From: Antedon mediterranea
Taxonomy: Eukaryota; Animalia; Echinodermata
NCBI RefSeq assembly: GCF_964355755.1
Contig: NC_092674.1
Span: 13,888,001-13,952,000 of the forward strand
Direction: 5' to 3'
DNA length: 64,000 nt
Below the pieces are notes generated by a model, which ran no database searches, was not told the origin of the DNA, and saw only the letters and a list, made by a program, of their open reading frames with translations. Positions within the stretch are counted from its first letter, which is position 1. Each line of letters starts with the position of its first letter. Positions 1 to 64,000 of the stretch are shown here, piece after piece. Made by a program: the position numbers and the translations under genes.

Positions 1-49
1 AGTATTAAAATACTACATTATTATAAGAATGAGGACAGTAACATTTCAG

Positions 50-400
50 CACTTAAGTCCTAATAGAAGTCTGTGTAATTTAAACAAGTCATCAATAGAT
101 AATAATTCTAGCACTTTCAATCTATACAAATAAGATGTGTCACAGGAACCTTTCTAAACAGCATTATCCTTGTTGCTTTCCTTTGTATACCGGTACTTTC
201 TATTCTATTAATTAACTTCTCATGGTGCCCACATTGACGATCTTGTTGTACGCGGTATAGTAAACTTCTCCATAACATTCTCCAGCTGTCCAAAGTCTGA
301 TGGAACTCTAAACAGTATAGTATCATCTGATGATCTAAGTGAGCAAGCTGGTTGATACGATACAAGATTCTACTCAAATAATAATTTGGAGCAATATTCT
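50..400 (-). mobile_element. Highly degenerate LINE (CR1/L2-like) ORF2 C-terminal remnants
   Basis: Minus-strand frameshifted peptides EKLINRIES..IQRKATRIML..SYLYRLKVLELLSIDDL and YQPACSLRSSDD..LFRVP, typical of the post-RT region of CR1/L2 LINEs. Confidence 0.55.
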
Positions 401-451
401 GTCGTGCTTTAAATGTGGTTATGAGTAATTCACACTTAATCCTGCGATGAA

Positions 452-3400
452 CTCAATTCAATTCAATTCAATTCAAGGAACATTTATTCACGTCCAAAAG
501 ACAAAAGTAACAAAAACAAAATGGCAAGTGATAAAACAGGAAAATGGACGAAGGCAAATCCCAAAAAGATACCAATCTTGTGACGGGATTGCCTTTACAA
601 AATATTTAAATAAGAGAAGAAAAAAAAAAAAATATATAAACAAAGAAAATAAATTAATTAGACAATAAAGAAATACAAAATATATATAAAACCAGTAGAT
701 AAAAGTTGGAATAAAAAATAAAAAAAGAACAGAAAAAAGTACAGCTGCATGGCATATAGCGAATATGATGACAATTGAATAATAAAGATAGCAAGTCACG
801 GAACATGGAAAAAACGACCATATCAAACATATCGATCAGTACTGAGACAAAAGGTAATTTTTTATGTTATTATTAAATGAATAGCGGTTGGCAGCACAGG
901 AAATTGAGGGGGGTAAATTGTTAAACAATAGAGGTCCAGAATATCTAATGCTATGTTGAAAATAATTGGTGTTATGGTTAGGGATATATATGTTATTTCT
1001 TGTTCTAGTATAATATTTATGAACGGTATTATTAGGAGCGAAAAGGTCGTTTAGATGGCAAGGGAGAAGTGAGTGAGTGGCCAAAAAAACAAAGACACCT
1101 TGCTGGGATAGGTTAATGTCCGAGAGTTTGAGAAGATTGAGTTTGGAGAATAAGTGGGAGGAATGTGACAGTGGATGAGCGCCAGATATAGTCCTGATAG
1201 CTTTTTTTTGTAGGATAGAGAGTTTAATGATGTTTGAAGGGTAAGTGTTGGCCTAGACAATGTTACCATAGCTCAAATAAGGAAGGATGAGTGTGCAATA
1301 AAGGGTCCTGAGAATATTAGTTGGGAGGAAGGAAGAAAGCCTAGAAATGATCCCAAGGTTCTTAGACACTTTGTTCTCAATTTCTTGGATATGGGGTTTC
1401 CATGAGAGAGAGTTGTCGATGATAATGCCAAGAAATTTATTATACTTAACAGAGGGAATTTCTTGATTATCAATAACGACTTTAAATGGGGACACATCAA
1501 TACCTCTAGTCAACTGCGGGGTTCCGAATAGGATGTAACTACATTTATTATGATTGAGGGAGAGTTTGTTGGCAATAAAGTACTGGGACAAGGGGATAAC
1601 GTTGGTATTAAAGGTGTCAAAAAGAGTTTGGATATTTTTGTTGGCATGAAAAACTGTAGTGTCATCAGCATATAGAAAAAAATTTAGCAGGTTTGAGGTT
1701 CGGTGGATATCATTAATGTAAAAGGTGAACAGAAGCGGGCCAAGTAAGGAGCCCTGGGGAACGCCACAGGTGATAGGGCAAAAATTAGAAATAGAGTTAA
1801 AATATTTAGTACATTGGGAGCGGTTAGTGAGATAGCTTTTGAAAACGTTTAAGGCGGGTCCTCGGATTCCATAGTGAGACAATTTAAAAAGAAGAATATT
1901 ATGATCAATGGTGTCGAAAGCCTTGGAAAGGTCGATGAAAAGTCCGATTCCAAATTGACGATTTTCGAATGCATGAATAATTTTGTTAGTGAGGTCGATC
2001 AAAGCCATGGAGGTGTTATGTCCTTTTCTAAAGCCATATTGTCTCTTGAAGAGGATGTTATGTTTGCTGATAAATGAAAATGTTCTATCATAGATAATTC
2101 TTTCCAAGGCTTTCGAAAAGATTGACAGGATGGAGATAGGACGATAGTTAGAAAGGTTGGATTTGGGGCCAGATTTGTAAACAGGGGTAACGCGCGCCAG
2201 CTTCAACCTGTTCGGAAAAACACCTTTGCAGAGGACAAGATTAAAAATGTGACACAAGGGAAGGGAGATAAGGTTGATAACATGTTTAATGGCTTTAGTA
2301 TGGAAATCATCAGTACCAGGAGCTTTATTGTTATCGAAGGAGGAGATAATTCTTATGATATCCTCTTCTAGGACGGGGGTTAAGAACATTGATTTCGGAT
2401 TTGGTTGAGGAAGAAATTCTTTGAAAGAAACATAGCTGGGAGGGATTTTGTTAGCAAGGGAGGGTCCGATTTCGACAAAAAAATCATTAAATGCTTTAGA
2501 AATAATGACGGGGTCTTTAGTTGGTACTCCGTTACAGTTGACAGGGGTATTGCCTTTGTGTTGGTTTCGGTTTTTATGGTTCAATAAAGAGTTAATTGAT
2601 TTCCAGGTTGCCTTAATATCATTTTTTTGCTTGGTGAAAATATCATGAAAGTGGATTCTTTTGGCAATTTTGATAGTGGAGTTAAGTTTATTACGATATC
2701 GTTTATATTTGATTTCATTGGCAGGAGAAGGGCGGTGAAGAAATTTTGCATAGAGTTTATGTTTATACTTTATTGATTTTAGCAGTCCATTTGACATCCA
2801 AGATTTAATTTTTTTGTTCTTGTTTGTATTGTTCCTTTTCAGTAACGGGAAGTGTTGGTCATAAAGGGCTTTAAGTGTGTTATCAAAGAGGTCATAAGCA
2901 AAGTCAGGATCATTAGAATTAAGGATATCAAACCAAGTTTGATTAGAGACATCATGGTAAAAGTTGTTAAGAGACGTATTGTTAATCTGTCTGAGAGATG
3001 GGATCTCTTCATTGTTTGAGCTAGTGGCAAAACTATCAGAGAGGTTTGAAATATTAAAAACAGGGAGATGATCAGAGATATCACTATATAGCAGACCACT
3101 TATATGAGAACAATCAAATTGATTTGTAATAATATTATCTAATAATGAGGCTGTGGAATTTGTTATTCTGGATGGTCTGTCGATAAGTGGAAGATAGTGA
3201 TTGCTAAACAGTGTGTTAATGAATTGACGGGCAGTATTGTCGGATTCATGTTTAAGAATGTCAATGTTAAAGTCTCCAAGAATATAAACATTTTTATTTT
3301 CTTTTGTTAAATTGGAAAGGACAATGTCAAGTTCAATTAAGAATTGATTTGGGTCAGAGGAGGGGGGTCTATATACAGTACCCACTATAATGTTTTTGTG

Positions 3401-3928
3401 ATGAGGCCGTTTAATTTCAATAAAGATGGATTCGCAGTTGGAAGGGTGTGGGTGTAGGTCACTTCTAATGGAGAATTGTAGAGTATCAAGGATATACATG
3501 GCGACTCCTCCACCGTCTTTATGGGTTCTGTGGTTAGAGACAAAATTATAATTTGGGAGTTGGACCAAAGGATTATCGTACTTGAGCCAAGTTTCACTTA
3601 CTCCAATAATATCGAAAGGCAGATTAATGGATGATAGGAGTTGTTTAATTTCATCAATGTGCTTGAGGATGCTTCTAGAGTTGAAATGAATAGTGGAGAA
3701 GCAATCAGAAAGTGAGTCAACAAGAAATTCATTAGGATCATAATATTGAGAGGGACTGTGGTTGCTGTTGGTGAAAAAATTAGAGTCGGGATCAATGTTA
3801 GATGTAGAATTGCCAAGGTTCCTGTTAATGTTACGGTTGTCTGAATAGCTGGGCAAGGGGAAGAAGTTTATGTTTGATAATCGGTCGTGGTACGATGTTC
3901 CGTCATCTGCGTTAAGGTTGTACATCAA
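452..3928 (-). mobile_element. CR1/L2-clade non-LTR retrotransposon, near-intact ORF2 (APE endonuclease + reverse transcriptase) with 3' UTR and (TTGAA)n tail
   Basis: ORF 1253-3928 has APE motifs (GVSETWL, GDFN, SDHLP) and RT motifs ([21 protein letters not shown]). The frame continues through one TAG (1253-1255) into ORF 836-1084. The tail reads (ttcaa)n on + at about 455-477. Confidence 0.95.
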
Positions 3929-4619
3929 GTAAAAAATGAAAATATAAAAAGAGAAATCTGTTCAGTGAAAATACTAGTTAATATATAATTTAAAATATAT
4001 GTATAAAATATATATAAATAAATATACACTGTATAAATAAATAAACAAATATTAGATCAAACTGAATATTGGAAAAAAGAAAAATTAACAATGCATAAAA
4101 ACAAGACTGTCAAAGTAAGGCGAGTTAAGCAGAACTCCGGCAAGGAACTAAAAATTGCAAAACAACAAGAGAACATTATGGAATGGTATAAACAATTATG
4201 AAAACTACATGAATATGGCAATCAGGCACTTAAACACTTGGATGATAATAGTGTTCAAAGCAATGACACATGGCAATGTAATCTGATTATTTAAAGATTT
4301 TTTATACTGAGAAACAATGAAGAAAAAACTAAGATACCAATAAGATATAACACACAAACACACCATCACACACACACCAACACCCATCCACCCACACGCA
4401 AGCACAAACGTATTGAATATTGAAGCATACAAAGGTCAATACTCTGTGTGAACTGGTAGCCAATGAAGAAGATCTATGAATTAAAAGTTCCTCTTAATTA
4501 TAGGTGATTCGTACAAGAATCACCTATTGATTTTTTATGAATAAATATAGTAAGACATCACTGTGTTTTGTTTATATCAATAATTGACTTTGTAATATAT
4601 TTTTTATTTTGTTGAAAAG

Positions 4620-5841
4620 CAATGGGAATAGGACGACTGACAGTAACGATGGTAGGAAAGTTTGGAGTAACCGCTGCATTCGGTATTATATTTTTCTATA
4701 CTGCAGAGCTGTATCCAACTAACATACGGTTAGAAATATAATATTCTCCTATTTGGTGGTTATAGCTAGTCTAGTTCAATTGATAAAAGTTAAATATTGT
4801 GTTAAACGAGCAACTGTAATATTATAATAATTATAATTGTATATTCGACGTCCTGAGGTGGTGAGGACTTAAAGCACATCATCTTTTTACTCCCCTATTC
4901 ACTATCATCAAACTCATACAGAATAAAACAATGATTCTCGCTGATGATTATTTTATTTTGACATTATAATCTTATTAGTTCTTTTTATTGTAATGTTGAT
5001 GTGTTCTTTATCCATTCCATCTTCATTATGATGATGGCGTTATTGAATAAATGTATCTAGTTGTCAAACTAACCGACTGCTTTATTCATTTGGCAATAGG
5101 TCAGTTGCTGTTGGTATTTGTTCAACATCTGGTCGGATTGGAGCCATCCTATCACCATATATCCTCCACCTGTCAAGGTATTGGGCACCACTTGCAATGT
5201 TAACATTCAGTGTATTAGCTATTTCATCTGGAGTACTTGTTTTACTTTTACCCGAAACTGCCAATAGAAAGTTACCAGATACAATGGATGAAGTCACAGA
5301 ACTTAAAATGTAAGGGTTTGTTTGTAAATGTTTCAAAATTTGCATTCAGAATGTACTAATAAACCGCAGTCATTGAAATATAATGGGTTCAGTAAGATGT
5401 CTAATCTATCAAGGCACGAATTATGATTATTATGTGTAATTTGTTGTTTTTTGTAATTATAAAGGTAATATTTGCATCAATTGTTGTCAGCGCTAGTAAG
5501 AGCATGTTGCTTTGGTAGGTGTCTCTGTGTGTGTGGTTTATCTTCTTTCTAAGTTTATAGCATCGTTTCGACCAGGGAAGACGTGTAGACGTATGCTAAT
5601 GTTACAGGAATACGATCACTTTTGAATTTTATGGTCTGAACAAACATGTTAAAACGTAAAATAGCTATTTTATGTTAAACTAACCAGCCGTACCTTGAGT
5701 GTATTTGTATAATTTCTTTCACTTTATTTTCTACACTATTTAATGTCGATTAATGATAATATTAACGTTTTATCATTTATTTTCAGATCTGTGACAAAAT
5801 TATCGTCAGCAGAATTAGGAGAAAAAGAAGCTATGACATAA
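4620..5841 (+). CDS. SLC22-family (organic cation/anion, MFS) transporter, last three coding exons: 4620-4728, 5100-5309, 5787-5841
   Basis: AG/GT-bounded exons joining in frame: [36 protein letters not shown] / [22 protein letters not shown]...[17 protein letters not shown] / [17 protein letters not shown]. ELYPTxxR and LPET are SLC22 hallmarks. Upstream exons lie outside the window. Confidence 0.92.
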
Positions 5842-6183
5842 ACAACATTGATATCATGAGAAACGTTACACCAACGTACCATGATAGACTTCCGTAAAAA
5901 CGTGAAAAAACAGCAGTTCCAAAAAAAAAATAATCCAGTCTCCTTTGGCTTGCTCATAAAGCAATTGGGATGATAAGGGTTATTAAATACTCAACGCTAT
6001 TACACTTTTTAATCAACATTATGATGTTGATTTGTATCAGTACTTCTAGATTTTTTATAGAATACTAGTATATCAACGTATACCAACAAATTAATGAAAA
6101 TCCTTATAATAGGTAACTAAACGCATTTCATCAACTGGTTGTAAGTATTTTACACGATTTAAATTTAGACTTTGTATAGCATT

Positions 6184-6273
6184 ATTTAATTTTCTAAAAA
6201 GGCGAATTGATGCCTATTCTCTAATGGAATAACATGAGAATAGGCAGCAATTCGCCTTTTTAGAAAATTAAAT
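6184..6273. repeat. About 90-bp near-perfect hairpin (collapsed MITE-like)
   Basis: tttaattttctaaaaaggcgaattgatgcctattctc ... gagaataggcagcaattcgcctttttagaaaattaaa, with a loop of about 14 nt. Confidence 0.8.
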
Positions 6274-7273
6274 TTCAAATTTATAAAAATGTAGGCCTAT
6301 TTAGAGTATTGGAAAAAATAAACAAATTAGCCAATTATTGAATTGTTAATGATAATACAATGTATAATTGTTATTGATGTACATACCGTATATTTTATTT
6401 TAATGTATGGATGATGCTGCATGGGAAACTTTGTATTAACAGAAAAAGCCATAGCATCAAAATATGAAAATAAACAAAACAAAACATCATTTTTTTTACT
6501 GATATGTAACAGTGATATACTAATTCTAAGTAAGTTATGATGTACTGAAATTGAAATAAAGTTTAGAGAGTGAATCTCACAAAAAGACAAACAACTACAG
6601 CCAGCAATTTGTTTTCTTCCAAAATACTTATAAGTAAGCTTTTAAAATTAATTTGAATACATCATATTAAATATTAAAAAGTGTTTCTAAGATCCACGCG
6701 TAGGCTCGCTATTTATTTATTACAGGCATAGAAATAAATTATATATATATATATATTAAATAGCCTATATAAATGCGTGAACGTGATTGGTTGAGTACGA
6801 TGATATTGACTGAGTAATTGTCGAGTAATTATCGTGTCCCTGTCATTAAATATATATAAAATCCAGCAAATTCTCGAGTACGATGATATTGACTGTGTAA
6901 TTTTCGTGTGGCAACATTCGCGTTTGGCGATAAATAAGTTAATAAAAGTAATAAAAGTCATCTACTGGGACTTGAGCTCGCGATGAATTGTCACTCCATC
7001 ACGCAACTTGCTTGAAGAAATTAATCAACTAAACTATTTAAACTATTCATACATAGCGCCCTCGCTTAGTTTTTAGTCCTCTCTAGATGTGACCTGATAA
7101 TAATACTATTATGTATGCTTATTGATGGAAATTATTCTGTAAATTTAAACGGTCTAGGCCTAAGTGAATATTTTATTGCCAAGGAATCATTAATTAGTAA
7201 TTATCTGTATATTATTATTATTATTTTCAACCTGTTATTGGTGTTTTACACTGTTGGTTTGATATAAAGAATA

Positions 7274-7325
7274 AAAAATCAGAAGGTTCCGGGTTCGAAT
7301 CTCGGTTGGGGCGACTTTTTCTCCT
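7274..7325 (+). mobile_element. tRNA-derived SINE head fragment
   Basis: B-box GGTTCGAATC in aatcagaaggttccgggttcgaatctcggttggggcg; no complete cloverleaf. Confidence 0.5.
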
Positions 7326-8121
7326 TCTCACAGATTTCCTCATCTTCAAATTAATTAATTAAATTTCAGTATATCACGGTATAGTATTTATTCTGTGCCT
7401 GTGGTTTTTAAAATATATATATATACTATATATCCCTGTTCATACTGTACATGTTGACTTTATATTTGTAGTAGAATAAATTAACTTTTATATTCGTTTG
7501 TAAAGTGAAAATGTTATTGACTTTATACGGTCATTTTTCGCAAAGGTAAGGTGAATTAGGCAGTCTTATTACTTAGGCTAGCCGACCCATACACTTTGCT
7601 ACATTTTTTAATATAGCAGATGTAATATATAGTTCATCGAGAAAAATATCATTCCCTCGGGGATGTCAATTGTTATATTTCACCTCTAAAAAAGTAGGCA
7701 ATATCTGTATAATATAAACATTTGCAGTAGAGCAGAATCAGTGTCGTGAAATAAACCTTTATTTTTAAAAGTAATGCTAAAGGAATATTTTGTAGTATAA
7801 GATAGGAATTCATCAAAATTGACTATACATAATTATGTAAAATTGAGGCATTTTTCTTTTTAAAAAAAGTATATAAATATAAATCAAAAGAAAAATCAAT
7901 TTAACACAATTTAAAAATACCATTTTATTAAAAATTATTACCCAGTTAAATGTGTGTAAGTCATTGAATCAAAATCAGTAAAATTCCAATCTTATAACAT
8001 TATGAAAAAGGTGTAGCATCACATTATAATACTTTGTTTTTAGATTTTCAGTGTAAAAAAGTAAGTAAGAATCCGTATCATTGTATATTTATTATATATA
8101 TATATTTTTTTTTTTTTTTAG

Positions 8122-8668
8122 TTAGATAAACTTGAAGTTGCAAGATTGAAGGAATTCAATTTAAGTGCTGGTGTAATACAGATATGGTGGAGGAAAATCC
8201 TTGCAACCAAAAGTAAACAAGAGGTCAAACAGGTATTGATTGTAATAGTGTTTTGCCAAATATCTTGCAGGCATCATGCTGTTACCAAACCAAGCCACAG
8301 AAGGCTATTTTAACATTGAATTACATCTTAACTTTTATTCATTTTAAAATTTTTAAAATTAAACTAAATGTGTTTATGTACTGTTAGATGCTCAGTCACT
8401 GATTGATATGTTGTAGGTTTTAGAGGCTGGAAGGTGAGAGAAGATGTAAAGAAACGACATGAGGCAGCACGTGTCATACACTATGCTATGATGCTGAGTC
8501 ACTTATTAGAATTGATGTGTTGTATGTTTTAGAGGCTGGAAGGTGAGAGAAGATGTAAAGAGACGACATGAGGCAGCACGTGTCATACAGTATGCTATGA
8601 GTGGATATTCAATTCGTTTACATCAACGCAAGTTAGAGGAACAACTAAATGAAGTAGATTCAGACGAG
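8122..8668 (+). pseudogene. Decayed fragment of an IQ-motif (calmodulin-binding) protein gene
   Basis: Exon 8122-8232 (SAGVIQIWWRKIL). Frameshifted IQ exon at about 8271-8315 (HHAVTK.QAT.RGY). Exon FRGWKVREDVKRRHEAARVIQYAMSGY occurs twice (8417-8490 truncated; about 8526-8668 with the acceptor AG changed to AT). Confidence 0.6.
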
Positions 8669-9869
8669 GTAGGCCTTTACTTAAAACTCTCAATTCTCAA
8701 TCTACGCTGCACCAACATACTTTACCAAGTGAAGTATGTTCCTTCATCCTCATGTACTTTAATGATGTTGAATTAACACATCATCATTGATATGTATTGA
8801 GTTATAAAACTAAAAATGTTGAATCGAGAATATTTAATTTACTGAGAGATCAGTTAATTTTTAACTCATGAAATATTCTCACTATTCAAATCATAAACAT
8901 TTAGTTTATGGTGTTTATACCAATCTAATACTTTTTTTTTCTTGATACAATTTAACATTTATTTTTACCAGTTTGTTGATTTGCTGAGCACCTGAATATA
9001 AAAAGTGTTACAGAAGAGAAGCCTGTAAATCAAGGAACCATCATTAACAAGTTTGTGTTGCAACCACTCCTGCAGTTAATATAGCTTTTGGTATTGTGTT
9101 ACTTGGTTTGTTGTAAGTATGTTAATCCAGGAACTACCACCAGTATCAAGGTTGTGTCAAATGCCGCAAATTGTCTACTATATAAATGTTGAAAGAAAAA
9201 TGAATATTGACACAATTTTTTACATGCGTGTGCTGTCTTACCAATTTTTATTCACAATAAAAACAATAATACAGTCTTTGTGAAGCTCTTTCAGCTTCGA
9301 TTTGGTTTTCACGCATGAGTAAACTTTATGAAAATGAAATTATCCTAATATTAAATTTTATTATAAACAAATCATGTAAAACTAACAATGTAAAACTAAC
9401 AATGTAATTTCAGTAAATAACAATTATTCTCAGGAATATGATTTAATTTTGTGATTTTTATGTCCCATGCATTTAGGATCAATTGAAGATTTAAATGTTG
9501 TGTTGTTTTTCTATTAAATTCTTTTTATTAACCCTATTGGTCGCGTTGAGATTTTAAAAATGCAATACAAAAAAGTTAACAATATTGTATATCATTTATC
9601 ATTTATTAAAATAGAATATGAAATATGTATTTATTTAGTAACTCTACTAATAAATGTATATTTTTTAAGTTTAAATCAACAGCATGCATACACCACAACA
9701 TTGTACTTTATCTTTACAAGAGTTATCTTGTAAATATAAATTTACAATTTTAGTTAGCAATTATTAATGTCATTTCCATTCCTTAAACCATTTTAAGTAA
9801 GAACTGTTCCCCTCACTATAATTAATGACAATATTTACAAATATCTTAATAATGTTCTCTCTCCTTGTA

Positions 9870-10045
9870 ATGTTGCGTCAGTTGAGTCGATTATTGAACA
9901 AAATAAGGTTTTATTTTAAATTACCCTACTTACAGTTTGCCAAATGCGCACAATAAAGAATCGATTACACGTAAATATTACAAAAGAGTTAATATTAAAC
10001 TAGCATTCAAATCATTTAAAATGTCAAACTTTTTTAGTCAAGACA
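9870..10045 (+). mobile_element. Old Penelope-like element fragment
   Basis: Degenerate peptide YFKLPYL...KYYKRVNIKLAFKSFKMSNFFS.KD resembles the linker preceding GIY-YIG in Penelope-like elements. Confidence 0.5.
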
Positions 10046-10474
10046 TTTTAAGGCAGTTTGCCTATTTATCAAATGCCTCACAAACGTTATTTTAACTCAA
10101 AAGTTCGGAGGAATTACTCATAATTTATCTAACATATTTTTCCTAGAAAACACATCATGCTAATATTGGATGTGATTGACTGATTTGAGGCATCTGTACG
10201 GTCAGTAAACATATCTTATTTTTGTGATGAATGGGGAGAAAGGACCATTCTGTTTTAGGTTTTCAGAAGCCTGTTGATCGTCACACACACTAGACAGCAG
10301 CTGATTAGAATTCTGATTAAAAATTATTACAAAACGTGTGGTTTTATAATCCCAAGTTATACCAAGTACGCCTTCTAATCATAATAATATTTATAATCAT
10401 AATATTGATGCTTATGATGCACACTATATATCATTGGCAGAGTTTAATGTGTCAAGACATCAAAATAAACAATG

Positions 10475-11232
10475 CAAATAATGTAGGATAATTCAGTCCC
10501 TCTAATGGAATTCAACAACAAATAATTTAGGATAATTCAGTCCCTCTAATTGAATTCAACAACAAACAATTTAGGATAATTCAGTCCCTCTAATTGAATT
10601 CAACAACAAATAATTTAGGATAATTCAGTCCCTCTAATTGAATTCAACAACAAATAATTTAGGATAATTCAGTCCCTCTAATTGAATTCAACAACAAATG
10701 ATTTAGGATAATTCAGTCCCTCTAATTGAATTCAACAACAAATAATTTAGGATAATTCAGTCCCTCTAATTGAATTCAACAACAAATAGTTTAGGATAAT
10801 TCAGTTCCTCTAATTGAATTCAACAACAAATAATTTAGGATAATTCAGTCCCTCTAATTGAATTCAACAACAAATAGTTTAGGATAATTCAGTCCCTCTA
10901 ATTGAATTCAACAACAAATAATTTAGGATAATTCAGTCCCTCTAATTGAATTCAACAACAAATAATTTAGGATAATTCAGTCCCTCTAATTGAATTCAAC
11001 AACAAATAGTTTAGGATAATTCAGTCCCTCTAATTGAATTCAACAACAAATAATTTAGGATAATTCAGTCCCTCTAATTGAATTCAACAACAAATAATTT
11101 AGGATAATTCAGTCCCTCTAATTAAATTCAACAACACATCATTTAGGATAATTCAGTCCCTCTAATTGAATTCAACAACAAATAATTTAGGATAATTCAG
11201 TCCCTCTAATTGAATTCAACAACAAATAATTT
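10475..11232. repeat. 44-bp minisatellite, about 17 copies
   Basis: Unit aaataatttaggataattcagtccctctaattgaattcaacaac. Period 44 checked (10521, 10565, 10741). Few substitutions, no spacers. Confidence 0.97.
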
Positions 11233-11895
11233 CATGAGATGAAAATGTGTTCCTTTGTTCCCATTGCACAAATATAATACATTTGTTTTATTAACAATTT
11301 GATTGGACGATTGTGGGTCATATGACATTAACTAAATGTACTACAGTATGGCACTGAAATTCAGTTTTATGAATTTATTTTTGTTAGAGAGATTGAGCAA
11401 CCACACGCTTGAGAAGAGTCCAGGCTGTTGATTGATTAAGTAACCTGTAGAGGCCTGCAGTCTATTTGTTCAACTCCATGTCCAAAATTGGAATACTGCC
11501 TTTTTGAATGGCAACATTATATTTTGTTATGATTTAACCAGATACAAAATACATACAAATATAACAATATTTTGTCATTCACATACCTGACATCTCATGA
11601 TGTCAGGTACGTGACCTATGTTAAAGTACTTGTATTACTTTGGTCTATTAAAACATAGTTGTATCTTGCACTTTTAATAACATTATTTCAATAGGTCTTC
11701 TATATTGTCCTTTATTAACTATGTATCTCCTATTGTTCATACAAATTGTTTATTTGTTGAACTGAGTTACCATATAGCTGCAGTTCATACGGTATACTGT
11801 AGGTTTTGATTAGACACTTTAGACTGTTGCTAGTATTTCTACAATATCCATTCTCTCAACTGCCATTAAGGCTTTTACTACTTCCTCTCGTTGGT

Positions 11896-12167
11896 TCACA
11901 TCTCTTTCTTGGTTTCTAGTAATTTTACAATATCCATTCTCTCAACTGCTCTCAAGGCTTTTACTACTTCCTCTCGTTGGTTCACATCCCTTCCTTGCTT
12001 ACATCGCCATTGTACCAGTGATTCCATTGTTGCTTCTACAGTCAGCGCTGAAAACCTTCCCTCAGTTTGTGATAGCTCAACATCAGCAATACCAAGATGC
12101 CTACAGAAATTCTTCCAATCTGTCATCTTCTCAGAAATTATCAGGAAGTCCAAGTCTGTTAAGCATC
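11896..12167 (-). CDS. ROCO gene terminal exon: death domain 4 and stop
   Basis: CLTDLDFLIISEKMTDWKNFCRHLGIADVEL...MESLVQWRCKQGR...VVKALRAVERMDIVKLL; DD pattern W..L.R.LG..L..W..L..AL..R.D. Confidence 0.9.
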
Positions 12168-15100
12168 CTGTAAAAACACATTTAATTGACTTCATTAAAT
12201 AAAATACATTTGGTTGTTTTTCTTCAAACATTCAGGTGCTGAAATTAAGCAACATTTCTGGAATGTAACATTCTATTTGTATTGGCAGAAATCATGAATA
12301 ATGCATGAGCATAATTACTAATTATTTTCTTATTATTTTATTCTTAGAATTACAAGATAGCTAACCTATTTCCTGAATACAAGAGAACTTAACCCTCGAA
12401 AATATAGAAAATGTGTCCTTACGTAAAATACATATTGCACAATTTCATCACAACAACATAAGTTACATAAATATTTGATCGTACCCCTGAAACATGGGTC
12501 AATATTGGATGTAGTTTACTGATTGGAGGCATCTGTATGGCCAGTAAAAATACACTTGTTTTATCGGTGAAGAATGGGAAGGCATGGATCATTCTCTTTT
12601 ATGTTTTTTTCAGATGCGTGTTCATTTTAGACACAGTTTTGTTTGTTTGTTTTTATATATCTAGGCAAATTTCCAAGGATAACAATAAGCGAATTCAATC
12701 ACTATCCTTCTTAAGGTGGCAATCCCATTCACAAGACAAACATATACACAAGATGCTCTACATAAACGAAGTCTTATTACAAGTCTTTGGGGGTGGAGTT
12801 GTATTTGTCATTATAAAACATCCTGACATATGACAGGAATTGAACCCAGGAGCCATGGATTGGTAGCCAAATTAGCTTAATCACATTTAAAACATTTCTT
12901 GTTTATCGAATGATTGCTGATGATAATAGAAAGTCAAATAGTGAATATTTCTACAGTAGTATCAGGTATACATAATATAACATTTGTTTTTAATAACAAT
13001 CATTACCCACCTTGTCCTGATTGGTCTGTAAACACTGCAACTTCTAAACTGACATCATCTTTGTATTCATATCTTGTACACAGGCTATCAGCTAAATCAA
13101 CACGTCCTTGTTGTTTTAAAGCCTTGATCATTGTAGGTAGTTGATGTGCTTCTGTATGTTGACAGTTATTTCTCCATTGGACCAATACCTCCATTATGGC
13201 ATCTTCTACATGTTTGTTTTTGTCTGCAATGTTATTAACGTTGTCCCATTTGATTCCAAGTCGCACTGCTAGTCTTCTCCAACTTTGATGTAACTTTTCA
13301 CAGAAGAATAGGAGATCTTGATCATCAAAACAAGCTGTGAAATAATAAAAGCAATAAGGTAATGAGTTTTCTTTCAATTAAATTAAACTCCCTATTCTAT
13401 TCAATATTTTATTTCGGAATCTCTCGTTCATAGAAAATAATATAACAAAAATACAATCAATTAACAAATTTATGTAAAAATATGTTTATCAGAACACATT
13501 TTTTAAAGCATTTAGTACTATGAGCAAGATTTTATAACACACATAAGAAGATTCATAATTTAATTTGAGAATGTGAGTCAAATTTTATTTAAATGTGCTA
13601 TTGCTCTTGTAATGACGTCAATGAGAGTGCAATGTTGTTATATGTGCACACAAGTACCTGTAATTTCATTTGGCACTTTCATTTTTGTTACACGGTGAGT
13701 GAGCAACAACAGGTTACAATATTGTTGCCTCTCCTTTCATCAAAAGTAGATGTGTACTCATAAACATTCATTACTTGTATACTATTTAATGGCACGAATC
13801 ATTACAATATAAAATGCAATATACCTGAATGTTTGATAACCTTGGGCATTTCATTGTCACCCTTTATGTGAAACAGCAGATCAGCAAGATCATTACGACC
13901 ATGTTGTCTTAGTGCAGTACACAATACTTGTTGCTGATTAAGGTCACTACCACTTTTTCTCCTCCAACGTTTCAGCATCTTTGCTGTAGCTTTATCTGTT
14001 TGCTTTTCATTATCAAAAATAGTATTCACTTTAGACCATGTAAGCCCCAAACGAACACCAAATCGTCTGCAGGAAAGATCCATCTCTCTGGACACATTGT
14101 CAATAGTTAGGTCATCCACATAGTCTATATCAAAAAACAAAATTATCAATCAATTGTGTTTTTAATCCTTCACAATAGTAACTAAACATAATAATTATTT
14201 TATCATAATGTATACCTTTGTTATCCTTGACATCTGACATCCTCCTTCGTTTACTAGATCCCTTAACTTTTGATTTTAGAGATGTTTTCCCCTTCATCAT
14301 TTTATGAGACTTAGCAACAGTATCATCATCAGCAGTATCAGATTCTGGATCTATGTTCTTCTGTCTACCAGCTTCTTTTGAGGTAGAAGCTACAATGACA
14401 ATACAAAAACAAAAGAGTGATAAAGTTAAACCAAGATGTACAATTGCTTGTTTTGTATTGTATGTTTATGTACTATTACTCTTTTAGTTATAATAATCAT
14501 AAATTAAATTTAGTTATTTATGAATGTATTAGTTTGGCAATATACACTAATGATAATTTCTGTATTAGCTGAACAGTTTTTTATTTTCAATACTTTACCA
14601 TCAACTTGTTGACATACAGTATATTGCGATGTATAGTGTTGATATTAATTTATATCTGTGAAAGTCAGTTGCATTCAAAAATCGCATGGTTTAAACATTA
14701 AAAACCTAGAATTGTAGTGTACGATGATGATGATAACAATTCATAATAAATCTTTCACCATCAACTGCACCTTTGTCCTTCTTGGAGGAAAATAATCTCT
14801 TCACTTTACGAGTGATTTTTTGAAGTCTTGAAGTAGAAGCTTGTGCATTGCTGTGACCATCACTGTCAGAATCTGGAGCTATGCTTTGTTTTGTACTATC
14901 TTTCGATTCAGATGCTAAACAAAAATAAATCGAAAAGCAACATTTTACAAACTGTATAACCTAGATGTACATCTTCAATAATACTGTTTTTTTTAATTCT
15001 GTGGGTTATCATAAATGATGATGACACAGACTTATTATAAAAATCTAAAAAAAGTTTTTTTTTTTTTAATTTTTTTATTGTTCTTCTTATAATGAAATAA

Positions 15101-18100
15101 CATACAATTAATATTCATTTTACATGAATGATGCAAACAATGTCTTATATCCTTTAATTAAGCAAATCATATAAATACCGTTTTTCCTTCCTGTTGTCCT
15201 TGTCGTGTTTGTATCGTCGTACATGTCCGTCCCTGTCTGTCAGTAGCTAATCTTCACCTTATGCTTATTATTAATATGTTTAACTTTACTTTATTCTTAA
15301 TGGTATTCTCCAGGCATAATGCAACTATTTTTTACTTAATTTCCAACCATTTGTATCTATCATATTTTTTGTATGTGTTTGCATTATCTGAACTTGACTT
15401 GAACTTAAGTATACTTAAATAAATAAAGAATACATATATATTCTTTATTTTCTAAATTATTAACTTGAATCCTCATTTATTTTGTTTTGGTTTAGAAACA
15501 TTTTTTTTTTATCTTACTTCATCCTAAAATGTTAACCTATATCAGTTTCACTGATGGATACTACACAACACAAATCCTCTACCTTTTAGTACAATGTCTC
15601 CAAACAGATTACGATAACGTTTCACTTCCATTCCTCTGCTTCCACATGGCAACACATCTTTGTCAAATTTGCGTACAACATGCATATGAGTATGTTCACC
15701 TTTTGAACCACACACACAAGGGATGTACATCTTTACTTTAACACCATGTGCATTCTTCTCACTCAAAAAGTGCAATTCTTTTTCAAGAAAAGTTAGTACC
15801 TATAAAATAGAATAATTTGATTTAGTTGATTATTTTGCTACCCACAACAAAAAAGTAGTATTAGCTATTTAAAATAATTATACAAACTAAAATTAGTAAA
15901 TAGAGCAAAGAATGATAACATGTAAGCATGATTCCGAATAGGATCACCAAAACATATTAAAATACAAAATACATTATTATTTTACTATTAAGTGTACATT
16001 ACAGTTTAAATAAATAAATTATTAATTATTGTTTAATTTGGTTTAAACATCAAAATTGTTAATCTCTACATATCCAACTCATAAACATTATTTTCACATT
16101 AATTTACCTTCTTACAGATGCTAGGTTTTGGATCATCATCTTCAGGAAGGCCAGCAGCATTCATCATGTCTGTTCTAACTATTGTTGTCTTTGGGTACTA
16201 TTACTTACCTTCTTACAGATGCTAGGTTTTGGATCATCATCTTCAGGAAGGCCAGCAGCATTCATCATGTCTGTTCTAACGATTGTTGTCTGCAATATCA
16301 AAAATCATTTTTTGTTTTATTTCATTTGACAATTGTTTCTCTTGAATTGTCATTAAAGCAATTGCCACTTAATCTATAGTCTATATATAATCTATATGTA
16401 ATATTATAAACATACAAGATGAATGAAAAAAACACCTTTAGGTGTTGGCAAGATAATTGCCATATTTTCACCGATTTTCTGCCAACATGTTTCTGTTTGT
16501 CTGTCCTATAATGCTTAGTGTGTTTTATTTATAGTTATATTAATTTTTATATAATATAAAAATAACGCTTAAAAGAGAACGACGTTTCGACTCCATCATG
16601 GGGTCATTATCAAGTCCAATGAATAAAATATAAAACAACAACTAATTAAGTAGCACAAGCCAAGGGTCAAAGTTTAAATAACAAAAGACCTATTGTCTAA
16701 CATCCTGTCAAATGAAAAGCTTAGCTTTTACAGAGTCACTTTGTTTATTCAGACTAGGTTTTAATTGTCTGATATACAACATTTCATAGATAAGACAGTC
16801 AAATTTGTTTTTGCATTTCCTAAGTATACTAAAACATGAATTAATTTTACTGGGATTAACAATCACTTTATGATCCTTCAAATGCTGTCCTATTAAGCAT
16901 CTACTATGTTCAACAATGCGTTGGTAGAGGTGTCGGCATGTATATCCAACATAACTTGCATCGCACAAGTCACATTTAAATTTATACACAACACATTGTT
17001 GACTTATAATAGTTGGTTTCTTTTCGACTTTCCTAATGTTATCTTTAACTTTTTTACTTATGAATACAGGGACAATGTTTTTGTTTATCTTGTGACTTAG
17101 TTGGCATAGTTGTCGCTTGACGGAGTTCGCAGATTTCTGGTCTTTGAATGGCAGGATGATTCGCACTGGTATTTCGGATAGATCTGTTTCATCTTCTGCA
17201 GTGTTGTTATTGCTCTCTGCTGGTTTAAAGTTCTGTATGGTTGTTGTTATTAGTTCATCTGGATATTTCAGACGCTTAAAAATCTTCCTTAGAATTTCAC
17301 ATTCATCATTAAAAAGCTGGTGGGTCGACGATAGTTTGTAAGCCCGATTTAACATAGTTATAATAAGTGACCTTTTATACTTGTTGTCAACGTGACTATT
17401 GTAGTGTAGCAATAAGCCTGTGTCTGTTGGCTTTCTGTAAACCCGTGTGTGCAATTTTTCCAAATCTTTGGTTATCAGCATTCCTAGGAAAGGGATTGAA
17501 TTGTTCACGGCAGTTTCCATTGTGAACGCTATCGCAGGATGGGTTGTGTTGAGTAAAGCTAAAAATTCATTGGCTGCTTCTAGATTTGGCATGAATACTA
17601 GTGTGTCATCAACATACCGTTTGTAGTATTTGGGCATGTGGTTCGTAGATTCAAGGCGTTCCTCGATGTGGCACATAAATACATTTGCCATAAGGGGCCC
17701 TAGAGGTGATCCCATTGCAACTCCATCAACCTGTTCATACAAGTTACCATTAAATTGGAATAGCTGATCTTTCGTTGCTATATTGAGGAGTACAATTAAA
17801 TCGTCCTTATCTAAGTTTAGTCCATAATTATCATTGAACCAGTTGTTAGTAAATGCTTTATCAGCAATAATTTGAATTGTCTCGGTTAAAGGAACATTTG
17901 TGAATAAGGACGAGACATCATATGATACCAAAATATCACTAGCATTAATAACGGTGGAGCGTATATCAGCTGCAAAGCTAAATACATCATCTATTGTATA
18001 TGCGTTCTGGGATAGCGGTTTCAACTTCTCATCCAGCCACTGAGCTAATTTATAATTGTAGGTACCTGTTGCTGACAAGATTGGTCTCATAGATAACTTT

Positions 18101-21100
18101 TCTTTATGTGTTTTAGGCAATCCATACAAATGAGCTAACCTTGATCCGGTTTGACAAATTGATTTAGCAATTTCTTTTGGAAGAATTTTATGAACCGTTG
18201 AAATCATATCTTTCTCCTTTTTCAAGAGTGGATGGTAATGTGTCATTGGTCTTCCTCTTGTTCTTGGTTGTTCAGTAGAGATTGGTATAAATTTGGAAAC
18301 ATTGTTGACTGATGCTTCACATAATAAATGTTCATATTCACTTCTATCCATGACTACTACTCCTGATCCTTTGTCTGGCTTTGTGATGATTATATCATCT
18401 CTCTTCTTTAATTGGCCAAGTGCTCTTGTTAAGGCTTTTGGTGGGGATGGTCCTTTCCTTTCTATATAATTAAGTGCGATAGACTTTAGAGTAGCTGCTG
18501 TTAATTCTTTAGTTTCCTCACCAACAATTTTAGGCTCCAGCTTCCAGTACGCTTTCTCGAAATTTGCTTTAATTTCCCTGGATGAAACTCGGTGAGGGTA
18601 AGCAAATTGTAAGCCACGGCTGAGCGCTAGCTTTTGAAAGAACGATAGTCTATATGATGATATATTAATGATGTGTTCATCCACATTCTTACCTCTGTAC
18701 ATTAGGTTTGCGATTTTCTTAGAATGTCCATTCATTTCTGCTCCATACTGATTACAGCGTAGCTTGGTCATAGTCTGAAGTATAGCGAGATAACGAAATG
18801 ACGAACATTGACTTCTGATTTCTGTGTAAATAGTATTTATTTCTTTTCTGAGATTACTAAGAAGTTTCAGCTTCGCTTTCAGCTCTTCCGATATTACATT
18901 TTTCTCAAAGAATTTAGCAGAATTGCTCCATCTCTTTGACTTTTCCTGATCCACTTTAGCAAATGTCGGAGTGAGTCCAAGGTTTTGACATAATTGAAGA
19001 AATTCAATTGACGTTTCACAGCTTACTAATTTCTTGCTACACTGTTCAAGTCTCCTGAACAAGTGAAGCTGGTCATCGCGTTTCAAATTACGAATGAGAG
19101 TACGTTTATTGTAAATACATAATATAAAAATAACGCTTAAAAGAGAACGACGTTTCGACTCCATCATGGGGTCATTATCAAGTCCAATGAATAAAATATA
19201 AAACAACAACTAATTAAGTAGCACAAGCCAAGGGTCAAAGTTTAAATAACAAAAGACCTATTGTCTAACATCCTGTCAAATGAAAAGCTTAGCTTTTACA
19301 GAGTCACTTTGTTTATTCAGACTAGGTTTTAATTGTCTGATATACAACATTTCATAGATAAGACAGTCAAATTTGTTTTTGCATTTCCTAAGTATACTAA
19401 AACATGAATTAATTTTACTGGGATTAACAATCACTTTATGATCCTTCAAATGCTGTCCTATTAAGCATCTACTATGTTCAACAATGCGTTGGTAGAGGTG
19501 TCGGCATGTATATCCAACATAACTTGCATCGCACAAGTCACATTTAAATTTATACACAACACATTGTTGACTTATAATAGTTGGTTTCTTTTCGACTTTC
19601 CTAATGTTATCTTTAACTTTTTTACTTATGAATACAGGGACAATGTTTTTGTTTATCTTGTGACTTAGTTGGCATAGTTGTCGCTTGACGGAGTTCGCAG
19701 ATTTCTGGTCTTTGAATGGCAGGATGATTCGCACTGGTATTTCGGATAGATCTGTTTCATCTTCTGCAGTGTTGTTATTGCTCTCTGCTGGTTTAAAGTT
19801 CTGTATGGTTGTTGTTATTAGTTCATCTGGATATTTCAGACGCTTAAAAATCTTCCTTAGAATTTCACATTCATCATTAAAAAGCTGGAAGGTCGACGAT
19901 AGTTTGTAAGCCCGATTTAACATAGTTATAATAAGTGACCTTTTATACTTGTTGTCAACGTGACTATTGTAGTGTAGCAATAAGCCTGTGTCTGTTGGCT
20001 TTCTGTAAACCCGTGTGTGCAATTTTTCCAAATCTTTGGTTATCAGCATTCCTAGGAAAGGGATTGAATTGTTCACGGCAGTTTCCATTGTGAACGCTAT
20101 CGCAGGATGGGTTGTGTTGAGTAAAGCTAAAAATTCATTGGCTGCTTCTATCCCAATTCAATCCCTTTCCTAGGAATGCTGATAACCAAAGATTTGGAAA
20201 AATTGCACACACGGGTTTACAGAAAGCCAACAGACACAGGCTTATTGCTACACTACAATAGTCACGTTGACAACAAGTATAAAAGGTCACTTATTATAAC
20301 TATGTTAAATCGGGCTTACAAACTATCGTCGACCCACCAGCTTTTTAATGATGAATGTGAAATTCTAAGGAAGATTTTTAAGCGTCTGAAATATCCAGAT
20401 GAACTAATAACAACAACCATACAGAACTTTAAACCAGCAGAGAGCAATAACAACACTGCAGAAGATGAAACAGATCTATCCGAAATACCAGTGCGAATCA
20501 TCCTGCCATTCAAAGACCAGAAATCTGCGAACTCCGTCAAGCGACAACTATGCCAACTAAGTCACAAGATAAACAAAAACATTGTCCCTGTATTCATAAG
20601 TAAAAAAGTTAAAGATAACATTAGGAAAGTCGAAAAGAAACCAACTATTATAAGTCAACAATGTGTTGTGTATAAATTTAAATGTGACTTGTGCGATGCA
20701 AGTTATGTTGGATATACATGCCGACACCTCTACCAACGCATTGTTGAACATAGTAGATGCTTAATAGGACAGCATTTGAAGGATCATAAAGTGATTGTTA
20801 ATCCCAGTAAAATTAATTCATGTTTTAGTATACTTAGGAAATGCAAAAACAAATTTGACTGTCTTATCTATGAAATGTTGTATATCAGACAATTAAAACC
20901 TAGTCTGAATAAACAAAGTGACTCTGTAAAAGCTAAGCTTTTCATTTGACAGGATGTTAGACAATAGGTCTTTTGTTATTTAAACTTTGACCCTTGGCTT
21001 GTGCTACTTAATTAGTTGTTGTTTTATATTTTATTCATTGGACTTGATAATGACCCCATGATGGAGTCGAAACGTCGTTCTCTTTTAAGCGTTATTTTTA

Positions 21101-24100
21101 TATTATGTATTTACAATAAACGTACTCTCATTATTAATTTTTATGCAGGTAAATGTTGAACAAGCATTTGCTTTTTATTTTAGTCTATTTCAATTTTACT
21201 GTTATTTTATTATGTTATATCTATAATGGAGAATATAACTGAAAATCTAAAAACTGATAATGTTTCCATTATAATTCTATCTGAGACTGATATTTTCTCA
21301 GAGGTAATTAAACATTTATAGTTATGTTCCTAAGATGATACTTTCTCAGATTTAGTTTTTAGTCTTATAACATCAATTTTATTAAGTCTACCTGAAACAA
21401 ACGGCAATTGTTGATAGTAGCTACATTTAGAACCACAAAATGATGGCCATCAATATGCAGTTCTACATGCTCATATGACAATGTAGGTTCAACATCTTCC
21501 ATTTGAAATTCCTCAATAAATTTTGTTGAGACACGTTGGAAGAGATCATCTGGTAGGTAGCCATCAAAGTCATGAAATAGAGAAATAGCACGTTTCTCTT
21601 CATATTTAACAGCCTTTGTATCATCACGTTGGGGCTTCAGGCGTGAAAGAACGTAGAACGTTCGTCCAACATTCTATAGAAACAAAAATGGAACAAGAGT
21701 AGTAGATGGAATATATGAAAAAATAATTGAACTAAATATTTTAAATAAAATGTAAATACCTCTTTACTCCTTTTTTCACACATTAACCCAAAGGTTTGCA
21801 TCAGAGACACAAAGAAGATAATCATCTCATCTGAATCATCCTTCCATATATGCCGCAACAGTCTTTCATCTAGTTTACCTCCATTTAAATTTCTCCAAAG
21901 CTGTTTCAAAGATGGCTAAAAAAATATAAAAGCACAAGTGTAATTTGTCAATGCAACAAAGTAATTACTGTTCTTCTGGTCAGTAAAACCTCTTATTTAG
22001 GACAACCTTATTGAAACTTACTTGTGCAATGAATGAGGTTAACATCACAGCTAACATCTATTAAGGGGACACTTTGTTGGGTCTTCCCTTAATGGGAGTG
22101 CTACAGTAATACGCTTACAAGCATATATTTTAGTATTAGAATATAATAGAATTAATAAGATATAATTTCGTTCTCTGTGTGGCAGATATTACATGTTTAC
22201 AGAAATCCATCACACTGAAAAACAATGTTTACATATGATATTCACCAATGACTGACACCACTCAAAGAAGTGAAGTTTGCAAACCTGAAGGCTGGGATCT
22301 ATAACTGTAATGATTGTTTTAAACTTGTCAACTACTCCCATCAAATCTATAACAATTTTTTCTTTGAGGATCTTGTCATCTGGGTAGAACAGAATCTCAC
22401 CGATGTCGTGCAAATACTCAAGAAACTGTTTTCTGTCAGTTATCTTACAACTAGCAAGTAAATCATTAATCTAAAAGGCAAAGAAATATTATAATGAAAA
22501 ATTTAACGAAAACAAAAATGTTGATTAATTACAAACTGGTTTTCTGTTGATGTTATCAATCATTTCGTTAATGTTGAAAGGTTGTTTATATAGGACATAA
22601 TATTTTATCATGCAAGGGTAGATTTGACATCTGAAAGTTTCCTAACCAACAGTAAACTCAAGGTTCACCACTTACTTACTTACTTCAATAATTGTTATTG
22701 CCAAACAAAATGTTCATTTGGTTTTTGGCACAATTGGTACTAAAACAATTGCACCATTCCTGTTTGATAAACATTTGTTGAAGATTCACCATAAACAGTC
22801 AATTAACACAGACAGCAAAGCAGGGATACTGTTAATGTTACTATCAATAACAAGTTTTTTTTCACTTTAACACCATTCGATGCAGCAATACAAAAACAGG
22901 GTTTAATGCTTTAATGTGATTTAAGAATAAACAAATGTAATGGATGTTAAACACTTATTATTAAAACACCAATCAATTTTGTTATATAAATGTATATATT
23001 CTAACCTCAGATGTTGGTAGATACAGTTTGTCTTTTCGTAACTTTTGTATTTCCTGCAGTACTTGTAGCCATTTGATTGGCAAAGTAAGAATCATCATCT
23101 GGACTAATTTTTGTATTTGGAGAATGATTTTAGAAGCACCGCTCTTTTCAAATGAGACACTGTTTTCAATTGTAAAGAGCTCTTCTTGAAACACCATGTC
23201 CTCAAATGGTTTTCCTTCCAGGGCTTTCCAAAGTTTATTCTCTATTGCCTTTACCTAAAATAAATAACATCACATTGGAATTAAACGTATGTATGGGGAA
23301 AATTTAAAGGGTGCCGTACCAGACAAGACCCCACCCCCACCCAATTTGTAAACTGCAACAAGTCTTTTATTTAATTTATGTCACGCATTTATGTACCCAG
23401 TGTACACTGGTATAATTATACCAATATAAGAAAATGTGTGCTAAATCATAGACATTTGTATACCCTTTTATTTGTTTTATTATAGACCTAACAGATGGAA
23501 CATTATTATCACAATGAAAGCGCACATACTGTAGTATTTCATTTATGAAATAATCTTAGATTTTTACAAAAAAATATCATTTGAAATACTTTTAATCTTT
23601 AGCCTACATATATTTTTAATTGAAATTAAGGTAAGATAATCAGTTAATCATAAGCCAGCACAGTACAGTAGTATGTGCATGTCATGACAATGAAACAACC
23701 GTCCACCGGATTACATAATATGGACTTTACGAAACAGGATGGTTAGTTTTCTCTGTTCGCTGGAGCGCAAATTTATAAACAAGACAGAGCCATTTTATTA
23801 GTTACCCACCACGTGAAGACGACAACGAACGGTCAGAGAGAGAGAGAGATAACCATGTCTACTAGCCTACTAGACTATAATAGGGCTACTCTAGCTAGGG
23901 GACCTACCTAGGCTACTTACTAGATATGGGTGTATTGATTTGGGTTTATGGCCTAAAAGCTAGAACAGCATTATCTCTAGTCTCCCTCCCCTGTCTCACG
24001 GGGTCCCTATTGAATCTCTTTGCCTTGGTGGTACGACATATGACTAGCCTTTCTAGCTAGGGACCTTGCAAACAAACGCCGCGCAAAATGTATTGCACAG

Positions 24101-27100
24101 CAGCAATTTTAATCCAAAAACAATGTTATTTCGTTAAACTATTAAATTAGAAGTGAAAATTACACTTTAAGCAGGGAAACAACTCCCTGCTTTAAGTGTT
24201 TTGAACTGTATATTTAAGGTTATATATACTAGTTGTATTTCTAATCGTTCTTCATGAGCACCTAATAGTATGAGCATGACATGACGTATAAAACAATCGC
24301 CCACCTGATTACACAATATATGGTTGCCAATGTTAGGGATGAAACTACATATTGTTTCCAATGAATCAATTACAATATACAATTTTGTAATGTTTAATGA
24401 AACAAAATATGATAACATATGTACCATTTGTTGTCTTTCTTGTTCAGTTTTACCAAGGCTCTCATAATGTGTACCAATCAGCATTATCTTGTTTTTCTGT
24501 CCTGTTCTTACGTTTACAAAAACTGAACGAATCCAAAACAGAATGAGCTCAAGATTTGTCATTCGATGTTCATACATTTTTCCCTAAATCACAAAGAAAA
24601 TGAACAAAAGTTTCATTTTAAATTCTTAAACAGGTAGTTTGAAAACATTGTGGAAAATTATCTTATTATTGTGGTAATAATAGCAGCACACATTTATATA
24701 GAAAAATAACACTATCATGGAAATGGAAATAACAACAATCATGTATCAGGCCTCTCTGCTATTTGCACAGTTTTTGTTAAGGTAAAGGAAGATTTAGATT
24801 TTAAGATTTATATATATTTTTATATGGTATAGTTTATTCCATTCTGTAATGGGCGGGTTTCCCGCTGTTGAATGAGTTTGAATAAAAATAAAATAAAATA
24901 AGAAATAAACATTTTATGTATATTCAAGTACATAGAACATTTGAAATTTGTAAAATCTACTTACAGTTGTTGGATCACGAACTTTAGCTGGGGCATCAAG
25001 ATCTTGATTCAGGTTAAATACCACACATACAACAGCATAAGACACCATGAATATCTATTAAACATAATCATATTTGTCAGTATTAAAAACCGTTTATACA
25101 CATGTGTCAGTATACTGGCACAACTAAATATTTGATACTTATTTTTTTCCTCACAAACTGCATGTTCATCTTGGAAACATTTACAATCTTAAACATTAGT
25201 TTAATAAATAATGAATGTTTTATTATTACATTCTCTCTCCCTCCCTCTCTCTCTCTCTCTCTCTTTGCTATCCATCTATGCTAATATTACATTATGGTAG
25301 ACATCAATGAATACTATTTTATTAAAAGTCTCCCAAACCTGGATACCCTTCGGCTGGCAAAATATTTCTGAGTTTACAGAAATTCTGATATTCAAAATGT
25401 ATTTTTAAAGGTAAAAAGAATTTGGAACTTTTTTGACCTCAAGTCTTGTTTGGTTTCTGGTAATTAGGGACTAGAGACTGTATTGAATTAAATGAAGAAT
25501 AAAATAATTTATAATACTAGAGGGTGAGCTCGCTTCGCTCGCTCCCCCTCTAGGAAGTGTAGACGATGGTTCTCGGAATGATAATGTTCTCCTTATACAT
25601 TTTCTGTCGGTTACCATTATTGAAAATGCTTGACATTCGTAAAACTGAACTACTTTGTTTCACAGTGTTTTAGATGATTAATAACATTTTAAAGTATAGT
25701 TTTTATTGTTTGGTAGGGCCCTTTGGGGAGGCGGAGGTCATTTGAGGGAGGTGCTTATTCGAGGGATATATGTTACATTTTTTAGTTCTAATAATATGGT
25801 AACATTTATAATCAAATGAAATCCTCTCATAGATATGAAAAGTGGTAAAAAAGAGTAACAAATGCTTGGTAAATTGCAGATAACAGTGCGGTGAATTCTA
25901 CTACAAATAGTATAATTGTGTTATTATAAATATGTGGATGGACGTTTATTAGATAGTTGGGTTGTGGGGGGGGGGGGGGTTATTATTCAAAGTGATGTTT
26001 TATTGGAGAGGCGTTTATTCAAATGAATACCATCCTAATAATTATTAATACATTATTTTATTTAATCATCTTTTGAAACTAACTGCCGTGACAGAGTGGG
26101 CCCAAGAAAGAAGACATTACGGCTTGCAACATGGGCAGACATCTCGGTCCCAACGGGACACAGGGAGATAGCCTACAGTTATTCCTGCAAGCTTACTCAA
26201 TAAACCTCAGCTATCGGGATTTCACTCGAAAAATGTCTTATCAAATCTCCCTATGTAATTTTATAATACTATTCCCCACAATATATTCTGATTCTTTATG
26301 GCGTATATTTAATTTGATCTTTATTAATTTGCAGTATAATTCCTATTATTTAACTACTGTACCTTCACACACGTGTGGTATGTTTTAAAATAAACAAAAA
26401 ACTGAAATGGCTATGATTAATGGCCAATTTTTTTTTCGTCTTCCAAAGGGACACTGTATTGATTGATGGAAAGTGCCTGTTTCACCTTTAGGGTCAAATC
26501 TATTATTTTAACTGCTCCCTTGTGTATAAAAGAGAGAAAATATTTGAAACTAAGGTGAACTTATCTTAAACCCGGAAATTACTTTGACCGGGAAGAATTG
26601 AAATTGAGAGGAAAATCCAATGTTGAAATCATAAATGTTGTTAAAATACTCTTTATAATATCTTCCTAAGATATAAATATGGAACAATAGCGTCGGCGTG
26701 CACACTAATGTTATCAAATCTACGTTTCGCGGTACATCTCGGATAGATAAGGTAGGTATCCAAGGCGGAGATTTGTAGAGAAGTTTTTGCATTGTGCTCG
26801 CCTATGTCAGAATTAACCATAATTTATATATAGATTGTAATAATAATAATTGTATTTTATAACTGTTACCATATTAGACCAACATATGATAACATTTTTG
26901 TAATACCTTGGAGGTAGATTATTACTTCAAATCAAGTGAGTGTCAGTGGTGAAATTGTAACGAAGCCAAAAGACAATTTTACTAGATCCTGATCCCAACA
27001 CAACCTCAGAAGGAGGTATATGTATTAATAAGTACAAACTCTTTAGTAAGGTACAAGTATATCTTTATTCTATGGTGTCTCAAACTGAACTGTACAAAGT

Positions 27101-30100
27101 TATGGGTAAACGGTGATCAGTGATTGGCTATTCTGGCATGATAATATATTACTACTACTGTAGTATTGTAACAGGAGGCATACTAAATTAAAGGCAAAAC
27201 TAAGAAATTAGGTAAATCAATACAATTTACCCGTTGTATCACATGATATATAGGCTGCCCTCCAAAGTCCCAGAGGTTCATAACAAACTTGTTGCTGTCC
27301 ACTTTAGAGTCACCACCTATTCTTACAGAGCGAAGTTGGCTTTCAACTTTGTTCACGACCACTTTAGGAATTTGTGGTCTATCAAGTTTTTCTTCATACA
27401 GTGGTTCTGTTGTGATAAAATAATAATACATAATACAACAGTTTAATTCAATATCATTTCAACATTTAAAAATAAAATAGAAATCCATCATAATAAAGCT
27501 ATTCCTTTTTACTTAAATCTTGATGATTGTAAAAACAGACAAGACAGATGGAGGCAGGCTGAGAATATAGAGCAGAATGACACTATAACTGTTTTGTTAA
27601 AAGAAAAGGTATTTCCAATGCAATATTTAAGCATTCTAAACCTTATCCTTTCCAATCAATGGTTTAGTGATGAGTTTATTTAACCACATTGTACTGCAAG
27701 TTGAATAGATTACACAGCAGTGTCATACAATATACAAATACTAGTATTGACTGTCAAAGTAACTTTCAAGATAATATGTTCATTAGCATACACTGATGAT
27801 TATGATTAAATTTCCGCTCCTTAAATCATTTCAATATTTCTGATATCATTACTATGTATGAACAGCACAATCAGGCACATTTCAAAATAAATATTTACCC
27901 TTCTTTTGTGGGCTTGGCATTGAATTTGAACTTTTTGAGGTTTCAGCAAATTTGGCTTCCTGTTTTGATGTTGATGCTCCTGTGGGATTTTTCTCTTTCT
28001 CATGTCTACTTTCTGAAAAATGTGTTGATATAATTAAATATGATGCTATCTTGTAATAAGGAGCATAATACATTAACATTCAATAACATTAAGCTTTATA
28101 ATCAAATTAACTTGACAAGAATTAAAGTTTACAGTAATGAATCATTTTTTTTGTATAAACATGTCTTTTTATATTAAATTGTATATGTATTTTCTAAAAT
28201 CATTTTTGTACCAATTTGTGGTTTTGTATTGTTCAATTTATATAGACTACTTTTTTTATATATACAGTTAAACATGTTTTACAGCAGATTACAATAACAA
28301 TAAAGACATTTTAACTAAATTTGAATTAATTGTAATTAACATCTTTTACCAGATTTGGTTTTCTCCTTTGATGGTCCTGCTCTTTGTGTGTATCCTTCTG
28401 TATAGCGTGAACTTTTCAACATTTGTTTAACTGTGACATCAGTGACAGCATCCTGATACATGTCTGAAGCTTTTTAATAAAAAAATGTTAATAAATTCAA
28501 ATTATATTATTTTTTACACAGTTATACATATTGGTTTTTAAAAGCATTGAAACCATTTTAATGTTGTTGTTGCAATAATTGATCCTCCTTGTTCAAAGTG
28601 GATAACTATTATATGATATTAAAATGGCATATTACTTATTTGGTAAAAAAAAATACAAAACACATTGTGGGATGATAGAGCATGTCACAGGGTGAATTAA
28701 AAAAAATATTTTGGTTGTTTTTTAACAGCAACATGTATGTGAATAAAGTGAATACTTACAAATATCCTGCGTTGTTTCTTTCAGCATTTCTTTGTTACTG
28801 GCATCTGGTGTACACACCGTTGTTTTAACCATTGCATCTGTTATTATATGCACTGGATTAAACCTATGACAAAATGACATTATATATTTATAAAAGAATG
28901 TTTGCATTAATAATCTAGAGACACATAATTTGATGGTATACTGCAAATACATTGTTTTTACGTTGAATTATAATCTTATTTTAAACCCTATTTTGAGGTT
29001 CACAATATCCTGTTGAAAACAAATTGAAAGCATCTGTTTCTATCGTAACTTTCCACTTATCCTTACAGACAGTATAGACCCTCAACAACGTGTGTTCACA
29101 GGAACTATGTGTGTACAGTTATATACCAATCAAACAATAATACATCTACGCAATAAAATATATAGGACACTGTTCCCAACTGCAAGTAGCAAACAATCAA
29201 TCAACAAAAATTGATACAATATAATATAATGTGCTTACTCTTTTCTTAAAAGAGAATTGATAGTAGAAGTTTTTCCAACATTTTCAAGTCCTACAAAAAT
29301 AGTTCTTCCTTGATTAAACTCTGTTTGTCCATCTTCAAGTGCATTTTGAAATGCTTTCACCGCATCAGGTCCTCTTGCCAATATCTCCTCTGGAACATGC
29401 ATATCTTAAAATAAACAAAATAAATTATTGTATAATTTCCTACTTTCATTTTTTCATGGAAATTCTAAAGATCTTGGTATCTGAAATATATGCCTGTCAT
29501 TGGCAGAAAAAACAGTGCCAACTCATTATTTCACATAGGCTATTAAACAAGAAAACTCAGATATAGAAAACTCAGAAATATTCATTATTAATCAGAGGAA
29601 TTTAAACAAATTTTGTATACCTTTATAAAATATGTCATTGCAGTGTTATAGATTAGGGTTTGCATAGTTTTATTAATGTTTTTATTTAACTATTAAATTT
29701 ACTATATTAGCTCAATATTATTTAACAGCGTAGTAACCTGAATAGCAGAAGAAAATCTGAGTGTTCTAGAACTAGAAATATCAGATATATCTGAGATCCG
29801 AGTTTTCTAGACACCCATTAAACAGTGCATACAATTATTGTAATCTTTATCAGGATTTTCTTTTCTTTATTTATCCAAAAAAATGTGAGAAATAGCATAT
29901 TAAAAGGAATGCAGGAGATCACAAACATATTGGGAAATAACACTCCTGCAATTATTGGGAGAGTTGGGAGGTCTGAGTCAGTCTGGAAGTTAGCATACAG
30001 CCAGCTGTCTTCACTTACTGTCAATTATATTTGCCAACTCTTTTTCATCAGATTTCATGAGCGCTTTAACAAGTTGCGAACGCTTGGACTCAGAAGTTGA

Positions 30101-33100
30101 TAATTTCATGGCCCAAGCATCGAGCATGTTATAAGACACTTCATATTTATCATCTGGATTATCTTGTTTAAAATGATCGATTTCTGCCATGGTAAACTCA
30201 AGATTTACTGCTAGTTGTTCCCAATTAATGACATGTATGGCTATGTTGATTAATTCTTTGGTTGTTATATCTAAATAAAATAAGATATTCTCATAATTTG
30301 TAAAACATTCAATGCGAAAGGGGATACATATAACACAGTGTTCACAGCTTCAGCATGTCTAGTAAGATGGTTGTCTCCAAATCACTGTGCACATGGCTTA
30401 ATTGAATCTTTGCTGAAATATTTTCAGGAAACAAACAACTTTGCTACTGACAATTGGCAAACACGCTTTCATTTAAAAAAAAAACGTAACACACACACAA
30501 ACCCCACACATTTCAGCCAAACCTCTAATACGAAAAGGCCAAGCAAATCAGTGTAAACTGTACTTCTAGTATAGTATAAAAATTTTTGAAGAATATTCAT
30601 ACCTGATGATGTGATATCTATGAATGGTAAAGGTCCACCTAAAAAAGTAAAATACATTAGTAAAAAAAAGTTAATTTTGAAAGGTGTTACAACTGCTAAC
30701 AACAGCTAATGACGAAACACCCGTTAATGTAGAACAATACAACGCTAATGTAGTTAAACCACCAGCTAATATAGAAACACCAACACCTTATGTATAAATA
30801 GAAATCAACACCAGCTAATGCAGAAATGGTCAACAGCTTATGTAGTACTGATATTTCCTCCCAGCTTATGTAGTTACTATCGCCAGCTAATGTAGAAAAT
30901 GTTGTATATTTTACAAAAATGTCATCATGTGCAAATGCATCGATCTTTACTTAGCTACAGTATTTTAACTTCTCGTAAGCAACCAACTTTCTAAACGATC
31001 ACACATGGTAAGCAACCATCTCTGTTAAAGGACCGCTTTCATAATCGACCACCTCACGTAAAGGATCATCTCATCTCATAATGGACCGCTTCACATAATC
31101 GACCACAATCGACTACAACTCTTACTGACCACACATTTTGTAAGTGACCACCAGGTGTCTACATTAGCGGTTGTAACAAAGGGTTTGAAGGTTTTAATTT
31201 TAAAATTAAAAAAAAAGATTTATTAAAACTTGCAAAAAGGGCAATGCTTTTTATCATTAATAATCAATAGTCTGTTTTATTTTACTTGGTTTTATTTTAC
31301 TTTACTTTATAATATTACCAAAATATAGACATAGCGTATAATTGCATCGCAAAATGGAAGATAAAAATGATAAAATACAAAAATAACTTCATAACCTAAA
31401 CTATTAAAAAACTTCAGACAAAAAGCAAGAGAATTATACATGCATAGAAGGATATACTATGATTTAAGCAATCTAGGAAATCTGCAAATAAATCTATTGA
31501 GTTTAAAAACTTGATATTCCATGGGGAGGTTTCTAGTTGAATAGGCTTGTCTAATTAAATTCATCTAAGATGTAAATATTTGATTAAGGGGTATAGTAAA
31601 CAAGGCCAACAGCCATTAAGTCGCGTGTTACAATGCATAGTGATACCGGACCGACAGACAGACCGACAGATAGACCAACAGACAGACCGACCGACATAGT
31701 GAACTATACTGACCGACATAGTGAACTATACTGACCGAAATTACTGAACATGTTTAAAAATGTTGAAATGTTTAAAAACATTTATATTTTTTTTAATTTA
31801 CACGTGCGTAGCCTGTCACTTTTGACGTGCTCGTATAACGTAATTTCGAGTTGAAAAGTAAGTCAAGAAAACAGAAATCGGGCAAAAAGAGTGTGCAATA
31901 ACATTTTAACGCGCAGTGCGCGCGCAAAAATATGCGCACTCATGGCAATTTTGTAAACGCTTAATATTTCCTGAAACGTACTCTTATTTCATCGAAAATA
32001 AATTTTTGAAAATGTTAAGCGCGCGTACGCATGCGTTACATGCGCTACGCACGTAATTGTTTTGCCATATGATGATTTATGCCCTGAAATTTATGAGTAC
32101 CAAATTTTATTTAATTGTGATTCATGGTTGTGAAGATATGATTACAAACGTGATTTCGTTAAATCGTGCGTAGACCGCTTAATTTTCTATTGCGCACCGT
32201 GAAAACATAACCACATCGATTCCTGGCCATAAAGAATATACTGTGATTAAACTGATATCAAGATAAGGTCAGAAAGCGATAAAACGCATAGTGATACCGG
32301 ACCGACAGACAGACAGACCGATCAACCGACCGACATAGTGAACTATAGAGTCGCGTCCACGCGACTAAAAACAAAACCAAAACTAGAATTTAATTCGTCA
32401 CTTTGACGAATTATATGTGATCATTTTTATCATTTTATTGACATTAATATTTTTAAACATGCACGTATGTTAACATACAATCGAAAATTGTTGATGTATG
32501 CCATCCTATTATACGCTTATAGTGCTTAGTTGTGTCTATTATATGCCATATACATTATGTACAGTATATACTGTATATCTATATACAGTGTAGCATTGGT
32601 GAAATTATGGACACATCATGTTCTAATATTTTGGCACTGATGACATCATCAAAATAAACTTGTGGATAACAATATCGAAAGAAAATGAATTGATCGTTGA
32701 TTTAATAATGTTTGCAGATGATACGAATATGTTTTTACAACACAATGATATCGTCACTGCCTTTACAATAATGCCAAATGAACTAAATAAAATTGAGAAA
32801 TGGTGTAAAACTAATATATTAACTATTAATACAACCAAGACTACGTATATGTTATTTAGTGGAAAGAATACCAACATTGACAGATCCCAATTTGCACTTT
32901 CAATACATTTTTTCAATAGACAGAGTGACATATACTACATTTCTCGGTGTCATCATTGATGAAAAACTGAACTTTAGACACCATACAAATGCAGTTTCTT
33001 GTAAAGCATCCTCAATAATTGGTGCCATGTATCAAATAAAAAATGTAGTATCAACTGTAGTGTTACTTACCATATACAAGACACTTATATTACCAATGTT

Positions 33101-36100
33101 GACATTATGGTATTATTGTATGGGGTGTTTGAAACAAAGAAAATATGGACCGCCTTCTTTTGCTTCAGAAAAAAGCTCTTAGGATCATTTGTAAGGTAGA
33201 CTATCATCATCCCTCTTCTCAGCTCTTTTTTTGAAAACGGGCACATTTAATGTACTTGATTTTTATAAAAACAGTGTTTTAAATGTTATGTTTAAATACC
33301 AAAAAGGACAACTTCCAAAATGTTTCAATTCTTTATTTAGTTTATTTGATAATTATCATACATATAGCACTCGAAATAAAGACAATTATTGTATACAATT
33401 AAAATCAACTAATATGGGTCAGCAAAGTATAACAAATAGAGGACCTAAGCTATAGAATCAACTCATAAGAAATATAAGAGAGAGTAAAAATATATCAAAA
33501 TTTAAAAAACTATTACTAAAAAAATGCATTAATAGTTATAAAGAAACAATATATCCTTGTGATGACAACATTTGTAAATATGTCTAACTTAGACATATAT
33601 AACATATTCATCATCGTGTATCTTTATCGTTTCAAATTAATTAATTACATTTGCGTATATATTCTGTGACTGTGATGTGTATATATATATTATAGTACGT
33701 TGTATTTTCCTTAATAATTTAGTTACTTATTGAAAACATTTTTGTAATATATTTGTGAATTTATATTTTAAGTTAGGGTGGCACAGATAAAAAGCTTTGC
33801 TTGCTTGTGGTTATCCTGTTTTTCACACTTTATTGTACTTTAGTTTCTTTATTTGATATATGAATGTTGTGTGAAAAATAAAAGAATCAACCAATCAATC
33901 AATCAATCAATTCAGAAGAGCTGTAAGGTATTCAAATATACGTTGTAGGTGAAATTACGTAACCACCGTTATTCAAATTTTAATACGTGATGACGTTTAA
34001 AAATGAAAATATTGGCAATTCATGAGTAACATAATTGGTTGAGGTAGAAGATATTAAAATTTAAAAAGAAAATCGATCACAGATAAGCGAGTTGCGCTCT
34101 GTTGAATATGGTGGTCTATGACAAAAGAGGTAAAAACCCTATTTTTAAAATTCATGTGGCCAAATGATGACGTCGTAATGTGTATATACATTTATATCTA
34201 CAACTCATTGGCTTCCATAATAATTACAAAAAAAATGGGGGTCACCTTCCATTTGGAAGAGTTATATTCATTTTAAAAGGCCATATTTTTTACCATTTTT
34301 AGCACTTTTGTACAATTAATGTGCGCATTTTGTCATTTTTAACGTGCTCGTATATAACTATTTTAAGTCGAAATGGACTCAAATTTGGTGAATGTACTAA
34401 GGAAGATGAGTAGAATGCAATTTTTACCAAAAATTTGTATTTTTTACGCTTCATATGTACGTATCTTATAATAGGACTGACAATTACTACTTGATAAAAG
34501 AATCCATGATCATTAAGATTTAATTACGTCTAGTTTCTTTAACAAGCAATCACAATATTTATTTTGTTCATTATTACTTTTCCAAGCTTTGTTTTAAGTT
34601 TTCATAGTACTTACCTTTCAGAATGTTAATGATTTCTTTTTTCTGATCTTTATCATATTTAGCACAACTGTTTTCATTATAGCAATCCAAGGCAGATTTT
34701 CCCTCCTAACAATCAAAGGTTATAAATGTCATGTTATTATATGATTACAAAATATGTTATACTAAGCAGTCCTAAACATATTACAAATTTGTGCTTAAAA
34801 TGTCACATAATTTGCAAGACCATAACCCCCTTGTCTTTTTTCTCCATCATATAAATGTAATTTTTATCTTGCTGTACCTACCTCTACCTACATTACATTT
34901 TGTGTCATAGCTTAATTACACTGCATAGTAAGTGAATGTGCATTTGATGTATAATAAGTATACACCTAACTTCCCATGGTTGAATGCCTAATTCGAATCC
35001 CAGAATATTTTTTTTTTGTGCGGGTTATGACCGATTTCTTTTTAAACTAGAACTCTGTCGGGTCAAGATCATTGGTGTTGCAAAGTTTTTCACATAAAAC
35101 ATAACCAACAACAAACAAATATACAGGGGCGGTAAAAAGTTAACTATAATGAAGTAAAACAATTAATGACATTCCTGAAATTTGATTACTGAGCTATTGA
35201 GCTTTGACCAAATTTTTACACAAATTTTTAATTACAAAAAAAAAAAAGTAAGAATTAGATGTAGCAGGCCTTTGACACTAAGTTCTGATTAACTATCTCT
35301 CAATATTTATTAGTTACAGTAGAAAAGCATAAACAAATCCTCAGACAACATTTGAATTGACAAACAAACAAAACCAACAAGCAAACAAACAACATGCATA
35401 CAGGGGTGAAAACGTGACCTCCTAGACAGACGGAATAAAAGTGTTCATCTTAAGCATTGTCAGACAAATTGTCTTAAAAATGTATTGATTAGAATTGGTT
35501 AAGCAAATGTAGATTAGATTAACTGAACATTTTGACCACAAAAATCATTCTGCTTTAAATTTAAAGCTTACAAATCTTTGACACTGTACATCCGGCTGAA
35601 ATAAATTATTTTGTTAATATTTATATATAATGAGCAACTGAGAGGATACATTTAATATCAAATAATATGTCAACAACTAAAATTTAAAGAAATATAGAAC
35701 AAATACTTAATGTACTTTCATTATTTATTATCTGTATTTAATTATGTATAATACTTCAGTTTACAGTTTTGTAAAATATGAGAAAAATAGCAATAAAGGA
35801 CGCATGGTTATGTTTATTTGTGATTATAAACAATTCAATTTAGATTTACACTTTAACAATACAATTTGAATACTGTAATGAAAAAAATAAATATTAATCA
35901 CTATAACATTTGTTTGGGAGTATCATTTTCATTTTAATATATCTGTAATTAATCATTCTTTCAAACAAATATACAGGTACATGGTGGATGGTCAATAGAT
36001 TGCTCGATGATTAGACAAGAAGAAACTAGCCTGAAATTGTCAATGATAAGAATAAACCTTTTTCATTATATAACGTAAAAAAAAAGAATAGAACATCTAT

Positions 36101-39100
36101 ATTATTAACATAATTTCATTACAGTACTTAATAACAAGCTTACCTTGTTTTTATTGTAAATGTCCATACTTCCTTCCTGTATGAAGAACACAAAAATATT
36201 CTTGTGTTCTTCATATTGAATATTTGCTCGAGCACATACTTGCATAGCATTGTCTCCATTCTAGTAAAAAGTGAAAAAATAAGTGCACCAGCTGTACTGC
36301 ATATATTTTAAATAAGTTTAACAAAAATAATTAATGGCACCACCAACATATTAAAGTAGTGTAGAGGATATAATAGTGATAGACATTGAAAAGGATAGAA
36401 CAATTTTTAGGCTCTGGGACACTAATAATCTGGGATACACAACAGTCCAGGAACTAATGGGTTCAAGTCAAGAATTATTTGGGAATGTATTCACGAGTGT
36501 TTGCAATGCACTCAGCATAGAACAATTACATCAGAATAGGACAAAAAATACTTACTTTACTTGTACATCAAAATATGAAATGAAATGTATAAGTATCCAT
36601 GACCAGCTCTATAATTGGGGACGGTTGAGCTAAGACAATTTTGAAAACTAGAGCTGCAGGTCTTCAAAAACTACATTTTTAAATAAATAAAAATTCAGGC
36701 CTAGAGGCCTTAAAAAGTGACCAAAATTTTACCTTTTATTTTGAAGGGAATACGTCCGCAAGCGTAGACCATTTCCCTTCGGGGAAATCAGATTATTTCC
36801 CAGATGTGAATTTCGATGTACGATGAGCAGTTCATGAAATACAGGACATTGGAAATTTTTTAGTGAGCCTACAGCGAAACGTCTATTTTAGGTATCCCAC
36901 GGTACAGAGGGTTAATCGTAATTTTAAAAATTTAACATACGAACAATAGATCGCCAACATAATTCGTACCCTTTTGCTGTATAGCGTTCGTCGATTTACA
37001 TCACATCACGACGTAACGCTTTGGAAATGTTCGCCTGGAAACTACAGTACATACTGGTCCCTGGATGGAACATGATATCACGTGTAAACCGCAATTGGCC
37101 GGGCCGCGAAATTTTCTTTACTCGACAGATAAGGCAGAAATCATGAATAATTCATTCAATAATTGCAAGATAGCTGATCTACTTCCTAAATATACTAAAC
37201 CTAAAGCCGATTTTCCACTAGGCGAATTTGTTCACGCGAATCGAAAGCGTCATACTCTGCGCATGCGTATTCGAGTTTCTGTCTGTCATACTCCCTTCTG
37301 TGACGAATTCTATTTCCTTAATTTTTCGCTGCAGCGAAATTTACTAGTTCGAATTGTTTCTACTTTTTGCGAAGCGAAATATTGCGCAACCAATCAGAGC
37401 TCAGGAAATGAGTTATGACGCTTTCATGAGCAGTCATGCGAATCGAAATGCTCAGCAACCACGCGAGGAACATGAACGTCGCAGATATTCGCTCATGTAG
37501 TGGAAAGAGAGTAGGCGATTTTTTTCTCTTCGAAACGTTAGATTCGCGCGAACAAATTCGCCTAGTGGAAAATCGGCTTAACCCCCTAAATAATCTCTCT
37601 CAACTATTAAAAAAAAACATGTTCTTGAAAGACCTCGAACCGAGGGCTCCAGCGTAATAGGTTAAAGCTTTTACCACTAGACCAAACATTTCGGTTGGCA
37701 AACGCTGTTTACACAAATTATTTAATATCTCTGCATGCTTATATAGCGCCCTCTCTAATGTGGCATATTATGTCATAATTATTCTAATGAATTATTCATG
37801 ATTTCTGCCTTATCTGACGAGTAAAGAAAATTTTGCGGCCGGGCCTAATGCAGTGCGTACATACCGTATATTTCGGTGTATAAGTCGCACCTGTGTATAA
37901 GACGCACCCCCAACTGAGAGTAAAATATCGGTATTTTTTATATCGTCGATGTATAAGACGCACCTTATATTTCATCAAAAAAATGTTTTTTTAAATTGTA
38001 ATCAATATTATTGTAATAATATATTTTGTTATATCTACAACGGCGTCCTTTATTTAGGTTTTTTCTTACCTAGGCTCGGCCGCGCCCAGCCTCAACAAGT
38101 TCTTTCTAACTTGTTATTCATGAGTTTCGCCGCAACATCGAGTGCATGACCGTGTGTGTAACACGCACGTGTGTGGGCTAGTGTAATATAATGTTGCGTT
38201 GTTGAGGTACTAATGAAGACTCTTACTCGCTTGACTGTCGTAACACATATATTATTTATTCAGTATAATACTTCAGTACAATATACAACTATAAGTATAG
38301 ATAAGGAACGGACAATCAATGATGCTGTCAGTGAGGTGTGAAGTGTGTAGGTCTGCTTCTGAAGAAGTGGCTGTGAGGTGTGTCTGGGCCCTTCTGAAAC
38401 TTGGGAGTATATTGGCTCAGTTCATTTGCATATGTCACTACGTAATATTAGAGGGTAACGATTGGTCCTAAGTTGATCCAGGGGTGTTTAAGTGGGAGTG
38501 ATTAACGGTATAATAAGGTATTTCTGTGATGGATGACACTGTCAAATCTGTACTTAAATAGTGTCAGTCACTCCTGGTTTAACGATGGGAAAAGTCACAA
38601 AGTTAAGCTAAGTGTTTTCTTTAGGGATTCTATTATAAACTAAATGGTCATTAAAACATCTGGACAAACTCTCCTCTGGACTTTCTGGGTCAAGTTTGTG
38701 AACCTATTTGAATTCCGATACAAAGGTCAATTTCTTAAATATAAAAGTATTTCGTTATATTACACTAGCCTCGCTCGATCATTTCGAGAGGGCGCACGTT
38801 TTCACGGACAATCTTATTCGATTAGTATCTATGTATCCGAGAAGTGTGTACGCTAGGTCCATGCTATAATCACCTGGAGAATATACTAGTCGAATACCGT
38901 ACACCATGTGCCACCAAAAGAAGGGCTTGCGCTTGGGGTACGGCGATCGTGCGTATAACTACTGTATAAATAAATACTATTCCAATCGTACGACGTAAAC
39001 GTTTACAAATGAAATTTTATCGGAGCGCCATAATGAACAAATCTTTTCATCATATTTAGTATAACATCATGCTAAAATGACTTGAAAACTATGCCTAGGC

Positions 39101-42100
39101 AGAAGCAGGTTGCCGTTACGTTAGTTAAGCCCCTTTCTCACAGAGTTGTGTGCCAGGAATATTGCGGGAATATACCATTACCATGCCGGTATGGTTTTCT
39201 GTGAGAACGGGTCGTCTTGGCATCATGCAGGCACCATGCCGGCATCGACATGACCTGCTTTAGACCTAGTAATATTCTAGGGATATTCCCCGCAATGCCA
39301 GACGGGCATTCTGTGAGAACGTATTGCCGTTATATTCCGGGGTTCCCCGTCGAGGCTTTGACACCTTGCGCAGTCAAGTGTATCACTTTGGCGCCTATTC
39401 AATTCAATTAACAATAATAATGTCGAACTGGAGGGATAATGAGATAAGAGAGCTGCTTAAAATAAGGGGACAAGAAGAAATTTGTAGCATAATCTATATA
39501 GGCCGCTAGGCTAGGCCAGCCATAGCTCTTTGTTTGTTGGTGCCTGACCTTTCGTCGCCTTGTAAATTGTAGGCCTACGGCCTTCTAAGGTGTTTTACAG
39601 ATTGCCGATGACGGCAAATTAATTGCTATACCTGTATAATATATGCACAATATACTGTACATAGCATGTATTGCATAAATATGCTATAAAGGAAGATAAT
39701 AATCTGTAACTTAACATTCGCCGCCATATCATCGCTAGACAAAAATAATAACAATAAAGGACGCCCTCAATAATTATTTTGTCAGAGACTTTTTATTGGC
39801 CGAATATGCCCGACTCCTTTCTCACAGAAAGCCGGTATATACCGGTTATATTTCTTGCACGATAGTCCGATGAGAATGGGTATATGCCGGTAACGATACC
39901 GGCACGACGCCAGCACTGTACCGGTAGCGAAATTTTCTTTACTCGACAGATAAGGCAGAAATCATGAATAATTCATTCAATAATTGCAAGATAGCTGATC
40001 TACTTCCTAAATATACTAAACCTAAAGCCGATTTTCCACTAGGCGAATTTGTTCACGCGAATCGAAAGCGTCATACTCTGCGCATGCGTATTCGAGTTTC
40101 TGTCTGTCATACTCCCTTCTGTGACGAATTCTATTTCCTTAATTTTTCGCTGCAGCGAAATTTACTAGTTCGAATTGTTTCTACTTTTTGCGAAGCGAAA
40201 TATTGCGCAACCAATCAGAGCTCAGGAAATGAGTTATGACGCTTTCATGAGCAGTCATGCGAATCGAAATGCTCAGCAACCACGCGAGGAACATGAACGT
40301 CGCAGATATTCGCTCATGTAGTGGAAAGAGAGTAGGCGATTTTTTTCTCTTCGAAACGTTAGATTCGCGCGAACAAATTCGCCTAGTGGAAAATCGGCTT
40401 AACCCCCTAAATAATCTCTCTCAACTATTAAAAAAAAACATGTTCTTGAAAGACCTCGAACCGAGGGCTCCAGCGTAATAGGTTAAAGCTTTTACCACTA
40501 GACCAAACATTTCGGTTGGCAAACGCTGTTTACACAAATTATTTAATATCTCTGCATGCTTATATAGCGCCCTCTCTAATGTGGCATATTATGTCATAAT
40601 TATTCTAATGAATTATTCATGATTTCTGCCTTATCTGACGAGTAAAGAAAATTTTGCGTACCGGTATATTGCAGGCACATCTGTGAGAAAGGGGCTTTAG
40701 TTACTGTAGCTAGGCCTAGCCTACTCAGGCCTAGCAAACGAGGTGACGATAGCCTAGGCCTATGTATAATACAGAGACCAGAGACCAGAGACCCTGAGAC
40801 CCCCCACTAAAACGTCTCAATATTACGTAATATAGGGGGTCTCTGTTTTCGAGTTTTTCTCGAAAACAGAGACCCCACTAAAACGTCTCAATATTAAGTC
40901 AATATTATGTTATATAGGGGGTCTCTGTTTTCGAGAAAAACTCGATAACAGAGACCCCCACTAAAACGTCTCATTATATTGGGGGTCTCTTTTTTCGAGA
41001 TAACTGATAAACTGATAAAAATACTTTATTGCAACTTTTGGGTTGAATTATACAAAAATATATACTTATACTTAAATGAAAAAATATATCAAATCCATCA
41101 ACGATATAAATCAAATAACACAAAAACATCGAACAACAGACAAACTGAAGTCAAGTCAGGGAACGAAGCGACTGTGCAGGGATATATATGTATGCTTACC
41201 ACTTGTGAAAGAGACCAAAGTTTACAATAAAATTTTTTGATCGTTCCGTTTTTATTTTTGGAATGCAAAATTCTTTAACTTGTCTTAAATTGTATCTAGA
41301 TTTGGGCGCTTTTGGAAGAAGGTGATGTAGTCTATGGGAAGGGTTTTTAAGTTTCTGATAGTAATCCTTGCACAGTCTAGTTCGACGTTCACATAGCACA
41401 GGCACATTACATTGAGCCATTGCTTTGTTGTAACTGAGCTCTGGGAACGTGATTCTAAGCGCCCTTCGTTGGATACTTTCCAGTTGGTCAGACTGCAATT
41501 TAGTTAAGCACGTTCCCCAAACGGGGACGGCGTATTCTAGTACAGGTCTGATAACACAACAATAGAAATAGCATAAGGCTTGGGCGTCTAGACCTGACCG
41601 GCGCAATTGTTTAAGGAAATATAACCGTGAGTTTGATTTAGCTATCAAAGACTCAATATGGGGTTGCCATGATAAATTGTCACATATAATAATTCCAAGG
41701 AGCTTAGTACGGCAAACCTGGTTAACACTACATTTATTAATAATTAGAGGATTAAATATCGACTTGTTTTTCTTACAACTCACAATTAATTCACATGTTT
41801 TTTTAGCATTGAGGGTCATATGGTTAAGCCGAGTCCATGCAAGGGCCGAGTTAGCTATATTTTGCAAGTTACTATTGGACAGTTTAGACACCCTTTCGAA
41901 TACAGTAGTATCATCCATAAATTTAACACATGGTTTACCATTTAAAAGGTCATTGATAAAAATAATAAACATAATAGGGCCAATCCACGACCCCTGGGGT
42001 ATGCCTCCGTTTGGCGATAGCCATTCAGAAAGACTATCACCAATTTTAACACGTTGTTGTCGGTTATACAGGAAGGCATTAACCCATCGGATCAGGTGAC

Positions 42101-45100
42101 TATCAACCCCCAGCGCAATGAGTTTGTTTAAGAGAATGTTGTGGTCGATCAAATCGTAGGCCTTTTTAAAATCCAATAATAAAACTCTAACCTCTTAGAG
42201 ACCCCCTAATATAATCCCTGTTTATTAAGAGTGAGTGTGTAATACCTACCAAGCTTGGTCACAAATTATTAACACCCAACTTTTATCGCAAAAACCGTGA
42301 ATTTATGTTTATTTATTTATCAATTTATTTTATTTTAATTCATTTCTTTTTTAAGGCTCGCGCGCCCAACACAATATATTTGTCTTCATCCTCCAGTCTG
42401 CCTCAAAGTCGTACCTCATATCATTTTGTTATTGCATTGTACGTTATTATCTTTTATGCTTGTAAATAAATGTTACGAAACTAGTGTCAGCTTTTTAAAT
42501 AATCTCCCGCTTTTTAGCTTCTAAAAGGCACAGCATGCATTTATACATCTTACTTCTAGGACGTCGACCTTGTATTCCAAAATGACAGTCTTTTTACACG
42601 CGTTCAAGAATTCATCAATCTCTTCTTATCGTTGCGGCATGTTCTTTGATCGGCATATCAGTTACCGTTTATTACTGATACATCATTCTTGAGACGTTTT
42701 AGTGGGGACTCCACCCCCACTAAAACGTCTAAATAATACATTATATAGGGGGCCTCTGTTTTCGAGCTTTTCTCGAAAATAGAGACCCCCTATATAATGT
42801 AATATTGAGACGGTTTAGTGGGGGTGTCTGTTAAACAGAGACCCCCTATATAACGTATTATTTAGACGTTTTAGTGGGGGGGGGGGGTGTCTCGGGTCTC
42901 GATGTCTCTGTTTTCGAGACACCCGCATCACAACAGACTGAATCGAAAAGGACGACGTGGTAAGAAAATTACTTTTCAATTATAATATTATGTATTATGT
43001 TGTTAACTTGCTCATGAACGCTCTTACACCTCTGGGACGAGTATCGCGCAGGCCAACGATCGGAGGAGAGATCGCTCCTTATGCTGGATCGCGCGTTATA
43101 TCAAATGATGTTCGCGATTTGTAGATGAGATAGATGTAAATATTGCTAATAAATAAAAGATTAAATAAATAGATAAATTAAATAACGTCTGTAGATGTAA
43201 ATCGAGGTAAACATTGTTAATAAATAAAATATTAAATACATAGATAAATTAAATAACGTTTGTAGATGTAAATAAAAAGGTTTCAATATTCAATTTGAAT
43301 GATGAATGTAAACATTTGTATATGCGTTTTTGTTTTAAAAATAAAAGGATTGAATTGAAAAACAGTGTGAAACGAGTTTGTTTTGCATTAAATTAACGTA
43401 TCTATGTTTTGTTTTTAAATATATGTAAATAATTGTGTATATGTTTTTGTTTTGAAAATAAAAAGATTGAATGACCATTGACAAAAGTGTAAAGTGAGTT
43501 TGTATGTTATTTTTCCCGTCAGAAACAAATAGAATATTTACAAAATATATCAAAATATAATGCTTATAAAAACATTTAAAAAAAAGTTAAACTAATATTA
43601 TTAACATATTGTTTTTACAATATTTATTTAAATATAATGATTATTATATAAAATCATTTTTAAATAAACACCTAAAAAACAATAGAGACTACACTTCGAT
43701 CTTTATTTAGAGCTTACAGTGTACAGTACTGCATTGAGCGGCGTTCCATAGAAATCGCCGGAAGTTCGATTTACCGGAAGCGCGACCGAAATGAAACGCG
43801 ACCGAGATGATCCGATACCTAATCGGTGTGGTGAGGCATTTATGTTCGGTGTATAAGACGCACCCTTAATTTAGAGGTCAAATTTGCGTGTCAAAAGTGC
43901 GACTTATACACCGAAATATACGGTATATTGTGAATTAGATCGCTGGCAATAATGCATGCATATAAAGTGTAATAGCCCTCCGACGTACTAACAACAATGG
44001 GACGTCGTGGTTTTCTAGGCGCTGAAGCTACGAAGTGAACACGAATAATTTTTACTGTATAATATTCCCCGACGAAAGTACTCGCGTTCCCCGCTAGGCT
44101 CCCCGACGAAGGGGCTTCCCCCGTAGATTATTCACAACTTACTTTGTTTTTGCGATTTAAATCAGCATGCTGGGCTAATGCTATACAGCTTGCAGTTTGA
44201 CCTACGCTAGCAGCTAACAAGAGTGGTGTATTTCCATCCTAAAAATAGAATATAATATTTCATACAATATTACAAACTTCTTAGCAATGAGGAGGCATGG
44301 TTATTAATGTGTTTAATTTGTTTAAACACATTAATACTAACTATTCATATATCTTTTTAAATCATTTTTTTAAATTCAGTCATGATTTTAACTTTTCATA
44401 AATAAAAGTTTACCCAGTGAAGATATACACTGATCCATTCCATATTCTTTCAAAAACAAACATCCATATTTTTATTGTTTTTTCCTGTGCAAACATGGTT
44501 TTATATTGCTATCTATACATGTTGGTACTGTATTACTAAAAAAATTGAATATATATTGTTATAGTAGTATAAATAATCAAAATACAACTAGTATGACCAC
44601 ATTCTAAAACTTCTGATGAAGTTTTATAAATTTCTCTAAATAAATCAATGATTGAAATGATAAAATAATGGCATTTCAACAAAGTATTACATAGGCTGTG
44701 TACATCATAAGTTAACAGTTTTTAGTCTGACTGAGCTTTATATCTCCATGATTTGGTAGACTGTGTTTGTATTGTTTTGTGTTTGTATCTGTGTATTTGT
44801 GTTTGAACAGCAATTAACATTAATAAAATATAATATAAATACAATTGAAAGTTTTCAATGTAAATTATTTTAATTAAGATAATTTACATTGTCAGATCTC
44901 ACTCTGAATACATTTAACTCGATTTCACATTAAAAGTTAGAGTGTGGTAAGACCTTAAACAAACAATAAATTAATAGGACACATTATAACAATATTTTAT
45001 AAAAAAACTCATTACAATCAAGCATTCAAGCAGAGAAATATTATTGAAAAAGGTTTTCATAACATTGCAGAAGTAATTAATTTTCTCCCTGGTCATCTTA

Positions 45101-46662
45101 TTCCAGCTGTGACAATTGTATTATCATCGCTCTGCACAACCATGAAGAAACATCAGAATGGTTGACAATATTATAATTATTAATAAAGGTCAATAGGAAA
45201 AGGATCTGATCATATAATGCACTTTTATATGATCTAGCGAACTTAAGCAGAGCAATAAGGTGGTGTCTGTGCAGCATTGTGTTGGAAGGCATTGGATAAT
45301 AAGACACAAACAAGTGTACAAGAGTGTATTGATAGGCTGCACTATCAAAGACGGGTAGATGTTATTGTGTTCGGTGTATATGTAAACACACTATTTAAAA
45401 ATAGTTTCAAAAAGAGATGATAGCATTCGGTTTATTATAAAGTGGTAGGTATGGTTATATGATAATGTTAAAATAACAATAGTGAGGCATTTAATGAATA
45501 GCAAAACAGCCTTAAAATGTGACATGTTTGGAGAAACTATTCTCATCATCAGAAGATAATGATAATGTTACTTTTGTAGTTTTGATGGAATAAAGCTATG
45601 TTATGGAATGAATCTACGGTATTCATTTGGATAATGTATACAGACTGATTAAGGTGTATGTATATTCAGATGGGTATAGCTGTAATAGTAAATCCCAGTA
45701 TTTATTTTATTAATTTAAACAAATAATTCATGTTGTCAGTTTTATTCATAATTATATTTATTGATGTTCTGAATTAACTTTTGTGAGCAAAAAAATATCA
45801 TGACTTATTTGTGTATGCAATGTTTTTTGTGACAATGTTCTATTAACATACATACCTAAAAAGGGCCTTGCAAACTACAGAAAGCCACTAATCTCCTATC
45901 TGTATTGACATCATGCTCTTATAGTACTCTTTCATGTGCTGTTATACTTTATACAACATTCTCTTATACACGATGTTGGATGCACCAATGTAAATTATAA
46001 TTCAGTGGTGTTTGCGTTTGAACAAGCAGTTACGACTGAAAACGTATCCAAAATGTGTTCAGGTGGTAACACATTTTGACTGGTAAATTCCAATTTCATT
46101 GGTTTCATTTTGCCGTTACTGAGAGTGGATAAGGTTTCAAATTAATTAATTAAATATACGGAACTTTCGCCAATGAGCTATGCTCGACGCGATTATGAGA
46201 TCATGTTCCGAATATGAGCACTGTTTCTATAATTTACAGTATGATTTATATATAATTTACACAGTGCTACGCAACATCATTGATTTACATATACACAATA
46301 TTATTTAAAAAACCGTTGCGAATTAAAGTTGGAATTTATTCTGACTTGTTAAGCCTCCACTGATTGTGAGGGCGTTTGTTGTATGAGAGAATGTATCTGG
46401 TGGGTGAAAATCTGTGATAATCTAGTGGTATGATACTCGCCCTGTAAGCGAGAGGTTGCAGGTTCGAATCCAGCCAGAGACATTTTTTCATACAACTAAA
46501 AAATACGGAACTTTCGCCAATGAGCTATGCTTGACGCGATTATGAGATCATGTTCCGAATATGAGCACTGTTTCTATAATTTACAGTATGATTTATATAA
46601 TATATATTATGTATATGTATATGTATATGTATAATTATATATATATGTATATATATGTATAT

Positions 46663-46704
<42 letters not shown>

Positions 46705-49700
46705 ACAATAGGCAAAGAACATTAATTCTAAGCGCAGAAATGAGAGATCGCGGCCGTAAGCGCGAATTTTTTAGACAAAATGATTATTATGAGCGTAGGA
46801 ACCAGAGACTTCCATTCAATGCGCGTAGGCCAGTTAGATCCTATGGGCGTAGTAGGAATTATTCAAGGAGCACAGTCGAATGTTATGGATGTGGTGGTTT
46901 TGGGCGCATAAGGAAATTCTGCCGATGGCAAAGAAACTGATCTCAAGCAAGTAGTGTGGATGATGGCAACATCCCAATAAATTATTATACACTGGTACCA
47001 TGTCTTAGTAGTTTCAATCGTAAAACCATTAATAATAATAAGAATAATCATAAAACTAACAATAAAAATAACATATATATTAATGAAAATAATAATAAAA
47101 CTAATAATAAAAACAACGTAAATATTAATATTACAAATATAAACCGTGATGACTATAATAGCGACAATGATAACGATATTGACAACGATAATGATACTGT
47201 GAATGATAGTGATACTGTAAAGGATAATGTTAACGGTAATTGTAATGTTTTACATAACAATGACAATAATGTAAATATTAGTGTTGTTAATTCTGTAATT
47301 AGTGATAATGAAGATGAAAAATGTGATAGTTCTGATAGTGATAATGTATCTTTATTGGATACTGACTCTGAATTGGAAGATGAATATTATGCTTTACCTG
47401 GTCTTCAAAATCACACATCAGCATATGAAAAATGTGCTGATGATAGGTTAAAGCATAGTCTAAAAATCGGTCAAATTAATGTGAGGAGTCTTATAAACAA
47501 GGTCGATGACATAAGTTTTCTTTTCACATGCCACTCTGGATATTTTATGCATTTCTGAAACTTGGTTAAATACAGACGATAGTGATGTACTTGTTCACAT
47601 TGATAGTTTCAATATAATCAGACGAGATAGGAATATGACAATCTGTAATGGTAAAACTAAAAACAGAGGAGGTGGTGTGTGTTTATACATAAAGAAGGAA
47701 TTCCCTATGTTGAAAGAGACGAACGTAATACATGTGTCAATATGGAAGCTTTATGAATTGAAATCACTAATAAAAAAATAATCTGCTTGTTGGAAGCTAA
47801 TATTGATCCCCTAACGCAAAAAAAACCTATATTAATCTTATTATTGAAATGCTCGAGAAAGTGGCAAACGAAAACAAGGAAATTGTACTCTTAGGAGATT
47901 TTAATATAAATTATGACCTTAATGTTGACCTGAACTCAAATCCTATAAATCAAATAGAGAATATGTTTGTACTTAGACAACTAATACATAAACCTACGCG
48001 AGTTACAAACACATCTGCAAAATGTATTGATCTAATACTTACTTCAATTCCTGACAACCATATTTATTCTGATGTTGCACAAATTTCTCTTAGTGATCAC
48101 TGTTTTATCTATACATGTATTAAGCTATCGAAAAAGTTAACGAACACAAAAGCATAACTTTTAGGAACTTTAAACAATTTAATCAAGAATCTTTTATAAA
48201 TGACTTAAATAAAAACCTTTTCTTTCAAATAGTATATTTAATTATGAGGACATAAACGTTTTTTGGAATAATTGGATGAACTCCTTCTTAAGTATATGTA
48301 ATAAACACGCTCCACTAAAGACAATGCGCGTGAAAGATCGCTTTTGTCCATGGATGACTCCTGATATTATTGAAACTATAAATGTATAAAGGAGACCATG
48401 AAAAGGTCCTCTCTGATAAATCTGAAAGTGATGCACATTTAATTAAGTATCGTGAACTCCGTAACTTAGTTACCAGAAAAATTAGGAATGGGAAGAAATA
48501 AGTAAGACCATTGGTAAAGATAAAAATAGAAATAGTGTACACACAGACCTAAATTGTGAAGATTTTAATAATTATTTCTCCAATATTGGGAATACAATTT
48601 CACAATCTTTTGATATTAATTTGAGCCCCGAATGGAAACATCCCGTATGTATCCATGAATTTATTTTCGAAAAGGTAAAATGTGAGGATATTGAAAAAGC
48701 CCTTTCAGGTTTGTCTGAAAATAGTAATTTAGATATTTTGAATTTTGAAGTTCAAGTTTTTCAAAGTTGCTTAAAATAGGTACACCTAATATAGCAAGAT
48801 CCCTTTCTTCGTTAATAGACTTATCTATTGATTCAGGTATAATTGTGCCAGATGATTGAAACTGGCTAAAACAACACCTATCTATAAAGGAAAGGGATGT
48901 ATAGCAAACTGAGTTATGAGTAACTATAGACCGATATCTGTGGTATGCCATATATCGAGAATTGTTGAAAGAGTAATACAAAATCAATTAATTAATTATT
49001 TAAATGAAAATGATTTCATAAGCGTGGACCAATATGCGTTTAGAAAAAACCACTCCACTGTTTCTTGCCTCCATCGTGTTGTGGATGAATGGATGGAAAA
49101 TGTAAATGACCGTGAATTGATTGGAGCCTGTTTTCTCGATATATCCAAATGCTTCGACTCCATTGATCATACAATTCTACTTACTAAATTGGAGAATTAT
49201 TGGCTAAAAGGTAATGAAATTAAATGGTTCAAAAGTTATCTTTCCCAGCGTAAACAAATAGTTAAATGTCATAATAAATTATCTAAAAAAACAAAAGTCA
49301 AAATTGGCATACCACAAGGTAGTGTCTTAGGACCAATATTATTCCTATTATTTATAAATGACCTTCCTCAGTATGTTTACCCAGGATCATGTAGTATTTT
49401 TGCTGATGATGTTGTCATCTACACTACTGGAAATGCAATGGAAAATATAAACATCAAACTGCAAACAATTATGAATAATGTTGGAAATTGGTATAATCAA
49501 AATAAATTACGAGTAAATTCTAGTAAAACTTATGTTAATTAGAAATCGTAATGTTCGCCCTCAGTCCTCTCTGAATATTCATGTTGGTAGTGAAACCCTT
49601 GATGTCGTGAAAAATATCCGTTATCTTGGACTTCAAATTGATGAGAATCTAAATTGGAATGATCATATTCTGCAATTAAATAAAACTATTGGATACAAAA

Positions 49701-52700
49701 TTAATATCCTAAATTAGTTGTCTGAAACGCTAGGTGAATCCCTTTTAAATAATATGCTATATACCAGCGTAATTCAGCCCTGTATGGACTATGTTATCTC
49801 TGTGGGGGACTACGTCACGAAAAATAAAAATATTCTTTTAAGGTTACAAAAACGTGCCGCCCGAGTTGTAAAAAATAATTTTGACTACAAAAACTTTCGT
49901 GGGATTGATATTATTAAACAAAATAAATGGAAATTGCTTGATGAACGCAGAGACTACGCTCTTACTTGTAATACGTACAAATGTATACATGGTATTGTAC
50001 CCACTCCCCCCTCCCCCGTCTGTGCAATGATGGTGAAATGGTTTACGACCAACATGGATACTCTACGAGATATTCCCAATCTCTGAATGTTATACCACCT
50101 ATGCCAAATTGCTTATTAATGAACGGATCGCTAAAAATTGCAGGGGCCAAAGCTTGTAATAAGATCCCTCTAAATATTCAAGATAACTTGTCTAGTAATA
50201 GTTTTAAAATTAATTATAAAAACATTTCTCAAAAAAATAATTGCTTTTCCATACTTTTTCTTTTGAACGTTCTATATTTACTGATTGTTGTATTTTTTGT
50301 TTTGGATTTTTTAATTCTTGTGTTTTTAAGTTGTTTGCGAGACCATATTGAAAAACAGAAAATTATGATCTTTTTTTTCTGAATTATGTTATCCTGCTTA
50401 AATTCAATTCAATTTATTTTCATAAGATACATCATTGTGAAATAAAATTACAGTGTTTTTTTTTTGTTTTTTTTTATAATTAGAATGCACTTATGCTGGA
50501 GAAACATAAGCCCGGAGGGCTTTAAGGCTAGTTCCACCAGAAAAAAATATATAATTCAAAAAGTATATATAATAAATGTTTCAAAAGTAGTCAATAAATA
50601 AATAAATGAAAATAAAATATGAATAAATAAATAACAAGAATAAAGAAAAATAATAAACAATTTAAGCTACATACACAAGCACAACAAGACACAGGACAAA
50701 AACACGAGACAGAACGAGGACAGAAGGGACGAAGACGCTGGACAAGAGTTAAACAACTGGGTTAGAGGATAACGACTGAATTCTTAGTTGAGTTGAAATA
50801 TGTTTTAATAAATAAATAAATAAATAAATACATTTCATAGGGGGTATTTTCATATTGCATTTTGTGATATACAATTTCGAGTGTTTCACCTGCTTTGGTA
50901 GAAACAAAAATGTAAACATAATACTAGTGTATTGGTAAACACATGATGTACTGCTAACCATACCTAGTGTATTTGTGCACATAATACTATAGTAGGTGAC
51001 ATTTGAGACCGTTTTATTTGACACGACAAAGCATGTGACCTAAAAAACGTACATTATTATATCCTAATGTAGTACATTTTGTATGTTGACATGACAGGAG
51101 AAACACTAAAATGTTCCTTCTAACAGAGTTTTTCTCGGGTTACTTGATTTCGGTGTATTGTTTTAATGGGCTGTGTGCATAGTTTAGATACTAGATACTA
51201 TTTTAGTATTACAGGCGGATTAAAAATATGTTGCTTATTATAAAACACAGCCCTTTTAAAATACTAGGCCTACTTAGTTTATTAATGAAATATATCATAA
51301 TTATAATATACATTTGGATTAGCTGTACGCGAGTGCAAATAAAACATCTAAATGAATATGTATTTGCAAAAAGCTAAAATTATGTTTTCGAGAATTTTTA
51401 TTTAAACCACATACTAAGTGGTTAGTGTAACTTCACATTTATGATATATGAAACATTATGTTGATTAGTCACCTTAATATGGACCTTTGCAATATACGAC
51501 GATTTAAAATTCAGAGTTTTAGTATTATAGTATTACAGTTGAACCCCATGAGCGCTCACCCCCCCCCCCCCGAAAGTTTGCTCCCGTAACGGCCGTACTT
51601 TCGAAAAGCCTGTTTGTTCTTCATCTAATTAGTTGACCTCCTGTAAGCAGGGGTAGTAACAAAGTGCGAGGCAGCGAGGCACGCGAGGAGGGAAAGGCAA
51701 GCGTGGCAAGTCAGACATTTATGCGAGGCATCATTTTACCATCATCAAAAAAATGCGAGGCATCATTTTATCATTTCTCAAAATTGCGAGTCAAGAAATC
51801 ACCGAAATTGAAGAAGCCCATGCCCAGTAGCCGCTAAGCCCGCTATAGTTCCCTTTTGCACTTGCCTTGTATTTTAACTCGACATTTTTTGTTAATCAAC
51901 TTTATCCTGAATACCACACCTTAGAATTAGTAGAAAAATCACATAAAGGTAGAATAAATACGTTAAATTGGTGATTTTAAAGACCTTTTTCCCGCACACT
52001 GTTTTCGAATTTCGCACACTCCATGTTCAATATTTTGGTTTTTATGGAACGCCAAAAGAGCAAAATTAATTAGAGGGCTAAAAACTCTGTGGAATCCATA
52101 TATTTAACGCATTATTTAGTGAAAATTACGTACAATTTCAATAGATTTTGTCACTGTCAGTAAGCAAAAATGTTACTGTTGATACTGTACCTTTTAAAGA
52201 ATCAAATGGAAAAAAAAATCATAATATATATCTTTAATAGGATCATGGTTATGACGTTAAACTACAAACTACATCCAGGTAGAGTAGGCTGAGGTTGTGT
52301 GTGGAGCTAGTGAGTCCCAGCTAGCCTCTATTAAATGCACACAATAAACCAATTTCACCCACACTCCATGACTGGCGGGTATGGTCTGCGCCACAAACCC
52401 GAGCAGGCTCCCAGGGTAGGGGTTACGGATCCATCATCGGCAGCAGGATGATGAGTTGTAACAGCAACAGCCGACAAACTGTCATCTTGATGTTACCAGT
52501 ACAGCGGTAACTGAACAACAGCTGGCGCAACTATCCACAAGTGAGGTGGATACTGTGAAAGTGGAAAGCAACGGCGACCTACCACGTGTAGGTATCGCTA
52601 ATCACTCATTATGACAGAACAATTTTGAAACCAACCCGATATGAGAGTGGATGGTGGAACCGCCAGGCCGGAAGCTCTCAGAGATGTTACTGGCGAAGAG

Positions 52701-54851
52701 TCGCATTTAGATAGGATAAAGGCCGGTGCACACCGAACGCGAAGCAGCGAATTTCGCGTTAAAAGGTGACGCACGCGGCAGGCGACGGACGCTTCCAGTG
52801 TGAACATACAAGCGAACATTGTACGATAGTCGAATTTCAACTTTAACGCGTTGAAAACTACACGCGAATTTTCAAAAGTTGAACCTTGGTCAACTTTTTG
52901 AGGCGTCGTAAGCGCGGTTCTCGTTCGTCAACCAATCAGAACTCAGGAATATCCTTTATCATTGACGATCGACATCGCACCGACGGAAACAAGGTTGCTG
53001 ACGAGTTACAGATGACGGACATGAGCCAAAGCCCGCGGGAAACTCATGCCTTGACGGAGGTAGTGTTGTAACCAAACAAATTCGACTAAGAAACTTGATA
53101 CGAATAGCAACATGGAATGTGAGAAGTATGGCATCCGGAAAACTAGGCACAGTCATCAGTGAAGCAACTCACTACAACAAAAGTGTTTTGGGTGTAGCAG
53201 AGCACAGGTGGGCAGGACAAGGACATTTTAGACAAGAAGAAAGTGGTATGATAATCTTTTCAGGAAAGGAGATATCAGGCAATGGAGGTGTTGGAATTTA
53301 CCTTGAAGAAAGGACCTCTAAATCTTTGCTGGGATATAATCCAATAAGTGATAGGGGGTTGTCAGTAAGGTTGCATGGCAAACCCATGAACATTACACTA
53401 TTGTAGGTATATGCCCCAACAAGCACTGCAACTAACTAAAAAGTTAGAAAGAACTGACGGAATGGGGGATTTCCCTTCTTGTTGATGCTGGGCGCGGCCG
53501 AGCCTAGGTGAGAAAAGACATTGCTTTGATGAAATATAAAGTGCGTCTTATACATCGACGATATACAAAATACCGATGTTTTACTCTCCGTTAGGGGGTG
53601 CGTCTTATACACAGGTGCGACGTATACACCGACATATACGGTACACTAAATTCTAAAATATTTAATTAGGCCTGCTAACAACGACCTACTGTGTATTAGG
53701 CCTAGCCTAGGCTAGTTTAGACACGGGGCATAACGCGCTCAAAACAGAATTAAAGTGTGAAACAAATTTTGGATATATGTTTGAGCTCGTTGTTTTATTC
53801 AGTGTGTTTTGTTACTCTCAAATCCGAATACAATTAACAGAGAAATTAACATAAAAAAAAAAAAATTCCAAATTATTTTCGGATTTGACAAAAGCATATT
53901 TGGCAAATCAAAATTGATTACATTCCGATTATCAGGACCTACAATGGTATGATAACGTAAACTTACTGTGAGTTTTTTCCACTTAAATTATAATAGTATG
54001 AGGTTAATTAGGCATATTTCACATAACAGAATATCGAATTTTGTTTCTCAGGTTCACTCTGCAATCACGATCTCTTTTCGCGAATTCTAATCTCACATAA
54101 ATGGGCACTGAAATCATTATTAGCAACATCTAAGCTTATACAGTAGGCATATATTTATATTTATTAATTTTTTTTTATTCTTTTACTTGGTGTCATCGTA
54201 TTAATAGGCCTATTCGTGGATACTATTTAAAAAATACAAACAAAAGGTTTGTATTTTTTTACGATGGTTTCGCTGTATCCAGTAGGTTGTCTGTTTCTAT
54301 CAAAACTCTCAAATCAACCGGCGGACGCTTTAAATAATGTTGCCGATGACTTTTATGATGAGTTTGAAGAATAAAATGAATAATTAAAAATGAGGCGTAT
54401 GCATGATTGATTTCTATAATATAAATTCTACAAAAGCGTTGTCTCCAGTTTTCATTGTTTAGGACGACATATCGAGTATGTTGTTATACAGGCTATGATT
54501 GTTATTATAAAAATATGATATGAAAATAACTATTGTTGTTATGTTGTACCATGTTGAGTTGAAGTTTAACAGAACAATACATAGTTGTAATTGTTCTGCT
54601 AATTTAGTATTATTTATATATAATGTACTATACAGTACTTTAGGTATGTTATTACCGGTTCGCCCTTTAAATTTGAAAATTAAACCATTTATTTTAATCA
54701 CACTGCACTGAACTATATAGCACCCCGTATTAATAATGTTTGTAAAACTTACATTGGTTGTAAGATCCAAATTAGCATCTGCCTTGAGTAAAATAGTGCA
54801 AACATCTGTTTTGCCACTATGTGCAGCAGAATGCAAAGGTGTCCAACCATC
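11896..54851 (-). CDS. ROCO-family GTPase without a visible kinase: ANK repeats - death domain - Roc - COR - linker - 3 death domains (23 exons, about 1306 aa, 5'-incomplete)
   Basis: Exons: 54753-54851, 36144-36260, 34615-34705, 30603-30638, 30019-30270, 29239-29404, 28760-28863, 28350-28469, 27899-28012, 27231-27406, 24965-25054, 24425-24583, 23006-23254, 22285-22470, 21760-21915, 21392-21673, 16209-16289, 15583-15799, 14759-14914, 14216-14389, 13825-14124, 13011-13334, 11896-12167. All are GT-AG with compatible phases, total 3921 nt and have no internal stop. Confidence 0.88.
12650..12885 (-). mobile_element. tRNA-derived SINE
   Basis: Minus strand has a tRNA-like head (ggctaccaatccatggctcctgggttcaattcctg, B-box GGTTCAATTCC) followed by a body of about 200 bp. 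Confidence 0.5.
13011..13334 (-). CDS. ROCO gene exon: death domain 3
   Basis: FDDQDLLFFCEKLHQSWRRLAVRLGIKWDNV...MEVLVQWR...MIKALKQQGRVDLADSL; phase 1-1 exon, 324 nt. Confidence 0.9.
13825..14124 (-). CDS. ROCO gene exon: death domain 2
   Basis: VDDLTIDNVSREMDLSCRRFGVRLGLTWSKV...KMLKRWRRK...LCTALRQHGRNDLADLL; phase 1-1 exon, 300 nt. Confidence 0.9.
15583..23254 (-). CDS. ROCO gene exons encoding the COR domain (split by the Penelope-containing intron)
   Basis: LPIKWL, FLEYLHDIGEILFY, IVIDL..VVDKFKTII, LMQTFGLM, GYLPDDLFQR; ends in a CxC..H..C-rich segment. Confidence 0.85.
16577..16616 (-). ncRNA. Minimal hammerhead-ribozyme-like motif in the Penelope pLTR (copy 1)
   Basis: GACTTGATAATGACCCCATGATGGAGTCGAAACGTCGTTC: variant core, stem II GACcCCA/TGGaGTC, GAAAC-GTC. 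Minimal hammerheads are established in Penelope pLTRs. Confidence 0.6.
16708..19209 (-). CDS. Penelope-like RT + GIY-YIG endonuclease polyprotein (intact ORF)
   Basis: KPDKG, LYGLPKTHK, RPILS, SYDVSSLFTNVP, GVAMGSPLGP, RYVDD, FLG; GIY-YIG VVYKFKCDLCDASYVGYTCRHLYQRIVEH. Confidence 0.96.
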   Translation of the reverse strand: MLFYILFIGLDNDPMMESKRRSLLSVIFILCIYNKRTLIRNLKRDDQLHLFRRLEQCSKKLVSCETSIEFLQLCQNLGLTPTFAKVDQEKSKRWSNSAKFFEKNVISEELKAKLKLLSNLRKEINTIYTEIRSQCSSFRYLAILQTMTKLRCNQYGAEMNGHSKKIANLMYRGKNVDEHIINISSYRLSFFQKLALSRGLQFAYPHRVSSREIKANFEKAYWKLEPKIVGEETKELTAATLKSIALNYIERKGPSPPKALTRALGQLKKRDDIIITKPDKGSGVVVMDRSEYEHLLCEASVNNVSKFIPISTEQPRTRGRPMTHYHPLLKKEKDMISTVHKILPKEIAKSICQTGSRLAHLYGLPKTHKEKLSMRPILSATGTYNYKLAQWLDEKLKPLSQNAYTIDDVFSFAADIRSTVINASDILVSYDVSSLFTNVPLTETIQIIADKAFTNNWFNDNYGLNLDKDDLIVLLNIATKDQLFQFNGNLYEQVDGVAMGSPLGPLMANVFMCHIEERLESTNHMPKYYKRYVDDTLVFMPNLEAANEFLALLNTTHPAIAFTMETAVNNSIPFLGMLITKDLEKLHTRVYRKPTDTGLLLHYNSHVDNKYKRSLIITMLNRAYKLSSTHQLFNDECEILRKIFKRLKYPDELITTTIQNFKPAESNNNTAEDETDLSEIPVRIILPFKDQKSANSVKRQLCQLSHKINKNIVPVFISKKVKDNIRKVEKKPTIISQQCVVYKFKCDLCDASYVGYTCRHLYQRIVEHSRCLIGQHLKDHKVIVNPSKINSCFSILRKCKNKFDCLIYEMLYIRQLKPSLNKQSDSVKAKLFI
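19145..19184 (-). ncRNA. Minimal hammerhead-ribozyme-like motif in the Penelope pLTR (copy 2, overlapping the ORF start)
   Basis: Identical to 16577-16616; contains the in-frame ATG ATG of the ORF. Confidence 0.6.
21041..21080 (+). ncRNA. Minimal hammerhead-ribozyme-like motif in the inverted Penelope pLTR (copy 3)
   Basis: Same sequence on the + strand. Confidence 0.6.
24425..29404 (-). CDS. ROCO gene exons encoding the Roc GTPase domain
   Basis: VPEEILARG lead-in; P-loop GLENVGKTS; G3 LWDFGGQPIY; VVCVVFNL; G4-like LIGTHYE. Confidence 0.92.
25517..26834 (-). mobile_element. Non-autonomous Helitron (about 1.3 kb) in a Roc intron
   Basis: Minus strand reads A|TCTATATATAAATT ... GAGGGGGAGCGAGCGAAGCGAGCTCACCCTCTAG|T: 5' TC, 3' GC-rich hairpin + CTAG, inserted in an AT dinucleotide, no TSD. 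Confidence 0.85.
30019..30270 (-). CDS. ROCO gene exon: death domain 1 (N-terminal to Roc; absent from the ORF track)
   Basis: ITTKELINIAIHVINWEQLAVNLEFTMAEIDHFKQDNP...YNMLDAWAMK...LVKALMKSDEKELANII; phase 1-1 exon, 252 nt. Confidence 0.88.
30684..31178. mobile_element. MITE-like element with internal ~30-bp subterminal repeats
   Basis: Ends tgttacaactgctaa / ttagcggttgtaaca; repeated agctaatgtagaaac-like units. Confidence 0.55.
31598..32371 (-). mobile_element. HINE/DINE-1-like (Helentron-associated) non-autonomous element
   Basis: Minus strand starts TTTTTAGTCGCGTGGACGCGACT (palindrome), then a (CTGT/CGGT)n microsatellite; a matching subterminal CACGCGACT plus hairpin lies near 31600-31630. 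Confidence 0.7.
32600..33911 (+). mobile_element. 5'-truncated degenerate CR1/L2-type LINE
   Basis: LIMFADDTNMF, FLGVIIDEKLNF, YKTLILP, LQKKALRII, HTYSTR across frameshifts; AATAAA then an (AATC)n tail at about 33886-33911. Confidence 0.85.
34615..36260 (-). CDS. ROCO gene exons: degenerate ankyrin repeat and capping repeat
   Basis: 36144-36260 NGDNAMQVCA...GSMDIYNKNK; 34615-34705 EGKSALDC...KKEIINILK. Confidence 0.75.
35045..35440 (-). mobile_element. Degenerate DINE/HINE-like element
   Basis: (aaac)n microsatellite followed by ggtgaaaacgtgacctcc, resembling the DINE-like core in reverse. Confidence 0.4.
37106..37836. mobile_element. 731-bp composite MITE, copy A (9-bp TSD, Mutator-like)
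   Basis: TIRs of about 50 bp, GCGAAATTTTCTTTACTCG.CAGATAAGGCAGAAATCATGAATAATTCATT; TSD GGCCGGGCC at 37097-37105 and 37837-37845. Confidence 0.9.
37205..37578. mobile_element. PIF/Harbinger-type MITE nested in the composite MITE
   Basis: TIR AGCCGATTTTCCACTAGGCGAATTTGTTC.CGCGAATC with TAA TSD; also present in copy B (40026-40399). Confidence 0.88.
38182..38764 (-). mobile_element. Solo LTR (Gypsy-type), related to the LTR at 62640-63253
   Basis: TGTAATATAA...TTATATTACA ends, 4-bp TSD CTAG on both sides, clear reverse-complement similarity to 62640-63253. Confidence 0.9.
39128..40696. mobile_element. PIF/Harbinger-type MITE (host of composite MITE copy B)
   Basis: TTA|AGCCCCTTTCTCACAGA ... 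TCTGTGAGAAAGGGGCT|TTA. Confidence 0.88.
39927..40657. mobile_element. 731-bp composite MITE, copy B
   Basis: Appears identical to 37106-37836 (offset 2821) but has its own TSD, GTACCGGTA, at 39918-39926 and 40658-40666. Confidence 0.9.
40772..42925. mobile_element. Foldback-like element with arrays of inverted subterminal repeats, interrupted by a LINE fragment
   Basis: Repeated gagacccccactaaaacgtctcaatatta..tatagggggtctctgttttcgag modules at 40790-41000 and inverted at 42690-42925. Confidence 0.65.
41000..42192 (-). mobile_element. 5'-truncated L2/CR1-type LINE (RT C-terminal half, open frame)
   Basis: ORF 41196-42176 has DFKKAYDLIDH, GIPQGSWIGP, KFMDDTT, LESIQRRALRI; 3' UTR with AATAAA and a (TTTATCAG)-like tail near 41000-41030. 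Confidence 0.9.
46154..46600 (+). repeat. Direct repeat (about 100 bp, period 348) enclosing a tRNA-like sequence (46411-46482)
   Basis: aatacggaactttcgccaatgagctatgc... at 46154 and 46502. Between them: A-box (taatctagtgg), stem CTCGC/GCGAG, B-box GGTTCGAATCC; the acceptor stem is broken. Confidence 0.65.
46600..46701. repeat. (TA)n/(TATATG)n microsatellite
   Basis: Directly visible. Confidence 0.95.
46720..50412 (+). mobile_element. Degenerate CR1-type LINE (zinc-knuckle ORF1 end, APE, RT)
   Basis: CYGCGGFGRIRKFC; GQINVRSL, SETWL, LLGDFNI, SDH; NYRPIS, DISKCFDSIDH, GIPQGSVLGP, FADD; many stops and frameshifts; aattc-type tail at about 50400. Confidence 0.9.
52320..53440 (+). mobile_element. 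5' portion of an RTE-clade LINE (5' UTR + APE), interrupted by a Harbinger-like MITE fragment at about 52720-53000
   Basis: RIATWNVRSM...LGVAEHRWAGQGHF...GVGI...PISDR...NITLL*VYAPTS; MITE end taa|aggccggtgcacacc. Confidence 0.8.
53470..53642 (-). mobile_element. Fragment of the same pogo-type MITE family as 37864-43923
   Basis: Reverse-complement similarity to 37864-38090, ending gtatacaccgacatatacgg|ta. Confidence 0.85.
54753..54851 (-). CDS. Ankyrin-repeat exon (99 nt, phase 0-0), assigned to the ROCO gene
   Basis: cag|DGWTPLHSAAHSGKTDVCTILLKADANLDLTTN|gtaagt, a canonical 33-aa ANK repeat. Confidence 0.88.
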
Positions 54852-55172
54852 CTGAAATATTACAAACATTATGTTATAGTATTTTGTCACTTTACAACAA
54901 ACAATCTAACGTTGTACTAAATCAATTAGATCTGATCATGTGTAATACTAATTCAATTAAATAATTAAATATATATATTTAAAGTATGTGCAATCAGTGC
55001 TACTAAGCGCCTTTGATGATTACATTGGTTAGTTAATTATTGCAATACAAACACATACATATTAAAGTTACTTTTTAGGTTGTTAAATTATACTGGTATG
55101 TATACTTCTTGTATCTAATTTGTAAACAAAAAACTTTGTAATGTTAAACCATTGGACAGTGTGTGTGATATG

Positions 55173-56025
55173 TGTAATATATCATGTATCTAATTTATAA
55201 AAAAAATATTATTTTAATTAGACTTTCATTAGGCATAATGTGTATATACCAGTTCCAGAAACAAATGAAATACGATTATTGATGAAAGTATGAAAGCACA
55301 CCTAAAAGGGACAATGGTTAAAATATGAACTCAATCATCACTGTGATGAATTGGGGATATCTGCGTTAACGCACAAAGTGTACAGAAACAAACGTCTTGA
55401 AATACGCACATATAGACCGGTAGGTACCAATATCTGACTATTTAAGTGTGTTGGGGGTCACTTGAAGTAAATGAAAATGGGAGTCTGCCGGGTACCCCCT
55501 GCTGCGTCTAGACCGGGGAGACCCCGAAACGTGCTAAAAAATCGGCCCAGGTTAGATGAGAGAGATACCACCTAATTTTACCACCACGGGATGCCCATTG
55601 GCATCCTTATACCAGTATCACAAACGACAGACTTTTTCTCTCCTGCAAAAGGCCCGCCAGACCCCCTGAGGGTGGGCCCAAAATGGGGTTAGCATAGATG
55701 AGTGAGGTACCACTCAAAATTAATGCCAAATGAACTAATACTAAATGGATAACAACAGACTAATTGTCTGCTGCACCGCAAGTGCCAGACACCCTAAAGT
55801 TAGACTAGGGACCCCCTTCCCCAAACTAGCCCAGCTTAGTGGAGCTCGACCGAGTAACATCGTTTGGATTGCTCCGTTAAATACCATGATTTAGTGGACT
55901 TTACCTTCAAATCAGTCTACTTAATTATCACTATTTTAATTATTTACTGCCTATATCAGCTAAGTATAACTTATATTTTCTTCTGTGCATTGTTTTTAGT
56001 TTGATTAAAGTGATTTTATATTACA
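55173..56025 (+). repeat. 5' LTR candidate (853 bp)
   Basis: TGTAATATA...TATATTACA inverted termini immediately followed by a TGG-starting PBS. Confidence 0.7.
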
Positions 56026-59000
56026 TGGTGGAAGACCCAAATTTTATAGGAACAGAGTTAGCAAACATAATAACAAGAAAACAAGAAACAAACACAACAA
56101 GAGACGAATAAGAAGACAACCAGATATTTGTTTGAAAGGAGAAAACCAGAAATTTATTTTTACACAAAGACAAGCTGAAATTTATAGTTGAATGAGAGAA
56201 GTAGAATTTTTCTTTCAAGTAAGCATTTAACTGGATCGAGACAAGCAGAAATTTTTTCAAGTAGGCCTAAGCATTTTACCCGGATCGAGACAAGCATAAT
56301 TTTTTTTTCAAATTTGTATTTTAACTGGATCGAGACAAGCAGAATTTTAAATTTCATATAACCGTTGGACGAAGACAAAGAAGATAATCAAGGAAGACAC
56401 GAGAAGAATCAGAACGGAAAACAGAAGCAAGCGGACAAGAACATTTCATTGGACACTTTCAACTTTTTTTCAAACGTTTTTTTTAACATTTATTTTTTTT
56501 TAAATTTTGAAATTAGACCATTTTGAACATTGATGAACACTTTTCGCATTTCTTGAATTCGTTGGTTGAACATTTGATCATTGATGAACACTTTTCTCAT
56601 TTCTGGAATTCGTTTGAACATTGTTGAACATTTTTTTTGCATTTCCTTTACTTCGTTTTTAATTGGATCTGAAGCATTGGGGTAAGTCAAAGCCATTTTG
56701 ATTTTGAATTGTAACCTTGATTGAGAAGTGAGAGCTTATATATATACACTAAATTGTTTTTGATATTTGATTAATAATCTTATAAAGTATGGTTGACGTT
56801 GATAATGAAGTAATTGTAAATGAGCCTGTCCAACCTCATCCCGTGCCCCATCTAAGACAAACAGATTTCCTTCCCAAAAGATACGATGGTTCCATCACCG
56901 ATCACGAACAATGTAGTGCACACTACTTATCGTTTACCGACTACCTTGAGGCCCACACTTTAGAAAACCCTGAAAATAATGCCCAATTACTTAATGTCAT
57001 AAGTATTTTCAAACGTAGCCTTCAGGGCCAAGCTAGACTCTGGATCGAGGGAAAGCAGTTCGATTCTCTGGAATCCTTGAAAACCCAATTCATTAATAGG
57101 TTTTGTAAAACAAATCAATCTATGCGCACATAAGAGAATACGATTCAATTACTTATACCACTGGCGACAATGCCGAAAAACATTTAACCAGAATCAAACA
57201 AGCCGCAGACAGAATTGGCTACGCTGACCAGCAGATAAAGAATACATTTATTTCGACCCTTCTACCAAAATGCAGAGCAGCTGTAGCCATGTCCTCCCCA
57301 ATCGATGCCACTATTGACAATATCGTAAATAGCGCACAAAATTACTTTGACCTTTCCGTGGAGGATTCCCCACGGGAAGTTTCATCCAATATCAACAAGG
57401 AAACAAATAATAGTCTTGAATCCCTCTAACATGAAATTAATTCTCTTAAGTTAGATATAGCCACAACAAAACGATCCCTTAATGATGATACTCGACGCTC
57501 ACGTTCCCCCACCCGAAATTATACACCAACAAGACGAAACCGAAGCCCAAGTCCCTACAACCCCCGGTTCCAGATCCCACCTACCCCAACCTGTTATTTC
57601 TGCGGGAAGCCAGGCCACATAGCAAGGCACGGCCAACAACGAAACCGTCCTTACGGAAACTACCCCCACCATACCCATACCAACAGTCAAACAATTACTA
57701 CCCTAGCCACCAGCAGGATTTTTAAAAAGGGGACTAGATGCCGCCTATAATCTGGCCCCCCATACTAAACACGCCAATTTTTAGGCAAAATACTTAGGGA
57801 ATTCAGATAAGATTGATTTGTTACATAAGGTCAGAAATTACGTTAAAGGAAATTTACCAGATGGTAGAAATGTTTTAACTTTATTTGACAGCGGTTAAAC
57901 TAGAACTATAATCTTACAATCGTACGTTAATTCCTCACTTTATTTATCGCGTCGAAAGCCAGTTGAAGTGAACACAACTAAATTTCGATTAGGTAACGAT
58001 TTCTTGTACGCCAACCACTTAGTGCAATTCGAATTATTTATCCAAGGACACAAATTTAAAATGTCAGCATTAATCGTTAAAAATTTGACAGGTATTGACC
58101 TGATACTTGGAACCGAAACATTGTCTGAACTCGACGGTACTTTAAATTTTAAGGAAAACACCTTTCGCATTAGACCAAAGGTTTTTAGCTTTCGTCCTGT
58201 CTACAAGATTTTTCTTAAACCCGGTGATACTAAAACAGTTAAATTAAAAGGAAGGGTTCCCGCCTATGTACGTAATTCTGATGTTGTTCTACATGCAACT
58301 ACCCATATTTCTAAACTTTGTCCATCAGATATGTTAGTAAAATTACATAGAGGAGAAACCAACATTGATATCACTAACAACACAAACAGAAACGTATCTC
58401 TTAATACACATCAACCTATCGCGAGCCTTCACTTAACCAACCTTGTAACAGTTACTAACGACCTACCAATAGATAGAATAAAGTTGACCAATGACAACGC
58501 AAACAAGTACCCACACTCAGAACGTACAGACCCATTGCTATCTTTAACTGAGGAAGAAATAATCAGAAAACAAGTTGATTTAACAGACAGCGTTTTAACA
58601 AATAGAGAAAAAGAAGATCTATTATAAAACATTACAACAAAACAGAAACGCATTTTCCCTATATGGTGAACAACTATCTAGCTGCCCAAACTTCAAAGCT
58701 GACATACACCTCTCTAATGATGAACCATTTTTTATTCGACCATACTTCGCGACAGACAAAGACAAACATGTTATTGAGGCCGAATTGAACAAATTAGTCA
58801 AACTAGGAATCTTAGCAGTAGGACACCAATCGTATACTTCACCCGTCCTTCTTGTTTCAAAGAAAACCAATTCCCCTTGTTAGCCGAAACTTTGAAAACA
58901 ATATGTAACGCTAATGCACAGATTCTTAGCGTAATTGATTTGAAATCAGCGTTTCACTGTGTACCATTAGCCGAACATGCCCAACAATATACAGGTATAG

Positions 59001-62000
59001 CTTCATATCACGGTGGAAAACATTATTATTATAAGAGATTAGCACAAGGATTAAACGTTTCACCAGGTATATTTCAAGCAAAAATTGACGACATTTTAAA
59101 TGAAATTCCAAATTCTAGAGAATTCTGTATCGCCCATCTTGATGATATTATTTTATTTAGCCAAGACAAATTTGCTCATAATCAGCACCTTGTTTCCGTT
59201 TTACAAGCCCTACATTCAAATGGTTTTAGAATTTGTCCAAAGAAATGTAAGTTATTTAAGAATAAAGTACAATATGGGACACACCATCCTGATTAATTCT
59301 TCAGGCCACGCATGTATCACACCATTAGGCGACAGGTGTGCAGCCATCCGAAATTTGCCAGTCCCACGAACCCATAAAGAAACTAAACGATTTATTGGTG
59401 CAGTAAATTATGTATCCCATTTTTTCCCTCAAATACAATCAATTTTACGCCCGTTACATACACTCGCAAGTAAACGCCGAAAATGTGTTTGGTCTACTGA
59501 ACACCAGAAAGCATTTGACGAAATTAAACAATTAATGGTTAAACAACCTACTCTTCAAATGCCTAGAAAAGAAGGTAGATTTACGCTATATAGCGACACT
59601 TCAAGAACCGCAACAGGTTCATATTTAACACAAACAGTAAACGGCAAAGAACACATAATAGGTTATTATTCCAAAATCCTACCACAAGCCTGCCAACGAT
59701 ATAGCGTCACAGAATTAGAGTTATTCGGACTTTAAATTAATGTCTCAGCATTTCGACACTTACTAAAGGGTTGCGAATTTGATGCATTCGTAGACCACTC
59801 AGCAATTGTACAAATTTGGAATTCAAAAGATCAGCCATGTTTACAGAAACTAATATTACGATTGTCCGGATACATTTTCCAAATTGGTTATAAGAAAGGA
59901 ACTGAATTAGTCTTAGCAGATTTTCTCTCCCGAGCCCCTCTTGATGACGATTCCGAAATTGATCAAGTTGTACCCATTGCATTCAATATAACAGAGACTG
60001 AATCTCTTAACCCGATTACAAACACATCTACTAGCAGACCAGTAACGAGGTGGAGAATTTGTATTGCAATTCGCTGTTCCTGAAAACTTAGCAGAGACTA
60101 TTATTTCTCAGTATCACGACAATTTGTTAAGTAGCTACCAAGGTACGATGCGTACTTACCTCACTATTAGGAAATTATTTTACATGCCCCTTATGTTCGA
60201 GAAAGTCAACAATTATACTCAAGCGTGTCTTAGATGTCAACAATTTCGTTCCAAAACCGATAAATTACGTACTTTACACGATCGAGTACCAGCAACTTAC
60301 AGTCCCTTTCATACACTTAGTCTAGATTTCAAGAGTATGCCAACATCACCTTCAGATTTTAAACATATTATGGTAGTATGTGATGAAATTACTAGATTTT
60401 TGATTTGTGTACCTTTGAAATCCATTGATGCCGAAACAATTTGCGAAGCACTAATTCAAAAGGTAATCAGTATTTTTGGACACCCATCTCGTCTTATTTC
60501 AGATGCAGCCACCTCCCTTACAGGAAAATTATTAACACTCTTATGTAACACCCTTAACATTGATAGGAAAATCATCAGCTTCCATAATCAAGGTAGTTTA
60601 CAAGTTGAACGTCATATTCGCACCGTATCGGACCTGTTAAAGGGCAACCTTAACCAATTCGGAACAGATTGGGTTAGATTTGTATCAACAACATGTTATG
60701 CTTATAATTCTTTCTCATCCCCACATATAGGAAACCACTCCCCTTACGAATTAGTTTTTGGCCACCAACCTCCAAGTTTGACCTCATTAGCATTTAACCC
60801 TATTTCAGGATTGTCTCATTCCTATGAAGAATACTTTGAACACCTCAAGAAGAAATTTCAAAACATTTCACAGACAATGCTACAATTACAGCGAACACAA
60901 CAAAACGTGCAAAACTCGAAAAATTCCCAACGCTTAGAAAAAAGTCCAATTTACTCAGTAGGACAACTCGTATATCTATATACAAGCCAACATCATCCTC
61001 ACTAACGGCAAATTAAAAGATAAAAGCCACAGAATGGGTAATTAGTAATTCATGAAGTACTAGACAGAACACACTACATCCTAGCAACGATTAAAGGAGA
61101 AATGCTTCGCGACGTATTCAATTATAACAGACTAAAACCATGTTTTATGAGAACACCTAAAGAACTAAAAAATTTTACACATTTCCAAAAACTTAAACAA
61201 TTGTTGAATGAACCCACTGATGATAATAATGAGAAAATTCAGAATACCATTAAATGTAGTAAATGACGAAACCAATGTTGAATTTGTCGACGAACATGAT
61301 AGGACACCCACCATATTGCAATCAGATACCATTCACATCCAACTAAAGCAGATTGCCTTAACTTGCAACCTTACATTGACTGTGTAGAGAATAACATGGG
61401 ATTAGCAGCCCCATTCCAAATGAAAGAAGAACAAATTAAGGAACAAACTAATTTAATTATGACAGCACCTAATGATTCAAATATGAATGAATAAATGAAT
61501 GAATGAATATTAAACCGCCGAGGTAGATTTAAGATTTAAAGCAGGACATTTCCAAGTTTTAATTTCATATTCTAAACCGACTTCAGCCAAACGCAACACT
61601 AATAAAACAAAACACGAATCTAATGATCGCAAATTTTGGAATATCGACAGATATAACGATACAGATAAATTGATTAAAGAGATTATTAATGATAAACAGA
61701 TATGATACCGATAAGTGGATCGCCAAAACGATTCATAAAACGTTTGTATAATGCAACGAGTTACTGATTTAATTTGTTTGCAAGAATTTTTTTTAATTAC
61801 AACATTTACTAAATTAATGATAGCATAGTCTACGTATTTGATTTGATTTGTTTAGTAACGATGTGATTTCAGTTAAAAGAGAATTGAATTTATGATTAAG
61901 TATTGATTTTGTAACGAGATTTAATTTTGAATTTTGATGATCGATATATTGAGATATTGAAAATAACGACAATCATTTTGTAACAAATATTTTGTTTAAC

Positions 62001-62639
62001 CTTTGAGTCGTTAATCTCAAACATTAATTAATTTATATACAAAAACAGGAGATTTTATTAGTAGGCCTACTTTTAAGTACAAAAGTCAAATTTGTCGACC
62101 GATTGAAATCGTAATTACCTGTGAATATAAATGCTTAAATCGATAAAGTTGTGATGATAACGATATATTGTGGATAAGTTTGTGTCAATGGGGAACACAC
62201 ATTTGTTTCTTTTAAAGTTTAAAGTGATTAAGTTTGATATTTTGAGTTAATTATTAATTTTAGGCTAATCAGCCACAGTTTCTTGAGTGTTATGTAATAA
62301 TTTGATGATTTATGTTTGAAGGCCATTAGAACGCGATGAGTTGTCGCACGATTTGATGTATGTTCAATGTAACATACTATTTTAAAGTTTTGTATTGTAT
62401 TTGTATTTTTCACCGATTTTTGTTTGATTTACTCGAATTTTATACCAATTTCATTTTAATTTCAATTTTTTTAAGAGAGAAAAGAGATAAGTGATAAGGT
62501 TACACTTCATAGTCAATGGTTTTGGCTAACTCATTTGTTTTGCTTTTTTTTTCCTTTTATATAACTTTAATTTTGCATGCCACTATTATAACCATTTTTA
62601 TATTTTAAATAGATTAGAAAAAAAAGGGAAACAGAGGGA

Positions 62640-63253
62640 TGTAATATAATGATATACTTTTTTAATTGAGAAATCAACCTTTGTATGAGATTTCAAATAA
62701 GTTCACAAACTTCGCCCAGAAAGTCCAGAGGAGAAAATGTCCAGATGTTTAAAAAGTCCATTTAGTTATAATCGAATCTCTAAAGAAAACACTTAGCTTA
62801 ACTTTGTGACCTCACCCATCGTTAAACCAGGAGAGATTGACACTATTTAAGTACAGATTTGACATTGTTATCCATCATTGAAATACCTTATTATACCGTT
62901 AATCACTTCTACTTAAACACCCCTGGATCAACTTAGGACCAATCAGTAACTTCACAGTTGATGTAATGACATATGCAAATGAACTGAGCCAATATACCCC
63001 CAAGTTTCAGAAGAGCCCGGACACACCTTACAGCCACTTCACGGAGCACACACCTCACAGCCACTTCTCCAGAAGAACACCTACACTCACATCTCACCGA
63101 CAGCATCACTGATCCTCTGTTTCTTATTCTTAATTTATAGTTATACTTATACTTATAGTTGTATATTGTACTGATTATACTGAATAAACAGACAGTCAAG
63201 CGAGTAAAGAGTCTTTATTACAAGTCAGAAACCTTACACAACGTTATATTACA
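62640..63253 (+). repeat. 3' LTR (614 bp)
   Basis: Preceded by PPT aaaaaaaagggaaacagaggga; TGTAATATAA...TTATATTACA; AATAAA at about 63183. Confidence 0.9.
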
Positions 63254-63264
63254 TTAACGATCAT

Positions 63265-63960
63265 CGGAATGGCTGAATCCAATCCACTGTTGAATTTCCC
63301 GCTACGGGTACGGTTACTAGGCATGCACAGGTGGTTAGGCAAATAGTGATCGAGTTATTTGAGAGTGATACACTAACTAGCATAGTTGAAAACGGCTTCT
63401 CAAAGATGCTTAATTCTACTAAAATACAAGATTCTCTCAATAAATCGATTACGACTATCATAGATGACAAACTTAGTCAGGTTGTTAATCAAACTAATAC
63501 GATAAACATTAAAGTTAACAGCCTTGAAGAAACGGTAAAAGAAATTGATCATAAAGTAAACAAGGACTTTAAATTGGTGTATGCTGATCACCGTGAGCCA
63601 CATTCCATTATGGATGAATTAGACCAGGCAGTAGAGAATTTAAATCAGCAAGCTCACGATCTCGAACAAGAAATTGTCTTCGTGTGTTCGGTGTGAAAGA
63701 GGAGGCTAACGAAAACACGGATAACATCATTATCGGCATAGTTGAAAATAAATTAGGGTTTAAGTTGGTTCCTGATAACATTGATCGTTCACACAGGGTT
63801 GGTAAAAGGAAAGAAAATCAAAACAAGCCTAGGCCGATCATTGTTAAGTTCGTCTCCTATCGATATCGTAGGATGGTGATTACGGCTCGGAGGAAGCTAA
63901 AGTGATCTAGCCTATCCATACAAGACTTAACCCGTAAACGCATCGATCTGTTACGCACAA
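63265..63960 (+). mobile_element. Degenerate LINE ORF1 (coiled coil + L1/Transposase_22-type RRM)
   Basis: Heptad-rich ORF 63331-63696, then FGVKE..ENTD..IDRSHRVG..PRPIIVKFVSY, frameshifted. Confidence 0.8.
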
Positions 63961-64000
63961 CAAGTTTGTTTGTTTGTTTGTTTGTTTTATCTTTATACTG

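What the first reader, a model, noticed from the sequence alone, without database searches (positions are those of the whole stretch)
11896..54851. ROCO GTPase with ankyrin repeats and four death domains (ANK-DD-Roc-COR-DD-DD-DD), no kinase visible
Seen: 23 phase-compatible GT-AG exons spell an uninterrupted ~1306-aa protein with one death domain before Roc and three after COR. Established: ROCO proteins (LRRK2, DAPK1, MFHAS1) use Roc-COR as a nucleotide-regulated dimerisation switch, and DAPK1 has a kinase, ANK, Roc-COR and a single C-terminal DD. Inference: with DDs on both sides of the switch, this looks like a GTPase-gated multivalent death-fold scaffold. It would be analogous to an NLR/apoptosome but use Roc-COR instead of NACHT/NB-ARC, making it a candidate lineage-expanded innate-immune or cell-death system. 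The frame has stayed open despite heavy TE insertion in the introns, which suggests selection.
Basis: partly seen in the sequence, partly recalled or inferred. Interest (0 to 1): 0.85.

Follow-up and report, generated by a model that had tools for sequence, protein, structure and literature searches.

The report
Feather-star death-domain Roco GTPase family
A feather-star gene encodes an LRRK2-type GTPase module flanked by ankyrin repeats and four death domains, one of many recently duplicated, domain-swapping relatives that likely act as switchable scaffolds for immune or cell-death signalling.

Summary
The architecture is real. A RefSeq model of the crinoid Antedon mediterranea matches it 100% over 658 aa, and a 93%-identical paralogue model carries the whole architecture. 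Contigs of one run splice 10 of 12 introns tested.

It sits in a crinoid clade of Roco proteins whose flanks swap death domains (up to 12), DED pairs, HEPN, TAZ/KIX and a dead caspase. A kinase occurs in 2 of 84 long relatives, neither crinoid. The likeliest function is a nucleotide-switched dimer presenting tandem death domains to caspase adaptors; this is inferred, not tested.

Caveats: the 5' end is outside the window. RefSeq truncates this copy beside a Penelope insertion. The G4 aspartate is changed. Kinase-less death-fold Rocos are already catalogued in Trichoplax, where this scan also met them before, and an immune role for Roco proteins has been proposed in print. My ten literature searches found no description of the crinoid expansion. 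Verdict: new variant of a known kind.

The parts
54753..54851 (-). exon 1 (first seen), ankyrin repeat, phase 0-0
   Evidence: Ank E 2.4e-9
44143..44238 (-). exon 2, ankyrin repeat, phase 0-0
   Evidence: Ank E 2.9e-5
36144..36260 (-). exon 3, degenerate ankyrin-like (by eye)
   Evidence: 95% to P0032; no Ank hit
34615..34705 (-). exon 4, ankyrin-like or capping segment (by eye), phase 0-1
30603..30638 (-). exon 5, 36-nt mini-exon, phase 1-1
   Evidence: 100% to P0032 and P0028
30019..30270 (-). exon 6, death domain 1, phase 1-1
   Evidence: Death E 3.3e-10
29239..29404 (-). exon 7, alpha-0 helix and G1 P-loop of Roc
28760..28863 (-). exon 8, Roc switch I (G2 Thr294)
28350..28469 (-). exon 9, variable insert within Roc
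27899..28012 (-). exon 10, variable insert within Roc, predicted disordered
27231..27406 (-). exon 11, Roc switch II (G3)
24965..25054 (-). exon 12, Roc
24425..24583 (-). exon 13, Roc G4 (Glu528 where most relatives have Asp)
23006..23254 (-). exon 14, Roc G5 and start of COR
22285..22470 (-). exon 15, COR-A
21760..21915 (-). exon 16, COR-A
21392..21673 (-). exon 17, COR-B; last full exon of RefSeq model P0001
16538..21144 (-). Penelope-like retroelement in intron 17, same strand as the gene, 13-bp target-site duplication
16209..16289 (-). exon 18, COR-B (first copy, strong acceptor)
16108..16188 (-). tandem second copy of exon 18, 20 nt after the first
15583..15799 (-). exon 19, end of COR-B with conserved Cys-x-Cys/His/Cys motif (likely zinc site)
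14759..14914 (-). exon 20, linker (alternative donor at 14771)
14216..14389 (-). exon 21, linker, predicted disordered
13825..14124 (-). exon 22, death domain 2, phase 1-1
   Evidence: (E 4.5e-11)
13011..13334 (-). exon 23, death domain 3, phase 1-1
   Evidence: E 5.9e-11
11896..12167 (-). exon 24, death domain 4 and stop; 86-bp tandem duplication at its end
   Evidence: (E 2.2e-8)

Best explanation
This is a spliced Roco (Roc-COR) gene of a crinoid-expanded family, with ankyrin repeats and four death domains and no kinase in the part seen, that likely works as a nucleotide-switched scaffold in innate immunity or cell death. Shown: exon structure, domains, fold, family expansion, and swapping of the flanking modules. 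Inferred steps: (1) the N-terminal ankyrin/DD1 part would sense a ligand or hold the protein off; (2) the nucleotide state of Roc would set the COR monomer-dimer balance, as in the Chlorobium protein; (3) dimerisation would cluster six tethered C-terminal death domains, so tandem copies would supply the valency that NLRs get from a wheel; (4) these would seed a death-domain assembly with FADD/RAIDD-type adaptors and initiator caspases.
For: Structure: open 24-exon frame; paralogue P0032 has the full architecture in one model at 93% identity; 10 of 12 introns in 11800-25150 are bridged by contigs of run X1. Switch: G1, G2, G3 and G5 match the family consensus; paralogue models fold as Roc-COR, with best hits LRRK1, C. 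tepidum Roco and LRRK2 and the whole COR matching 3dpt at target TM 0.71; three confident death domains follow a ~100-aa disordered tether. Context: of 84 long relatives, 40 carry DD, DED or CARD, 12 TIR, 3 caspase, 3 HEPN, 2 a kinase and 1 LRR. The sister subfamily has DED-type arrays (P0047), a caspase domain lacking both catalytic residues (P0076) or TAZ/KIX (P0026) before Roc. Three death domains are whole phase 1-1 exons and the fourth enters in phase 1. Death domains differ from the closest paralogue at 31 of 350 sites against 15 of 590 in the Roc-COR core, Fisher p=2.8e-5.
Against: No functional, expression-timing or binding data. The G4 aspartate is Glu here and Gly, Asn or His in sister crinoid clades, so guanine specificity is uncertain. 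The death domains match solved ones only weakly (best E 2.9e-5, 0.28, 5.6e-4, 2.6e-3), so no partner can be named. RefSeq model P0001 covers only part of DD1 to exon 17. X1 contigs may come from paralogues; the joint across intron 17 has 27 letters on its short side and maps to the duplicate exon copy. Introns 1-11 have no read evidence here. Faster death-domain change may be relaxed constraint. Some odd fusions among relatives may be gene-model errors.
Confidence: 0.55

Rival explanations
1. The family works as described or otherwise, but this copy is damaged: the sense-strand Penelope insertion in intron 17 or the duplicated exon 18 truncates its transcripts before the three C-terminal death domains.
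For: RefSeq P0001 ends with one Ile after exon 17, which fits a cryptic acceptor at 21220 beside the insertion (one of two candidate sites). The insertion is young: repeats 99.6-100% identical, target-site duplication intact. Paralogue models P0028 and P0029 read from exon 18 into the duplicate and stop.
Against: All 24 exons are open with canonical splice sites. Run X1 has contigs joining exon 17 to 18 and 18 to 19. P0032 and P0035 splice through. Contigs lacking the insertion exist in X1, X2 and X4, from another allele or from paralogues.
Confidence: 0.2
2. The protein is a damper or has a non-immune job: a death-domain sink that blocks signalling (cFLIP-like logic), or a trafficking, cytoskeletal or regeneration role as for LRRK and Dictyostelium Roco proteins.
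For: The sister caspase fusion is catalytically dead; G4 is altered; Civiero et al. argue for motility and phagocytosis roles of expanded Roco sets (PMC4104024, section 5).
Against: Rapid tandem duplication, module swapping among DD, DED, TIR, HEPN and caspase, and faster change in death domains are the pattern of conflict or immune genes (PMC8195603, section 15).
Confidence: 0.2
3. It is a DAPK1-type gene whose kinase exons lie upstream of the window.
For: ANK precedes Roc-COR and DD follows, as in DAPK1; the 5' end is unseen, and the closest RefSeq models also lack a credible start (P0032 and P0217 begin with residues that match intron sequence here).
Against: 0 of 84 long relatives have kinase-ANK-Roc-COR-DD; the two kinases are in a brittle star (C-terminal) and a sea anemone. 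No kinase hit in the 15 and 29 mostly crinoid proteins. Crinoid-clade relatives such as P0048, P0072 and P0132 start with ankyrin repeats near their first Met. The upstream exon in paralogues is another ankyrin repeat.
Confidence: 0.05

Closest known systems
Trichoplax adhaerens ROCO repertoire (Civiero et al. 2014, PMC4104024; passages and section 5 part 1 read, figure not seen)
   Same: Expanded set (at least 17 genes) with Roc-COR flanked by CARD and death domains and repeats; Roc-COR proposed as a nucleotide-dependent dimerisation device.
   Different: TPR and LRR repeats are named there, not ankyrin; no four-DD form in the text read; orthology not tested.
DAPK1 (Roco group III; PMC6337361, passages)
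   Same: No LRR; Roc-COR followed by a death domain; ankyrin repeats before Roc (recalled).
   Different: No kinase seen; one DD before Roc and three after; no DAPK-type architecture among the top relatives.
Bacterial AP-GTPase counter-invader systems (Kaur et al. 2021, PMC8195603; passages and section 15)
   Same: Constant Roc-COR core with variable effector domains (TIR, caspase, trypsin, GT4) and many paralogues per genome.
   Different: Bacterial forms use LRR sensors; here ankyrin repeats and death folds are shuffled as exons.
Invertebrate Roc-COR-DD-TIR proteins (Aplysia PMC9334734; sea anemones PMC5094078; passages)
   Same: Roc-COR joined to immune adaptor domains; the Neuralized-Roc-COR-DD-TIR group lies in the clade next to the crinoid family (support 0.937).
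   Different: No TIR or Neuralized here; tandem death domains; recent tandem expansion.
Brown-algal LRR-ROCO candidate immune receptors (PMC11378527; passages and section 10)
   Same: Expanded ROCO genes with one repeat per exon and exon shuffling, proposed immune role; the paper notes about forty domain combinations in animals.
   Different: LRR not ankyrin, no death folds; its Figure 2 was not seen and may already list a similar animal architecture.
NLR / Apaf-1 STAND receptors (recalled)
   Same: Repeat domain, nucleotide switch and death-fold output; lineage-specific expansion.
   Different: Ras-like Roc-COR instead of NACHT/NB-ARC; dimer cycle rather than wheel.

Membership tests
Roco (ROCO) family | Roc G-domain with G1-G5 motifs and alpha-0 helix | tested here: met
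   Pfam Roc above cut-off on P0001; motif table; alignment to 4wnr and 3dpu. G4 has Glu for Asp, a position that varies in this set (Asp in 78 of 143).
Roco (ROCO) family | COR domain directly after Roc | tested here: met
   COR-A E 6.5e-16; no Pfam COR-B hit, but the paralogue model matches the whole C. tepidum COR, target TM 0.71.
Roco (ROCO) family | GTP binding, hydrolysis and nucleotide-dependent dimer cycle | not testable with these tools
   Needs biochemistry.
DAPK1 group | N-terminal protein kinase domain | tested here: inconclusive
   None in the window or in close relatives, but the 5' end lies beyond the window.
DAPK1 group | Single C-terminal death domain | tested here: not met
   Three after COR and one before Roc.
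DAPK1 group | Roc-COR groups with DAPK orthologues | tested here: inconclusive
   No DAPK sequence was available for the tree; 0 of 84 long top relatives has the DAPK architecture.
NLR / STAND receptors | NACHT or NB-ARC ATPase | tested here: not met
   The nucleotide domain is Roc.
NLR / STAND receptors | Death-fold effector plus repeat domain | tested here: met
NLR / STAND receptors | Ligand-triggered wheel oligomer | not testable with these tools
   Needs biochemistry or cryo-EM.
Kinase-less death-fold Rocos of the Trichoplax kind | Roc-COR flanked by death folds, multi-copy, no kinase or LRR | tested here: met
   subject to the unseen 5' end.
Kinase-less death-fold Rocos of the Trichoplax kind | Common descent with the placozoan genes | not tested
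   No sequence labelled Trichoplax in the trees.

The most novel reading that the evidence does not exclude
Crinoids run a second, NLR-parallel intracellular receptor system built on a Roc-COR dimer switch. The slot before Roc carries sensors or integrated decoys (ankyrin-DD, dead caspase, CBP-derived TAZ/KIX, macro domain), the slot after COR carries outputs (tandem DD, DED, HEPN), and tandem death domains replace the wheel as the source of valency. CBP-type pieces occur in three separate clades of the wider family (P0026, P0104, P0166), as expected of repeated decoy capture.
Probability: 0.2. Interest if true: 0.82.

Novelty: new variant of a known kind. Interest (0 to 1): 0.47.

Why it matters
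What Roc-COR does without a kinase is open even for human MFHAS1 and LRRK2. A kinase-less Roco whose apparent output is death-domain clustering gives a simple readout for the debated monomer-dimer model. If immune function holds, marine invertebrates have a large, mostly uncatalogued receptor class beside NLRs (2479 representatives at E<=0.001), and crinoid immunity gains its first candidate family in the papers I could search.

Tried and rejected
No whole genome is held, so paralogues could not be counted directly and 5' exons could not be sought. An ankyrin profile built from exons 1-2 found no further repeat in the window.

COR homodimer prediction (P0035 residues 88-425, two copies) gave no verdict: score 0.00, alignment not used, no evidence either way. 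The ESM Atlas did not complete.

dN/dS could not be computed, as no paralogue DNA was available. Of 17 exonic variants taken from the truncated read tables, 12 are non-synonymous and 5 synonymous (8 and 2 in death-domain exons). That is near a neutral ratio and mixes alleles with paralogues, so it was not used.

The run search listed no holder on record as RNA; X1 is treated as RNA only because its contigs skip the predicted introns. X2 and X4 showed no such joints among the 15 rows listed, with 85 hidden. A CRIB-like stretch seen by eye in P0084 got no Pfam hit and was dropped. Death-domain PDB matches were too weak to name partners.

Literature: ten searches found no paper on crinoid Roco genes or on decoy domains in Roco proteins. 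Subscription papers are not covered, one amphioxus paper was not held, and figures and supplements (Civiero Fig. 1, PMC11378527 Fig. 2, Kaur Fig. 6 source data) were not seen and may bear on novelty. A look-up of earlier scan notes by sequence and by genome returned nothing.

Full report
Observation. Six-frame reading showed coding islands on the minus strand from 54851 to 11896. Exons taken by coordinate all have AG/GT ends and compatible phases, and give 1326 aa without a stop. Paralogue models showed one more 36-nt exon at 30638-30603. The final model has 24 exons and 1338 aa, or 1334 aa with a second donor at 14771. None of 2000 random joins was stop-free. Pfam finds two ankyrin repeats and four death domains above cut-off in single exons, and Roc and COR-A above cut-off on whole models. 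The first exon seen is internal, and nothing in 54901-64000 matches any of 217 relatives.

Source and independent models. Exon 17 found 27 proteins, all crinoid: 16 Antedon mediterranea and 11 Anneissia japonica. P0001 (XP_071950767.1) is 100% identical over 658 aa, every junction included, so the window is almost certainly Antedon. That model starts inside DD1 and stops after exon 17. P0032 (XP_071950759.1, 1376 aa, same 31.9-Mb contig) is 93% identical and holds ANK, DD, Roc, COR and three DDs in one model. P0217, P0028 and P0070 also join ankyrin exons to DD1 and Roc. In all, 23 Antedon-labelled 90% clusters on six contigs were met. Many are fragments, so this is not a gene count.

Splicing. 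Of 12 predicted introns in 11800-25150, run X1 bridges 10 with contigs (15 of 20 joints shown). Seven are exact; two (17/18 and 18/19) are placed on the duplicate copy of exon 18; one uses the paralogue-type shorter donor. Only four have 31 or more letters on the short side; the joint across intron 17 has 27, in two contigs. Junction 23/24 appears as a loose end matching the end of exon 23; 22/23 was not listed. Introns 1-11 have no read evidence. Contigs may come from paralogues, so this supports the family architecture more than this copy.

This copy's weak point. Intron 17 holds a 4.6-kb Penelope-like element on the gene's strand, with an RT and GIY-YIG frame, near-identical direct and inverted repeats and a 13-bp target-site duplication. 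Contigs without it exist in all three runs laid. RefSeq's ending fits a cryptic exon at 21220 beside it. Exon 18 is tandemly duplicated, and two paralogue models read into the duplicate and stop. Whether these truncations are real or annotation artefacts is open.

The switch. G1, G2, G3 and G5 agree with the consensus of 143 aligned relatives. G4 has Glu where 78 have Asp, and sister crinoid clades have Gly, Asn or His. AlphaFold models of paralogues P0028 (pLDDT 70.8) and P0035 (80.1) give DD1, Roc with a disordered insert, COR, a ~100-aa disordered tether and three confident death domains; the ankyrin part of P0028 was low-confidence. Foldseek's best matches are LRRK1, C. tepidum Roco and LRRK2, and the whole C. 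tepidum COR at target TM 0.71. A Cys-x-Cys/His/Cys motif closing COR is kept in 63, 52, 55 and 61 of 66 sequences, likely a zinc site.

The family. A full HMMER scan found 2479 representatives at E<=0.001. I scanned the 84 of 133 new hits that are 700 aa or longer: 40 carry DD, DED or CARD, 12 TIR, 5 ankyrin, 3 caspase, 3 HEPN, 2 NACHT, 2 kinase and 1 LRR. Named members span crinoids, brittle star, acorn worms, amphioxus, a brachiopod and sea anemones. A FastTree tree of 141 cores (midpoint root, no DAPK or LRRK included) puts the gene in a clade with support 0.999 whose labelled members are all crinoid; many members are unlabelled, and three crinoid representatives (P0078, P0088, P0090) fall elsewhere. 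Within it the flanks vary: up to 12 DDs (P0016), DED, HEPN, ZU5, TAZ/KIX. A Roc-only tree of 57 sequences makes the sister group (support 0.928) a set with DED-type arrays, TAZ/KIX, and a caspase domain whose catalytic His and Cys align to Asp and Ser (P0076, organism not looked up). Death domains here enter as phase-1 exons and the ankyrin repeats as phase 0-0 exons, which explains the swapping. Against P0032 the death domains differ at 31 of 350 sites and the core at 15 of 590; selection and relaxation cannot be told apart.

Mechanism. Inferred: the ankyrin/DD1 end senses or restrains, and nucleotide state sets the COR dimer. C. tepidum Roco is monomeric with GTP and dimeric when empty (PMC6337361, passages). 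A dimer would gather six tethered death domains, about the size of one layer of known death-domain assemblies (recalled), enough to seed adaptors and initiator caspases. Relatives that fuse caspase, DED or TIR in the same slots point to that pathway. No partner can be named, because PDB matches to the four domains are weak. Rivals are a truncated copy, a damping or non-immune role, and a DAPK-type gene.

Prior knowledge. Roc-COR genes with CARD and death domains are catalogued in Trichoplax (PMC4104024, section 5). Bacterial Roc-COR systems with variable effectors are proposed counter-invader systems (PMC8195603, section 15). Roco-TIR and Roco-DD-TIR genes are noted in Aplysia and anemones (PMC9334734, PMC5094078, passages), and algal ROCOs are proposed immune receptors (PMC11378527, section 10). 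Two earlier scan notes on Trichoplax say the same. Ten searches found nothing on crinoid Rocos or this architecture, within the library's limits.

Verdict. A real member of the Roco family, not an NLR, very probably not a DAPK. It is a new variant of a known kind; interest 0.47. The value lies in the swapping family more than in this one copy.

Noticed in passing
window 16538-21144: Young Penelope-like element: open RT and GIY-YIG frame (stop-to-stop 19209-16711, minus), 1035-bp direct repeat, 987-bp inverted tail, 13-bp target-site duplication; empty site in contigs of X1, X2 and X4.
   Followed up: partly
window 16104-16291, 11826-11997, 8402-8600: Three short tandem duplications (101, 86 and 109 bp; 90-98% alike) that overlap exons or exon-like stretches; the first two seem shared with paralogues.
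   Followed up: partly
P0026, P0104, P0166: CBP/p300-type domains (TAZ, KIX, Creb_binding) fused before Roc in three separate clades; decoy-like, or gene-model fusions.
   Followed up: partly
P0076: Caspase domain with both catalytic residues replaced, fused directly to a Roc of the sister subfamily.
   Followed up: partly
P0016 (Anneissia japonica): Roco fragment followed by 12 death domains.
   Followed up: no
P0049, P0050, P0102 and others: Neuralized-Roc-COR-DD-TIR architecture recurs in many relatives (acorn worms, amphioxus and unnamed); it looks like a conserved orthologue group near the crinoid expansion.
   Followed up: no
window 1256-3961 (-): Open 902-aa endonuclease/reverse-transcriptase frame of a LINE element.
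   Followed up: partly
window 5047-5310 (+): Exon-like stretch of an MFS transporter (Pfam MFS_1 E 0.0014; SLC22-like by recall), convergent with the Roco gene.
   Followed up: partly
window 8122-8773 (+): Exon-like stretches with IQ-like motifs by eye; no Pfam hit.
   Followed up: no
window 10475-11232: 44-bp minisatellite, 17 copies, 97% alike.
   Followed up: no
window 56786-61500 (+): Broken LTR-retrotransposon remnant (zinc knuckle, RNase H, integrase pieces; Gypsy-like order by recall); further broken LINE pieces at 41199-42194 and 47515-50083.
   Followed up: partly
window 37106-37837 and 39927-40658: 732-bp direct repeat, 100% identical, in intron 2; possibly the ends of a recent insertion.
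   Followed up: no
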